From assembly GCA_046563655.1 (NCBI GenBank), contig CM102284.1, positions 8,742,001-8,806,000 on the forward strand: DNA of 64,000 bases. The letters are read 5' to 3'. Positions within the stretch are counted from its first letter, which is position 1. Every line of letters begins with the position of its first letter. The notes below the pieces were generated by a model. That model saw only the letters and a program-made list of their open reading frames with translations. It was not told the DNA's origin and made no database searches. The translations under genes were made by a program, and so were the position numbers. Source of the stretch: Yuukianura sp. NJ FZ-2021 (Eukaryota). Below, piece by piece: positions 1-64,000 of the stretch.

Positions 1-183
1 GTGTTAGTCTTTTGTGTTTCTACTGATATCGCGATGACCTTTGAGAGGTCAACAAGAGATTAGATCAAACAGAACGTAAAAGGCGTCATGTCATAGGTTT
101 TGTCCAAATTCATTCAACTTTTCCAAATTGCACCAACTTCAAAAAAAAAGTGTCTAAATTTGTAGGCTCAACGTTTTCAAGTT

Positions 184-3100
184 ATGGCGTTATTGAAGAC
201 TTTGGTTTTTCTGGGAAGCATTTTCGTCATAGTGACAGGATGCACTGCGTCCAATCCAGAATGGGCGTGGACATGCGTGTTGGACACAATTGACGGTCCG
301 TCATGCGTCAGACAAGTTTACAACAGTTCGGACCAAGTGACCAAACGGGTATCGCCCGGGGCGTGTTTTCTGACATGCGGACCGCATGGAGCACTTTGGC
401 CATACCCAAGTGGACCGGTAAATTTTGAATTTTCTAACCAAAAATTTTGAAGAAATTTGTGAAATTTTGTGGTTTTTAGACCCACATAGGCTCTACTCTT
501 CTGTCGACCCACCCTGACATGGTGACCTTGGCCTCTGTTGATGCGCCTACTCCAGAAGTCCAAGTCTTACTCCAAGAGGCGATGACCTTGACCCAAGGTC
601 ACATTTGGAAAATCTACGAACTAGGATTGGAGGAGACCTCGCCCAATCAAGTTCCACTTAAATACATGAATGCTACGGCGGTACAAGTCCATCTGAAGGT
701 CACAAGCACCGAAACCAAAATCAGAATTGGAACTAACGAGGCCTACACGCTCCAAATTTCATCAGCGGTAAACAAAAAATTGAAAGTTTCAATTTAAAAA
801 AAAAAAATTGTAAGTTCAAAATTTTGTACAGAATGGTATTGTTTCGGTTCATATCGAAGGAACAACGTTTTTCGGCGTTCGCCATGGACTGGAAACCTTG
901 ACGCAGTTGATGGCCTTCAATGAATTCAGTGGCCTTTTGGAGGTAGGAGGTCAAAGGTCAACTTTTTTCAAAATACTTTTTCTAAAAATTTTTGGTTTCG
1001 TTTTGAGATTGTTTCGGAGTGTAGTATCGTGGACAGTCCGAAGTTCATGTACCGCGGTGTTTTAATCGATACTGGACGAAACTTCATTCCGATTCCAGCT
1101 TTGAAGAGAATGGTTGACGCCATGGCGTACAACAAACTGAACATGATGCACTGGCATCTCTCAGACAGCAATTCCTTTCCATTTGAATCCAAACGAGTTC
1201 CACTTGTCACGGCTTATGGCACGTACAGCCCCAAAAAAGTGTACACTGCTGCTCAAGTATCAGAGTTCATCCAGTATGCCAATCTGAGGGGGGTCAAGGT
1301 CATTCCGGAACTGGATGCTCCTTCACATGCCGGTAAGTTGAGGAAAGTAAAAAAAAAAGGTCAACACAGAAAGTCGAAAAAGTCACAACAACAAAAAAAA
1401 GTCAAAGCAAGAGGTAACAGAGAGTCAAAAAAGCCAAAACGTTAAAAAAATTTAAAAAATAAGCCAAAACGGTAGAGAAAAGTCAATAAAAAAAAGTCAC
1501 AACGGTAAAAAAAAAAGTCAAAACAATAACAGAAAGTCGAAACGGTAGTCAAAAAAGTCAACAAGGTAAATGAAAGTCAAACAAGTGAAACAGGTAAATG
1601 AAGGTAAAAAAAGAGTCGCAACAACGTTTAAAAAAGTCAAAGCAACAGAAAGTCAAAACGGTAGTCAAAAAGGTAAATGAACAGGGTTCGGAGGCTGTAA
1701 CTTACGTCCTGTAACTTACGTACGTAAGTTACGTAATTTTCAGAGGGGTTGTAATTTTCGTAATTTTCATTCTTTTGAATTTTACGTGGGAGGGAGACAG
1801 CGTAGGAGTCAGGGGAGCGAAGTCCAAAATAACAAAAGAGCAGTGATTTAGATGATTATTTTTCGGTTTTTTCTCGAGCAGTCTGCTCGAGAAATACCAG
1901 GATATTCTTCGAGCAGTCTGCTCGAGAAATACCAGGATATTCTTCGAGCAGTCTGCTCGAGAAATACCAGGATATTCTTCGAGCAGACTGCTCGAGAAAT
2001 ACCAGGATATTCTTCGAGCAGTCTGCTCGAGAAATACCAGGATAATTCTCGAGCAGTCTGCTCGAGAAATACCAGGATATTCTTCGTAGCTTTTCTTTCT
2101 GTTGTTTTAACTGGCTGCTTTTGAAATGCCACGAGTCAGGGATCCGATTTGGAACGATTTTGACCTTGAACCAAACCCGGGCAGTAAGGGCAGTAAGTAA
2201 GAAGGGCAAATTGTAAGTTGTGTGATTGGAGACATGCAGGAATCCCGGACAGGATGAAATCACACTTACAGAAACAGCAAAACGTTGGCAAAGACTCCGA
2301 ATCAATTGGGCCAAGTACGTCGTGTTCACTTTAATATTTTCAGAGTCTAACTGTTGAGAGCGAGCGAGCGAGCCTGAGGAAGATTTAGATGTGATGGCAG
2401 TGGAATAATTAGTGTTATGTTTCTCGAACTATTTGTGTTAATTGCGTTAAGTGTGTTAGTTTGGTCTTAAAAATAAAATAGTAGTAAATATTGTCTACCG
2501 CAGTATATTTCTATCAGGCCTTGGTTTGATTTTTAACGCAATTAGATATAGTAGATATTAATAGTTTATGGTTTGGGGATGGGAGTGGGGTGCAGGCGGC
2601 TTGTTTTGAAAATTACAATCTTACGTAGATTACGTAAGTTACGATAATTACGTAAGTTACGTAGTTTTCGGCAAAAATACCGTAATTTTCGAACCCTGTA
2701 AATGAAGGTCAAAAAAAGTCGGCAAACGAAAGTCAAAAAAGGCAAAGAAATGCAGCGAGTCGAAACATCAAAAACGTCAAACGTCAAACCGTCAAATTTG
2801 ACGCCTGTTGAACTCTACTTTAGGTAACGGATGGAACTGGGGGCCTTTGGAGGGACTTGGTGACCTTGCACTTTGTGTCAACGCTGAACCCTACAGGGAC
2901 TACTGCATCCAACCACCTTGCGGTCAACTGAATCCACTCAATTCAAATACTTATGATGTGCTGGGTAAGTCGAAGGTCAAAAGGTCACTGCTGGGTCAAA
3001 GGTCAAAGGTCATTTTTATTTTAGGAAGTCTTTATGCTGATTTGTTGGACGTTTTTGACCGAGACGTTTTTCACATGGGGAATGACGAGATTTCGTTCAA

Positions 3101-4243
3101 GTGCTGGGAAAAGTCGGAGGAAATTAGGGAGTGGCTTGAGCAGCACAATACGACGGACATGATGGAACTTTGGGGCGTTTTTCAAAATGAGGGTTCGTTT
3201 TTTTTTGTTTTTTGAAAAAAAAAATGAGTTTTTTGAAATAATTTTCATTTTTCAAAATTTCCCGCTTTAGCCCTACTTAGACTGAAATCTGCCAACCAGG
3301 AAACCCCTGTTACTCCATTTGTGTGGACTTCCGATATGACGCTCAACGGTCGTCGCTTCCTGTCTCCAGAGGAATACGTTATTCAAATCTGGAGTGAAAG
3401 TAATGTCTGTTTTTTCAAAGTTTTTTGAAATTTTCGAATTTGTAATTTTTTTTAAAGTTTCGAATTTCGAAATTTCAACTAATGCAATGTATCTTCAGCT
3501 ACGGTCAATGACACATCCATGAGAGACATCCTGAACGAAAACTATCGTGTCATTTTTTCCAACAAGGATCACGTCTACCTTGACCACGGCTACGGTAAGA
3601 CCAATGACCTCTGACCTTTCAAAAAAATTCAAATTTTGAAAAATTTGAATTTACAAAATTTTGAATTTGGTTTACAAAACTTTGAAATTCAAAATTTCGT
3701 TGGTTGATTTGAAACAGGTCCCTGGAGAGACAACGGCTACCCGCCACACGACCCCGTCAAAATGACGTACTGGCAGGTAGGTAAATATCGACATCTACTA
3801 AAATTTCGAAACTCATAAAAAATTTGAACAAAATTTTGAAAACTTTGTTTTTTTGAAGAATTACTACGGTTATGACATCATGGCTTTAGTGACGAAGCTC
3901 GTCGGAGCCACGAAGGCCGAGGAACTCTTCAATGCCGGCAAAATCTTCGGGGGTGAGGCAGCCCTTTGGTCGGAGAAGGTAACCAGCAACCTAATTTCAA
4001 AAATTTCAAAATTTTGAACTTTTTTTGAAACTTTTTCAGGTTGATGAATATAACATGGAAATGAAAATGTGGCCACGAAGTGCTGCGTTTGCGGAACGTG
4101 TTTGGTCTAATCCAGGACCTGAACTTCCACGATTTGCGTATCCACGATTAATCAACCACCGACTACGCATGATCCAACGAGGAACGAGAGTTGACACGCT
4201 CCTTCCGGAATCATGTCACTATATCAACGGATTCTGTGACTAA
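184..4243 (+). CDS. Beta-N-acetylhexosaminidase, glycoside hydrolase family 20 (insect chitooligosaccharidolytic NAGase-like), about 11 exons
   Basis: Signal-peptide-like N-terminus; CFLTCG..LWPYP; FFGVRHGLETLTQL; YRGVLIDTGRNF; NKLNMMHWHLSDSNSFP; PELDAPSHAG; CIQPPCGQLNP; FHMGNDE (catalytic DE); GGEAALWSE; MWPRSAAFAERVWS. Exons read as 184-417, 480-767, 832-942, 1008-1332, 2824-2964, further small exons, and a last exon 4040-4243, with GT-AG introns. Confidence 0.95.
1340..1681. repeat. A-rich degenerate short-period repeat (AAAAAAGTCAA/AACGGT units) in hexosaminidase intron 4
   Basis: Recurrent aaaagtca, aaacggta and ggtaaatgaa words; the same pattern resumes at 2699-2795 after the hAT insertion. 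Confidence 0.6.
1871..2086. repeat. Six tandem 35-bp units, each with a (C/T)TCGAGCAG-T-CTGCTCGAG hairpin
   Basis: GAGCAG(T/A)CTG recurs at 1876, 1911, 1946, 1981, 2016 and 2051; the linker AAATACCAGGATATTC is essentially invariant. Confidence 0.95.
2126..2280 (+). pseudogene. Frameshifted BED zinc-finger N-terminus of a hAT transposase
   Basis: MPRVRDPIWNDF..PGSK then a stop; a shifted frame continues RANCKLCDWRHAGIPDRMKSHLQKQ (W..F, CxxC, H pattern of BED fingers). No DDE core follows. Confidence 0.65.
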
Positions 4244-4244
4244 A

Positions 4245-4258
4245 ATCACCATGGCAAC
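4245..4258. promoter_or_regulatory. RFX X-box-like element
   Basis: ATCACCATGGCAAC versus the consensus GTYNCCATGGCAAC, about 90 bp upstream of the ATG at 4349. Confidence 0.5.
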
Positions 4259-4348
4259 ATCAAATTTCAAAATTTCAAAATTTTATTTATTTCTAAAACT
4301 GTTTTACTCTGAACAAACAATAAACGAAACAATAATGTCCAGGCTACA

Positions 4349-5890
4349 ATGAGTCGTCCTCGTCACGTATTTACTACAACGTCGTCGTCAGCAGCGTCGA
4401 CTGTTCGTCGCAAAGGTCCCGGACCAAGGACCTACAAACCCACACCCGCCGGGAGTGACCCGCCCGTTGACCCGCCGCTTCAGAGCAAACCCTGGAACTA
4501 CCATAACAATAGTATGTCAACCCACGGCGGGGCTGGAGCCGCCGGAGCCACCGACAAATCAAAACCCGCCGGAGGCGGAGCCAAATCTGGACAAAAACCG
4601 CGCCGTAGACCGGAGTGGGATCCGAATTTTTGGAAAACCGAGACACAGTTGAAAGAGCAAGCAGCAGCAGCAGCATCACCGTCGAATTCGAAAGGACCGC
4701 CAAGCAGCGAAGTTTTGGCGGACATTTTTGAATCTTTTCCAAAATTACTGGACATTCCAGAAGTCATTCGGGAGGGCGTTCCACCTTCCTGGAGAGAAAA
4801 GAGCCCAGAAGACTTGCGTAGAAGTTCAAAAACGATTGTGCAGGATGAACCAGAGCTGGTTCGTCGAAGTTCAAAAACTACTGCGCAGTCGCCGGAACGA
4901 AACGATCCTAAAAGTGTAGATTCAACCAGCAGCAGTAGTGATACTTCCAAGCATCCAAATGAGCAGCAACAACAGCAACAGTGGAACAACTACCACAAAT
5001 GGTGGGAGACGCTTGTCCAAGAGGTTCCATCTTCGTCTGGAAAAGGTGACACTTTAGTTCCAGTGCCCAAGACGAAGCCGCCGCGGTCACGGTCACGGTC
5101 ACGGTCAAGGTCAAAGGTCAAGTCGACTGGACAAATTTCAGTTTCTCCAGCTCCAGTTGCAGAAGACACAAGCGATTCAGCGTTACCTCCAGACGCTGAC
5201 GAATTCATCGTAGGTTTAGCCGATGTGAGTGAATTAGTGGAGTTCCTTTTGTACAAATGTGCTGCCGAAGAGTGCTTGCCAATGCTGCCCGAAGTACTTC
5301 AAGACCTGGACAGTCAGTTCCGTACATTGGTGACCAAGTACTTGGACCAGAAGAGGGAACCCAGCGTAGGTAAAGGTCAAAGGTCAAGTGCGGGTCAAGG
5401 TCAAAGGTCAAGTCCACTTAAGGAAGGTCACAGGTCACCTCCAGTCAAGAATCCAATTGACCAGAAGCTTTTTCTCGAAGTTTCTGAGATGCACGAACAC
5501 TTGAAATCCAGAAACGAAGAAATTTTGAAAACGAACGACTCCTTGATGGCGGAAGTTGAAAATTTGAAATCCCAAGTTCAGATTTTGCAGGAAATGGTTG
5601 AGAAGCAGGAACTTGTGGAAGATGAACTGAGGTCAAAGGTCACGAGTCTCCAAAATCTAAACAGAGACAATGAAAACGTTAAGAACTCCCCTTTACAACA
5701 TGTAACGATTGACATGATTCAATTGAAAGCGGAGAATGAGGCTCTCAAATTACTAAATTCAAAACTACGCCATGAAACGGAGTTGAACGACAGTATTTTG
5801 GGCATACTGGAACTCAAATGTCTATGTCAAAACTACCATGGACAGGAACAGGGCACGGCGGAGGTCAAAGGTCAACAAAAGAAAAACTAA
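4349..5890 (+). CDS. Uncharacterised protein: disordered S/P/K-rich N-terminus and C-terminal coiled coil; possible small extra 3' exon near 5940-6018
   Basis: 513-aa ATG-initiated ORF, GC-richer than its flanks; heptad pattern over roughly the last 130 aa; KPRRRPEWD motif near the N-terminus. Confidence 0.7.
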   Translation: MSRPRHVFTTTSSSAASTVRRKGPGPRTYKPTPAGSDPPVDPPLQSKPWNYHNNSMSTHGGAGAAGATDKSKPAGGGAKSGQKPRRRPEWDPNFWKTETQLKEQAAAAASPSNSKGPPSSEVLADIFESFPKLLDIPEVIREGVPPSWREKSPEDLRRSSKTIVQDEPELVRRSSKTTAQSPERNDPKSVDSTSSSSDTSKHPNEQQQQQQWNNYHKWWETLVQEVPSSSGKGDTLVPVPKTKPPRSRSRSRSRSKVKSTGQISVSPAPVAEDTSDSALPPDADEFIVGLADVSELVEFLLYKCAAEECLPMLPEVLQDLDSQFRTLVTKYLDQKREPSVGKGQRSSAGQGQRSSPLKEGHRSPPVKNPIDQKLFLEVSEMHEHLKSRNEEILKTNDSLMAEVENLKSQVQILQEMVEKQELVEDELRSKVTSLQNLNRDNENVKNSPLQHVTIDMIQLKAENEALKLLNSKLRHETELNDSILGILELKCLCQNYHGQEQGTAEVKGQQKKN

Positions 5891-6232
5891 ATTTTCAAAA
5901 AATTTCAGAAAAAAAAATCGAAATTGAATTTGTTTGTAGGAAGAAGCAAGGTCAAAAGGTCAGTTGAGACAACCAACGTCACAGAAGACAAGGATTGAAA
6001 CTCAAGAAACGGACTGACATGTTTTTTTTAGTACAAACTTTGTGTAATCATTAAATTACTCCGATTTACGAGTTGATTAACGAGACAATTAAAAATTTAA
6101 AAACATAATACTTATGTTAAGGGCTACTTTTTAGCACTTAACTGTTCAGCTATTAAAAGCTTTCAAAAATTTACTTCCGCGTTAACTCCAAACTTTCGTA
6201 AAGTGAAACATAAAATGCGTTTTGTTTTGAAA

Positions 6233-7756
6233 ATGAAAACGCAGCAGGTCAAAGGTCAAACCTTTTCAGTAGTAATCTTGTTCCTCTGCAGTATTTTTTC
6301 ATATGTAAGGTCAGATGAGTACACTGAAGAAGAAATCAAAGGTAAACGTTTAAAAAACAGCAATTCGAGTTTAAAATGCAATGTAAATTGAAATATTTGA
6401 CCTTGACCTTTGACCTTTGCAGTACCCAAGTATGCCAAAGATTGGCGGAAAGCCTACAATCGTCCTACCGGTAGAATTGTAGGGGGCAAAGTGGCGACTG
6501 GATTTGAATTTTACTACATGGTCACACTTCAGTCCAAAAGTGACGGAAATGCTCACTTCTGCGGTGGATCCATTTACAACAACATGACCATCATCACTGC
6601 TGCTCACGTAAGGTCAAAGGTCAACCTAAAAAAATGTTGCCAGATTTAAAAAAATTTGATGAAATTTGAATTTCCAATTTTTTTTTTGAAACTGAACCTG
6701 TCCAGTGCTTTTTCCGTGACGGTGGCTCCAGCCGAAGTCCTTCTGTCGCAGCTTCTGACGTTTCGATTGTGGCTGGAGAACAGGATTTGCAAAAAGGGAC
6801 AAGCCAAGAGCAGCGACGCGATGTCGCTTCAATTACGCTGTTTCCCGATTACCGATTGTATCCCGGCTACAACGATGTCGCCATTCTCAAGTTGAAGGAA
6901 CCGCTTAACTTCAATATGTTCGTGTTTTCTATTCGAATTGCCGATCCGGGAGAGGAACCCACAGGTAAAGTTTCACGTTTCAAGTTTAGCGTTTCGTTTT
7001 CAAGCTTCATCGGTGACCTTTGACCTCTTGTAGGAATTGCAAGAGCGATAGGCTTTGGGTACACGATTGCCCACAACGAAAGTGGACATCAGTATCCCCA
7101 TGGATTTCCAACACAATTGCATCAAGTGGACCTCAAAATTGTAGACAAAGAGACTTGTATTAAAAAGCATGAAGGATGGGCTCCAGATCACGCAAAACAT
7201 CCACGGTAAACCGACAGTTTCAAATTTTACAGAATTCGGATTTTAAAAATTTAAAAATTTTTAAAAAAAAAAATGGGTTGTAGGATTATTTGTGCCGGAG
7301 GTCGAGCTGGACGGGACACATGTCAAGGGGATTCTGGAGGTACGACGAAAAATCTTCTAAAATTTCAAATTTTCAAATTTTTGGAAAAATTTTGAACCTT
7401 GACCTTTGACCTGCAGGGCCGCTAGTGTGCGTTGACAAGAACAATGAAGTGTACCTCTGTGGTATCGTCCAAGGCGGTTTCGGTTGTGGAATGGAGCTGC
7501 CCGGTAAGTCAATTGGAAATCAAATTCAACAAATCGTATTTCTTAGGAATTTCAAAATTCCAAAATTTTAAACACCAATTTCTAAAATTCAAAAATTTGA
7601 CTAGGATTTTACACAAAAGTAGAAGCAGTACGGAACTTTATAGTCCAAAATGGCGGCACGCAACGTAGAGAGTACTTGAGCATGGCCGAAAGGATTAACA
7701 TGAAAATTAACATGGGTTCGACTCTTCCTCGGAATCAACGGATAGACGACTACTAA
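6233..7756 (+). CDS. Trypsin-like S1 serine protease, 7 exons
   Basis: Hydrophobic leader, activation site R/IVGG, HFCGGSI, TAAH|C, NDVAILKL, DTCQGDSG|GPL (Asp at the S1 pocket), PGFYTKV; stop TAA at 7754-7756. The start could also be the ATG at 6215. Confidence 0.93.
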
Positions 7757-7853
7757 ACAGAACTAATTAAATGTTTATTAAAACTAACTTTAGGTTAAGT
7801 TAGGCCAATTTCAGCTTAAATTAACTTAGGGGTCAAGCACTGACCTTTGACCT

Positions 7854-9117
7854 CTATGACCATAGGAAGTTGTTGATAATTGGAGCAACTAGTTCGGGTG
7901 AATTCAAATGAAAGTGATGATTGCCCGGTACTAAATGGAATTCAACTTTTTCTTGGCAACTTCTCCTGAGATTGTCCACGACCTTGAGAAAATCTTCCTT
8001 CGGTTCATAGTCCACTCCTGGATCTCCTTTGATGATACAAACTTTACACTTGATAGCTGAACCAATTAGATCCGATTCTGCAGTAGGATACTTCCCCTTT
8101 GCTGTGATTACTGTGACACGAAGATCGTGACTGAAACTGTACTTTCCATCTGGACGTTGAATACAGCCACGTTTCAGTAACGTTCTACATCCGTCACGAC
8201 TAATCGTCTTTTCCCGCGCTAGATATGAGCGCTCAATGGCTTCTTCCAGTGTATAAGATGGTGGTGGCAACCGTGTAGCCAGTTTGGCCTCAACGTTGAA
8301 CACCTCTCTAGTAAGGTTTTGCACCGTTTTTATCGGGTCGTTTGAAAGAGGTCGTACATTGTCAAGGGCTATGTATCCATCGACGTATCTAAAACGAAAT
8401 TAAGCAAGAAAAGTTAATAAACTTAAGAAAAAGTTAATACTACAGCATACAAATGACGATTAGGACAAAAATATAAGGTTAGGTTACCCTAACCAAGTTG
8501 AAATACAAAGGTGAGTTTGTATACTCAGGAAAACAGCCAGCGTAGACGTAGGATACGACAGAGCCCATGGAGTGTCCAAGCAAAATGACCTTCTCGAATC
8601 CAAAATGGTGTATTACTCGATGTATACTTAATGCTGGAAAATGAATAAAAACGATTTTGCTGATTACAACAACGTTATTTCTAAAGAATAACTATACTTT
8701 ACATGAATCCACTGGATCATAGTGTGTACCACTTGTAAAGTGGGATGAACGACCGTGTCCAGGGAAGTCAATTGCGACTGCAGTCATGTTTGGCTTCATG
8801 ATTAAGGGTAATAGAGGATCAAATGAACCAGCATTGTCCAGCCATCCGTGGAGGCAAATTATAGGAGCAATTCGTTTCGTCATGGTAGAATCTGCGACTC
8901 CTTTCCATAGTTTACCTGTATAACAAAAACGAAATGTGGGTTGGATATGACCATGACACATCACATTTCACATTACGTTTGAATTTTACTCACCAGCAAT
9001 CCAGTTTCCATTACCGTAAGGAATCTGAAACTCGCTCACTTCATATCCAGTTATCGTAGAGTTCCATCGCTTAACTAATTGCAGTGTCAGATTTTTCAGT
9101 ACCGGGTTCCGGAACAT
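7854..9117 (-). CDS. Serine hydrolase-like alpha/beta hydrolase (SERHL/kraken family), copy 1, 4 coding exons
   Basis: CLHGWLDNAGSFD, IDFPGHGRSSH, GHSMG nucleophile elbow, VPGNHHFHL; GT-AG introns. Confidence 0.9.
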
Positions 9118-9485
9118 CGTCTTTCTATGCCAGACCCTGTGATAAAGCAAACAATCGACAAGACAAAATTAATCGATTAATAAATGTTAATTAGGAAAGG
9201 AAACTTACATGCTTTGCTTGCAGTTGCAGGCTGCAAATTTTTGATCCATACACAGGCAGTCAGCTGTGAAGAGACGCCTAATCAGCTGATCAAACCTCGC
9301 ATATATGATGGATGATGGGGTATTTGTGAAGCAGAATTATTGGCCTAAAAGGTCATAGTAGGTCAAACGTGGCCCCTTCAGTTTTAATTCCGTTAGTTTT
9401 AGAAAATTATATCAATGTTATCATCCTGAATACTTACACTTACACTTGTTAAGGTCATTTACAATCACTGACCCCAACATGAGTT

Positions 9486-10756
9486 TTATGACGAAAGGAA
9501 ATTGTTGATAATCGGAGCAACTAGTTCTGGAGTGTTGAGATGAAAGTGATGAGTTCCTGGGACTAAATGGAATTCAACTTTTTCTTGGCAACTTCTCCGG
9601 AGATTGTCGACGACCTTGAGAAACTCCTCCCTCGGTTCAAAGTCCATTCCTGGCTCTCCTTTGATGATACAAACTTTACATTTGATAGCTGCGCCATATT
9701 GATCCGATTCTTCAGTAGGATACTTTCCCATTCCTGTGAGTATTGTGACACGAAGGTCGTGACTGAAACTGTACTTTCCATCCGGACGTTGAACACTTCC
9801 TCGTTGCAGTAACGTTTTACATCCATCACGACTTATCGTGTGGTACCGAGCTTGATATGAGCGCTCAATGGCTTCTTCCAGTGTATAAGATGGTGGTGGC
9901 AAGCGTGTAGCCAGTTTCGCTTCAACGTTGAGCACTCCTGTCATTAGGTATTGCACGGCTTCTATCGGTTGGTGTGGTGGAGGCCGTACATTGTCAAGGG
10001 CTATGTATCCATCGACGTATCTAGAACAAAAGAAAGCATGAAAATCAAAACTTAACCACAAAAATGACTTGATATTAGGTTAGGTTTTACCCTAACCCAA
10101 GTCAAACTGCAAAGATTAGTTTGTATACTCAGGAAAACAGCCAGCGAAGACGTAGGACATGACAGAGCCAATGGAGTGTCCAAGCAAAATGACTTTTTCG
10201 AATCCAAAATGGCGTAGTACTCGATGTATACTTACTACTGCAAGGTTCATAAAAACGAATTACAAAAACGTTCAATACAATAATAATAACGTTCTTCAAA
10301 CGCCGCTACTTACTGTACACTTACTTGAATCCAGTGGATCATAATGTGTACAACTCGTAAAGTGTGACGAATGTCCGTGTCCAGGGAAGTCAATGGCCAC
10401 TGCAGTCATGTTTGGTTTCATGATTAAGGGTAATAGAGGATCAAATGAACCAGCATTGTCCAGCCATCCGTGGAGACAAAGTATAGGAGCAATTCGTTTC
10501 GTCTCCGTAGGATCTTCGACTCCTTTCCAAAGTTTACCTACAAACAAAAACGAAATTTAAGCATATATGGGTGTGACACGTCACAGTAATTGCTACGAAA
10601 GTAATTGAATTTTTACTTACCAGCAATCCAGTTTCCATTACCGTACGGTATCTGAAACTCGCTCACTTCATATCCAGCTATCATCGTAGAGTTCCAGCGT
10701 CGAGCTAATTGAATTGTCAAGCTTTTCATTACCGGGTTCCGGAGCATAGTCTTCAT
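9486..10756 (-). CDS. Serine hydrolase-like alpha/beta hydrolase (SERHL/kraken family), copy 2
   Basis: Same motifs (HGWLDNAGSF, GHSIG, PGTHHFHL) and same intron positions as copy 1. Confidence 0.9.
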
Positions 10757-11202
10757 ATGTCAATCACTTCCTAGTCACATAAGCAAACGATCAAAATCAA
10801 AGATAGAACCAATCACTTAGCGCCAATTACTTAACAGTTAATTGATTAAAGGTTAATTAGAAAACGAATACTTACCTGTTTTGTCTGCAAATTGAATTTA
10901 ATTGGAATATTTGCAAAACATATTACACTACACCCCAACCCCAACCCGACCATGCTAAAATCAGCTGTGAAGGACGCCTAATCAGCTGATTCAACCTCGC
11001 ATATGGTTCTGGGATTTGTGAAGCAGAATGATTGTTCTGAAAGGTCAGAGGTCAACCCTGACACCTTTCGTTTTAATTTCGTTAGTTTCAGTAAATTATG
11101 TCAAAGTCAGTAAGGTTAAACTATCCTACATAGCTGAATACTTCCGTGTCAAGTACAAGTTGAATTACAATTTGTAACGCCGACCTCAACACAAGTTAGA
11201 AG

Positions 11203-12457
11203 CTATGACCATAGAAAATTGTTAATAATTGGTGCAACTAGTTCGGGAGTGTTTAGATGAAAGTGATGAGTGCCCGGTACTAAATGAAATTCAACTTTTT
11301 CCTTGGAACTTTTCCGGATATTGTCCACGACCCTGAGAAATTCCTCCCTCGGTTCATAGTCCGTTCCTGGCTCTCCTTTGATTATACACACTTTGCATTT
11401 GATGTCTGACGCAATTATATATGACTGCTCAGCTGTAAATCGTCCAAGAGCTGTAGGTATTGTGACACGAAGGTCATGGCTGAAACTGTACTTTCCGTCT
11501 GGACGTTGAACACATCCTCGTTGCAGCAACGTTTTACATCCTTCACGACTTATACTTTTGTCCCGTCCGTGATATGACCGCTCAACGGCTTCTTCGTAAG
11601 TATAAGATGGTGGGGCTAAGTGCTTGGCCAATTTGGCTTCAACGTCGAATAGCTTCTTAGTGAGAACCCGCATCGTTTTTATCGGTTCCCTTGGAATCGG
11701 TCGTAAATTATCAAGGGCTATGTATCCATCGACATGTCTACAAAAGACAAAGTCAGTTAAATATCAAAATCAATTTCATAAGTTGTAAATTAAAGTAAGT
11801 TTTTCATACTCTGGAAAACAGCCTGTGTAAACGAATGATATGATGGACCCCATGGAGTGTCCTAGCAGAATTGCCTTGTCGAATCCAAAATGGCGGAGCA
11901 CCCGTTCTATACTTATTGCTGCAACATTCAAATGTAATTCAAATCAACTGTTATAATAGTTTTAGGGAGTCAGAGTTAATTTTGATTTGCAAAAGAAGGT
12001 TAAAAAAAGCTAAGTTTTCTTTACATACATGCGTCCAGCGGATCATAGTGTGTACAATTCGTGAAGTGGGATGAGAATCCGTGTCCAGGGAAGTCAATGG
12101 CCACTGCTGTCATGTTTGGCTTCATGATTAACGGTAATAGAGTGTCGAAGGAACAACAATTGTCCAGCCATCCATGGAGACAAATTATAGGAGCAATTCG
12201 TTTAGTCTGACTTGGATCGTCGGCTCCTTTCCAAAGTTTACCTAAATTGAATTGACATGAAACAAAATCCTCTTGAATGAAAATACAAATGTACAGGCAC
12301 ATAATTATTTATAATATTTAAACTCACCAGCAATGTAGTTTCCATCGCCATACGGTATCTGGAATTCGTTCACTTCGTATCCAGCCGAAGTAGAGTTCCA
12401 TCGTCGAACTAACTGGAGTGTCACGTTTCTAAGAACCGGATTCCGAAAAATGTTCAT
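11203..12457 (-). CDS. Serine hydrolase-like alpha/beta hydrolase (SERHL/kraken family), copy 3
   Basis: HGWLDNCCSF, GHSMG, PGTHHFHL; same exon layout as copies 1 and 2. Confidence 0.9.
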
Positions 12458-12838
12458 CGTCTCGTCTACTGGTGCATACACAACTACAATCAAACTTTAC
12501 AAATTCCTAATTAGGTAATTGACATAACAATTAGTTTAGTACAAAAGATGTAAACACTTACCTGAAGCTTGAAATCTTGAATGAGTCTGTGACGACGACG
12601 CATCAGCTGATGAGCCATGCGTGCCCTAACTTAAGAGAATGAAGATCTCGTGACACTTTTGCACCATTTGCTGAAAATGATGCAATACCTAATGTTATCC
12701 TTGGACTTGGATCCAGTCATTGGCAATGGTCAGGTCAAAGGTCATTACAAATGTAAAGGTCAAATCACTCCAAAATAAAAAGCAGTATAATGTTCATTAG
12801 GATTCGAAAAGTCATGATTTATTGTAAACTGTCAAACC

Positions 12839-13689
12839 TTAACCGATTATGGCTTGCAGTCGATAGAATCCGATTTTCTTCACTTCTTCAATGCCCGTTC
12901 GCAGTTCCACTTGACGCGAATTGTCCAGTCGTTTAGCAATTCCCTCCAAAATGGCCACTTTCTTGTTCTCACGAGCACAAATGACAAATGGGAATCCAAA
13001 CTTTTCTTTGTACGCTTCATTGTTCTTTGTCAAGGTCCGATATTCCTCAGTCGTCAGCGTGCCAAGACCGGCGGACTGTTGTTCCTGCGTTGACTCCGAT
13101 GTTAGTTGACCTTGGGCAGCAAGTCTTCCAGCCAGATCTAAAAAACATCAAAAAGCAAAGGTCAAAGGTCAAACTTCTACACAATGAACTAAAACTTAAT
13201 TTAACAACGGGAGCACGCCATTGTTTCAAATGAATTGTTTCAAATACGAATTGCTTCAAAAAAAATTGTTTCAAAACACGAGTTTTTTTAGAGTTTAAGG
13301 CTTAGATTAGGTTAATTTGGATTAGAATAATTAAGTTTAGGTTAGTTATGTAATTTTAGGTTAGGTTAGGTTAGGTTTAGGTATGAAAATTAGGTTTTTG
13401 AAACAATTTTTTTTTGAAACAATTCGTATTTGAAACAATTCATTTGAAACAATGGCATGGAACCTTTAACGACTGTACCTGGATGTGATCTCAAAATTCC
13501 TTCATGAACTAACGTTGGCAAAGTGTCAATGAGTTGACAGAACTCCGAGTGAAGGTGTCCAGCATCACGGAAAGGTCGTTGAGTCCAGAGAGATGCTGCC
13601 AGCACACTGCAATGCTCAATGATATTTCCCAGCACTTCGATGAATTCGTCAGAGTCCATTTGATTCATTTGCTCAATTGTGTACCCCAT
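12839..13689 (-). CDS. URAD: OHCU decarboxylase (urate degradation), 2 coding exons
   Basis: LGNIIEH, ILRSHP|DLAG, SESTQEQQSAGL, YKEKFGFPFVICAR, EEVKKIGFYRL; one intron at about 13138-13479. Confidence 0.9.
13209..13464. mobile_element. Mutator-like foldback MITE with a TTAGG core, in the URAD intron
   Basis: About 68-bp imperfect TIRs built from TTGTTTCAAA subrepeats; G-starting ends; 9-bp TSD with one mismatch (TTTAACAAC 13200-13208, TTTAACGAC 13465-13473); centre of degenerate TTAGG repeats. Confidence 0.75.
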
Positions 13690-14281
13690 GACCTCGGAAT
13701 TCTGAAATATTTGCTAAGAATTGAAAATTAAAAACCTTAAAATTCAAAAATTGGAATCTTCGTAAAACGAAACTAGCTCGTAAATCCTAAAATGCTGAAG
13801 AAAGATTAGGAAAATGCTTCAACTTTTCCACAAGTTGGAATTTTAGCTTCAACCCAAGCCTGGACTTACTAAAAACAGAAGATTAAATCAAGGTCAACCG
13901 TTGAACTCTGTTATGTGGTAACCATCATCTCACAAAAACAAAATCTGTGAGATGAGGTTGTAAAATTTATTACCTTTCGACCCTGTCACGCACTTAAAAG
14001 CTTCAGAGTGAAAAAAACAATACAAAAAACAATTAATATGAAATGATATTTTATAATGTATGTTCAATGAAATTCAAGTGAAAAACTAACGCTTACCTCT
14101 AAGAAGAGTGTAGACGAAATTAATTAGTTATTTTGTGCAAAATTATTCAACTAACGGTGGGTTTTGGTAACTGTTGTCTTGTTTTTTATAATAAAGTTGA
14201 GTAACTCGGGTGGAACACATCGCTGGTAAGCGTCGATAAGGCCTCTTCAGTTTCTTGTTTTCAGCGATTCAGCGATCTCCG

Positions 14282-16632
14282 TCATCCATCAGTGTCCGTC
14301 TCAGTAACTTCTCCGCGGTGATGATGATGATGATGACGATTGAACTCCTGTTTTTGACGTTCAGCAAAGTACAGGTCACGTTCGAAGCTAGAGATTCCGG
14401 ACATGTCCGAATCATCACGATCCGTGAATTCATATTCTTCGCCTACTGCACGATCCATGGCCGCCAGAGCCGCGGCGGTGTCAGATTCAGCATCGCCTTG
14501 TCCAATGTTAACGTTGTTGAAAGGAGTAGTTTGACTTTCAGTGGATCTCAACTTGACCTTGTCGTGACCTTGACTAAGTTGTTGAAGTTTGGATCCAGAC
14601 GGGGTCACTTCAGTTTCTTCCTTGCCGGAATTCTCTTTGTCGGAAGCAGAATCATGTGCTTTGCAGTAACTGAGTTGGAGACGGAGCTTGTTGGCTTCTG
14701 CTTCCAAGTATTTGACAATATTCTGTTCTCGCAGCACGCATGAAGGTGTTTCTTTCTCTTTGATTTTTGCAGGAAGCTGTTGAAAAAATAATAAATCAAA
14801 TTCCGAACTATTTTTCGAAAAATTCTTTGAGAAATTTTTGAAAAATAGAAATGTGAGGAAGCCTTACAGTGGCAACTTTTGATGATGGCGATGGAGGTAC
14901 GAAGGGCTCTTTGTCCTTGTCACGTCCAAGAATTCGTCCGACAAACGTTTTCTTTTTCTTTGTGGTCAAAATTTCGTTTTCGGTTTGCAAGTATTCGATC
15001 AACTTGATTTGCTGTTTCAACATCGTCGACAGTTTGACCTCCATTTCGTTCTTCTCAAACTCCAGCAAAGCAATTTGTTCCTCCATTGCCTCCATTCTGG
15101 AATCAAACGAAGAATAAGTCTACAATTTGCACAGACTTTTATAAAGTTTTTTTTAAACATTACTTGATCAACATTTGTTCATTTGTGGTTTTGAGTTCCT
15201 CAATTTCAGCTTCACGTTGACTGTTGACATTCTTCTCTCGAATGTACTGATTGACCACAATGGAGTTTTCATCTCGATGGTCTCCACATTCAACACGCAG
15301 AGCATCAACACAAGCTTGGAGGTGGGCATTGGCAGTTTCCAGTTCTTGGCTTCTGGCTAAAACACTTTCGCACTCTTCCTCCAACTCCTGATTGGCTGAG
15401 GTCAGTTTGGCCAGTTTCTGCTGGAGGTCACTGACAGCGGAGTCTCTCTCTTTTGAAATCTTCTCCAAAGTAGATTCGGCTTTCTTGAGTTCCTGCTGCA
15501 TAGAAACTTTGAAGGTGTTGATCGACATGACTTCGTTTCGGGCAACTTTCAGGGCATTTGCGGTGACTGAATTCTTGGACTCAAGGTCCTTCCTGGAGTC
15601 AATAAAAAAAAATTACGTAAAACATGAAAAATTGTTGGAAATATCTTACCTTTGCTCCTGGAGAGCACGGATCTCGTCGTTCTTGTCGATGAGAGTCATT
15701 TCAAATTCCTTGAGCTGCTCATCCAGCACAATCAGTGTTTGCTTCAACTTGTCATTGCCCTAAAATATAATGTCATGGTAACAATAGTTGTCGATTCTCA
15801 ATCGTATTTCGAACATTTCCACTTACGTTATGCAGACTGGCAACTTTCTTCTCCAGTTCCTCAATCCGCCGAGTCTTCTCTACCAAAGCTTGCTGATTTT
15901 CGTCCCAAGAGGAACGAAATTCTCGTAGAGTTTCCAATTCAGACTGAATCTTTTGCATTTCTGAAATCAAAAATCACAATTTCAGTACTTTTTCTAAAAA
16001 TCGTGATCCTACGAAAGTACTAACTCACCTTCTTTTGTTTTCTCAAGTTCCTTCTGTGTGTCACTCAGTTTGGCAGATTTGGACGCAAGGATTCTCTCTC
16101 GGTATCTGGCATCTCGGTCCTTTTGCTCAATTTCTACTAAGATTTTTGTCTTTTCCTCTCCAAGTCGAGCGAAATCTGCCTTTAGTTTGTCCAATTCTTC
16201 AGCCTCGGCTGCAGCAGCCTCAACTTTAGCAGCCCTCAATTTGTCCAGTGCATCCTTCAAAGCATCTTTCTCTTTTGTCAACTCTGCCAGTTGGTTCTTG
16301 AAGTACTTTTGCATGTCATCATGCTTGTCTGAAAGTGCATTGAATTCCTGGAGAGTACATTCACGAGCGGTTCTCGACTCTTCTAATCTGCCCAACAGCA
16401 TGTCGTACTCCCTTTCTTGCTCAGTAAGTTTCTTCTGAAGGTCAGCATTCTGACGCTTGAAAGCATTTTGAAGAGCAATCATTTCCTCTTCATGGTAAGC
16501 CGTCAGTTCCACAACACGATTCTCCAGTTCAATGGCACTCTTCTGATGACCGATGATGTCCGTTGGTCTGCTTTTCTTCATGGCCGTAAATGCACAGGGT
16601 GTCCCTTCCTTAACGTCCACCAGATCACCCAT
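14282..16632 (-). CDS. Multi-exon coiled-coil protein with a citron-like (Rho-binding region) segment; no kinase domain seen
   Basis: Chain of minus-strand heptad-rich exons (about 16030-16632, 15827-15960, 15650-15760, 15164-15593, 14868-15097, 14282-14777). KQQIKLIEYLQTENEILTTKKKKTFVGRILG resembles citron QQTKLIDFLQAK..KKKK as recalled from memory. Confidence 0.65.
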
Positions 16633-17124
16633 AGTCGGTTATCGTCCACTATGCTCCAGCAATTCCTGATTGATACCTGAAGAAAACAAGCGAGGATGTC
16701 CATCAATTGATCAATTGGCATTGGTTAATCACGAAACAGGAAAGTTATAAATCAAATAACAATAACAGCCATTGTATTTCTTACTACTAAAGTTAGAATT
16801 AGACCGACGTATAACATACGTTTTTCAAACTTACGGTGGTGACAATTGTATGATGTAGGGTGCGTTGATGTAAAGTAACACAGTAAAGTTGGAGCCTATC
16901 AGGCTAACTGTTGTATCAATTAATTCACAAATTAACGATTGATTTAACTTACGAGATGCAGATAATGATGATTTGTTCACTTAATCCGTGGATGTCCGGC
17001 AGAATTTACATGTGTGATCTCTCCGTCTTTTTCTTTTTGTGTTTTGACAAACAACAAAAGCCGGGCTTTTTTTCAATGCGAAAAAGCGGGTTTTCAACGG
17101 TTGCCCTAACAACGGAACTTCTCA

Positions 17125-17135
17125 TAGATGGCGCT
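17125..17135 (+). promoter_or_regulatory. CTCF-like insulator motif TAGATGGCGCT
   Basis: Matches the insect CTCF core AG(A/G)TGGCGC; lies between the HMMR 3' end and the 5' end of the citron-like gene. Confidence 0.4.
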
Positions 17136-17460
17136 CTCAACGTATTTCCCTCCTCCGCTTCCGGAGCTGGACAGCATAAACGTCCGCACAGGAGGGGAAA
17201 ATGCCAATCGTTGCTCTTGACCTTTGACCTGCAACATTAGCATTAAACCTAAAGTATCCAAACCTTGCCTGATGACGCAATGAAGACCAAGTTACCGTTT
17301 ATTACAGTACAAAATTAATTAAAACCGGAGCTCAAAGCATTAAAGTGAACACAAAGTAAAAAATTCGGAAAAAGTAGAATTAATCAAGCTCCCAAAAAAT
17401 GTTAACGACTACAATTAGTAGCCTAATCATAGTAACTTACTGATTACTCGAGGTACGGAC

Positions 17461-20400
17461 TTAATGATTCTCTGGACAATTGCAGAAGTTGAGAACATTT
17501 GGAGGAACACTGCTACGAACTGCTGAGCTTGAATTGGGAATGGCAGCAGCGATTGGCCGAACACGCGGATGAAGTTCTCTCTCCAGCGTCAAATTCCTCT
17601 GTCGCTCCTGGAAGTACGCAGTCCGGAATTTGTCAGCTTCCTAAAAAGCAAATAATCGATTACTTAAATATCAAATTAACATTGTATTAAAGTTAGGATG
17701 CACGTTAGTGTTAACCTTTTTGCTCTTTGACAGTTCATCTTTCATTTTGACAAGATGCAGAATCTTCTGTTTGGAATTGTTGTGTCCAACGAGAACAGCG
17801 TAGTCACCGAGTATTTTATCCAGATCACGTCCAGCCGCTTCCTTCCCTTCCTTCTCCATTCGAACCAGCTCTTCGTAGTTTACTAATTTCTGCTTGAACG
17901 GACCAATCAGTGACTCCAGGTAGGCAATCTTCTTCACAAGAGACTCTTTCTCTTCTCGAAGGTGCTCCAGTTCCAGCATTCCAAAATTCAAACGATGAAT
18001 TTGTCCTTCCAGATTCTCTTTCACGTGTTCGGCATGTAGACGGCTAGTGGACACCAAAACACAGAAATATCAGATACGGTTTTATGGAAAAATTGAAATC
18101 TAAATTCAAAAATGTGTCATTTTGAACACAAATCCAACCTTTTCTCTTCCGTTTGTAAAGCAGAGATCAAGTTGGCGAGTTTGCTCTTCAGTACTTTCTC
18201 TTTCTCTTCTTTCGCTTGTTTGAGTTGAACCAACTGAAAAACAAAACAAAAAGTCAATAAAAATCAATAATATAATATTTATAATTTAACTACAACTCAC
18301 TGTTTGTTGAAAAGATTCGCACTGTTGGGTAACATCTTGTCGAAAGATGGATTCTTCTTCATGAGTTTGTCTCAATGTCAGTTTTCCATTTTCTAGTTCT
18401 TGTTCTAACGTTTGAATTGAATTTTCTTGGACAGCCAACTACACGAACAAAAAGAAGAAGCAGACAAATTAGATTCAAAATGTTCCAAAGTTTGATAGAA
18501 GTGAGAATAATTAAGCTTCAAAAGTTACCATTTCCTCCAAGGATTTTATCTTTTCGACACCTTCTTCATTGACAGATTGCACAGATTCGAGCAAAGTCTT
18601 GGTCGAGAGCAATTCTGCTTCCAGATGACTCTTCTCTTCCTCTAGTTTGGAAAAGATCTCCAGTTCCAATTTTGCTGTTGCCACCTCGGCTTCCAGTCCG
18701 GACTTTTCTTCCAGTAAGTTTCTGATCTTTTCGACACTTTCTTCATTCACCGATTGCATAGATTCGAGAGACGTCTTGGTTGAGAGTAATTCAGCTTCCA
18801 GTCCGGACTTTTCTTCCAGTAGATTTCTGATGTTTTGGACACTTTCTTCATTGATAGATTGCACAGATTCGAGAGATATCTTGGTGGAGAGCAATTCTGC
18901 TTCCAGTTGAGCCTTCTCTTCTTCTAGTGTAGAAAGGGTCTCCAGTTCCGATTTCGCTGTTGCCAACTCGGCTTCCAGTACGGATTTTTGTTCCAGTAAA
19001 TTTTTGATCTTCTGGACACTTTCTTCATTGACAGCTTCCACAGATTCAAGCAATGTCTTGGTTGAGAGTAATTCTGCTTCCAGTCCGGACTTTTCTTCCA
19101 GTAAATTTCTGATGTTTTGGACACTTTCTTCATTGATAGATTGTACAGATTCGAGAGATGTCTTGGTCGAGAGCAATTCTGCTTCCAGTTGAGCCTTCTC
19201 TTCTTCTAGTGTAGAAAGGATCTCCAGTTCCGATTTCGCTGTTGCCAACTCGGCTTCCAGTACGGATTTTTGTTCCAGTAAATTTTTGATCTTCTGGACA
19301 CTTTCTTCATTGACAGATTGCACAGATTCAAGCAATGTCTTGGTTGAGAGTAACTCAGCTTCCAGTCCGGACTTTTCTTCCAGCAAATCGCTGATCTTTT
19401 CGACACTTTCTTCATTGACAGATCGTACAGATTCGAGAGATGTCTTGGTCGAGAGCAATTCTGCTTCCAGTTCGGACTTTTCTTCCAGTAGATTTCTGAT
19501 CTTCTGGACACTTTCCTCATTGACAGCTTCCACAGATTCGAGAGATGTCTTGGTTGAGAGTAATTCCGCCTCCAGTCCGGACTTCTCTTCCAGTAAATTT
19601 TCGATCTTTTGGATACTTTCTTCATTAACAGATTGAACAGATTCAAGCAATGTCTTGGTCGAGAGCAATTCAGCTTCCAGTCCGGACTTCTCTTCCAGTA
19701 AATTTCCAATCTTTTGGACACTTTCTTCATTGACTGATCGCACAGATTCCAGCAATGTCTTGGTCGAGAGCAATTCAGCTTCCAGTCCGGACTTCTCTTC
19801 CAGTAAATTTTCGATCTTTTGGATACTTTCTTCATTGACAGATTGAACAGATTCAAGCAATGTCTTGGTCGAGAGCAATTCTGCTTCCAGTCCGGACTTC
19901 TCTTCCAGTAAATTTTCGATCTTTTGGATACTTTCTTCATTAACAGATTGAACAGATTCAAGCAATGTCTTGGTCGAGAGTAATTCAGCTTCCAGTCCGG
20001 ACTTTTCTTCCAGTAAATTTTCGATCTTTTGGACACTTTCTTCATTGACAGATTGTACAGATTCGAGAGATGTCTTGGTCGAGAGTAATTCTGCTTCCAG
20101 TCCGGACTTCTCTTCCAGTAAATTTCCAATCTTTTGGATACTTTCTTCATTGACAGATTGAACAGATTCAAGCAATGTCTTGGTCGAGACTAATTCTGCT
20201 TCCAGTCCGGACTTCTCTTCCAGTAAATTTCCAATCTTTTGGATACTTTCTTCATTGACAGATTGAACAGATTCAAGCAATGTCTTGGTCGAGAGTAATT
20301 CTGCTTCCAGGCCGGACTTTTCTTCCAGTAAATTTCCAATCTTTTGGATACTTTCTTCATTGACAAATCGTACAGATTCGAGAGATGTCTTGGTCGAGAG

Positions 20401-21653
20401 TAATTCTGCTTCCAGTCCGGACTTTTCTTCGACTAAATTTCCAATCTTTTGGACACTTTCTTCATTGACTGATCGCACAGATTCCAGCAATGTCTTGGTC
20501 GAGAGCAATTCTGCTTCCAGCTGAGTCTTCTCTTCTTCTAGTGTAGAAATGATCTCAAGTTCCAATTTTGCTGTTGCCAACTCGGCTTCAAGTCCAGACT
20601 TTAGCTCCAGTAAATTTCCGATCTTTTGGATACGTTCTTCATTGACAGACTGCACAGATTCGAGAGATGTCTTGGTCGAGAGCAATTCTGCTTCCAGTTG
20701 TGTCTTATCTTCTTCTAGTTTGGAAAGGATCTCCACGTCCAATTTCGCTTTTGCCAACTCGGCTTCCAGTTCGGATTTTTCTTCCAGCAAATTTTCGATT
20801 TTCTGGACGCTTTCTTCATTGACAGCTTTAACAGATTCAAGCAATGTCTTGGTCGAGAGCAATTCAGCGCCCAGTTGAGTGTTCTCTTCTTCTTGTTTCG
20901 AAAGGATCTCCACGTCCAATTTCGCTGTTGCCAACTCGGCTTCCAGTCCGGACTTTTCTTCCAGTAAGTTTCTGATCTTTTCGACACTTTCTTCATTGAT
21001 AGATTGAACAGATTCGAGCAATGTCTTGGTCGAGAGCAATTCAGCTTCCAGTTGAGTCTTCTCTTCTTCTAGTTTGGAAATGATGTCCATGTCCAATTGG
21101 TCTGTCTTAAGCTTCAAGTCTGATTCATTGTGAATACTGCTGGCACGCGACGATGTTCTTTCAGCATCTGGCTCCTATTATAAAATGAAAATCTGGGTCA
21201 GAGAAAATTTAAATTATTCGGCTAAATGGAGGAATTGCTTTACCGAATTTGCGTAAGGCACTGGGAAACGCCGCGTTCTGGTGGCAGACGATGAGCGAGA
21301 TCGGCTGCCTTTGATCAAGGCTGAAACCGACCGTGATTGACAACAGGCACAGTTCTTATGGAACGGAGAACTTGGCACAACGAAGTCATTTTTCGAGTTA
21401 GACCCGTTGGTTCCTTCGGGAAATCGGGCACACTTGTCCATTGCTAAGTTCCCAGTTGAGCAGTACATGTTAGAGAATTTTGGATTGTATGATCCCGGTG
21501 GCGGAACTCCACCATCTGTAAAGAAAGACAAGAACAGAAAAGTTTATAAGGTGGATCAACATCATACAAAAAACGTTTTCGTTCGTTAATTTTATGTTGT
21601 TGAATACCAGGAATCTCATTGAAACGACGCAAAGGCGCCCGGCTAAACGACAT
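17461..21653 (-). CDS. HMMR: HMMR/RHAMM homologue (microtubule/spindle coiled-coil protein) with an expanded repeat exon
   Basis: N-terminus MSFSRAPLRRFNE..PPPGSYNPK matches the HMMR N-terminal motif; C-terminal YAVLVGHNNSKQKILHLVKMKDE matches the HMMR basic-zipper motif; ATG at 21653, stop at 17461. Confidence 0.85.
18540..21100 (-). repeat. Coding minisatellite: 20 copies of a 105-bp (35-aa) unit plus 6 full copies of a 72-bp (24-aa) unit
   Basis: Unit A LEEKSGLEAELLSTKTLLESVQSVNEESIQKIENL and unit B LEEKSGLEAELATAKLDVEILSK-type, counted by hand in the 868-aa ORF. Confidence 0.95.
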
Positions 21654-23323
21654 CTTCGACAACCCACCACGGGTTCTTCACACTCACAGCGACCAACAGC
21701 CTTGTCAATGTGGAACACTTAAACAGGATCTGCTAAGTTAACAAAAAGATTTCGCTAAGTACCAAATCCAAACTAATTACAGTTACAAATTAACTTACGC
21801 TTACCACTCCCTGATGCGAAGTCGATATCCCACGAGCCACGAACGATCAGAATTAATTAGCAGAAGTAAATTCTTGACAAGCCACACGACACGAAGAAGG
21901 CACGAACAAAAACAATACAATTTTTTGCACTCAAAAACCGACAACGAGAAATTTTTAGCGAAAGTATGAAATTCCACACATAGTACCCACGTAATACAGG
22001 CATGGGCATGCCAATTTCCTCGAATTTAATTTACTGTGCTACAGCTTCTACTAGAAACAAACCATACAGATTTCGTACTCCACTAATTAATGTACTACTT
22101 TAATTACTAATTATAATTAATAATAGCATTTGTTTAATTGATAAACTTTCAATTCGTAAATAATGCCCATCTATGTGTGTTGGGTGCTTTGTAGAATTTG
22201 TTTTTCGCTTTTTGAATATTTTCAACTCGCTCCAATCTTTTGAATTTGGCGGTTTTAAAATTGTTTCAGTTTTTAAATTAACGGACAACAAAAAAGAAAA
22301 AGAAATTGAGACTCCGCAATCAAATGTTCAGAACAATAAGCTAAAAATAACTCCATAATTTATTATTATAACTCCATAAATTTGTATAATTCATTGTGAT
22401 TTATTATATTATATAATTTTTCTAAAACGTATTTAAATAAGTCAGTTACATGTTGATTCTTTTTAGATTTTTTTACGCATCATTTAACTTACTTGGGAGT
22501 TTTGAGCTGCTGTTAAAAATGCTAGAAAAAAGTTGATTTCTCCGGAGGTATTTTCTCCATGAGATTTTATTTTAAATTCAGATTCATAAACGTTTAAAAT
22601 TAAACCAATGTCAAAAAATACATAAAAAACAGAGGGGTGCTAATGGCTTTTCCTTTTGAAAAAAAAAAGTTCCTGATTTGAAATGATTTGTATTGCATCA
22701 AATTCAAAACAGAGGTTTGGGAGAGGGGAATATTATTCATTTGACACGTTTTTGCAATAATGAATGACACACACAATCCCCATACGCTCCCTTTTTAAAA
22801 CACCATTTTTTAAATCTACAAATTCGAATTCATTCCAAACTATTCAAAAACTGTCACCGAAATTTATTGTAACAGGAGCTTTAAATTAGGCTTTTAAAAA
22901 GCGTCCACCCCTTTTTTAAAATTTAGAATTGAGACGTTATGCTTGTTCTGTTCAAAGTCAATTGGAAGGAATAAAAGTAATGAAATCATAGCGAACACAT
23001 CTCAATTCCATATCTCTTTGTTGTGTTTAATTTATCACATCATTTAACCCCTTCTGCTTTCACCAATAATTTCATTATTCAAGAATTTAAAAAAAAAGTC
23101 ATTCTTAAAAAAATCCAAACACATCTGCTTTTCTATTCACATTTTTACCACAAGCCAAACAATGACTGAATCATGTCCCTGTTTTGAATTTTTAAAAAAG
23201 CTTTTTTTTTAATATAACATCTGCATCATGGGTTTCAATTTTAGTCAAATGATTTACAATGTGACATTCCCCACACTGTTTAGAACAAAAACTATCAATT
23301 TTTTACATTTTCAAAAAAGGTTT

Positions 23324-23692
23324 GGTTGAGGTAAGGCTTAACGCGCGTCATTGTAGCCACACAGTGTTGCCACTCCGGGCATCTTGTCTTTCTACACATC
23401 GGTGGCAACATTTGTAGCCGCTCAAACCAAACCATACTTAATCTAAAACTTCAACATAAATAGACGCATAGCGTAGGTAGCTACCCATTGTACCGGCAGA
23501 GTGTGTAGCCACTTTGGTTGTCTTGTGTGTCTACGCGTCTACACCTCCGTGGCAACATTGTAGCCGTTTTTACCAAGCCATACCTAGCCAAAAATGGCAA
23601 CATAAGTAGCCGCATAGCGTAGCCACCCATTGTAGCTGCAAAGTGGCAACACTGTATGACTACAACGATGCTCGTTAAACCTTACTGCAACC
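23324..23692. mobile_element. MITE (369 bp) with ~50-bp imperfect TIRs and a 7-bp TSD
   Basis: Left end GGTTGAGGTAAGGCTTAACGCGCGTCATTGTAGCCACACAGTGTTGCCACT; right end reverse complement GGTTGCAGTAAGGTTTAACGAGCATCGTTGTAGTCATACAGTGTTGCCACT; AAGGTTT at 23317-23323 and 23693-23699; interior is a diverged ~150-bp dimer. Confidence 0.8.
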
Positions 23693-24366
23693 AAGGTTTA
23701 AAAAAAATTGTAAATGGAGAAAGTGCCTTGGATTGAATTGATTGTTGACACAGGGAGACAAAAGGGCGTCTTAGTTTTCTTTTGTTGTTTAAGATGAATA
23801 GGTTTTCGTTTTTTGAATTTTTTTAGAAATCGATGGATCCTTGAAAATGTCATCAAAAGGGTGACAATGAGAACAGGAACAAACACTGTGTTTCATTTTT
23901 CAAAAAAGGAGAGGCAATCATCACTACACAAAGAGCTTATTTTTCCTTTTCCAGTGATTCCAATCTATTGACGAGGACTTTCACACCTTCATTTTGAGTG
24001 TTACACTTGAGCAGTAAAAGTTGAAAAGAAATTTCCAATAAACCCCAAAAATTCATGAATTTTTGAAACCTACTTTTGCATTCTCTGGAACAATAGTTTC
24101 TAGACACACGTTCATGCAGAATAGTGAAGGCTTTGTTAGGGCTCGTAAGTGTTCAACCTATTGTTAGTTTAAACAAATTGTCTCCACAATGTCACTTGTA
24201 CACATGTATGAAACGCTACATTTACAATGAGCACTAAAGAATAAGGGCAATCTCGTTACCGTAAAACTTCTTGTAGAAACCCCGATCTCAATTCTAACAA
24301 AAAAACGACAATCCAGAACATGAAAATGGCCAAGGTTCATTGACAACGAAAAAGAATTTTTTTTGA

Positions 24367-24593
24367 CAGGTTGAGTACTACCTTACATGTTGACACAAAA
24401 ATGAAAAAAATAAATAAAATGGGTACCAATCCAAAAACGTGGCGCCAATTTGTATGTAAAAAATATTTGCATTTAAAAAAGTAAAAAAAATCGGCTGTAT
24501 TGTTTTGACTACAATCATTTTTGTCATGAAATTCTATCTTTTTTGGCTCTTTTTTTTTGCAAAATCAAAAAGCATGAGGTATTACTCAACCTG
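24367..24593. mobile_element. MITE (227 bp), probably TTAA-targeting (piggyBac-like)
   Basis: TIR CAGGTTGAGTA(C/A)TACCT; TTAA on the right flank and TTGA on the left. Confidence 0.65.
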
Positions 24594-27500
24594 TTAAATA
24601 AAATCAAAGTCAACAAATATTGATGAAAAGCAGCCTTAAATCTGAAAACTTGACAGAAAAAATAAATGCGTTTAAAAAGGAGATTTACGGTGTTTGTTGA
24701 AAAAAGAAAGTTGGAAATTCATATCTTTCACTTTTTGGCGCCACGCCCACTCTTGTCCTATTTGAAAAAGTAACTTTTTAGTAACAAGAGAGAGAAAAAA
24801 CTATTGTTATTTTGTGTCTCCCTTTTCTCTAGACACAAAAATGGAAAGAAAGAGCTACACTTTCCAATTTCTGAAGCAGCAGCAGCAGGAGAAAGTCTGT
24901 CGTCATATAAGACTTTTGGATTTGAATTCATTTCTCGTTTCTTTTCTTCCCGCGCTTTCTCTTCTCTCTTTAGATAGAATAGAGGATTTGGGAGAACAAA
25001 ATACAAAGCCAGATTTTGGATGGAGGGTTGAATAGGAATTCTTACTTCTATTCAAATCTCTCTCCCTTCTTTTCAAAATTTTGAACAAGGAAAAAAAGAA
25101 AACGAAATCCCTTATTCCATTTTCTCAAAAGTCCTTATGTGTGGAGATTATTTTCAAAAGAAGAAAAAGAATTCACGCCTTGTGTCCTCTAATAATATTT
25201 CCTTTAGCCAAACTTATTATTTCTCCCTACTTTCTCCATTGTTCAAAAACAGATTTGGAAAAAAAAGTGTAGGAATTTCAGAATTTCAACAAAAAGTTAC
25301 TAAAGAATGGAAACTGAAACTCGTTTTCCAATTAGCATTAAAAAAAATCAACAATTTTGAATTTCTGGTGAAAGTCGACTTTCACTTTTTTGCACGTCTA
25401 ATTTTTTTGAACGGCGTTAAAGTTTTTAGAGAATTTTTAAATTTTTCAGATTCCTTTTGCTGTCTAGCATAACTTTTTTGTTGTAAAGTTGTAAAAACTG
25501 AAAAGAAAGTTGGAAAATCAAAAAGTGATTTTCGTTTTTTCTCTTTCTTTTTTACTTTTTGCTGTTTTTTTGTTGAAGATCAAAAAGTCAAAAAGCTGAC
25601 ATCCGTTTGGAGCATAAAAGGTCTCATTTCCTGTCCTCTTTACAATTCCTTACAAACTTTCTCTTTTTCCTTGTATTTTTACTTTTCTTTTGTATGTTAT
25701 TGACTAGAGGAGAGGGGAAACTAAAGTCAAGAGAAAGTAACAATAACAGTAACAATCAAAATCAAAAAGTACATTTTTTTGTTACAATTTTTTTCTTGTT
25801 CGAGTTTTTTTCTCTGGTCTTCCATATACCTCCTTTAGTCTCTTTACTTTTCAATACAAATCCATTAGGTTTTTTTTTGGACAGAGGAAGTGGAAGTGAA
25901 AAGAGTCCAAAAAGTATCGGAAACACTCCCATTTAGCCGAACATAAACAATCCAGCCAAAGTTGGGGAGAGGGGATGAACTTTCTTTTTAGCATATGCTA
26001 AGCATAAGTCTTTTTGTGCTAAGCACAGTGTCCTTTTGTCCCTCTGACCTTTGACCCTACGTGGACTCGTGTGCAAACTAACTTTTTAGGAAAAAGTATT
26101 CAAAAATAAAAAGTTAGGGTAGTTTTTTCCATTTGAATCTCATTGAGAGACTGTAAATTATGGAGAAAATGGTGCATAGCAGAAGGGGTTGAAAAGTGGA
26201 TCAGTTTCAGTAGTGGATTTGTGGATTTATGGCCATCCGTCCGGAAATGGACATTCCACTAACGCTCCTTAACTTTTCCCTAGGAAATCAATGACCCATT
26301 ACAATTTCACCCTACTTTTCAAAAAACTATTCAAAAAGTTAGAATTTTGTTAAAAAGTTCAAAATCAAAACAGAAATTTCGAAATACTCGTGTAAAAAAG
26401 AGCGTTCAAATGAGCAAACTTTGATTTTCTTTGTGACCAGAAATTAAAAACCGGAAAATTTCCAATCGGCGCTAAAAATAATGAAAAATCTCCAAAAAAA
26501 AATTCTTTGCTTTCACTTTTCCGTTTGTCTGATTTTATCCAATTTTTTTGACTCGTTCAAACTTTTAGTTTGCGAAAACTGGTGAAAGTTGTGTAAATTT
26601 TTTGACTTTTGGCCAAAACCGTTGAAATTTGGAGTTTGTTAGAATGAAAATTAGTGAAAGTTGTGTAAATTTTCTTTAGAATTGTGATTCTCTAGAGACA
26701 GAGAGACACTTTGTATGTGAAAGTCATATTGGATTTTCCCTTTTCCTCCGCCTCTTGTTCTCTCCCAATAGTAGACAAAGGATGAGTGGGAAACTGGCAC
26801 ATTATCTTCAACTTCCATGCATCCAACCTAACAAAACGAACCAACTCAATCCCTCTTCTTGTCCCATTGTGAACCACACAAAAGACAAAGCAACTCAAAG
26901 CTCTCAGCTCAATCTTTTAACATTTCACAATTTCAGCCAGAAAGCAAAGGAGTTTCAAATTTGAGAGAAAGGATTTTCCAAATTTAGCGGTGGAAAGAGA
27001 GAGAAAGTCTCAAATTCCAAATTAACTAAAACCGCCAGTTGGTTTCAAATTTTGAAACATTTTGAAATTTAGTGTGGAAGGAGAATGTTTTGGAGTTGTT
27101 TTGTCCCCCTGCTGCTTCTAATCCTGTCCATTGTCATTTGGATTTTGATGAAGATGATACTTCACTGTTAAATCGTAAGTTTTCCATTTAAATTCAAAAG
27201 GTTTCTTTTCCTTTGCCGCGACGTGAAAAAAGTTAGTCATGCGAATCCAGGTAGTTCTGTCAAAGGAACTAATTCTTGATTATTTTAAATCGTTTTTCAT
27301 GTTTCACTGACTCTTTTTATGAATATGTGAAGCTTCGAGATATACAAAAAATACCCGGGAGTTTTAAGCTGTCTTTTGTCTCCGATGCAACCATGGACTC
27401 AACTGCAACAGACCCAAAGCCACCCCTCTTTCTACCGATTTGCAAAACGGAGATTAAAATACCCATCTCTGTTTGAATTTTTTAAAAAAGCGTTTTTGAA

Positions 27501-29117
27501 AAAAGTTTTCTCTGAATTTTTGAAAACCCTAAAAAAAATTAGTTCCGGTGTAAAAGTAATAAGAGTAAAATAAACGCCGCTTGAAAATTTTAATTTTCGT
27601 AACTACTGACTTTCTCCTTTCTTTTTAAAGTTTTGTTTTTACCATCTGCTTTCACTTTTTTTTTCTCGAAAACTTCAAAATTCAAATTCAAAAATTGTTC
27701 GAAGATGCTTTCTAAGATTGCTCTTAAAAGTGGACACGTTTTTTTATGCTAAGCGTTTCACATTTTTTTGAAAGCAAATGATGAATTTCTTACAAGAAAA
27801 TTCTTAGGAGAAAAGATTACTTTTTTTCTGAAACTGAGAAACAATTTCTACTAAAACTTTCCTTGTTGTTGCAAAAATTGTGCTTTGTTGTAAGTTATTG
27901 TGGATTATGTTTCTAAATGACAGTACGGAGGAAACATAAGTTGGATTATTTGAAGAAGGGAAGTAGAGGGTAGAATTTGTGCAATTTCATTATAAGATGA
28001 GAATGCCCGGGTAACAAAGGTCTCCATTGTCCACTCCCTTCTCAAAAGACCAGTTGATGCGAGGACTCTTATTATCCCATTCCGAAACAACTCCATCTTC
28101 CTCTTTATTAAAATAGAAACGAGGATTTTCATGGACTCATGGCCACATTCACTCACACAAAACAAATATCCAGCTCTATCTCTTCTCAACACAACTTCAT
28201 TTGGAGACACAATTAAATCTGTAATAAAAATGAATTATTTTATATATATTATTATAAAACTTAGTTTTGTAAACAAAAATAGTTTTGAAGGCTCAATTTC
28301 ATAAAATCAAAACTAAACGCAAAAAAGGTCCCGGAGAAAGCTGCGTAAAAAAAAACGCGTAAAATGACATAATTTTTCCATAATTTTTTTCAAACCGCGT
28401 TTAATTTTGACCATAATTCTGTTTAAATTGTGATTAAATTTTGAACATTTTAAGTAATTCGTAGTTTTAACTTTAACTTTTAACTGTTTTTAAGTAAATT
28501 AACATAATTTAATAGTTAACAACTTATGGTCAACATTTGGTTAACTTTAGCCAACTTTTTTAAGTTATGGTGAGTTCAATGGGAGTTTTACCATAAGTGG
28601 AAAGTCGCCTGATTTTAACATGCCCTTAAATGGACACACTGCATCACCCTAAACATTTCAGCTGTGCTGGTGTCAAAGGTCAAATCACAAATTAACACAA
28701 CTTTCCAATTAATCAACCTCATAAAAACTAGTTTTAGGTAAACGCTAGGTTAGTTGATTAACTTAAGTTAGGTTTACAATTAAATCGTTTAACTTTACAA
28801 CTTTTAAATAGTCTGTGAGCTAACTCATGCCTGGCAGAACTGGGAATAATAAATAATTATGCAACAATTGATAAATTTTTTAGTAAAAAGCGTTGAGCAT
28901 GGGAAAAATTGTGTTTTTAGAACCAAATTTCTTGTAACGTTGATTTCAAAAAAATAAAACAGGGTGTGGTGAATTGAAAAAAGTGAAGATACGCCTACAT
29001 ACTTAAGGGTCTGTTTTGATTGATTCGTCAAGGAACATTTGAACAACAAACGAAGGAGGTCATCAATTAAGTTACTCAATTGATTAGATACGCCCTTAAA
29101 ACAGGCAGGGAGGGCCC

Positions 29118-32100
29118 TTAGAATATTACAGGCAGGGCCCTTCGAAAGTCGTTAGACGATGAGGGGGCGGTGGGTGGCTGGGCAGCGGGTGTGGGGTGAA
29201 GGGGCCCATAAGGGCTCTGTGCACTGCCTGGCAGCGGAGGGTGGGAGTACTGAGAGATGTGGGCCAAGGTGGGGCCAGTCCCACCGGACAACCCACCAAC
29301 GTGGTTCAACTGAGAGTAGTAACTGGCCAAGGACGAGAAGTGGGGCGGAAAACCACCGGCAGAAGTCATTGGAGTCCCACCGGACAACAGCCCCACTTGA
29401 TCTTCCGGCGTCCCACGATGACTCAACTGCTGGCCTTTGGGAGCCACCCCGTGGGGCAACTCAGGAGTCCCACCCATGGAATCCTCATGCAAACTGCTCT
29501 TCGGAGACTCAGATTCAGATTTGCTCCCTCCAACTTCATAACGCTCGCTCGCGGTGGGCGTCGACCCTAAAACAAACAAAGTCAAAATTACTAAAACCGA
29601 ATTTGAAACTGCAAAATGTTTCCTTTGTGGTTCAATTGTGAGTTAAACATTCGACAATTCAACAATAATTTATAGTTTTATATTTTACTGTTGAATTAAC
29701 AAATAGTCAATTGAAAAGAGAACAAACACAAGTGTTGAGTGAAACGATGGTTGCGGTGAATCTCGTTAATTCAACAATTCAACATTTTAACAAAAGAAAC
29801 AAGAGTGGAAACTGGAAAGAGTGAAACAGCCTTCATTTGGTGGGTTTGGTGGGGCGAAGTGGGACTCACCGGAGAATGGTTTGGTGGGGCTGGTGGAGTC
29901 AAAGTATCTGGAGGTGGGTGTGTCCAAATAAGACTTGCCCGCTGCCTCCTGCATGTACTTGGCAGCAGCCGCTGCAGCGGCGACCGCTTCTGAAGAGTAC
30001 ATACTTCCGAGTGCTGCTGAGTATCTGTACTTGTCGTCCATTCCGCTGGAGTAGGCCTTCATCGCATCCTGCATTGAAGAAACGACTTGCGGAGACCCAA
30101 AACTAGAGTTGTAAGCACTGTTGTAGTAACTCATCTGAGCAGCAGGCAGACCCGCTGAAATTCAAATTTCAAAATTATGAAAAAATGAATATTTTGAAAC
30201 AGGAAGTCTCAAATTTAAAAAGAGGAAATTGTGGGTTGTGCAATGGAATTTGAGTTTTGTTTTGGATTGTTGCGTCGATTGTTCAAAAAGAGTTGAGAAT
30301 TGACAACTGAAAAGAAGGTGAGAATGAGATTTCTTTTGTTGTCAATTGTGTAAAGACTTTGGATTTTTGGTCCTTAAGTCTACTGGGCCCTTAAGTCTCC
30401 TTGACGTGCAATTAGATGAATCCAGAAGAAAGTAATGACAGTGATTACTCTAACAAACAAACCCCCTTCACACTTCCACACAAAAGAACTCATTACACGA
30501 TAGGAAGACAGTTCCACATTGTCACTATTCACAAAACAACAATAGACTATGACGAGTCTCTGCAAATTCAATCCGGAGTTCAAACTGCAGATTCAAAATT
30601 TTGAGAATTTAAAAATGGAATTCAGAAGTTGGAGAAAGCAGGTGAAAGGTGAAGTTCGTTTTGTGGTTGAACTTTTGTGGCCAAACGGCGTCTCCCGCTG
30701 CTCCGCTGAAAGACTCCGAATGTGGCCAAGGTTTTTGTGTGGAAGTGACAATGGACATGTCCATGACATGGCTCAACCTGCGACAACTCATGTCAACGTC
30801 CACTCCAGAACCTTTTCACTTTAAATCCAAATCCTCCCTCCTCTGTTTGAAATTCTAAAAAAGTGTCATTTGAACAAGCGACTTTTGAAGGAGAATCAAA
30901 GAATGACTGAGCAACTGCTTTTTCTTACGGGGAAAATTCAAACAAAAGAGACAAAGAAATCCAACATTCACACTACACACGAAATTAAGGTTTTCAAAAT
31001 TTAAAAATAAGTGTCATCATTTTCAATTTTGAAAGTTCAAAATTTCATTCCCAAGAAATGCAAGTTTGAGCAGTTTGAAAGAAATGCTGGTTGAGGAATG
31101 TTGCCTGTGCAGTCTAGACTGCGTGGTGCCCAATTCCACGTGGAAACTTGTTCAGAATTTCAAAAAAAAATTCCAAGTTGAAACAACTTTTGAAAAGTTG
31201 TTCTCTGCAAGAAGTGACTCAAATGCTCCGTGTTTCTCTCAATGTCTTGTCGGTTTCTTTGACTTTTGTGTTGGACATAAAGTGATCTGTCCAGTAGAAT
31301 TGTTATGGACGAAGTGTCTTGATGTGTCCATTAGCCAAGGAACCAACTGTACCCTTGGCTTCTGCATTCCAAGGGACTCTCGAGGGGGACTTAAGTGTCA
31401 AGGGCCCTTGGAAAATGAAGCTTCTGAGAAGAGCCAAAAATAGCAAAGGAAATGCAGAATTTGCAGGTGAAATGCCCACGGCCAACTTTCGATTTACGAC
31501 AAACGACATCCGCCCTTGCAACATGACAAATCGATTCAAATCTTGAATTTGACAGAAATCCTGCCAATTTCGAAAAATGAATTTCAAAATTTCAGTTTTT
31601 GATTTTGAAGAAAGTTTATGTTCGAAATGCACCTTGTTCGAAAGGAAGCTGTAAATGAACGGTGCTTCCAAATTGTTTTGTCCTCAATTGAAGAAAACAA
31701 TAAAAAGACAAAAGAGAATTTTATTGTTTTACAACACAGAAGAAATTGAGACAAACGGAAACACTTCTGTTGCTCCGAAAAAGCTTTGAACATTTTCACT
31801 TTGGGTCACAACTGTCGTCACCTTCAAGAAAAATAGCCAAATCACAATCAAAACAAAGTCATTGTTTTCCCAGACCAAGAAAACAAAGATGCTTTGAAGA
31901 TCATTTTGGAAATGATAGAATCCAGTGACAAAGTGGATGATTTATTACAATCCACTTCAAAAAGCATGAAACGAAGGGACGCAGAGGGCCCTTGGCCACT
32001 TTCGAAATTTCGATTCTCACTTCCGCCAATTTCAAAATCAACTTGACAATTTTACGCCTCCTGATCAGACAAAGTGCAAAGTCATCGCAACAACCCACGT

Positions 32101-34215
32101 CAATTCAAACGTCATTTCTCTCCACTCTCAAAATCAACATTCAAAATTTCATTTCGAAAAAGAGAAGCTAAAAAATGCATCACGAGAATTAAAGCTTGCA
32201 GAAATGACAAAAGTTTTATTTTTGGTTGTGCGAAAGATCTCGTGGGAACACCTTTGGCCCAAATGCATTTTAGAAAATCTAAAAAAAGAAGATTTGAACA
32301 AAAGATTGAGGGAGGGAGGAATTGTGTTTAATTGAAAGAATTGGACACAACACGACGATTGGCCATCAATCACCCACAAATGGAATTCCCCCTTCAATTC
32401 AATTCAAAATCACAAGATTCAATTCAAGATCAAAAGATTTCACCCCCTCCATCTTCACCCGCCAAAATTCAAAAATAACTCCAAAGTATTCCAAAGTTCA
32501 AAAATTCAAATTTTGATTTTAGAGTTGGAATGGGAGGTCGAGTGACACGGATTCGGTTGACATTGAATTGTGGAAGTGGTGGACTCATCTCTAGACACTC
32601 GTGTGTTTAAGTGTTGAATGGAGAATGGAGGGAGATTCAAAATAATTGAATTTGGCATTCAATTGCCTATCTCCACGCAGAGATCTTTTTAGCTGGACCC
32701 ATCAATCCAATTGTGAATGACACAAAAGAGACTTTGGGCACTGGATCATTATGGCCAGAAGTTGACATGGAATGACAATGGACATGACAATGCCCCCCTT
32801 CCGGAACAACCTCTTATGAATATTCCCAAAGTGTTTCAGTTTTCAATGTATCACTTTTTCATAAATTAGATTCAGAATCTGCCAGGAACAAACTTTGTCG
32901 TCATTCTTTTGTGGCACAAAAATTGACAATTCCAAAAACAACTTGAAACTTACATGTGTAAAACCAGAAACACAATTCACATGCAGATCAACAGAAATTT
33001 AAACATTCAAACAACAATTGAACATTTCAAGCAATGACAAGGATGCGGAGGGTTGAAAACAGTTGGGAAACAGAACAAAAAAAATCATAATTTCAAAAAA
33101 CAGTTTAAATTGAAAAGTACTTTAAACTATGCATTTTGCAAAATTTTCATTTTTTGCAATTTCTGTTTGCAAAAGACACAAAAGAAACCACGTAAATATT
33201 TGAGTTTGGTTTCAAGCGTGTCTAATTCAACCAGTTTTCTCTGTGCATTGACTTTGTATAGAATTGGAATGCACTTGAATTCAGAAGCAAAGCATTCCAG
33301 AGAGAGGAGCCACGCTGGCTAGAAATCCAAAGATTCAAGGAAGAAGGGGACTTAAGGGCCCCTCTGAATCTCCACAGACTCCGAATTCCAAAAGAAAAAA
33401 GTCAAAGGAAGCGAAGGACCCTCGCAGTTTAAAAAACCAAAACCCCACTGAGCAAAAGTACAACAATTTACACACAAAACTAAAAACACAAAGTACATTG
33501 CAGGACTGCGAAAAGACAGAAATAGTTGCAAAGGTGTGACTGAAATTAAAAGTAAAAAAGTACCTCTGAGAGCGTCCATGGGTACTGAAGGGTACGGGAA
33601 TGAGTAAGGGTACCCCTCCTTCTTAAGGGTCTTGGGCTTCCTGCGTGGTCGGTACTTGTAGTCTGGATGGTCCTTCATGTGCTGGGCCCTTAAGCGCTTC
33701 GCTTCGTCGATGAAGGGCCTCTTCTCGTCCTCCGAAAGCAACTTCCACTCCGCACCCAGGCGCTTGCTGATCTCTGAATTGTGCATCTTCGGATTCTCCT
33801 GCGCAATCTTGCGCCGCTGCATGCGAGACCACACCATGAACGCATTCATCGGACGCTTGATGTGGTCGTCCCCACCCACCAACGAACCCACCACCTCCCG
33901 CCCCACCTTCTTCGGCCCCACCGACCCACCAGGACTCATAGCACACGAAGAGCCAGAGGAAGAGGTGGATGGAGGAGTCAGATGAACTGCCCCACCACTG
34001 TTGCTATGGAGAGAATGGTGGTGGTGGCTCATGGAGTTGAGATGGTGGGACATCAAGTGGGACGCTGATGTTGGGAATGCTTGAGATGCAAGTGACATGA
34101 GTCCTGCCCCACCACTGGCCCCACTTCCGCCCAAATGCGCATGCGACAGTCGCTGACTCAGTTCGTGGTGGCTCAGACGGTGGTGGGAATTGTAGTTCAG
34201 CCCTTCTTCGTTCAT
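29118..34215 (-). CDS. Sox21b: SoxB HMG-box transcription factor, Sox21b/Dichaete-like, copy A (exons 34215-33564, 30154-29870, 29566-29118; 461 aa)
   Basis: HMG box [54 protein letters not shown], then [19 protein letters not shown]-terminal RRALPVIF; exons of 652+285+449 nt splice in frame. Assignment to Sox21b rather than Dichaete is tentative. Confidence 0.9.
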
Positions 34216-35809
34216 CTTTTGAAGAAATTTGAAATTCGGCGGTTGAATTCAAATCTTTTGATTTCGGATGAAATGAATTTGAAAGTCCCGGGGGATGGAG
34301 GGGGAAGTGTTAATTTTTGATTTGCGTGAGGGTGGCTCCGATTCCGAGGTTTCTTGAATTACGCATGTGAATCTATTGTTTGAAATTAATAGAAATTGAG
34401 TTGTTATTCACTTTGTTTGAACAAATAGATCGCTGAAATCAAATCGCTGAAAACAGCGTCCAACTCTCCTTCCACTTTTCTCCAGTCGAGTGTTTGTCCA
34501 CTTTCAAAACTAATTGAATCTCAAGTGTCAATTGATTCACAAAAGAACAGAACTCTTTTCACATTTCAGAAATAACTGCTCTACTTTCCACCGAAAACTG
34601 CAATTTCATCTCAACTTTTTAACTTGGTTGGAAATGGAAGAATTTAAACAGGAATCTGAAAAGTGGACTTTAAGGTTCCGAAAGATTCAAAATTTAAATC
34701 TGCCTTTCGTTCCCACGGTTCAAAAAGTGTTGGGACAGTGACAAATGTTTTCATAAATTAGAATTCAAAAGGAATTAAAATGACTTGCCGCTTAAGTGGA
34801 TTTGATCCTCACAAGAAGCCACTTCACCCAAAAAACTGGTTTTGCACGACTCTGTTCTCACGAAATTCAAAGGAATTTCAAAATTTGAAAAGAAAGTTTA
34901 GACAACTGCACCAATTGCTCAATTGTCACTCGGAAACTACTGTTTTTCACACTTCTGTTTGAACAGACTTTGTTTGAACACAGAGTGAGTTGTTGTGCTG
35001 GTGGTGGCTGGACAATGACTGAAGCAGAGTGGCTTTGGAGTTGGGAGGGAGTGGGAAGGGGTGGGGCCTCCCTCGGCCGATCTCCACCAAAACCCACCGC
35101 AGTTTGGTCCATCGCAGCATCCAAACCAAGATCTGCACAAAAACGCCCCTCACAAACCCCCTCCCTTTTGTTCAACATCTTTGTCTCTCTCCATTCTTCT
35201 CACCAATCAAAAACACATCTTCACTTCATTCCAAAAAACAAAACTCAATTCCAATCGATCCACCAAAATAACACAAATGTTTCAAAATTTCAATTTCCCT
35301 CTTTTTTGAAAATGGCTTTTGTTGAAATTTTGTGATCCTTCTCTTGTGCTTTTGAATTCATTCTTCCATTCTTAACTTTGTTAAAGCGAGAAAGGCAGAA
35401 AAGCAACAATGAAATCCATTACAAGAAGCTTATGCAGAGATCATCTGCTCATGAGGTCAACTGTTGACCTCAGCAACGTAAAATAACGTAACACTCAGAT
35501 TTAACTCAAGCCTGGGTTACAGGACCGCCTGGCAAAAAAAAGGTCCTGGCAAAACAAAATCGTTTTGGCTAGTCAAAACACACGCTAGCAAAACGGTATG
35601 CAAAACTGAAAATGCTAGCTCGCTTTGCCAGGTAGTTTGCCATGCGGTTTACAGGACTTTGCCACCATATGATTTTGGTTGGCAAACTGAGATTACCAGA
35701 ACTCAAAAAAATAATAGGTTAGTTCCATTCTTGATTGTTTAATCAGCTATTGAATTATAAGTACTCGTAGTTGATTAATACATCTAACCTAACTAATAAA
35801 CCAATTATC

Positions 35810-37484
35810 ATGAGTGACGACAGCGACGACGAGAGTTTAATACTCCTGACGGCTGCGACGATTTTGTTAAAGAAAAGAGGGAGATCAGTTAGAAGATCTA
35901 GGGTAAACCCATATCTACGAGATCGGCCAACCAAGGGAAGATATTTCACGGATGTAAGATGCTTTTAAAGATATCGACATAAATATGAAAAATTCAACTT
36001 TCGTAATTAAGTTCTAACCTATCACAGTTTGAAGATATGCGAGCAGCTGAACATACTTTCAAGGAGAATTTTCATATGAGTCCTGTACAATTTGATGATT
36101 TACTTGAATTACTAAGTCCACGACTAACTCCGAAGAAATTATCAAGACCGGATAGTATATCGGCGAGGGAGAAATTAGCAATTACTCTCGAGTAAGTAAT
36201 TGAGTCGTATTATCTAACCTATCGAAATCCAAATTATTTTAAAAGTGAATAAACTCGTTTCCCTTATTTACTAGATTCCTTGCTTCCGGAACCTTTCAAA
36301 GGCATATTGCTTCTTGCTATCGTGTTAGCAAGGCGACTGTCGGGGGCATTATTGAGTCTACATGTCAGGATATCTACGAGATTTTGTCTCAGCAGTTTCC
36401 TAACGTTGGAACAAATAATGGAAATGGGTTAACATAACACTGGATGCTAATTCTCAACTTTTGTATAGGTTAGCTCAGAACGAGAGTGGATACGTCACTC
36501 AAATGAATTCAATTCACTGTGGCAGTTCCCAAACTGTTTAGGAGCTGTCGATGGAAAGCATTGTGCCATCAAATGCCCCCAGAATGCTGGGTCGCTCTTC
36601 TATAATTATAAGGTGACAAGCATCTTTAAACTTGACCTTAAATATAACTAAAATAACCTATATAACCTATAACACACTATGCAACTTAAGTATGAATTAT
36701 TTACAGGGGTTTCATAGCATTGTACTAATGGCCGTAGCCGATGCTCGTTCCCGTTTCACCTACTTTGATGTCGGTGCTTATGGGAGTGAAGGCGACTCTG
36801 CGGTTTTTGCTTCTTCTGGTTTTGGAAAATCGTTAGCTTCGGGAAAACTGAATCTGCCATCAGACCAGAAAGTCTACGGGAAACTCACGCCGTTCGCTTT
36901 TCTCGGCGATGATGCATTTCCCCTTCATAAAAACATACTGAAGCCGTTCAAGCCAGCTAAAAACAAGCCTACTTTGGATATTCCGGAACGAATATTTAAT
37001 TATAGGTTATACAAACCTAATTTTTGAATGCGCTTGTTTATCGAATAGGTTAGTAACTACAGTACCTGAGCTAACCTATTTTCTGTATAGACTCAGCAGA
37101 GCTAGGCGGTGCGTGGAAAATGCATTCGGTGTGATGTGCTCGAGATGGCAATGTCTGGCCCGAACAATGTTTCTCAACCCAGAAAAAGCTCAAAAAGTTA
37201 TAGCCGCCTGCTGCCTCCTACACAACTGGTTGATGCAAGACAGAGAAACGTATTGTCCCCCTGGCTTTATGGACACATATGATAACGATGGAAATCTTGT
37301 ACCCGGCAGTTTTCGGCAAATCCTTCCAACCGACTCCTTATTCCACGCTTCGGTTCCTCAGCCGAGTAGGTCCTGTGGAAGGCCACCCGCAGACCCTCTA
37401 AAGCAACGTGACCACTTGAAAGCCTTCTTTAATTCGTCCGAGGGCGAAGTGGAATGGCAAAAACAATCAATTTTTGTTGGATGA
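35810..37484 (+). CDS. Harbinger DDE transposase (HARBI1/DDE_Tnp_4 type), 6 exons, apparently intact
   Basis: Spliced translation gives FKENFHMS, EKLAITLEFLASG, FPNCLGAVDGKH, YNYK|GFHSIVLMA, FLGDDAFPL, FNYR|LSRARRCVENAFG; no internal stop found. Confidence 0.92.
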
Positions 37485-37608
37485 ATTTAACATTCTGAAT
37501 TTATGATTACTTTTAATAGGTTAGGTGCTATTCTGGTAGTAATGAATGAGTATAGTTGGCTTGTCTAATTTAATAATAAAGAAAAGCTAACCTATGTGCT
37601 ACTGCTGT

Positions 37609-38796
37609 CTATTCGTGGTAAAAAACTGTCGTTCCCTCATACTCTTTCAACGTACTGTGTGTGGCAGTGAGGATCTGCATATTTAGATCCTCAACAACAT
37701 GCTCAGGAAGTTTTTTCCACATTCGATCTAGGTTAGCAAACATTGAGTGGTACTTGAGTGACGAAGGCGTTGTCTGTGTGTCATCTGAAGTTTTTACAGT
37801 TTGAAGTTGATGCCTCTTAAGTTCCACAAAATTTGACAAGGATTCGGCCAACTTCTCTGACGTGTCCGCTTTGCGTTTGCGAGATGCCTGATGAAAGTTA
37901 CAGATAACTTTAATTATCTAACCTATGTAATACTAGAACGCTATATGGTTACTTACAAAAGCGTAAACTGGAGTAGAAGTAGAATCGGTTTTACGAGGCG
38001 GAGCGTTCTGCTGTGTCGATTGTCCAGGCTCAGATGGAGATGCCAAAGTTTGTAAAGAATTCTGGGAACATTCCTGGTCTACGTCGAATAGGCCAATTTC
38101 GTCAGGGGTGTTTGGAGGAGAATATTCAGTATCGACAGAATCAAGCGTCCTAATAGTACAGACGGGATATTTAACGTGATTATTAGACGTTATAGCATTT
38201 GGTCGATAGGTTAGGTTCAGGTAGGTTAGGCTAACCTTCGGGCCGGTTTAGATTCAAGAAGGAACTTCATTTCCTCCCATAACTCCCAGTCTGTGTTCGA
38301 TTCGGTTGTGGTAGCTTCGTCGTTGTCATTCGTTCCATCGTCCAGTTCAGCCGGTTCACCGGATTTGCCCTTCTTCTTCTTGTTTGACTTGTTCCGATAT
38401 CGTAGGCATTGACGCATAGACCTCCAGGCGCGCTTGCAGTCAGACTCTGCAAAGTAGAAAAAATAGGTTATTATTTTAGAACAAAGAAAAACAATCGGAA
38501 ATAAATAAGCTAAACGAGGTTTTGGTTCGTATATGCACTCGGATTCTAATAAATAACTACTAACCTATGCTGCGTGTATCTTCGGTAAAGACTACAGTTA
38601 TGATTTTATTTTTATACTTACCCGATTCGGATAATGTCCTTGCCACTGATTCCCAGGCAGCTGTTTGAGCTAAATTATTCTGATGATCACCGCTAGTGAG
38701 ATCCCATAAGCAGGGAAATGACCTGACTTGTCTTGCTAGGTCTCTTTTCTTGTCAGTGTCAAACGATTTCAGTGAACCTGTTTCCTTTTTCCCCAT
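37609..38796 (-). CDS. MADF (Myb/SANT-like) DNA-binding protein of the Harbinger element, 4 exons
   Basis: VRSFPCLWD..HQN...AWESVA..|ESDCKRAWRSMRQCLRY (MADF Trp pattern); W..WEEMKFL motif; BESS-like C-terminal helices; exons join in frame. Confidence 0.88.
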
Positions 38797-41700
38797 ATTA
38801 ATCGGTTAGAACCACTGCACAGGATAATGAAAGAATAATAATTGACAAACTTCTAAGACTATTCTAATTTCTAATCTATCGTAGTTCTATCAAATCAACA
38901 AAAATAATACTTTAATTATTGGGTCAATTTCAAAATTTACAAATTTCGCGGGATGATTTTGCTTTGCCTAGCCAAAAATAATGTCCGGGTAGTTTCTCGA
39001 TTTTGCTAGCAAAAAGAAGTGTTTTTTTGCGTAGGCAAAGGTTTTGGCTAGCAAAAGCGTGTAACGTGTAAACTGTGTGGCAAAATCTCAAACACGCGCA
39101 TGGCAAAATGACCGATTTTGCCAGCATGCGTGTATTGCCTAGGCAAAACTCTGTCCTGTAAACCGGGCTTCAAGGAATCCATTTCAAATATTCAACTATT
39201 AACTCAAGTTTGAAATATTTTATATTTCAATTTATGTTTTCACCGATTTCGAGTTATGATTGCCATGAATTGGTTCAACTGAAGAGAGATTTTGACAGAT
39301 TGGAGTGATTTAAACGAAACTGAGGCTGATTGTGTCCAATTTCAAGAGGAATTTGATGAGAGGGAGATTGGATTCAGTTGCCAAAGGATTGTGGATCAAG
39401 GGCCCTCCATCAACCAACGGAATCCACAATTCCAGTGGAATGGCAACAAAAGACAATCCATAATCCACAATCCACACTCGAATTAAACACTCCACCAATC
39501 ACATGCTCCAATCACATCTCGATCCACTTGAAACAAAATACAAGATTAACCACAAGACATTTAGAATTACACAAAGTATATTTTTAAAAAACAGAACAAG
39601 AATGTTGAGTTTGTTCCAGGTGAGTTAATCCACAGAGGGAAAAATAAGCTTAGAAATTCCACTTGGATGGAACAACAAAAGCAAAAAAGTGGATCTTTTG
39701 AAGAGTCTAAATTATGTTTAATAAAATTAGGATTCAAAGGACCCCTTAAACCCCATTTTCAAAGGGACCCTTAAGGGAACTTTGTTATTTGTGTCTTTTG
39801 TCATTTGATTTAAGCCCTCTGTAGCCAACGCTTTTGAATCCAACACAAAGAACAAGTCTCATGTATTTCCAAAATGGACACTCAAAGGACCAACAAAAAA
39901 TTACACGCAGGTTTCCATTTCTACCGAATTCGCAACGAAATTCAAAATTTTGAAAGTTCCCGCCATTTTGTTGTGGAGTCACGCTGTCTGGTGGGTTTAG
40001 AAGGAAGTTTGAATGGAAGTGTGATGTTTGCTGAATTGTTTTGGACAAAGGTGCTCTGTTCCCCGTGACAAAGGACGATCACATTCTGGGACACTGAAGT
40101 CCCTTAAGGGCCCATTGAGGCCCTTACAAAGACTGGACACACTACAGCATTAGCCTCACTGGCACAATTGACATGAAGAACCGAAGCTAAATGGCAAAGA
40201 CCCAGTGGGACACAAAGGGCCCTCTTATTTATTTTTGAAAAATCCAAGGGAGGGGGCCCTTCGAAGGTGATTCTCTGCAGAATCTTTTGAATTTGGAACA
40301 AAAGCGGAGACACATGAGGTGAAAAGGCCCTTTGTGTAAAGAGAGATCACAAATCCATTCAAAAGACGAGGGAACAACTGCAGCTTCCGCCTCACTTCAA
40401 CCCGCATTACACTCAAACACACTGCAAATCACGATCTGCAAAATTTCACTCGGGAATTTCAAATTGCAAGCATCAGTGAAGGAATTGCAGCACAATTTGG
40501 AGAAAGTTGAGAGAAAGTTTTCACTTTTTGTGAATTAAAAATGGAGTCGGTGGGAACCGTTGAACTTTGAATTGAATTTTTTCCCGGGTGAATTCAAACT
40601 GAGACTGAAAATACCCGGGAGTTTTTCCTCCTTCGACCTGAACCCATCATCTCTTTGTTGAGTTAACAATGCGAGAGAGATGCATTAGGAGAGAATGGAT
40701 GTTGGATGGACATTTGAAAGAGAGGCTAATGGACCCCACAAAAGAAAATCCAAATGGAAACACAATCAATCGAATCTCCAAATTCCAAAACACAAATCAA
40801 AATATGAGCTGCTTTTTTTTAAAAAACACTCACCTTTCAATTTTGAAATTTCAGAAAGTGTGTTTTAAAATTCCAACGTTGAAATGGAACTTGTCTTTCC
40901 TATTTTAGTCTTGTGAGTGTTTGATAAGTTTGCAAAATGAGAGAAAAGAAAGCAGAAGCTGAATGAGGTGGAGATTGGTGTTAATTGAAGTTTCGCTTAA
41001 TTAACTTTTGTTCACTTTTAATTAACTCGCAATTCAACAATTCCCGCTTTCTTGCGGAATTCAAAGACTTTGGACTGAGATTGTGTGGAATTAAGAATTA
41101 AGTGGGCTTTTCACACCTCTAATTACAAAGACTTCCACTGGACTTACAATGGAGTTTCAGAGGGAAATTCAAAGTTTCATTTGGGGGGACTTTGATTCGA
41201 AAGGAAGTTTGGAGAGGCCCTTGAAGTGCCCCCTGCCTCTTCCTTTGCTCCAGTAATTGAGACAACCATCTTCCGAGGGGCCATTGTTCTCCACACAACT
41301 TCCAAGACAATCCCACCTCTGAAACAAAGCAGCCACCACCCACCGCCCCGCCTCAAACTAAACACATCGTGTAATGGGAAATACACACAGCATATGGAAA
41401 ACAATAGACAGCATGTGGGTCAAATCACGACAAAACACACGCCAGATGCAGAGACAAAGAAAACAATTTACACAGAAATTACTTCTTTCGTGGATCAGAA
41501 TCCAAAGTTCACACTTTCCCTCTAATGAGAAAATTTGAGTCAAAGGGCCCAGGTACCTTCAAGGGTACTTCCAAGGGCCCTTAGATGCACAAAAGAAAAG
41601 CAATGTCCATTTGACTCCTTTGTTTTCTCTTTCGAATCAAAAGAAAAGGTGTGATTTAATTCAAATGCAAAAGAAGCATCTTCAACTGCATCTGCATTCT

Positions 41701-44090
41701 GTGTGAAACTGCCCCAGGCATTCACACACTCAAAGTCAAAGGCTTTAATCCACAATGCAGTTTTCTCAGAATCAAAACTGAAATTTTGAAACTTTTTTTT
41801 TTGAAAAAGTGGAAATGTGTTTGAAATGAATGTGCAGTTGGTGGAAGCATTGAAAAGAAAAGAGTGTGAGACTAATGCGTTTGGTTTCATTGTTGATCCA
41901 CTCAATTGAAACTGAATCCACTTTATGAGAAACTGTTTCCCCAAAACAGAAAACAGAACTTATGGATTTCCAGGGGGGCCCTTAGCCACGCCCTGCGTCC
42001 CTTCAACTCCAAATCACTTATGTAATAACATTCATTGGATCCATAAATTTCAGTTGTCATTTTGGATTTTAGGAAGAAAAGATGCACTCTGTCACAACAA
42101 AAGCACAACGAATGTCACTCTCCGCTCACAATTCATCTCCACTTCTGATTGGACATTCGGATGACACAGAGAGAAAGGCGGGAATTGTTACAAAACCGAA
42201 ATTCGGTTTTGTCAAGTGGACCAATCTGTCACTTAATTCAGACGAAGGGTCCCTTGACCCTTGACACAAAACTAACGACACTCCATTCCTCAGAATTCGA
42301 CAGAAAGCGGCAAATCGACTGCAAACTCAACATTTACTTTTGAAGTGAACAAGATGTAAGTTTGAAGGGGTGACGAAAGGAAGTGGATGATTTTGCAGAA
42401 TCCGAAATGCGGGTAGAATCGGTGCGTCCAGTGTTTAGGCGGGAGACAGCCTTAATAAATTGAAAAGTGTCAGGCGGGGAAATTTGAAATATGAATTTGG
42501 CGACATTTCATCCTGTCAAGCGACGAGCAGAAGAAGAGAATGAAAGCACTTTCTCCGCTTTCACTCAAATTCCACGCAGAGAGCGGAGATGGCAGAAATG
42601 ATTTATTACCAATACACTCGTCAAGCACGGAAAACAGCACAAGACAGCCAAATTCAAATTAAACGATTTTTACTCCAAGTTAAAAGATAGCACGTTCTGA
42701 ACATGGTGACCTTGACATGGTTGACCTTTGACCTCCGAAGGGATCGTTGACAGTTTGACCTGGAGGGGACTGTCACCTTAATTCCATTTTCCACCTGCTT
42801 CCAAGGGACACTTAGAGGCCCTTAAGGACGATTATTCATGTAAGCACAATCCACCTTGATTATGTCTGACACAATCCACAATTTAATCCAATCACAAAAC
42901 ACTTTTTAAAAAAGTGGAGGAAGGTCAAAGGTCAAGCATAATTTACAATCAAAAGCTCCATGAAATTTGGACGTTGCTTCCGATGGGAACTCTTGTTCAC
43001 TTCCAGTTGAACCTCCAAAAGACTTTTGAATTTGAAAAGTCTTGGAGTGGGCCCTTGAAGGGCTGTTGTGATTTCGAATGCAAAAAGACGAAGATCGGAA
43101 GGTGAAGTGAGCAAAGGGACCGTGGAAATGCTGGTCGTTTGTTCCACTTGACTGTTGAAAGTGCATTCTGCTTGAGTGGACTCTTTCTGGACACTTAATT
43201 CTGATTACGTAATTAAGTACCCCCCAAAAGAACATTCGGAGGGGGGACTTCGGAGGGAACTCAAAAATAACACTTCAACTCTCAGCAGAAACCAAAAGAA
43301 TCCCACGGATTTTCCCACGCATTCCTCAAATTCCTCCGTTCACACAAAAAACAACAAAATATTTTCAAAAATATTCTTGGGAAAAGAGAAAGTATTTTTT
43401 CCCAGCTTTGCACTTCAAGATCTTCATAAAAATTTTCATTTCATTTTGAAGTTGATTTCATTTTTTGAAAAGATGCGTCTCCCTTCTGGAATTTCTGAAT
43501 CGTGAGAATGGTGATTTCGGGAGAGATGAAAGTGGCCACCAACAGAGAGTGTCACTTGGAATGGAAGGTCATCCAGAGGTCACAGTGGACACTGTTTCAT
43601 TTGAATTCAAATGAAAAATGAATTGTGTCAGGATGGTCTTCCCACAATGGACACAATTCCAATTCTTCCTTAATTCAACCATAACAATGACAATCACAAG
43701 TGAAGGACACTCCATCAACCAACGTCCAAAAAACACACTAAACATTCAAAATGTATCTCAATTTCAATCTTCAAAAAACGAAATTCAAAGACGTTTTTGA
43801 AAAACAGGTTCTGGAAGTTGGACTTTCTTCTGAGCAAAGTTAAAGAAAGCAACATAAATTCATTCTGTTTGAAAAAGGTGCTTGGGAGCAAGAAAATTTA
43901 GTTTGTGTGTCCATTGTTGTTCAAACAAAGTTCAGAAAAGTTGGAAAACAAGGAAAGAAGGATTTATGGACTTTCGATGCAAAAGTTAGCAGAAAAGGAA
44001 AAGTTTTGGAAAATCCAGAAAAGAAATAAAACATTCCATTCTTCATCTTCTGAATTCCACACAAAGTCCATCAAAGAAAGAAGGAGAAAG

Positions 44091-44163
44091 TCCACAATCC
44101 ATTCGAATCCACAATCCATTCGAATCCACAATCCATTCGAATCCACAATCCATTCGAATCCAC
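44091..44163. repeat. 17-bp minisatellite TCCACAATCCATTCGAA x4 (x3 in the mirror copy at 52410-52465)
   Basis: Direct reading of both arms. Confidence 0.9.
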
Positions 44164-44938
44164 CGAACCAAAGTGAGGGAATTTTCAAAAGTTAATCACA
44201 ATGACCTTCGCTTTTCAAATTTCTTAACTTTGGAGAACAGAGAAAGCAGAAGAATGAAATGAAATGGAAAACTTTCGAATCCAAACAGAATTTTCCTTTT
44301 CGTAAACAAAAGTTCAAAAACTTTTCTTTTCATGAAAAACCATAATTCAAAGTTTAAATTTTGAGTTGATTCTTTTGTTTCAAAAAACAAAACCCAGCGC
44401 AGAACTTTCCAAAGAAGAACAAAAGTGGAATTCATAAAATTAGTTTTGTTCTGGAGAGAAAATTCCAATTAAATCAATTCAACTCTGCGGAAGATTCTCT
44501 TTATTTTCTCTCTTCTGATTCGTCCATCGCTTTCACCGCCAAAACTCAAATCTTTTGTGTTTTTTCTTCATAAAAAGCACTAATGCTTTGATGTGAAGTG
44601 AATGTTGGCGTGTATCGTGTGTTAAATGGGCTGTCATGTCAGTCCAGACTCCACTTCATCCATGCAGCCATTTATCTCCAGCATCCTTCATATCAAAAAC
44701 TCACAACATTCTCAATTTCAGTCTGCAGATTTCAAAATCCAAAAACATTTTGATCTAAGTTGTTCTGGAGGAATTTCGAAATGTTTTTAGTTTCAACTTT
44801 TCTTAAATTGTAATCAGATTTTGTTTTAAGTGGATTCGATTGTTTGACTCCCTCCGTCGAACCTTGATGGTCTGAAGGGCGTCTCGCACGGTTAGTTTTG
44901 TGGAGGGTGCAGTTGTCTGGGTGCAGAAGATCTGGTTA

Positions 44939-45017
44939 CCGTAAAACTTCTAATAAAATCTCTCCCCCATAAAAATTTCTTAAAGGATGCAAGGGGCCTC
45001 TAATATTACTTTTACGG
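44939..45017. mobile_element. 79-bp TA-flanked MITE remnant (Tc1/mariner-pogo type ends)
   Basis: TA|CCGTAAAA ... TTTTACGG|TA; absent from the mirror position (about 51625-51640); a similar end TACCGTAAAACTTCT occurs at about 24257. Confidence 0.6.
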
Positions 45018-45374
45018 TAATGACGGCTGGTCGAAGTGAATTGTCTCTGAGTTGAGAGGCGGTTGACATTCTATTTGATGCAAACCACAAAAGATCTCAA
45101 GTGACAATCGGAGTCTCGTGATTGATTCAATCCAACAATTTCTAAAGACATTTAAATCTCATCCGCCTCAGCTCCAGTAATCACAAAAACACAAAGGAAA
45201 ACGGGATCTGAAGAGTCACTCGATTAAAAAAGTAAAAAAAATCGAAAAAAAGCTGCTTGGTCACTTCAGAATTGATAAAAAAATGGATTCTAACATTTCT
45301 GCTGTTTTCCTCCATTTCTCTCCGGTTTCAGACCAGAATGAGAGTGTACCTTGATGTTAGGCTGAGGTGTATGT

Positions 45375-45541
45375 AGTTGTAAGAGCCCTTAAGGGCCGAT
45401 TAGAGTCCCTTTGACAAAGATCCTAAACAAAGGTCACATTCCTCCAGTGACCTCTTCCTTAAGTCCCTCCAAAAAACAACGACGCCAAGCTGGCTGGGAC
45501 ACTTCCAAGGGCCCCCTTGGGCAAAGTACTCACAAAAGACA
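45375..45541. promoter_or_regulatory. Conserved non-coding element, left copy (candidate enhancer)
   Basis: Near-identical reverse complement of 50671-50836 while both flanks are diverged; contains ACAAAG Sox/TCF-type words and CCCTTAAGGG. Confidence 0.6.
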
Positions 45542-48500
45542 GTAGAATTCCACAAAAATCTAACTAAGAAACTCCACGTTTTCAGTTTTTATTTTAATTT
45601 GAATTCAAATTCAAACAACATCATCATTACTTTCTCTCATTTTCCGTTTTCTGTCCCATTTTCTATTCAAACTTTTGTTAAAATTGAAAAAAGAAGAGAA
45701 CGTTATTGTAATTTGGAAGCTGCTTTCTCTTCCATTTCTGCTTTCTTTTCCTTCGGATTCTTCTGCTATCTTTTCCTTTAGGATTCTTTTGCTTTCTTTC
45801 CATTTCCATTGTAAAGTTCCATTTGTGCTGGATTTGTATTTTTGAGGAAAGAGGTTCCTTTGTGCTTGCTTTCTGCCTAGGTGCCTTTGGAATTGTAAAC
45901 TTTCTCTTTTTCTCGTCATCATCCTCAGGAGAAAGAAAAAAGAAAAGAGGAGGACAATGGGATGCGCAGTCTCTGGCTCACAACACGCTTTCTCTCCCTC
46001 CATCTTCTCTTTTTAGACGCAACAAAAAGCAGAAAAGAAGAAAAAAGAGAAAGTAAAAGTAAAAAAACAACAATGGGAAGCTCTTCCTTCTCTTCCTATA
46101 CAAAAACATACTCTACCTGGATCCACATCTCATCAGCACATTCGCACAACTTTTCTTGATTAGTTTTTTTCTTCTTCTTTTCAATTCTTCTTTCGTTTCA
46201 TTGTAGTTTGTCTTCTTTTGTTGAAAAACGAGCCTGGAACTACTGGAATTACAACGTTAATTTTAATGAAGGTTTCAAATTTTTACACAATTGAAAATTT
46301 TGAAAAAAAAAAGCTGTTGGAGGAAGGTTAACGACCAATTTTAGGTTAAATGGAAGCAATTTGATGTAATTGTGTTTAAATTGGAGCAATAAAGAGGAAG
46401 TTGGTTTTCCTCTCTTCTTTTGTTGGCAGAGAAGAGAACAATTGAAATTGGACTTTGGGAGGAAATAGGTTAGGTTGTTAGGTTAAAGTTAGGTTGTAAA
46501 TGGTTCCAACTGTTGATTGTTTACGATGTGATAAACGGCATGTTCTTTGATTTTAGTACAACTTTATGACTCCATCAATTCAACAACTAAAAATTTCAGA
46601 GTCCATCGCCTGTTGTTCAAACCCAAAAATTTTCATGCTCCAGAGATGAAAAACGAAGACATTTTTGAAATCCCTCTTTGTTTTTTGGATTGTGTGAAAA
46701 TAATGGGATCTTTGCTGAGCTGAACAATTGAGGTGACAGAAAACTCTTTTTTGAAAAATTGAATTGAAAAGAAAGGAGTTGTGGAGATAAAGGGGAGAAA
46801 AGTTCCATTTTCTGGTGAAAGTTGAAAGGAAAGTGAAGTGGGGATTAGAAAGGACTCTCCCTGGAGTTGACATCTCACTAGCCACTCACTCTTCAACAGG
46901 CGCCCTCCTTTTTTCAAAATTTCGGTTTTTTAAAAAGTTCAAAAAAAGTTTTCTCCTTTCACCAATTGTCAAACAGACAAAGTTTGTTCAAAACACTCAA
47001 AACATCAATTTCCAAAAAAAAATGAGAAAAAGAATGGAAAAAGTTTGAAGTGACTGGATAACGCATGAGATGCGTTTGAAAAACTTTACAGCTGAACAGT
47101 TTTCAAAAATCAGGTTAAAAACAAATTCAAAAATTTTGTTTCGAAAACTTTTCTTATACATGTGCGGGGATCTTCCAAAACTAATTTTAAAACTCAAAAT
47201 TCGTATGATTGAATCTAATTTTTTTTCATTCGACGTTTAGAAAAACACAAAAAGTGAAAGTCATGCTGCCATTTTAGAAAAAAATCCAAGTCATTTTCAC
47301 TGTTAAAAAGAAGAACTGTGAGACAGAATTCTTTTGTTCTTCAAATCTTTTGTTTTCTCTTCACTCCTGCTCTTTCTCACCAAAAAAAGTTTCAGTTTAG
47401 TTTTTTGTGAAATTTTGAACCATTTCCAAGTTCATTTTTCTTGTGGTCCAGTAGGTTTCTCATGCTGAGAATCCTAAACTTAATTAAAACGTCAGTAACG
47501 CCACGTTTCATGGACATCACACATTCAACATTTACAAAAACACAAATGTACACTTGGAATGATGCAATTTGAAAACAACCGCAGAGAAACAGCAGGTATT
47601 TCAGCTACTGAATTCAACAGAATCCTGCTTCCTCCTCAGACTAAATTGGGATCATGACTTGGAAATTCTTTTGGAAATGGAATCTACTCTTCCTTTGTTT
47701 GGCTGTTGTGACCAGTAGCTTCTCAAAAATAAACTTTTTTCATTCCCACAAGCGTCCAAATGCTCAAATGATTGTTCCATCTTGATTCAGCACTTTTCAG
47801 TTTCAACATAACATAACAATGGGTTAATGAAACAGCAGACGAACAACCGTTGGGGACAAGAAACCATTTTGCTTCGAATCCATCCGATTCGGACCTTGAT
47901 TACGACTTTTTCATTTTTTAAAACTTTTTTTCTTTTTAGAAAAACCGGTTTTGTTCCAAAAAAGAATGGAGTTGAATAAGAATTGAATCCATTCGAATGA
48001 TGAAATGGGCATTTCTTTTGTTCTGGTTCACTCAATGTGTGTGGGAGTAAAGAGAAGCCATTAGAACAAGAACCAGTTTAACCCCCCTTCAATTTCCTAA
48101 TTGAAATTTTAATCACCCGCCACTTTCACTTGAGAGAAAGTCAATTGTGCAGAAGGGGGAGGACAAAGGAAGGGGTGACCTTACCCCCACTTGACCCCTC
48201 ACGTTTGATCCCCCTCGAACCCCGCAACCCCCTCACTTTTGATCCCCTGAACCCCGCAACCCCACAAGTATCACGACACAATCCTCCTCTCTTTTCCAGA
48301 AACTAATTTGAACCAAGTTCATTTCCTTGTGGAGGTGGACACTCTTTGTGTGGGAAATTGAAGGAGGGCCCTTGAAGGGCTTCTGCCTCACCTCCATTGT
48401 CCACTCAATTAAGACACTCCTAAGGGCTCCCATTTCAAAATACACGCTCATTCTTGTTCAGTCACTAATTACTAATTAACGCACCACTTAATTACAAAGT

Positions 48501-50235
48501 TACTTTTGAATTAACTTTGAGTAATTTGAAATTAGAGTTGTTATGATTTGTGGGTGGGGGTTGGGGGCGTGTCCTCGGAGAAAGCTTTTCCGTGTGTCCA
48601 AATGGACTTTCTCCTGCTGACCACGCCCCTTTTCTTTGTCTGTCCCTTGGCCACGCCCACGTACACTTAAAGTCACTTAAGGGCCCCCCAACGTGTTGAC
48701 TCTACTTCCGGTATAATCTGATTTATAACAAACAGAAAACAAAAATAATCCACTAGCCACAACTTTCTTCCAAAATTTTTCAAAATTTGAGTATGTACTG
48801 GAACCAGAAAATGTAAAAACATAAAACTTTTTTTTACGTTTTAGTATAAAAAGTTTCCAGTTTCAAAAACCTTTTCAAAATTTCAGAAAAACAAGTTTGA
48901 GTTTTGTGAAGCGTATTTAATTTGTTCTAAATTAAGAGATTTACATTTTTTTTTCATTCTCGATGCTCGTTATCTCACCTGAGCTCACTTCGAGCTCTTT
49001 TTTTCCTTGTGAAACCCTAGAAAAAAGGACTTTTTAAAAGTCTAATTCTGAATTTGTAAATTCTAAATTCTAAAAAAATGTGAAAAGAGTCATTGAGTCA
49101 AATCGGAATTGGTTCTAAGCTTTCTCCTCTCTAATCCCTCTTCTTCCCCTCTCTCGACTAAAGCTAACAAGGCACAACCAAAACTCTCTATTTTTCTTCT
49201 CTTTCAAATCAACTTTCTCTTTTTACTTTTTTTCAACCTCATTATTCCAATGGATAATGAGAGTGTTAAGGCTTCACGGATTTTAGCCGGGAATTAACTT
49301 TTTTTAAAAACTCTTTTTAAAAAAAGTAAAATTCTCATTAAAAACAGTTTCTTTTTTTTTATTACAACCAAACTTTTCACTCTTTTCTAACTTTAGACAG
49401 AAACAAGGCGAATATCGAAAGAAAAGTTTTCCAAAATTTTTAAATTAGCAAAATTTCGAAAATGAGTTCAAAATTTGTAAACTCCGCCTTTTGAGTTTTC
49501 TAGGCGTGTGATTGAACAAGAGCGTTCCTGAAAATCCAAGTGGGTGAGCTTTTTTCTTTCTCGGTGTGTCAAATTCCTCCCTTTTGTTCTTTTTTTTTCT
49601 TGCGTCCAGACGCTAGGATTCGATCACACTCCCATTGTTCTCGAGAAACCAAGCCATGAAATGTGGAGCACACGAACAATACAGTTAAACATGTAATAAA
49701 AATAATTAATATAATGTATAATTTAAACAGTTGAGTCATGTTCTGCACTAACTGACCGGAGAGACGCAGCTTAACAATGGAAGTGAAGAGCATATGGATC
49801 CAATTCAGATCGGTTCAAGATGTTTAACTCCTTCAAAGTCAAAATTCAAATGAAACGAGAGACAGTTTGAAAAGCGTCAATTGAAATTTTGAAATGAGAT
49901 CTCTGGTTTATGATTTCATTTCCTCCAAAGCACACAGAACTTGTTTCTTTTCATAAATTTTAAGACTCTTTTGTCATGCAACATACAAAAGACACATTTC
50001 ATTTCAAAATTTCATTTTCACTTATCAAAAACCCCGCTCTCTCCATGGATCTGATTGGATCCATCAAATTCAAAACTTTCACAAAAGATTCAACAATATT
50101 CATAACTCTATTCACTCCTTTTCATTTTTTGAAAATTCAAATTCAGATTTTCAAAAAACTGAAAAATGAATCATAGTGAAAGCTTAGACTCAAATGGACC
50201 AATAACATAATGACCAATTTTACTTTTTTTGCTTC

Positions 50236-50333
50236 TTTTTTTGAAACTGAATGATTTTTGTAGTAAGAGAACCAAAATTTTTTTGAAACTGAATGATTTT
50301 TGTAGTAAAAGAACCAAATTTTTTTTGAAACTG
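50236..50333. repeat. 42-bp tandem repeat, about 2.3 copies
   Basis: TTGAAACTG starts at 50241, 50283 and 50325. Confidence 0.85.
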
Positions 50334-50670
50334 GCCATTGTTAAGAATGAATTGAACGTTTTGAGTTTTCTCTTTTTGTGACACAAAGAGTAACCTTGCG
50401 GTAAACCTGTCAAAGTTTTCTGTTTTTGTTCTCTCCCGAAATGGTGTGACCTGATTTATTGAAAACTCAGTTTTGTCAATGGATCTTTTTGGAAACACAC
50501 CTTCGTCAGTTCCGCTGGGTTAGCCAAATTCCATTGTTAGTTTCTCCAAAAAGTAAGGTGTTGGAAATGTGTTTTTGGTTCATTCACAGAAACAGATGCC
50601 ATTCCGTTGTCCCTGAACACAAATTCCTCCGAGCCCTTAAGCTCTGTTGGACATGGAATGAAGTGCGGTG

Positions 50671-50836
50671 TGTCCTTTGTGAGTACTTTGCCCGAGGGGG
50701 CCCTTGGAAGTGTCCCAGCCAGCTTGGCGTCGTTGTTTTTTTGGAGGGACTTAAGGAAGAGGTCACTGGAGGAATGTGACCTTTGTTTAGGATCTTTGTC
50801 AAAGGGACTAATCGGCCCTTAAGGGCTCTTACAACT
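50671..50836. promoter_or_regulatory. Conserved non-coding element, right copy (candidate enhancer)
   Basis: Mirror of 45375-45541. Confidence 0.6.
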
Positions 50837-51643
50837 TCTACCTTCAACTACAACTCTCATTCCAGCTAAAAACAGGAGAGAAACAGAGGAATGAGCAGAG
50901 TAGAATGGTGCACATTGTGTTTTTAGATTCAAAATTAAGTGAAATTCCCACACTCATCAAACACGATCTGCTGTCACTTTCTTTCTCTTTGGACAAAAGT
51001 TTCAATTTAAAACACAACTGGACGCGAGATGACCAAGCACTTTGTGCTTGCCAGTATTCAGCATTCTAGAATGCTGAATGCTGTTTGAACAGAACGCCAA
51101 CATTTGGAGAACAATTTAGAAACTGGAGGTTGAATTTAATGATTTGTTTTGGTTTGAATAGACTCTTTGTTTTAGTCTTTTCCATTCTTCTGTCCATTTT
51201 CAAAATCTTTTCAAACTTTTCAAAAACTTTTCATCCAGACTGCTTTTCTTATGCAGAAAATTAATGGAGAAGAAACAATGAAATTCTGGGGGGAGAAATG
51301 GCACAGAACACAAAAGATTTGGAACGCTGCTTTTTGTGTTTTAAAGTGCAACTGATTTATTTTTGGATCGATAAATGACCAAAATGTTCAAATTCAATTT
51401 CGGATTTATTTTTTCTTGGACTCGTTTAATTCGAGTGGCTCTTGAGTCTAATCCAGTTTTTTATTTTTGTGGGTTGCTGCATTTGAAAAGAAGATTTGAA
51501 TCGCTTTAGAAATTGTTTCGACTCAATCAAAACTGAAAAGACTCAACTCGAGATGTTTTGTGGTTTGGATTAAATGTGGATGTCAACCGCCTGTCAACTG
51601 CTCAATCCAATTCACTTCAACCGTCATTATGCATCTACTTTTT

Positions 51644-54600
51644 TGCATCCAGACAACTGCACCCTCCACAAAACTAACCGTGCGAGACGCCCTTCAGACC
51701 ATCAAGGTTCGACGGAGGGAGTCAAACAATCGAATCCACTTAAAACAAAATCTGATTACAATTTAAGAAAAGTTGAAACTAAAAAGATTTCGAAATTCCT
51801 CCAGAACAACTTAGATCAAAATGTTTTTGGATTTTGAAATCTGCAGACTGAAATTGAGAATGTTGTGAGTTTTTGATATGAAGGATGCTGGAGATAAATG
51901 GCTGTTGGGATGAAGTGGAGTCTGGACTGACATGACAGCCCATTTAACACACGATACACGCCAACATTCACTTCACATCAAAGCATTAGTGCTTTTTATG
52001 AACAAAAAACACAAAAGATTTGAGTTTTGGCGGTGAAAGCGATGGACGAATCAGAAGAGAGAGAAGAAAGAAGAGAATCTTCCGCAGAGTTGAATTGATT
52101 TAATTGGAATTTTCTTCTGCAGAACAAAACTAATTTTATGAATTCCACTTTTGTTCTTCTTTGGAAAGTTCTGCGCTGGGTTTTGTTTTTTGAAACAAAA
52201 GAATCAACTCAAATTTTAAACTTTGAATTATGGTTTTGCATGAAAGGAAAAGTTTTTGAACTTTTGTTTACGAAAAGGAAAATTCTGTTTGGATTCGAAA
52301 GTTTTCCATTTCATTTCATTCTTCTGCTTTCTCTTTTCTCCAAAGTTAAGAAATTTGAAAAGCGAAGGTCATTGTGATTAACTTTTGAAAATTCCCTCAC
52401 TTTGGTTCGGTGGATTCGAATGGATTGTGGATTCGAATGGATTGTGGATTCGAATGGATTGTGGACTTTCTCTTTCTTCCTCCGATGGACTTTGTGTGGA
52501 ATTCAGAAGATGAAGAATGGAATGTTTTATTTCTTTTCTGGATTTTCCAAAACTTTTCTCTTTTCTGCTAACTTTTGCATCGAAAGTCCATAAATCCTTC
52601 TTTCCTTGTTTTCCAACTTTTCTGAACTTTGTTTGAACAACAATGGACACACAAACTAAATTTTCTTGCTCCCAAGCACCTTTTTCAAACAGAATGAATT
52701 TATGTTGCTTTCTTTAACTTTGTTCAGAAGAAAGTCCAACTTCCAGAACCAGTTTTTTGAAAAACGTCTGAGCAGTTTCGTTTTTTGAAGATTGAAATTG
52801 AGATACATTTTGAATGTTTAGTGTGTTTTTTGGATTCGGTTGATGGAGTGTCCTTCACTTGTGATTGTCATTGTTATGGTTGAATTAAGGAAGAATTGGA
52901 ATTGTGTCCATTGTGGGAAGACCATCCTGACACAATTCATTTTTCATTTGAATTCAAATGAAACAGTGTCCACTGTGACCTCTGGATGACCTTCCATTCC
53001 AAGTGACACTCTCTGTTGGTGGCCACTTTCATCTCTCCCGAAATCACCATTCTCACGATTCCAAAATTCCAGAAGGGAAATGCGTCTTTCCAAAAAAAAA
53101 AAAAAATATGAAATCAACTTCAAAAATGAACTGAAAATTTTTATGACGGTTGTACAACACCGAACTGGGAAAAACTACTTTCTCTTTTCCCAAGAATATT
53201 TTTGAAAATATTTTGTTGTTTTTTGTGTGAACGGAGGAATTTGAGGAATGCGTGGGAAAATCCGTGGGATTCTTTTGGTTTCTGCTGAGAGTTGAAGTGT
53301 TATTTTTGAGTTCCCTCCGAAGTCCCCCCTCCGAATGTTCTTTTGGGGGGTACTTAATTACGTAATCAGAATTAAGTGTCCAGAAAGAGTCCACTCAAGC
53401 AGAATGCACTTTCAACAGTCAAGTGGAACAAACGACCAGCATTTCCACGGTTCCTTTGCTCACTTCACCTTCCGATCTTCGTCTTTTTGCATTCGAAATC
53501 ACAACAGCCCTTCAAGGGCCCACTCCAAGACTTTTCAAATTCAAAAGTCTTTTGGAGGTTCAACTGGAAGTGAACAAGAGTTCCCATCGGAAGCAACGTC
53601 CAAATTTCATGGAGCTTTTGATTGTAAATTATGCTTGACCTTTGACCTTTTTCCACTTTTTTTAAAAAGTGTTTTGTGATTGGATTAAATTGTGGATTGT
53701 GTCAGACATAATCAAGGTGGATTGTGTTTAAATGAATAATCGTCCTTAAGGGCCTCTAAGTGTCCCTTGGCAGCAAAGCAGGTGGAAAATGGAATTAAGG
53801 TGACAGTCCCCTTCAGGTCAAACTGTCAACGATCTCTCCGGAGGTCAAAGGTCAACTATGTCAAGGTCACCATGTTCAGAACATGCTATCTTTTAACTTG
53901 GAGTAAAAATCGTTTAATTTGAATTTGGCTGTCTTGTGCTGTTTTCCGTGCTTGACGAGTGTATTGGTAATAAATCATTTCTTCCGTCTCCGCTCTCTGC
54001 GTGGAATTTGAGTGAAAGCGGAGAAAGTGCTTCCATTCTCTTCTTCTGCTCGTCGCTTGACAGGATGAAATGTCGCCAAATTCATATTTCAAATTTCCCC
54101 GCCTGACACTTTTCAATTTATTAAGGCTGTCTCCCGCCTAAACACTGGACGCACCGATTCTACCCGCTTTTCGGATTCTGCAAAATCATCCACTCACTTT
54201 CGTCACCCCTTCAAACTTACATCTTGTTCACTTCAAAAGTAAATGTTGAGTTTGCAGTCGATTTGCCGCTTTCTGTCGAATTCTGAGGAATGGAGTGTCG
54301 TTAGTTTTGTGTCAAGGGTCAAGGGACCCTTCGTCTGCATTTAAGTGACAGATTGGTCCACTTGACAAAACCGAATTTCGGTTTTGTAACAATTCCCGCC
54401 TTTCTCTCTGTGTCATCCGAATGTCCAATCAGAAGTGGAGATGAATTGTGAGCGGAGAGTGACATTCGTTGTGCTTTTGTTGTGACAGAGTGCATCTTTT
54501 CTTCCTAAAATCCAAAATGACTGAAATTTATGGATCCAATGAATGTTATTACATAAGTGATTTGGAGTTGAAGGGACGCAGGGCGTGGCTAAGGGCCCCC

Positions 54601-57600
54601 CTGGAAATCCATAAGTTCTGTTTTCTGTTTTGGGGAAACAGTTTCTCATAAAGTGGATTCAGTTTCAATTGAGTGGATCAACAATGAAACCAAACGCATT
54701 AGTCTCACACTCTTTTCTTTTCAATGCTTCCACCAACTGCACATTCATTTCAAACACATTTCCACTTTTTCAAAAAAAAAAGTTTCAAAATTTCAGTTTT
54801 GATTCCGAGCTAACTGCATTGTGGATTAAAGCCCTTGATGGAGTGTGTGAATGCCTGGGGCAGTTTCACACAGAATGCAGATGCAGTTGAAGATGCTTCT
54901 TTTGCATTTGAATTAAATCACACCTTTTCTTTTGATTCGAAAGAGAAAACAAAGGAGTCAAACGGACATTGCTTTCTTGTGTGGATCTAAGGGCCCTTGG
55001 AAGTACCCTTGAAGGTACCTGGGCCCTTTGACTCAAATTTTCTCATTAGAAGGAAAGTGTGAACTTTGGATTCTGATCCACGAAAGTAATTTCTGTGTGA
55101 ATTGTTTTCTTTGTCTCTGCATCTGGCGTGTGTTTTGTCGTGATTTGACCCACATGCTGTCTATTGTTTTCCATATGCTGTGTGTATTTCCCATTACACG
55201 ATGTGTTTAGTTTGAGGCGGGGCGGTGGGTGGTGGCTGCTTTGTTTCAGAGGTGGGATTGTCTTGGAAGTTGTGTGGAGAACAATGGCCCCTCGGAAGAT
55301 GGTTGTCTCAATTACTGGAGCAAAGGAAGAGGGGCACTTCAAGGGCCTCTCCAAACTTCCTTTCGAGTCAAAGTCCCCCCAAATGAAACTTTGAATTTCC
55401 CTCTCAAACTCCAATTGTGAGTCCAGTGGAAGTCTTTGTAATTAGAGGTGTGAAAAGTCCACTTAATTCTTAACTCCGCACAATCTCAGTCCAAAGTCTT
55501 TGAATTCCGCAAGAAAGCGGGAATTGTTGAATTGCGAGTTAATTAAAAGTGAACAAAAGTTAATTAAGCGAAACTTCAATTAACACCAATCTCCACCTCA
55601 TTCAGCTTCTGCTTTCTTTTCTCTCATTTTGCAAACTTATCAAACACTCGACATACTAACTTGGAATGACAGGTTGCATTTCAAGGTTGGAATTTTAAAA
55701 CACTTTTTCTAAAATTTCAAAATTGAAAGGTGAGTCTTTTTTTAAAAAAAAAGTTGCTCATATTTTGATTTGTGTTTTGGAATTTGGAGATTCGATTGAT
55801 TGTGTTTCCATTTGGATTTTCTTTTGTGGGGTCCATTAGCCTCTCTTTCAAATGTCCATCCAACATCCATTCTCTCCTAATGCATCTCTCTCGCATTGTT
55901 AACTCAACAAAGAGGTGGGGGATTCAGGTCGCAAGAGAAAAAACTCCCGGGTATTTTCAGTCTCAGTTTGAATTCACCCGGGAAAAAATTCAATTCAAAG
56001 TTCAACGGTTCCCACCGACTCCATTTTTAATTCTCAAAAAGTGAAAACTTTCTCCGAACTTTCTCCAATTTGTGCTGAAATTCTTTCAATGTTATTTAAA
56101 ATTTGAAACTCCCGCGTGAAATTTTGCAGATCGTGATTTGCAGTGTGTTTGAGTGTAATGCTGGTTGAAGTGAGGCGGAAGCTGCAGTTGTTCCCTCGTC
56201 TTTTGAATGGATTTGTGATCTCTCCTTCACAAAGGGCCTTTTCACCTCATGTGTCTCCGCTTTTGTTCCAAATTCAAAAGATTCTGCAGAGAATCACCTT
56301 TGAAGGGCCCCCTCCCTTGGATTTTTCAAAAATAAATAAGAGGGCCCTTTGTGTCCCACTGGGTCTTTGCCATTTAGCTTCGGTTCTTCATGTCAATTGT
56401 GCCAGTGAGGCTAATGCTGTAGTGTGTCCAGTCTTTGTAAGGGCCTCAATGGGCCCTTAAGGGACTTCAGTGTCCCAGAATGTGATCGTCCTTTGTCACG
56501 GGGAACAGAGCACCTTTGTCCAAAACAATTCAGCAAACATCACACTTCCATTCAAACTTCCTTCTAAATCCACCAGACAGCGTGACTCCACAACAAAATG
56601 GCGGGAACTTTCAAAATTTTGAATTTCGATGCGAATTCGGTGGAAATGGAAACTCGCGTGTAATTTTTTGTTGGTCCTTTGAGTGTCCATTTTGGAAATA
56701 CATGAGACTTGTTCTTTGTGTTGGATTCAAAAGCGTTGGCTACAGAGGGCTTAAATCAAATGACAAAAGACACAAATAACAAAGTTCCCTTAAGGGTCCC
56801 TTTGAAAATGGGGTTTAAGGGGTCCTTTGAATCCTAATTTTATTAAACATAATTTAGACTCTTCAAAAGATCCACTTTTTTGCTTTTGTTGTTCCATCCA
56901 AGTGGAATTTCTAAGCTTATTTTTCCCTCTGTGGATTAACTCACCTGGAACAAACTCAACATTCTTGTTCTGTTTTTTAAAAATATACTTTGTGTAATTC
57001 TAAATCTCTTGTGGTTAATCTTGTATTTTGTTTCAAGTGGATCGAGATGTGATTGGAGCATGTGATTTGAGTGTTTAATTCGAGTGTGGATTGTGGATTA
57101 TGGATTGTCTTTTGTTGCCATTCCACTGGAATTGTGGATTCCGTTGGTTGATGGAGGGCCCTTGATCCACAATCCTTTGGCAACTGAATCCAATCTCCCT
57201 CTGATCAAATTCCTCTTGAAATTGGACACAATCAGCCTCAGTTTCGTTTAAATCACTCCAATCTGTCAAAATCTCTCTTCAGTTGAACCAATTCATGGCA
57301 ATCATAACTCGAAATCGGTGAAAACATAAATTGAAATATAAAATATTTCAAACTTGAGTTAATAGTTGAATATTTGAAATGGATTCCTTGAGTTAAATCT
57401 GAATGTTACGTTATTTTAATTTGCTGAGGTCAACAGTTGACCTCTTCAGCAGATGATTTCTGCATAAGCTAGCTTCAGTCGAAGCAATTCTTGTCCATCC
57501 TGATTCCAAATCGGTGAAAACATAAAATAAAACTTGTAATATATGAACCTTGAAAATGGAGATTAGCATTTTCAAAGTTGGTTTCAAATTTTCAAGTTGG

Positions 57601-60600
57601 TTAAAGTTTGAGTGCTAAGTTGGTTGACATTGCTAATGTCAACAGTTGAACTTTGACCTCTTCAGCAGATGATCTCTGCATAAGCTTCTTGTAATGGATT
57701 TCATTGTTGCTTTTCTGCCTTTCTCGCTTTAACAAAGTTAAGAATGGAAGAATGAATTCAAAAGAACAAGAGAAGGATCACAAAATTTCAACAAAAGCCA
57801 TTTTCAAAAAAGAGGGAAATTGAAATTTTGAAACATTTGTGTCGTTTTGGAGGAATCGATTGAAAAAGAGTTTTGTTTTTTGGAATGAAGTGAAGATGTG
57901 TTTTTGATTGGTGAGAAGAATGGAGAGAGACAAAGATGTTGAACAAAAGGGAGGGGGTTTGTGAGGGGCGTTTTTGTGCAGATCTTGGTTTGGATGCTGC
58001 GATGGACCAAACTGCGGTGGGTTTTGGTGGAGATCGGCCGAGGGAGGCCCCACCCCTTCCCACTCCCTCCCAACTCCAAAGCCACTCTGCTTCAGTCATC
58101 GTCCAGCCACCACCAAGTCAACTACTCATAGTTTGTTCAAACAAACTCTGTTCAAACAGAAGTGTTAAAAACAGTAGTTTCCGAGTGACAATTGAGCAAT
58201 TGGTGCAGTTGTCTAAACTTTCTTTTCAAATTTTGAAATTCCTTTGAATTTCGTGAGAACAGAGTCGTGCAAAACCAGTTTTTTGGGTGAAGTGGCTTCT
58301 TGTGAGGATCAAATCCACTTAAGCGGCAAGTCATTTTAATTCCTTTTGAATTCTAATTTATGAAAACATTTGTCACTGTCCGAACTTTTTTGAACCGTGG
58401 GAACGAAAGGCAGGTTTAAATTTTGAATCTCTCAAAATCTGAAACTCCACTTTTCAGATTCCTGTTTAAATTCTTCCATTTCCAACCAAGTTTAAAGTTG
58501 AGATGAAATTGCAGTTTTCGGTGGAAAGTAGAGCAGTTATTTCTGGAATGTGAAAAGAGTTCTGTTCTTTTGTGAATCAATTGACACTTGAGATTCAATT
58601 AGTTTTGAAAGTGGACAAACACTCGACTGGAGAAAAGTGGAAGGAGAGTTGGACGCTGTTTTCAGCGATTTGATTTCAGCGATCTATTTGTTCAAACAAA
58701 GTGAATAACAACTCAATTTCTATTAATTTCAAACAATAGATTCACATGCGTAATTCAAGAAACCTCGGAATCGGAGCCACCCTCACGCAAATCAAAAATT
58801 AACACTTCCCCCTCCATCCCCCGGGAATTTTCAAATTCATTTCATCCGAAATCAAAAGATTTAAATTCAACCGCCGAATTTCAAATTCCTTCAAAAGATG
58901 AACGAAGAAGGACTAAACTACAATTCCCACCACCGTCTGAGCCACCACGAACTGAGTCAGCGACTGTCGCATGCGCATTTGGGCGGAAGTGGGGCCAGTG
59001 GTGGGGCAGGACTCATGTCACTTGCATCTCAAGCATTCCCAGCATCAGCGTCCCACTTGATGTCCCACCATCTCAACTCCATGAGCCACCACCACCATTC
59101 TCTGCACAGCAACAGTGGTGGGGCAGTTCATCTGACTCCTCCATCCACCTCTTCCTCTGGCTCTTCGTGTGCTATGAGTCCTGGTGGGTCGGTGGGGCCG
59201 AAGAAGGTGGGGCGGGAGGTGGTGGGTTCGTTGGTGGGTGGGGACGACCACATCAAGCGTCCGATGAATGCGTTCATGGTGTGGTCTCGCATGCAGCGGC
59301 GCAAGATTGCGCAGGAGAATCCGAAGATGCACAATTCAGAGATCAGCAAGCGCCTGGGTGCGGAGTGGAAGTTGCTTTCGGAGGACGAGAAGAGGCCCTT
59401 CATCGACGAAGCGAAGCGCTTAAGGGCCCAGCACATGAAGGACCATCCAGACTACAAGTACCGACCACGCAGGAAGCCCAAGACCCTTAAGAAGGAGGGG
59501 TACCCTTACTCATTCCCGTACCCTTCAGTACCCATGGACGCTCTCAGAGGTACTTTTTTACTTTTAATTTCAGTCACACCTTTGCAACTATTTCTGTCTT
59601 TTCGCAGTCCTGCAATGTACTTTGTGTTTTTATTTTTGTGTGTAAATTGTTGTACTTTTGCTCAGTGGGGTTTTGGTTTTTTAAACTGCGAGGGTCCTTC
59701 GCTTCCTTTGACTTTCTGTTGGAATTTCCTCTGTGGAGATTCAGAGGGGCCCTTAAGTCCCCTTCTTCCTTGAATCTTTGGATTTCTAGCCAGCGTGGCT
59801 CCTCTCTCTCTGGAATTCTTTGCTTCTGAATTCAAGTGCATTCCAATTCTATACAAAGTCAATGCACAGAGAAAACTGGTTGAATTAGACACGCTTGAAA
59901 CCAAACTCAAATATTTACGTGGTTTCTTTTGTGTTTCTTGCAAACAGAAATTGCGAAAAAATGAGAATTTCCAAAACGCATAGTTTACAGTACTTAGTAG
60001 ATGAAACTATTTTTTGAAATTATGATTTTTTTTTGTTCTGTTTCCCAACTGTTTTCAACCCTCCGCATCCTTGTCATTGCTTGAAATGTTCAATTGTTGT
60101 TTGAATGTTTAAATTTCTGTTGATCTGCATGTGAATTGTGTTTCTGGTTTTACACATGTAAGTTTCAAGTTGTTTTTGGAATTGTCAATTTTTGTGCCAC
60201 AAAAGAATGACGACAAAGTTTGTTCCTGGCAGATTCTGAATCTAATTTATGAAAAAGTGATACATTCCTCCTTTCTAAACTGAAACACTTTGGGAATATT
60301 CATAAGAGGTTTCGGCGGAAGGGGGGCATTGTCATGTCCATTGTCATTCCATGTCAACTTCTGGCCATAATGATCCAGTGCCCAAAGTCTCTTTTGTGTC
60401 ATTCACAATTGGATTGATGGGTCCAGCTAAAAAGATCTCTGCGTGGAGATAGTCAATTGAATGCCAAATTCAATTATTTTGAATCTCCCTCTACTTGGAT
60501 CTCCATTCAACATTTAACACACGAGTGTCTAGAGATGAGTCCACCACTTCCACAATTCAATGTCAACCGAATCCGTGTCACTCGACCTCCCATTCCAACA

Positions 60601-63600
60601 CTAAAATCAAAATTTGAATTTTTGAACTTTGGAATACTTTGGAGTTATTTTTGAATTTTGGCGGGTGAAGATGGAGGGGGTGAAATCTTTTGATCTTGAA
60701 TTGAATCTTGTGATTTTGAATTGAATTGAAGGGGGAATTCCATTTGTGGGTGATTGATGGCCAATCGTCGTGTTGTGTCCAATTCTTTCAATTAAACACA
60801 ATTCCTCCCTCCCTCAATCTTTTGTTCAAATCTTCTTTTTTTAGATTTTCTCAAATGCATTTGGGCCAAAGGTGTTCCCACGAGATCTTTCGCACAACCA
60901 AAAAAAAACTTTCGTCATTTCTGCAAGCTTTAATTCTCGTGATGCATTTTTTAGCTTCTCTTTTTCGACATGAAATTTTCGAATGTTGATTTTGAGAGTG
61001 GAGAGAAATGACGTTTGAATTGACGTGGGTTGTTGCGATGACTTTGCACTTTTTCTGATCAGGAGATTAAAAATTGTCAAGTTGATTTTTAAATTGGCGG
61101 AAGTGAGAATTGAAATTTCGAAAGTGGCCAAGGGCCCTCTGCGTCCCTTCGTTTCATGCTTTTTGAAGTGGATTGTAATAAATCATCCACTTTGTCACTG
61201 GATTCTATCATTTCCAAAATGATCTTCAAAGCATCTTTGTTTTCTTGGTCTGAGAAAACAATGACTTTGTTTTGAGTGTGATTTGGCTGTTTTTCTTGAA
61301 GGTGACGACAGTTGTGACCCAAAGTGAAAATGTTCAAAGCTTTTTCGGAGCAACAGAAGTGTTTCCGTTTGTCTCAATTTCTTCTGTGTTGTAAAACAAT
61401 AAAATTCTCTTTTGTCTTTTTATTGTTTTCTTCAATTGAGGACAAAACAATTTGGAAGCACCGTTCATTTACAGCTTCCTTTCGAACAAGGTGCATTCGG
61501 AACATAAACTTTCTTCAAAATCAAAAACTGAAGTTTTGAAATTCATTTTTCGAAATTGGCAGGATTTCTGTCAAATTCAAGATTTGAATCGATTTGTCAT
61601 GTTGCATGTCGTTTGTCGTAAATCGAAAGTTGGCCCTGGGCATTTCACCTGCAAATTCTGCATTTCCTTTGCTATTTTTACTCTTCTCAGAAGCAGCTTA
61701 ATTTTCCAAGGGCCCTTGACACTTACGTCCCCCTCGAGAGTCCCTTGGAATGCAGAAGCCAAGGGTTCAGTTGGTTCCTTGGCTAATGGACACATCAAGA
61801 CTCCGTCCATAACAATTCTACTGGACAGATCACTTTATGTCCAACACAAAAGTCAAAGAAACCGACCAGACATTGAGAGAAACACGGAGCATTTGAGTCA
61901 CTTCTTGCAGAGAACAACTTTTCAAAAGTTGTTTCAACTTGGAATTTTTTTTGAAATTCTGAACAAGTTTCCACGTGGAATTGGGCACCACGCAGTCTAG
62001 ACTGCACAAGCAACATTCCTCACCAGCCATTTCGTGGAACTGCTCAAACTTTCATTTTTTGGGAATGTGAACTTTCAAAATTGAAAAAGATGACACTTAT
62101 TTTTAAATTTTGAAAACCTTAATTTCGTGTGTAGTGTGAATGTTGGATTTCTTTGTCTCTTTTGTTTGAATTTTCCCCGTAAGAAAAAGCAGTTGCTCAG
62201 TCATTCTTTGATTCTCCCTTCAAAAGTCGCTTGTTCAAATGACACTTTTTTAGAATTTCAAACAGAGGAGGATTTGGATTTAAAGTGAAAGGGTTCTGGA
62301 GTGGACGTTGACATGAGTTGTCGCAGGTTGAGCCATGTCATGGACTTGTCCATTGTCACTTCCACACAAAAACCTTGGCCACATTCGGAGTCTTTCAGCG
62401 GAGCAGCGGGAGACGCCGTTTGGCCACAAAAGTTCAACCACAAAACCAACTTCACTTTCACCTGCTTTCTCCAACTTCTCAATTCCATTTTGCAGTTTTC
62501 GAAATTTTGAATCTGCAGTTTGAATTCCGGAGTTGAATTTGAGATTTGCAGAGACTCGTCATAGTCCATTGTTGTTTTGTGAATAGAACAATGTGGAACT
62601 GTCTTCCTATCGTGTAATGAGTTCTTTTGTGTGGAAGTGTGAAGGGGGTTTGTTTGTTAGAGTAATCACTGTCATTACTTTCTTCTGGATTCATCTAATT
62701 GCACGTCAAGGAGACTTAAGGGCCCAGTAGACTTAAGGACCAAAAATCCAAAGTCTTTACACAATTGACAACAAAAGAAATCTCATTCTCACCTTCCTTT
62801 CAGATGTCAATTCTCAACTCTTTTTCAACAATCGACGCAACAATCCAAAACAAAACTCAAATTCCATTGCACAACCCACAATTTCCTCTTTTTAAATTTG
62901 AGACTTCCTGTTTCAAAATATCCATTTTTTCATAATTTTGAAATTTGAATTTCAGCGGGTCTGCCTGCTGCTCAGATGAGTTACTACAACAGTGCTTACA
63001 ACTCTAGTTTTGGGTCTCCGCAAGTCGTTTCTTCAATGCAGGATGCGATGAAGGCCTACTCCAGCGGAATGGACGACAAGTACAGATACTCAGCAGCACT
63101 CGGAAGTATGTACTCTTCCGAAGCAGTCGCCGCTGCAGCGGCTGCTGCCAAGTACATGCAGGAGGCAGCGGGCAAGTCTTATTTGGACACACCCACCTCC
63201 AGATACTTTGACTCCACCAGCCCCACCAAACCATTCTCGGGTGAGTCCCACTAAGCCCCACCAAACCCACCAAATGAACGCTGTTTCTCTCTTTCCAGTT
63301 TCCACTCTTGTTTCTTTTGTTAAAATGTTGAATTGATGAATTAACGAGATTCACCACAACCACCGTTTCACTCAACACTTGTGTTTGTTCTCTTTTCAAT
63401 TGACTATTTGTTAATTCAACAATAAAATATAAAACTATAAATTATTGTTGAATTGTCGAATGTTTAACTCACAGTTGAACCACAAAGGAAACATTTTGCA
63501 GTTTCAAATTCGGTTTTAGTAATTTTGACTTTGTTTGTTGTAGGGTCGACGCCCACCTCAAGCGAGCGTTATGAAGTTGGAGGGAGCAAATCTGAATCTG

Positions 63601-63989
63601 AGTCTCCGAAGAGCAGTTTGCATGAGGATTCCATGGGTGGGACTCCTGAGTTGCCCCACGGGGTGGCTTCCAAAGGCCAGCAGTTGAGTCATCGTGGGAC
63701 GCCGGAGGATCAAGTGGGGCTGTTGTCCGGTGGGACTCCAATGACTTCTGCCGGTGGTTTTCCGCCCCACTTCTCGTCCTTGGCCAGTTACTACTCTCAG
63801 TTGAACCACGTTGGTGGGTTGTCCGGTGGGACTGGCCCCACCTTGGCCCACATCTCTCAGTACTCCCACCCTCCCCTGCCAGGCAGTGCACAGAGCCCTT
63901 ATGGGCCCCTTCACCCCACACCCGCTGCCCAGCCACCCACCGCCCCCTCATCGTCTAACGACTTTCGAAGGGCCCTGCCTGTAATATTT
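51644..63989. repeat. Right arm of the giant inverted repeat (about 12.3 kb)
   Basis: Reverse complement of 29121-44925 without the Harbinger and with an extra ~215 bp at about 57470-57685. Confidence 0.97.
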
Positions 63990-63992
63990 TGA
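58898..63992 (+). CDS. Sox21b: SoxB HMG-box transcription factor, Sox21b/Dichaete-like, copy B (exons 58898-59549, 62956-63240, 63544-63992; 461 aa)
   Basis: Same exon lengths as copy A, intact splice sites, identical HMG box, three amino-acid differences found (T/A, A/S, P/S); stop TGA. Confidence 0.9.
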
Positions 63993-64000
63993 AAAACGAA

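Follow-up and report, generated by a model that had tools for sequence, protein, structure and literature searches.

A probable young inverted duplication of a whole Sox21b locus in a springtail-like genome

The window, i.e. the whole 64-kb stretch of DNA that was analysed and within which all positions are counted, contains two complete Sox genes that are carried, one each, by the two arms of a palindrome and are transcribed divergently, with 24.7 kb from ATG to ATG. The left gene lies on the minus strand: it begins with the ATG at 34215 in exon 1 (33564..34215), continues with exon 2 (29870..30154) and ends in exon 3 (29118..29566) with a TAA stop codon at 29118-29120. The right gene, on the plus strand, comprises exon 1 (58898..59549), exon 2 (62956..63240) and exon 3 (63544..63992), with a TGA stop codon at 63990-63992. 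In the spliced models, both genes have three exons and encode 461 amino acids, every splice site is GT-AG, and the junctions of the left copy are colinear with the springtail protein P0002. The two products differ by three residues (T49A, A318S, P355S) and the coding sequences by 15 of 1,386 nucleotides. These complete models confirm the claim, made in a preliminary description of the locus, of two 461-aa proteins with three differing residues, and likewise that of two intact head-to-head SoxB2 genes within a palindrome.

The left exon 1 encodes a complete and uninterrupted HMG box, which matches PF00505 over its full length (1-69/69, E=1.1e-28) and is identical at the protein level to that of the right copy. 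This box is 90-98% identical to those of arthropod SoxB proteins. The nearest protein matches of the gene are springtail proteins: the gene model aligns over 96% of its length with the Allacma fusca protein P0002, and the Folsomia candida protein P0004 covers just 75% of the window protein, which is therefore not that of F. candida. An RRxLxVIF-like C-terminal motif is found in 76 of the 120 protein matches, including P0055 (named Sox21b by its source), P0075, P0092 and P0110; the window protein ends with ...RRALPVIF and Folsomia P0004 with ...RRALPVLF. In Sox21b, the terminal 30 amino acids are conserved (PMC1166547). Judged from its sequence, the gene is a Sox21b (SoxB2) orthologue. Of the label "Sox21b/Dichaete-like" initially given to it, the Sox21b part holds, on the basis of the HMG box and of the C-terminal tail, but the gene is not Dichaete.

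In four insects, the Sox21b genes share a conserved intron that splits the HMG box midway (PMC1166547). This intron is absent from the window gene, in which the whole box lies within exon 1 and intron 1 is found after ...DALR, 30 amino acids beyond the box. The lack of this intron, which may correspond to a difference between springtails and insects, lowers the resemblance to an insect-type Sox21b structure and leaves orthology unaffected. Neither Sox21a nor Dichaete was found in the 64-kb window, where tblastn detected two HMG boxes only; as the cluster neighbours of Sox21b are 80-110 kb distant in Anopheles and Apis (PMC1166547), a window of this size is too short to judge linkage. A literature search found no publication naming both Sox21b and Collembola; the palindrome supplements of PMC5490193 and PMC7953838 might include a Sox gene.

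Pairing of the arms was established by self-BLAST and a repeat finder over the window, and substitutions and indels were counted after re-alignment with MAFFT. The left arm (29122..44928, 15.8 kb including a private transposon) is the reverse complement of the right arm (51641..63988, 12.3 kb), which comes within at most 12 nt of the window end, its outer edge lying outside the view. The arms are therefore reverse complements as first claimed, and the coordinates then given lie within 3 nt of the edges obtained here. Two blocks make up the pairing: positions 29122-35460 pair with 63988-57653 (96.8% over 6,373 aligned columns, gaps included) and positions 39170-44928 with 57391-51641 (96.8% over 5,790 aligned columns), both by self-BLAST. 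In the MAFFT alignment, the arms show 11,755 matches and 272 substitutions over 12,027 aligned columns (2.26%), together with 47 small gap events totalling 131 letters. Neither method detected a second inverted pair of comparable size in the window, which does not include a single N. The arms are of unequal length (15.8 vs 12.3 kb) because the left one carries a 3,659-bp transposon and the right one an extra piece of 216 bp. Thus, the differences between arms, previously described as only scattered SNPs and small indels, do include such changes, but two private insertions had been overlooked.

The transposon found only in the left arm (35511..39169) encodes PIF/Harbinger-type DDE_Tnp_4 ORFs (PF13359, E=4e-9 and 1e-8) and its ends display an 18-nt terminal inverted match with 16 identities. 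It is flanked on each side by TCAAG, a sequence that is present once in the right arm, which thus carries a precise empty site. The element lies 1.3 kb upstream of the ATG of the left Sox21b. The piece found only in the right arm (57437..57652, 216 bp) adjoins the empty site of the transposon and is skipped by one contig of read set X1 (joint 57436->57653).

Homology extends inward past the main arms. On the left, the inner portion of the arm (44929..45374) is degenerate and partly similar to the right side, positions 45018-45241 being 70% alike to 51629-51410; on the right, the inner portion (50837..51640) is degenerate as well. Further inside, two innermost inverted-repeat blocks (45375..45541 and 50671..50836) are 97% identical. 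They enclose a unique asymmetric core of 5.1 kb (45542..50670), devoid of self-complementarity and of any other copy in the window. The 10 spacer ORFs examined (eight inside the core, two reaching into the innermost repeat blocks) yielded no Pfam match, and neither an Rfam family nor a tRNA was found in the core. That the core is a "shared regulatory core" and that the pair has a dosage role, as proposed in the preliminary description, is a conjecture.

The duplicated segment spans the exons that encode the protein, the two introns and 7 kb or more of DNA upstream. The coding differences between copies correspond to 11 synonymous and three nonsynonymous changes, giving a dS of 0.035, a dN of 0.0028 and a dN/dS of 0.08. 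This low ratio suggests that both proteins have probably been preserved intact by purifying selection. Introns and upstream DNA diverge between arms by 2.2-3.3%, about the same as the dS of Sox21b.

Globally, the locus is best explained, with reasonable though not high confidence, as a real and young inverted segmental duplication, a palindrome that takes in the entire Sox21b locus of a springtail-like hexapod. The Sox21b locus would have been duplicated in inverted orientation around the 5.1-kb single-copy core, with both arms on one chromosome. Inverted duplications with a spacer usually arise through fold-back or template-switch errors, and a replication error of this type may have generated the palindrome. 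The arms would subsequently have diverged at a roughly neutral rate and acquired private indels, including the PIF/Harbinger-type transposon near the left copy, an insertion whose precise empty site is preserved in the right arm. Both copies would be expressed and would act redundantly or additively as Sox21b.

The duplication could also be real and belong to a much larger palindrome, whose right arm beyond the window would mirror the left flank below 29122, the edge seen at the stop codon being a mere local indel; this is a serious but tentative possibility. Indeed, a true repeat boundary falling by chance 12 nt from the end of the window is very unlikely, a mere 8 nt of the window remain beyond the right Sox21b stop codon, and at the left edge about 22-27 nt are locally duplicated in tandem, which possibly offsets the alignment. 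On the other side, only three of the last 12 paired positions at the right edge match and a contig of X1 terminates exactly at 63988, as at a branch point, but neither observation settles the matter. An exact-match scan of the last 29 nt of the window against the metagenome contigs returned 0 stretches.

Alternatively, the palindrome could be an assembly artefact of the heterotype false duplication type, the arms being two alleles of a single-copy Sox21b joined in inverted orientation near a contig end. Several features fit this explanation, which is nevertheless rather unlikely. The arms diverge by 2.26%, in the same range as the allelic differences among spacer contigs (substitutions of about 0.9-1.9%); alleles, too, typically differ by large private transposons, and a right arm coming within 12 nt of the window end resembles a contig-end fold-back. 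Furthermore, the available parts of PMC7953838, PMC5916493 and PMC9516828 warn that assembly can generate palindromes and duplicates on the same scaffold. However, the two copies are separated by neither a gap nor any N, and the 5.1-kb asymmetric core is not a hairpin turn and adjoins at both ends the same repeat in opposite orientation.

Read data, available as Logan contigs, also bear on this point. X1, X2 and X3 are three runs from one sample, which may be the source of the assembly of the window and is thus not independent of it, and X4 comes from a second study; contig-level statements rest on the 32 of 2,096 pieces listed and, for this reason, stretches without any listed contig (e.g. 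48114-48634 and 50700-51077) are given no weight. The junction between the right arm and the spacer (51640|51641) is bridged by X2 record 11 (51366-51785, 0 differences) and X3 record 17 (51077-51678), and the junction between the inner repeat block and the core (45541|45542) by X2 record 9, X3 record 15 and X4 record 22. The presence of core/repeat junctions in k-mer contigs speaks against misjoined alleles. Among the 32 of 2,096 pieces listed, no contig crosses from the left arm into the spacer (44928|44929), and none connects the core with the two arms at the kilobase scale.

Median word depth was compared between 18 arm bins, in which the contigs of both arms are summed, and nine spacer bins. 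Arms and spacer, compared by a summed word depth that is not a copy number, reach 605 vs 313 in X1 (1.93x, p=0.0007), 90.6 vs 53.6 in X3 (1.69x, p=0.0003) and 362 vs 216 in X2 (1.67x, p=0.065, not significant). Among the single contigs listed, arms exceed the spacer in X1 (343-438 vs 216-246) and X3 (69-84 vs 31-40), whereas the ranges overlap in X2 (64-283 vs 126-309). The depth of X4 (7.6 at 58-64 kb vs 4.75 in the spacer) is too low for use. Therefore, the halved arm depth that the preliminary description had named, along with a lack of spanning long reads, as the sign of misjoined alleles is not seen, the contig-based depth of the arms being 1.7-1.9 times that of the spacer. The spacer itself is biallelic in X1, where positions 47358, 50085 and 51254 carry both letters (124-168 vs 142-260), and X3 record 15 departs from the window sequence at 14 letters, record 16 at 30. 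As it carries two alleles, the spacer is not hemizygous, and arms with about twice its depth therefore mean that about two copies of the arm exist for each copy of the spacer. The Logan contigs thus argue, indirectly, for a real duplication over two misjoined alleles. The hallmarks of heterotype false duplications given in the available text of PMC9516828 are a gap, half depth, one-copy k-mers and discordant or non-spanning reads; two of these four, the gap and half depth, were examined and neither was found.

Other signals in the contigs were considered and rejected as rearrangements or additional haplotypes. Contig joints and loose ends (46294-46313, 53106, 54790, 55738, 60019 and others) coincide with A/T runs and sequence of low complexity and are treated as de Bruijn cross-links. 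The X4 joint between "opposite strands" (44164<->52444) connects homologous points of both arms. X1 record 5, devoid of both the transposon and the 216-bp piece, was not retained as a third arm haplotype, which would have been proof of a copy number above two, a k-mer contig being able to switch haplotypes. Among six "other letters" in the arm, five are the left-arm letter and the sixth lies at an indel; they reflect left-arm contigs placed on the right arm.

Homogenization of the arms by gene conversion, which would keep a dosage-sensitive regulator as a self-correcting pair in a real palindrome, is improbable: although the geometry permits hairpin pairing and the two proteins are nearly identical, the substitution identity is 97.7% vs near 100% in Y palindromes, no identical tract exceeds 525 bp (a run located in the constrained HMG-box exon), dS (0.035) is not below the divergence of introns and upstream DNA, and private insertions of 3.66 kb and 216 bp have been retained. 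The distribution of noncoding differences is over-dispersed (index of 3.06 for 42 bins of 250 columns each, p=1.6e-10), some bins including only 0-1 differences, which could reflect short conversion tracts, but uneven constraint or the alignment of low-complexity sequence would produce it just as well. Furthermore, the Folsomia candida palindromes show a wide range of Ks, and concerted evolution is unsupported there as far as the available part of PMC5490193 goes. The self-correcting pair first proposed is thus not supported, given the substitutions spread along the arms, a dS close to intron divergence and the private transposon. Equally doubtful is the most far-reaching proposal, in which the palindrome would be real and fixed, drive both Sox21b copies from a shared 25-kb divergent control region around the 5.1-kb core, owe the patchy divergence of its arms to short-tract conversion and exemplify recurrent springtail palindromes such as those of Folsomia candida, here with a segmentation/neural regulator.

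If the inverted duplication is real, it provides a very young and complete duplicate of a SoxB regulator, with its regulatory DNA copied along in mirror orientation. It would then be a natural experiment on dosage tolerance and on the early divergence of paralogues, with a transposon already lying 1.3 kb ahead of the ATG in one copy. Springtails, in which palindromes bearing genes have been associated with the mode of reproduction, would thereby gain a further example. As an artefact, the duplication would be a clear-cut case of a false gene gain, one that pipelines for annotation would record as an expansion of Sox genes. In either case, no new mechanism is shown. The kind of structure is already known, and the Sox21b palindrome probably adds a member to it.

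Among known systems, gene-bearing palindromes have been reported in Folsomia candida (PMC5490193) and re-counted (PMC7953838). As described in the available parts of these papers, they belong to the same animal group as that indicated by the best protein matches of the window and are one-scaffold inverted duplications with intact genes, but they consist of colinear multi-gene blocks in a parthenogenetic species, whereas the window palindrome has one gene per arm, and its 97.7% nucleotide identity extends across introns and intergenic DNA. Primate Y palindromes, whose arms remain similar through gene conversion (Rozen et al. 2003, as cited in the available parts of PMC5490193 and PMC7953838), also display inverted arms, a unique spacer and intact arm genes; by contrast, the window palindrome shows 2.26% divergence, private kb-scale insertions and no sign of long conversion tracts. 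Heterotype false duplications, as presented in the available text of PMC9516828, similarly consist of two one-scaffold copies that differ at about the level of heterozygosity and lead a gene to be counted as a gain, but the window copies have no gap between them, are not at half depth and are inverted around a unique core. In insects, Sox21b sits in a Dichaete-Sox21b-Sox21a cluster (PMC1166547). The window genes share with insect Sox21b a group B HMG box, a multi-exon structure and a C-terminal tail of the ...RRxLxVIF type, but their HMG box is intron-free and neither Sox21a nor Dichaete lies within 64 kb. In spiders, the Sox21b duplicates are named Sox21b-1 and Sox21b-2. Unlike old and diverged paralogues, the duplicates of the window are adjacent and nearly identical, which distinguishes them from the spider duplicates of Sox21b, as these appear in the available part of PMC6307133.

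The inverted repeat announced by the preliminary description is present in the sequence, where self-BLAST and a repeat finder recover it as two pairs of blocks, 29122-35460 with 63988-57653 and 39170-44928 with 57391-51641, each showing 96.8% identity including gaps. The window contains no N. On re-alignment of both blocks with MAFFT, 11,755 columns match, 272 (2.26%) are mismatched and 47 gap events account for a further 131 letters. The arms differ in length, 3,659 bp (35511-39169) being private to the left one and 216 bp (57437-57652) to the right one. The insert of the left arm is a transposon whose ORFs match DDE_Tnp_4; its ends display a terminal inverted match of 18 nt with 16 identities, and it is flanked on either side by TCAAG, a single TCAAG in the right arm corresponding to the exact empty site. 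A more sensitive comparison extends the homology inward past 44928 and 51641, through a degenerate stretch (45018-45241 and 51629-51410, 70% identity) to an innermost 167-bp block (45375-45541 and 50836-50671, 97% identity). The centre (45542-50670, 5.1 kb) is unique and asymmetric, and no second copy of this core was found elsewhere in the window.

Each arm carries one three-exon gene with GT-AG introns, on the minus strand in the left arm (34215-33564, 30154-29870, 29566-29118) and on the plus strand in the right arm (58898-59549, 62956-63240, 63544-63992). The copies are head to head, their ATGs facing one another across 24.7 kb. Both encode 461-aa proteins that differ at three residues (T49A, A318S, P355S), the genes themselves differing at 15 of 1,386 nt, stop codon (TAA versus TGA) included. 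Exon 1 contains a complete HMG box (PF00505, E=1.1e-28) devoid of the intron that interrupts the box in the four insects described in an excerpt of PMC1166547. We call the gene a Sox21b orthologue, and not Dichaete, because its C-terminus (...RRALPVIF) belongs to an RRxLxVIF-like tail that terminates 76 of 120 database matches, some of them named Sox21b by their source. Its best full-length relatives are springtail proteins: the Allacma fusca protein P0002, at 392 bits, covers 96% of the model and is colinear through both exon junctions, and the Folsomia candida protein P0004, whose tail ...RRALPVLF counts among those 76, covers 75% at 379 bits. The top-scoring match is P0001, a 467-aa Culicoides model under the name 'SOX-5-like'; it has two HMG boxes and the look of two adjacent SoxB genes fused in one prediction, its score being thereby inflated. 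Tblastn found no HMG box in the window beyond these two copies, which therefore are not accompanied there by Sox21a or Dichaete.

Differences between the arms are present over their full length. They affect 13 of 1,382 aligned columns in coding exons (0.8-1.1%), 88 of 3,377 in intron 1 (2.6%) and 10 of 303 in intron 2 (3.3%), and upstream DNA is 2.2-2.7% diverged. Set against the introns, a dS of 0.035 indicates that silent coding sites are as diverged as introns, and the 11 synonymous versus 3 nonsynonymous differences (dN 0.0028, dN/dS 0.08) put the protein under purifying selection in both copies. The longest identical run (525 bp) lies within the HMG exon and the next reaches 350 bp. Noncoding differences are over-dispersed (index 3.06, 42 bins, p=1.6e-10), a pattern that short conversion tracts could produce, as could uneven constraint or the alignment of low-complexity sequence.

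Homology ends 1-3 nt past the stop codons, with matches at 3 of the 12 final paired positions and, exactly at the left arm edge, a local tandem duplication (about 22-27 nt). It would be a striking accident for the repeat truly to stop just 12 nt short of where the window does. The end of the window or of the contig more probably truncates the arm, or else a small indel causes the mismatch within a palindrome exceeding 35 kb; with 8 nt of window left past the right stop codon, the reading that the arms end at the stop codons was set aside.

The left flank of the palindrome carries unrelated genes. Glycosyl hydrolase family 20 (hexosaminidase-like) exons lie on the plus strand at 924-1445 and 2802-3215 (PF00728, E=1e-38 and 1e-12), a tandem repeat with a 35-bp unit at 1871-2090 and a trypsin-like fragment at 6670-7023 (PF00089, E=2.5e-7). 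Three minus-strand tandem paralogous ORFs (7854-8399, 9486-10079 and 11203-11763; 181-197 aa, 77-86% DNA identity) share the ending ...FHLVPG.HHFHLN.PELVAPIINNFL and represent one gene or exon triplicated locally; a Pfam search with one of the three gave no match. An 887-aa minus-strand frame (18511-21174), made almost entirely of 35-aa (105-bp) tandem repeats (...LLEEKSGLEAELLSTKTLLESVQSVNEESIQKI...), is a coiled-coil-like repeat protein, and the adjoining ORFs at 15160-18069 are coiled-coil-like too. Between this gene and the left Sox21b copy, the region 22000-28000 is AT-rich (GC 0.32-0.34 versus about 0.40 elsewhere) and has no long ORF.

The palindrome is likely to be a real duplication, all forms of it taken together, and the form without strong homogenisation, counted within that judgement, is itself rather probable. 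An assembly artefact, in which the arms would be two alleles joined as a false heterotype duplication, is unlikely. Four sequencing runs contain the region, all as Logan contigs placed on 44001-64000; X1-X3 come from one sample of one study that may be the source of the assembly, and thus are not independent of it, and X4 from a different study under a different organism label. In favour of a real structure, contigs bridge the right arm/spacer junction 51640|51641 (X2 record 11, 51366-51785, with 0 differences; X3 record 17, 51077-51678) and lead into the core from the innermost block of the repeat (X2 record 9, X3 record 15, X4 record 22), but among the 32 of 2,096 contig pieces listed none bridges the left junction 44928|44929 or runs for kilobases from the core into both arms. 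Median word depth in 18 arm bins versus 9 spacer bins is 605 versus 313 in X1 (p=0.0007), 90.6 versus 53.6 in X3 (p=0.0003) and 362 versus 216 in X2 (p=0.065), summed word depth being no copy number, as the tool itself warns. Among the contigs listed, single-contig depth is 343-438 in the arms versus 216-246 in the spacer for X1 and 69-84 versus 31-40 for X3, but arm and spacer depths overlap for X2. Arm contig depth is thus one to two times the spacer total, as a duplication predicts, whereas with two alleles it would at most equal that total. The spacer is biallelic in the X1-X3 sample (two letters each at 47358, 50085 and 51254; 14 and 30 letters unlike those of the window in X3 records 15 and 16, respectively), which means that it is no hemizygous segment covered at half depth. 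Of the four hallmarks of false heterotype duplication in an excerpt of PMC9516828, two were looked at, and neither half depth nor a gap between copies is seen here. In favour of the artefact, arm divergence resembles allelic divergence in the spacer, and the right arm extends to the window end.

In X4, contigs 95-97% similar to 52005-57910 (5.9 kb of right-arm upstream DNA) have word depths of 47-194 (median 109), compared with about 5-8 in the spacer and at 58-64 kb, and some of them form head-to-tail joints (57910->55738, 55332->54350); one breakpoint falls on an A/T run. This stretch, which shows no depth excess in X1-X3, may be multi-copy or a tandem repeat in the X4 genome.

The most economical reading is a segmental duplication, young and inverted, with a spacer, after which the arms would have diverged neutrally and gained private insertions, both proteins staying under purifying selection. 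Fold-back or template-switch errors in replication typically yield inverted duplications with a spacer. The literature searched yielded no paper naming both 'Sox21b' and 'Collembola'. The closest precedent is provided by the gene-bearing palindromes reported in Folsomia candida, for which, in the part of PMC5490193 considered here, the authors found no support for concerted evolution; passages of PMC7953838 and PMC5916493 later cautioned that assembly may have produced some palindromes. The significance of the Sox21b palindrome is conditional on its confirmation by long reads. From the preliminary description, the palindrome with two intact genes is retained, but the 'shared regulatory core' and the 'self-correcting' pair are not. 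The geometry is like that of Y palindromes, whereas the arms, 2.26% diverged, lack the near-identity that defines them.

What the first reader, a model, noticed from the sequence alone, without database searches (positions are those of the whole stretch)
44925..51644. Stepwise decay of arm identity toward the axis: the duplication looks old, the arms recently homogenised
Seen: near-identity stops at 44925/51644, yet recognisable but heavily diverged mirror homology continues. Examples are 45020-45110 TGACGGCTGGTCGAAGTGAATTG..GGCGGTTGACAT..CAAACCACAAAA versus 51545-51628, AACAATTTCTAAAG at about 45134/51505, and GAGTCACTCGATTAAA at about 45213/51430. A near-perfect block follows at 45375/50836, then about 5.1 kb of unique spacer. 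Inference: neither a single recent duplication nor an allelic misassembly easily gives three identity strata; an ancient inverted duplication with conversion limited to the outer arms does.
Basis: partly seen in the sequence, partly recalled or inferred. Interest (0 to 1): 0.8.

Follow-up and report, generated by a model that had tools for sequence, protein, structure and literature searches.

The report
Mirror-duplicated Sox21b gene kept alike
A springtail-like genome carries two intact, back-to-back copies of the developmental gene Sox21b that are about 97.5% identical over 12 kb and stop matching at the very last codon, which likely marks an old duplication whose copies keep overwriting each other, in a genome where the sister gene Dichaete was not found.

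Summary
Two inverted arms (29122-44928, 51641-63988; 2.2-2.3% substitutions) are followed inward by collinear mirror homology at 18-23% substitutions, which beats all 300 shuffles and is a single pair in the genome, and by a 167-bp block at 1.2%.

Outer identity ends inside the last codon; each copy has its own stop and an unalignable 3' flank. Contig depth over the arms is 1.5-2.7 times that of unique flank and the spacer is about single-copy, so allelic misassembly is unlikely.

Best reading (0.68): an old duplicate held near allelic divergence by gene conversion, eroding at its edges, the pattern described for Drosophila amylase. The between-species test could not be run.

Corrections: the decay is patchy, not stepwise; conversion is not confined to the outer arms; 605 bp of the 'unique' spacer has a 96% inverted copy just outside the window. 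No Dichaete gene was found in this genome. That one arm is an overwritten Dichaete locus is possible but untested.

The parts
29122..44928 (.). Left arm (12.1 kb without the transposon)
   Evidence: Self-BLAST; 143 of 6285 and 126 of 5715 aligned columns differ from the right arm
29118..34215 (-). Sox21b left copy; exons 34215-33564, 30154-29870, 29566-29118; 461 aa; ends TTC TAA
   Evidence: Spliced frame open with GT/AG sites; Pfam HMG_box E 1e-28; 305 identities in 551 columns to the Orchesella dallaii protein with the same C-terminus (right copy). Splicing is predicted; no RNA holder was listed
35509..39169 (+). PIF/Harbinger-type DNA transposon in the left arm only; 3-bp target duplication TCA, 17-bp terminal inverted repeats (15 of 17 match)
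   Evidence: DDE_Tnp_4 hits; ends; contigs of runs X1 and X2 join 35505 to 39170 and X3 has no depth over 35875-37875
45018..45241 (+). Block a, left: old mirror homology
45298..45374 (+). Diverged outer flank of block b (mirror 50837-50899)
   Evidence: 14 mismatches in 62 columns; 0 of 300 shuffles
45375..45541 (+). Block b, left: 167 bp, GC 49%, likely cis-regulatory (inferred from composition and motifs)
48085..48689 (+). Block c: 605 bp, GC 47%, motif-dense. Its inverted 96% copy c' lies beyond the window end, 1.55 kb downstream of the right gene (65545-66146 in continued window numbering; G000:C2 about 8807545-8808146)
   Evidence: depth bin 48003-48669 about twice its neighbours in X1 and higher still in X2
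50671..50836 (-). Block b, right
51410..51629 (-). Block a, right
51641..63988 (.). Right arm (12.35 kb: 7.3 kb upstream DNA, the whole coding sequence and both introns)
57437..57652 (+). 216 bp present in the right arm only (local duplication)
   Evidence: an X1 contig skips it
58898..63992 (+). Sox21b right copy; exons 58898-59549, 62956-63240, 63544-63992; 461 aa; ends TTT TGA

Best explanation
Two intact Sox21b genes sit head to head in 12-kb inverted arms that differ by 2.2-2.3% and stop matching inside the last codon; they are likely an old duplicate whose arms are repeatedly re-copied onto each other by gene conversion, while the edges have likely escaped and decayed. Shown: two copies, intact frames, the boundaries, an inner stratum about nine times more diverged than the arms, unalignable 3' flanks, roughly doubled contig depth. 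Inferred: the arms pair within the chromosome, repair copies one onto the other and holds them near allelic divergence; conversion stalls where homology breaks (the end of the coding sequence outside, a ~78-bp length difference beside block a inside); blocks b and c are regulatory modules kept alike by short conversion tracts, by selection, or both. Predicted outcome: nearly one protein from two loci that share 7.3 kb of upstream DNA but have different 3' UTRs and different distal DNA.
For: (1) Block a is collinear, starts 90 and 12 bp from the arm ends, has JC 0.21 against about 0.023 for the arms, and is a single pair. (2) Block b (1.2%) lies inside 23%-diverged homology at its mirror position; a random templated insertion would not land there. 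(3) The outer edge is inside the last codon and each copy continues with its own Phe codon and stop; a chance breakpoint there gives that 3% of the time, apart from the low odds of breaking at that codon. The 3' flanks do not align (9 of 60 and 167 of 300 shuffles). (4) Arm differences are a mosaic: 0.8% background and islands at 24% over 6% of the length (two-state fit, lnL -1149 vs -1288). The background matches allelic differences of 0.2-1.8% and the islands match block a. (5) Both genes are constrained: 3 non-synonymous against 11 silent differences (stop codon included), pN 0.003, pS 0.034. (6) Edge-elevated divergence is the pattern that Osada and Innan tie to decaying conversion (PMC2588116, passages).
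Against: No orthologous pair from a related species was available, so the defining test is missing. The arms differ only 1.3-2.7 times more than alleles in X3 and X4, which a young duplication would also give. Clustered differences also occur between alleles of single-copy DNA (49184-49198, 47108-47173; 24126-24143), so the islands (mean 10 bp) are not diagnostic. Of the 32 arm variants checked from the truncated read tables, 27 equal the other arm's base and 5 match neither; collapsed contigs cannot show shared polymorphism. Folsomia candida, Allacma fusca and two Orchesella species gave one Sox21b entry each. Earlier notes suggest this genome makes inverted duplications often (unchecked), which raises the prior for complex recent events.
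Confidence: 0.68

Rival explanations
1. One recent long overwrite instead of continuing conversion: an old diverged pair was re-copied once over 12 kb (a long repair tract or template switch that began beside block a and rejoined at the conserved C-terminal codons), and the arms have diverged freely since.
For: Both edges are sharp and sit at places of old homology. Arms, b and c have similar divergence (2.3%, 1.2%, 3.2%). Divergence per 250 bp does not rise towards the arm ends.
Against: b and c need separate events or strong selection. The mosaic of 0.8% tracts and 24% islands and identical runs up to about 525 bp (permutation P < 0.005) fit tracts of different ages, though allelic clustering weakens this.
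Confidence: 0.17
2. A young de novo inverted duplication of Sox21b, seeded by an older small inverted repeat (a, b) that never included the gene.
For: Arm divergence is close to allelic divergence. Other springtails show one Sox21b entry. Many palindromes are noted in this genome.
Against: It needs a breakpoint inside the last codon plus a chance Phe-stop (3%). It leaves b at 1.2% inside 23% homology unexplained.
Confidence: 0.1
3. Assembly artefact: two alleles joined in opposite orientation.
For: 2.2-2.3% is near the allelic range. No listed contig spans the whole structure.
Against: Median depth of the listed contigs, arm over flank: 1.52 (X1) and 2.66 (X3); spacer over flank: 0.95 and 1.29 (the tool warns depth is no copy number). 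Contigs bridge the right inner junction (X2, X3) and the left outer junction (X4, another study). Other contigs end at the forks 29151 and 63988. No N in 419 kb.
Confidence: 0.02
4. For blocks b and c only: no conversion; they are ultraconserved enhancers held by purifying selection in both copies while their flanks decayed.
For: Both are GC-rich (47-49% against 34%) and motif-dense, with sharp ends.
Against: 1-3% divergence is at the allelic level while adjacent homology is at 18-23% or lost; introns and upstream DNA of the arms are equally alike without an obvious constraint.
Confidence: 0.3

Closest known systems
Drosophila duplicated blocks under conversion with decaying edges, Amy and Bob (Osada and Innan 2008, PMC2588116; passages read)
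   Same: Two-copy duplicate, low divergence in the middle, raised divergence at the edges, identifiable block smaller than the real one.
   Different: There, orthologues prove the age; here they are missing. Here the block is 12 kb with 7.3 kb of upstream DNA and a 3.4-kb intron, and one edge is abrupt at the last codon.
Capitella teleta Dlxa/Dlxb (PMC3199776; abstract and one discussion section read)
   Same: Closely linked inverted pair of a developmental transcription factor with conversion proposed. The section also names engrailed/invected, Hsp70, amylase and trypsin.
   Different: Tail to tail, and conversion is limited to part of the homeobox and nearby intron. Here the pair is head to head and the whole gene with its upstream DNA is alike.
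Gene-bearing palindromes: human Y (Rozen 2003, seen only as cited) and the 11 palindromes of Folsomia candida (PMC5490193; passages)
   Same: Inverted arms with a spacer, carrying intact genes; F. candida is also a springtail.
   Different: The F. candida authors found a wide Ks range and argued against concerted evolution; no Sox gene appears in the passages seen. Y arms are far longer and more alike (recalled).
Insect Dichaete-Sox21b-Sox21a cluster (PMC1166547; parts 2 and 3 of 7 read)
   Same: Four SoxB genes; two adjacent genes of the Dichaete/Sox21b class.
   Different: Here both adjacent genes are Sox21b with introns, no intronless Dichaete was found, and the Sox21a-like gene is on another contig.
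Inversions with inverted duplications at their breakpoints (PMC1885836; search listing only)
   Same: c and c' flank the right gene block in inverted orientation with sharp ends.
   Different: c coincides with a GC-rich, motif-dense module, which a random staggered break need not; no outgroup shows the earlier order.

Membership tests
Sox21b (arthropod SoxB2) | HMG box of the Dichaete/Sox21b class (Ile at position 23, Leu/Ile at 18 in PMC1166547) | tested here: met
   Ile is present. Position 18 is Met, as in the other springtail and several crustacean proteins. Up to 94% identity over the matched part to named insect proteins.
Sox21b (arthropod SoxB2) | Sox21b-type tail after the box, an intron just after the DNA-binding domain, conserved extreme C-terminus | tested here: met
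   Tail matches the insect proteins, one named sox21b; intron at 59550; C-terminus identical to O. dallaii over the last 10 residues.
Dichaete | Intronless gene with the Dichaete-type tail | tested here: not met
   Both copies have two introns and the Sox21b tail. A named Dichaete query found no separate gene among 14 matches of 23 scored candidates.
Duplicate under concerted evolution | Paralogues more alike within than between species, with the duplication older than the split | not testable with these tools
   No close relative's genome is held; the one 14.6-kb unnamed relative contig shared only the HMG exon.
Duplicate under concerted evolution | Older homology beyond the near-identical block | tested here: met
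   Block a and the flank of b on the inner side. On the outer side the flanks are unalignable, so age there is inferred from the last-codon edge.
Duplicate under concerted evolution | Shared polymorphisms or mosaic tracts between copies | tested here: inconclusive
   Only collapsed contigs and truncated tables were available.
Dispersed repeat or foldback transposon | Multiple genomic copies of the inner blocks or arms | tested here: not met
   a, b and c gave two places each; 52005-57400 gave the two arms plus three short hits. Counts are lower bounds.
Structured RNA family (Rfam) | Match at the gathering score | tested here: not met
   0 matches in 28000-64000.
PIF/Harbinger transposon (left-arm insert) | DDE_Tnp_4 transposase, short terminal inverted repeats, 3-bp target duplication (features recalled) | tested here: met

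The most novel reading that the evidence does not exclude
One arm is the former Dichaete locus. Successive conversion from neighbouring Sox21b replaced a segmentation gene as old as arthropods with a copy of its paralogue, right up to their shared C-terminal motif, leaving Dichaete's position and 3' DNA. An inversion bounded by c and c' then turned the ancestral tandem pair head to head. Sox21b would now do Dichaete's work in this springtail, as Sox21b-1 does in spider segmentation.
Probability: 0.1. Interest if true: 0.8.

Novelty: new member of a known kind. Interest (0 to 1): 0.45.

Why it matters
It is an unusually readable case of conversion acting on a developmental regulator: coding sequence, introns and 7 kb of upstream DNA stay shared while the 3' ends are private, so two loci could differ in regulation without differing in protein. 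It also warns that 2% divergence can badly underdate a duplicate. The lack of a detectable Dichaete beside a doubled Sox21b gives a direct test of whether the two genes can replace each other in hexapod segmentation. The mechanism itself is known.

Tried and rejected
No RNA holder was listed for 44500-52000; this says nothing on expression.

No earlier scan finding looked like the left arm in other genomes, and a word search for the idea found none.

It shares only the HMG exon with this locus and reaches 7.2 kb upstream of the box, too short and too distant to test a, b or c.

A Dichaete-tail protein search showed no named springtail among the 120 listed of 746 hits. This is inconclusive on whether springtails as a group lack Dichaete.

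Old homology was sought and not found around c (126 and 123 of 300 shuffles), between the arm end and a, between a and b, inside b, in the core spacer and in the 3' flanks.

Runs X2 (very uneven depth) and X4 (anomalous depth) were left out of the depth ratios. One repeat-bearing X3 contig and the X4 contig that crosses the left junction were left out of the allelic figures. Only the longest contigs are listed by the tool. No listed contig bridged the left inner junction, but the tables were cut.

Rfam gave nothing. A simple tandem origin that includes c in both copies was considered and rejected: c has no trace downstream of the left gene. No structure prediction was run, as it would not bear on the question.
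Full report
**Setting.** The window is G000:C2:8742001-8806000 in a 98.7-Mb genome of 22 contigs. The nearest named relatives of the gene in the arms are from Orchesella, Folsomia and Allacma, so the animal is probably a springtail. That is an inference from homologues.

**The observation.** Self-BLAST finds inverted arms at 29122-35505 plus 39170-44928 against 51641-63988, and inner mirror matches at 45018-45241/51410-51629 (block a) and 45375-45541/50671-50836 (block b). Block a scores 182 against 35.4 +/- 5.8 in shuffles, with 0 of 300 reaching it; the best of 326 unrelated windows scored 57. It has 18% substitutions (JC 0.21). Block b has 1.2% and carries a 23%-diverged outer flank (0 of 300 shuffles). 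The arms have 143 of 6285 and 126 of 5715 differing columns. Searches of the own genome return only the two mirror copies of a and of b. The strata are therefore real, but they are patchy and not a staircase.

**What the arms hold.** Each arm has a three-exon Sox21b gene, transcribed away from the axis, with canonical splice sites, an open 461-codon frame and the C-terminus seen in O. dallaii. The gene model is predicted; no RNA run was listed. The copies differ at 14 codons: 3 non-synonymous and 11 silent, the stop included. Exons differ by 0.8-1.1%, introns by 2.6-3.3% and the 1.2 kb upstream by 2.7%. With 119 kb fetched downstream and 60 kb upstream, the arms do not continue. Identity ends inside the last codon: left TTC TAA, right TTT TGA. 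The 3' flanks align no better than shuffles (9 of 60; 167 of 300). Random sequence supplies pyrimidine plus stop at such a point 3% of the time.

**Other parts.** The left arm alone has a 3.66-kb Harbinger-type transposon with a TCA target duplication; its interior has low or no depth in the three runs of sample S1, so it is likely polymorphic. The right arm alone has a 216-bp local duplication. Block c (48085-48689) has a 96% inverted copy c' at 65545-66146, beyond the window end, so c and c' flank the right gene. Its ends are sharp. Blocks b and c are GC-rich (47-49% against 34%) and hold several Sox/TCF-, homeodomain- and Sp-like words (the labels are recalled). Enhancer function is inferred and untested.

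**Is it real?** Contigs of four public runs (two samples, two studies) were laid on 44001-64000 and 21201-41200. Among the listed longest contigs, median depth over the arms is 1.52 (X1) and 2.66 (X3) times that of unique flank, and over the spacer 0.95 and 1.29 times (X2 and X4 left out; the tool warns depth is no copy number). If the arms were two alleles, they would sit at flank depth and the spacer at half. Contigs bridge the right inner junction (X2, X3) and the left outer junction (X4, a different study), and others stop at the forks 29151 and 63988. No listed contig spans the whole structure. Single-copy contigs differ from the assembly by 0.2-1.8%, so the arms are only a little more diverged than alleles.

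**How it most likely works.** Arms at near-allelic divergence, flanked by collinear homology nine times more diverged, with a near-identical island inside that older stratum and an outer edge at the last codon, are what an old duplicate under gene conversion leaves as its edges escape. Osada and Innan describe this edge decay for Drosophila duplicates such as Amy (PMC2588116, passages). Inside the arms, differences are over-dispersed (index 3.9 and 4.8 against 0.96 in permutations) and fit a 0.8% background with 24% islands over 6% of the length. This is suggestive only, because alleles of single-copy DNA show clusters too. I put repeated conversion at 0.68, one recent long overwrite of an old pair at 0.17, a young duplication seeded by a small old repeat at 0.10 and misassembly at 0.02.

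**What counts against it.** The between-species test is missing. F. candida gave one Sox21b locus with two isoforms, and A. fusca, O. dallaii and O. cincta one entry each; identical proteins can collapse in that collection, so this is weak. The one long unnamed relative contig shared only the HMG exon. Shared polymorphism could not be read from collapsed contigs. Earlier notes on this genome list many inverted duplications (144 fit the look-up, 8 shown, unchecked), so a palindrome here is not rare in itself.

**The SoxB census.** An HMG-box family search (22 matches of 42 scored candidates), a Sox21b query (15 of 22) and a named Dichaete query (14 of 23) found four SoxB genes: the two Sox21b copies, a SoxNeuro-like gene about 260 kb away and a Sox21a-like gene on C1 (these two labels rest on recalled motifs). 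No separate Dichaete was found; the assembly may be incomplete. Insects have four SoxB genes with intronless Dichaete upstream of Sox21b (PMC1166547, parts 2-3). [quoted passage not shown] Inverting the block between c and c' would put the two genes in tandem, as Dichaete and Sox21b are in insects, and a crustacean Dichaete-type protein ends in a motif like that of Sox21b. Hence the bold case that one locus is an overwritten Dichaete (0.10). A plain loss of Dichaete with an independent Sox21b duplication explains the census equally well, and block a is far too young to date from the Dichaete/Sox21b split.

**In print.** Searches for Dichaete with Collembola and with Folsomia found 0 papers. 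Sox21/SoxB with Collembola/springtail found one irrelevant paper. None of the 25 listed of 575 papers held Dichaete or Sox21b. The library lacks most subscription journals, and I opened no supplements; palindrome tables of the F. candida paper could bear on novelty. Close precedents are the Capitella Dlx pair, Drosophila Amy and F. candida palindromes, for which the authors argued against concerted evolution.

**Verdict.** Real, and more informative than first described, but a new member of a known kind. Interest 0.45; about 0.8 if the Dichaete overwrite were shown.

Noticed in passing
window 52005-57340 and 61343-62676 (mirror 39210-41200 and 30539-31872), run X4: In the run from the other study, contigs over these non-coding parts of the arms have depth of about 50-250 against 3-10 elsewhere, with go-back joints such as 57910 to 55738; exons are not raised. 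G000 holds only the two arm copies of 52005-57400. Amplification artefact or a population-specific amplification; unexplained.
   Followed up: partly
window 28622-64000 and on to 65550: The word TTAAGGGC (either strand) occurs 19 times in this 37 kb, mirror copies counted twice, against 21 in the other 382 kb; the related word AAGGGCCC also clusters near the SoxNeuro-like gene. Possibly a regulatory motif of developmental loci.
   Followed up: partly
window 29085-29150: Just after the left stop codon lies a short imperfect repeat of the last codons.
   Followed up: no
window 35509-39169: Likely polymorphic Harbinger-type insertion about 1.3 kb upstream of the left start codon; it could change expression of that copy or block conversion locally.
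   Followed up: partly
G000:C2:8512426-8514402 and C1:6631386-6632037: The SoxNeuro-like gene has an intron inside its HMG box, although SoxN is described as intronless in Drosophila; the Sox21a-like gene is on a different contig from Sox21b.
   Followed up: partly
window 18511-21174 (-): An 887-codon open frame built of ~105-bp tandem repeats encoding a coiled-coil-like protein; no convincing Pfam family.
   Followed up: no
window 7854-12451: Three tandem copies of a ~1.6-1.7-kb unit at 71-81% identity, each with a 181-197-codon frame on the minus strand; the one scanned had no Pfam hit.
   Followed up: no
window 1870-2086, 13214-13459, 23322-23694, about 24330-24620: A 70-bp palindromic tandem array, a 250-bp hairpin, and two dispersed repeat elements with high contig depth.
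   Followed up: no
L005 (beyond the window end; 66500-70400 in continued numbering): Tandem small membrane-protein-like genes begin about 450 bp beyond c'; already noted by an earlier finding.
   Followed up: no
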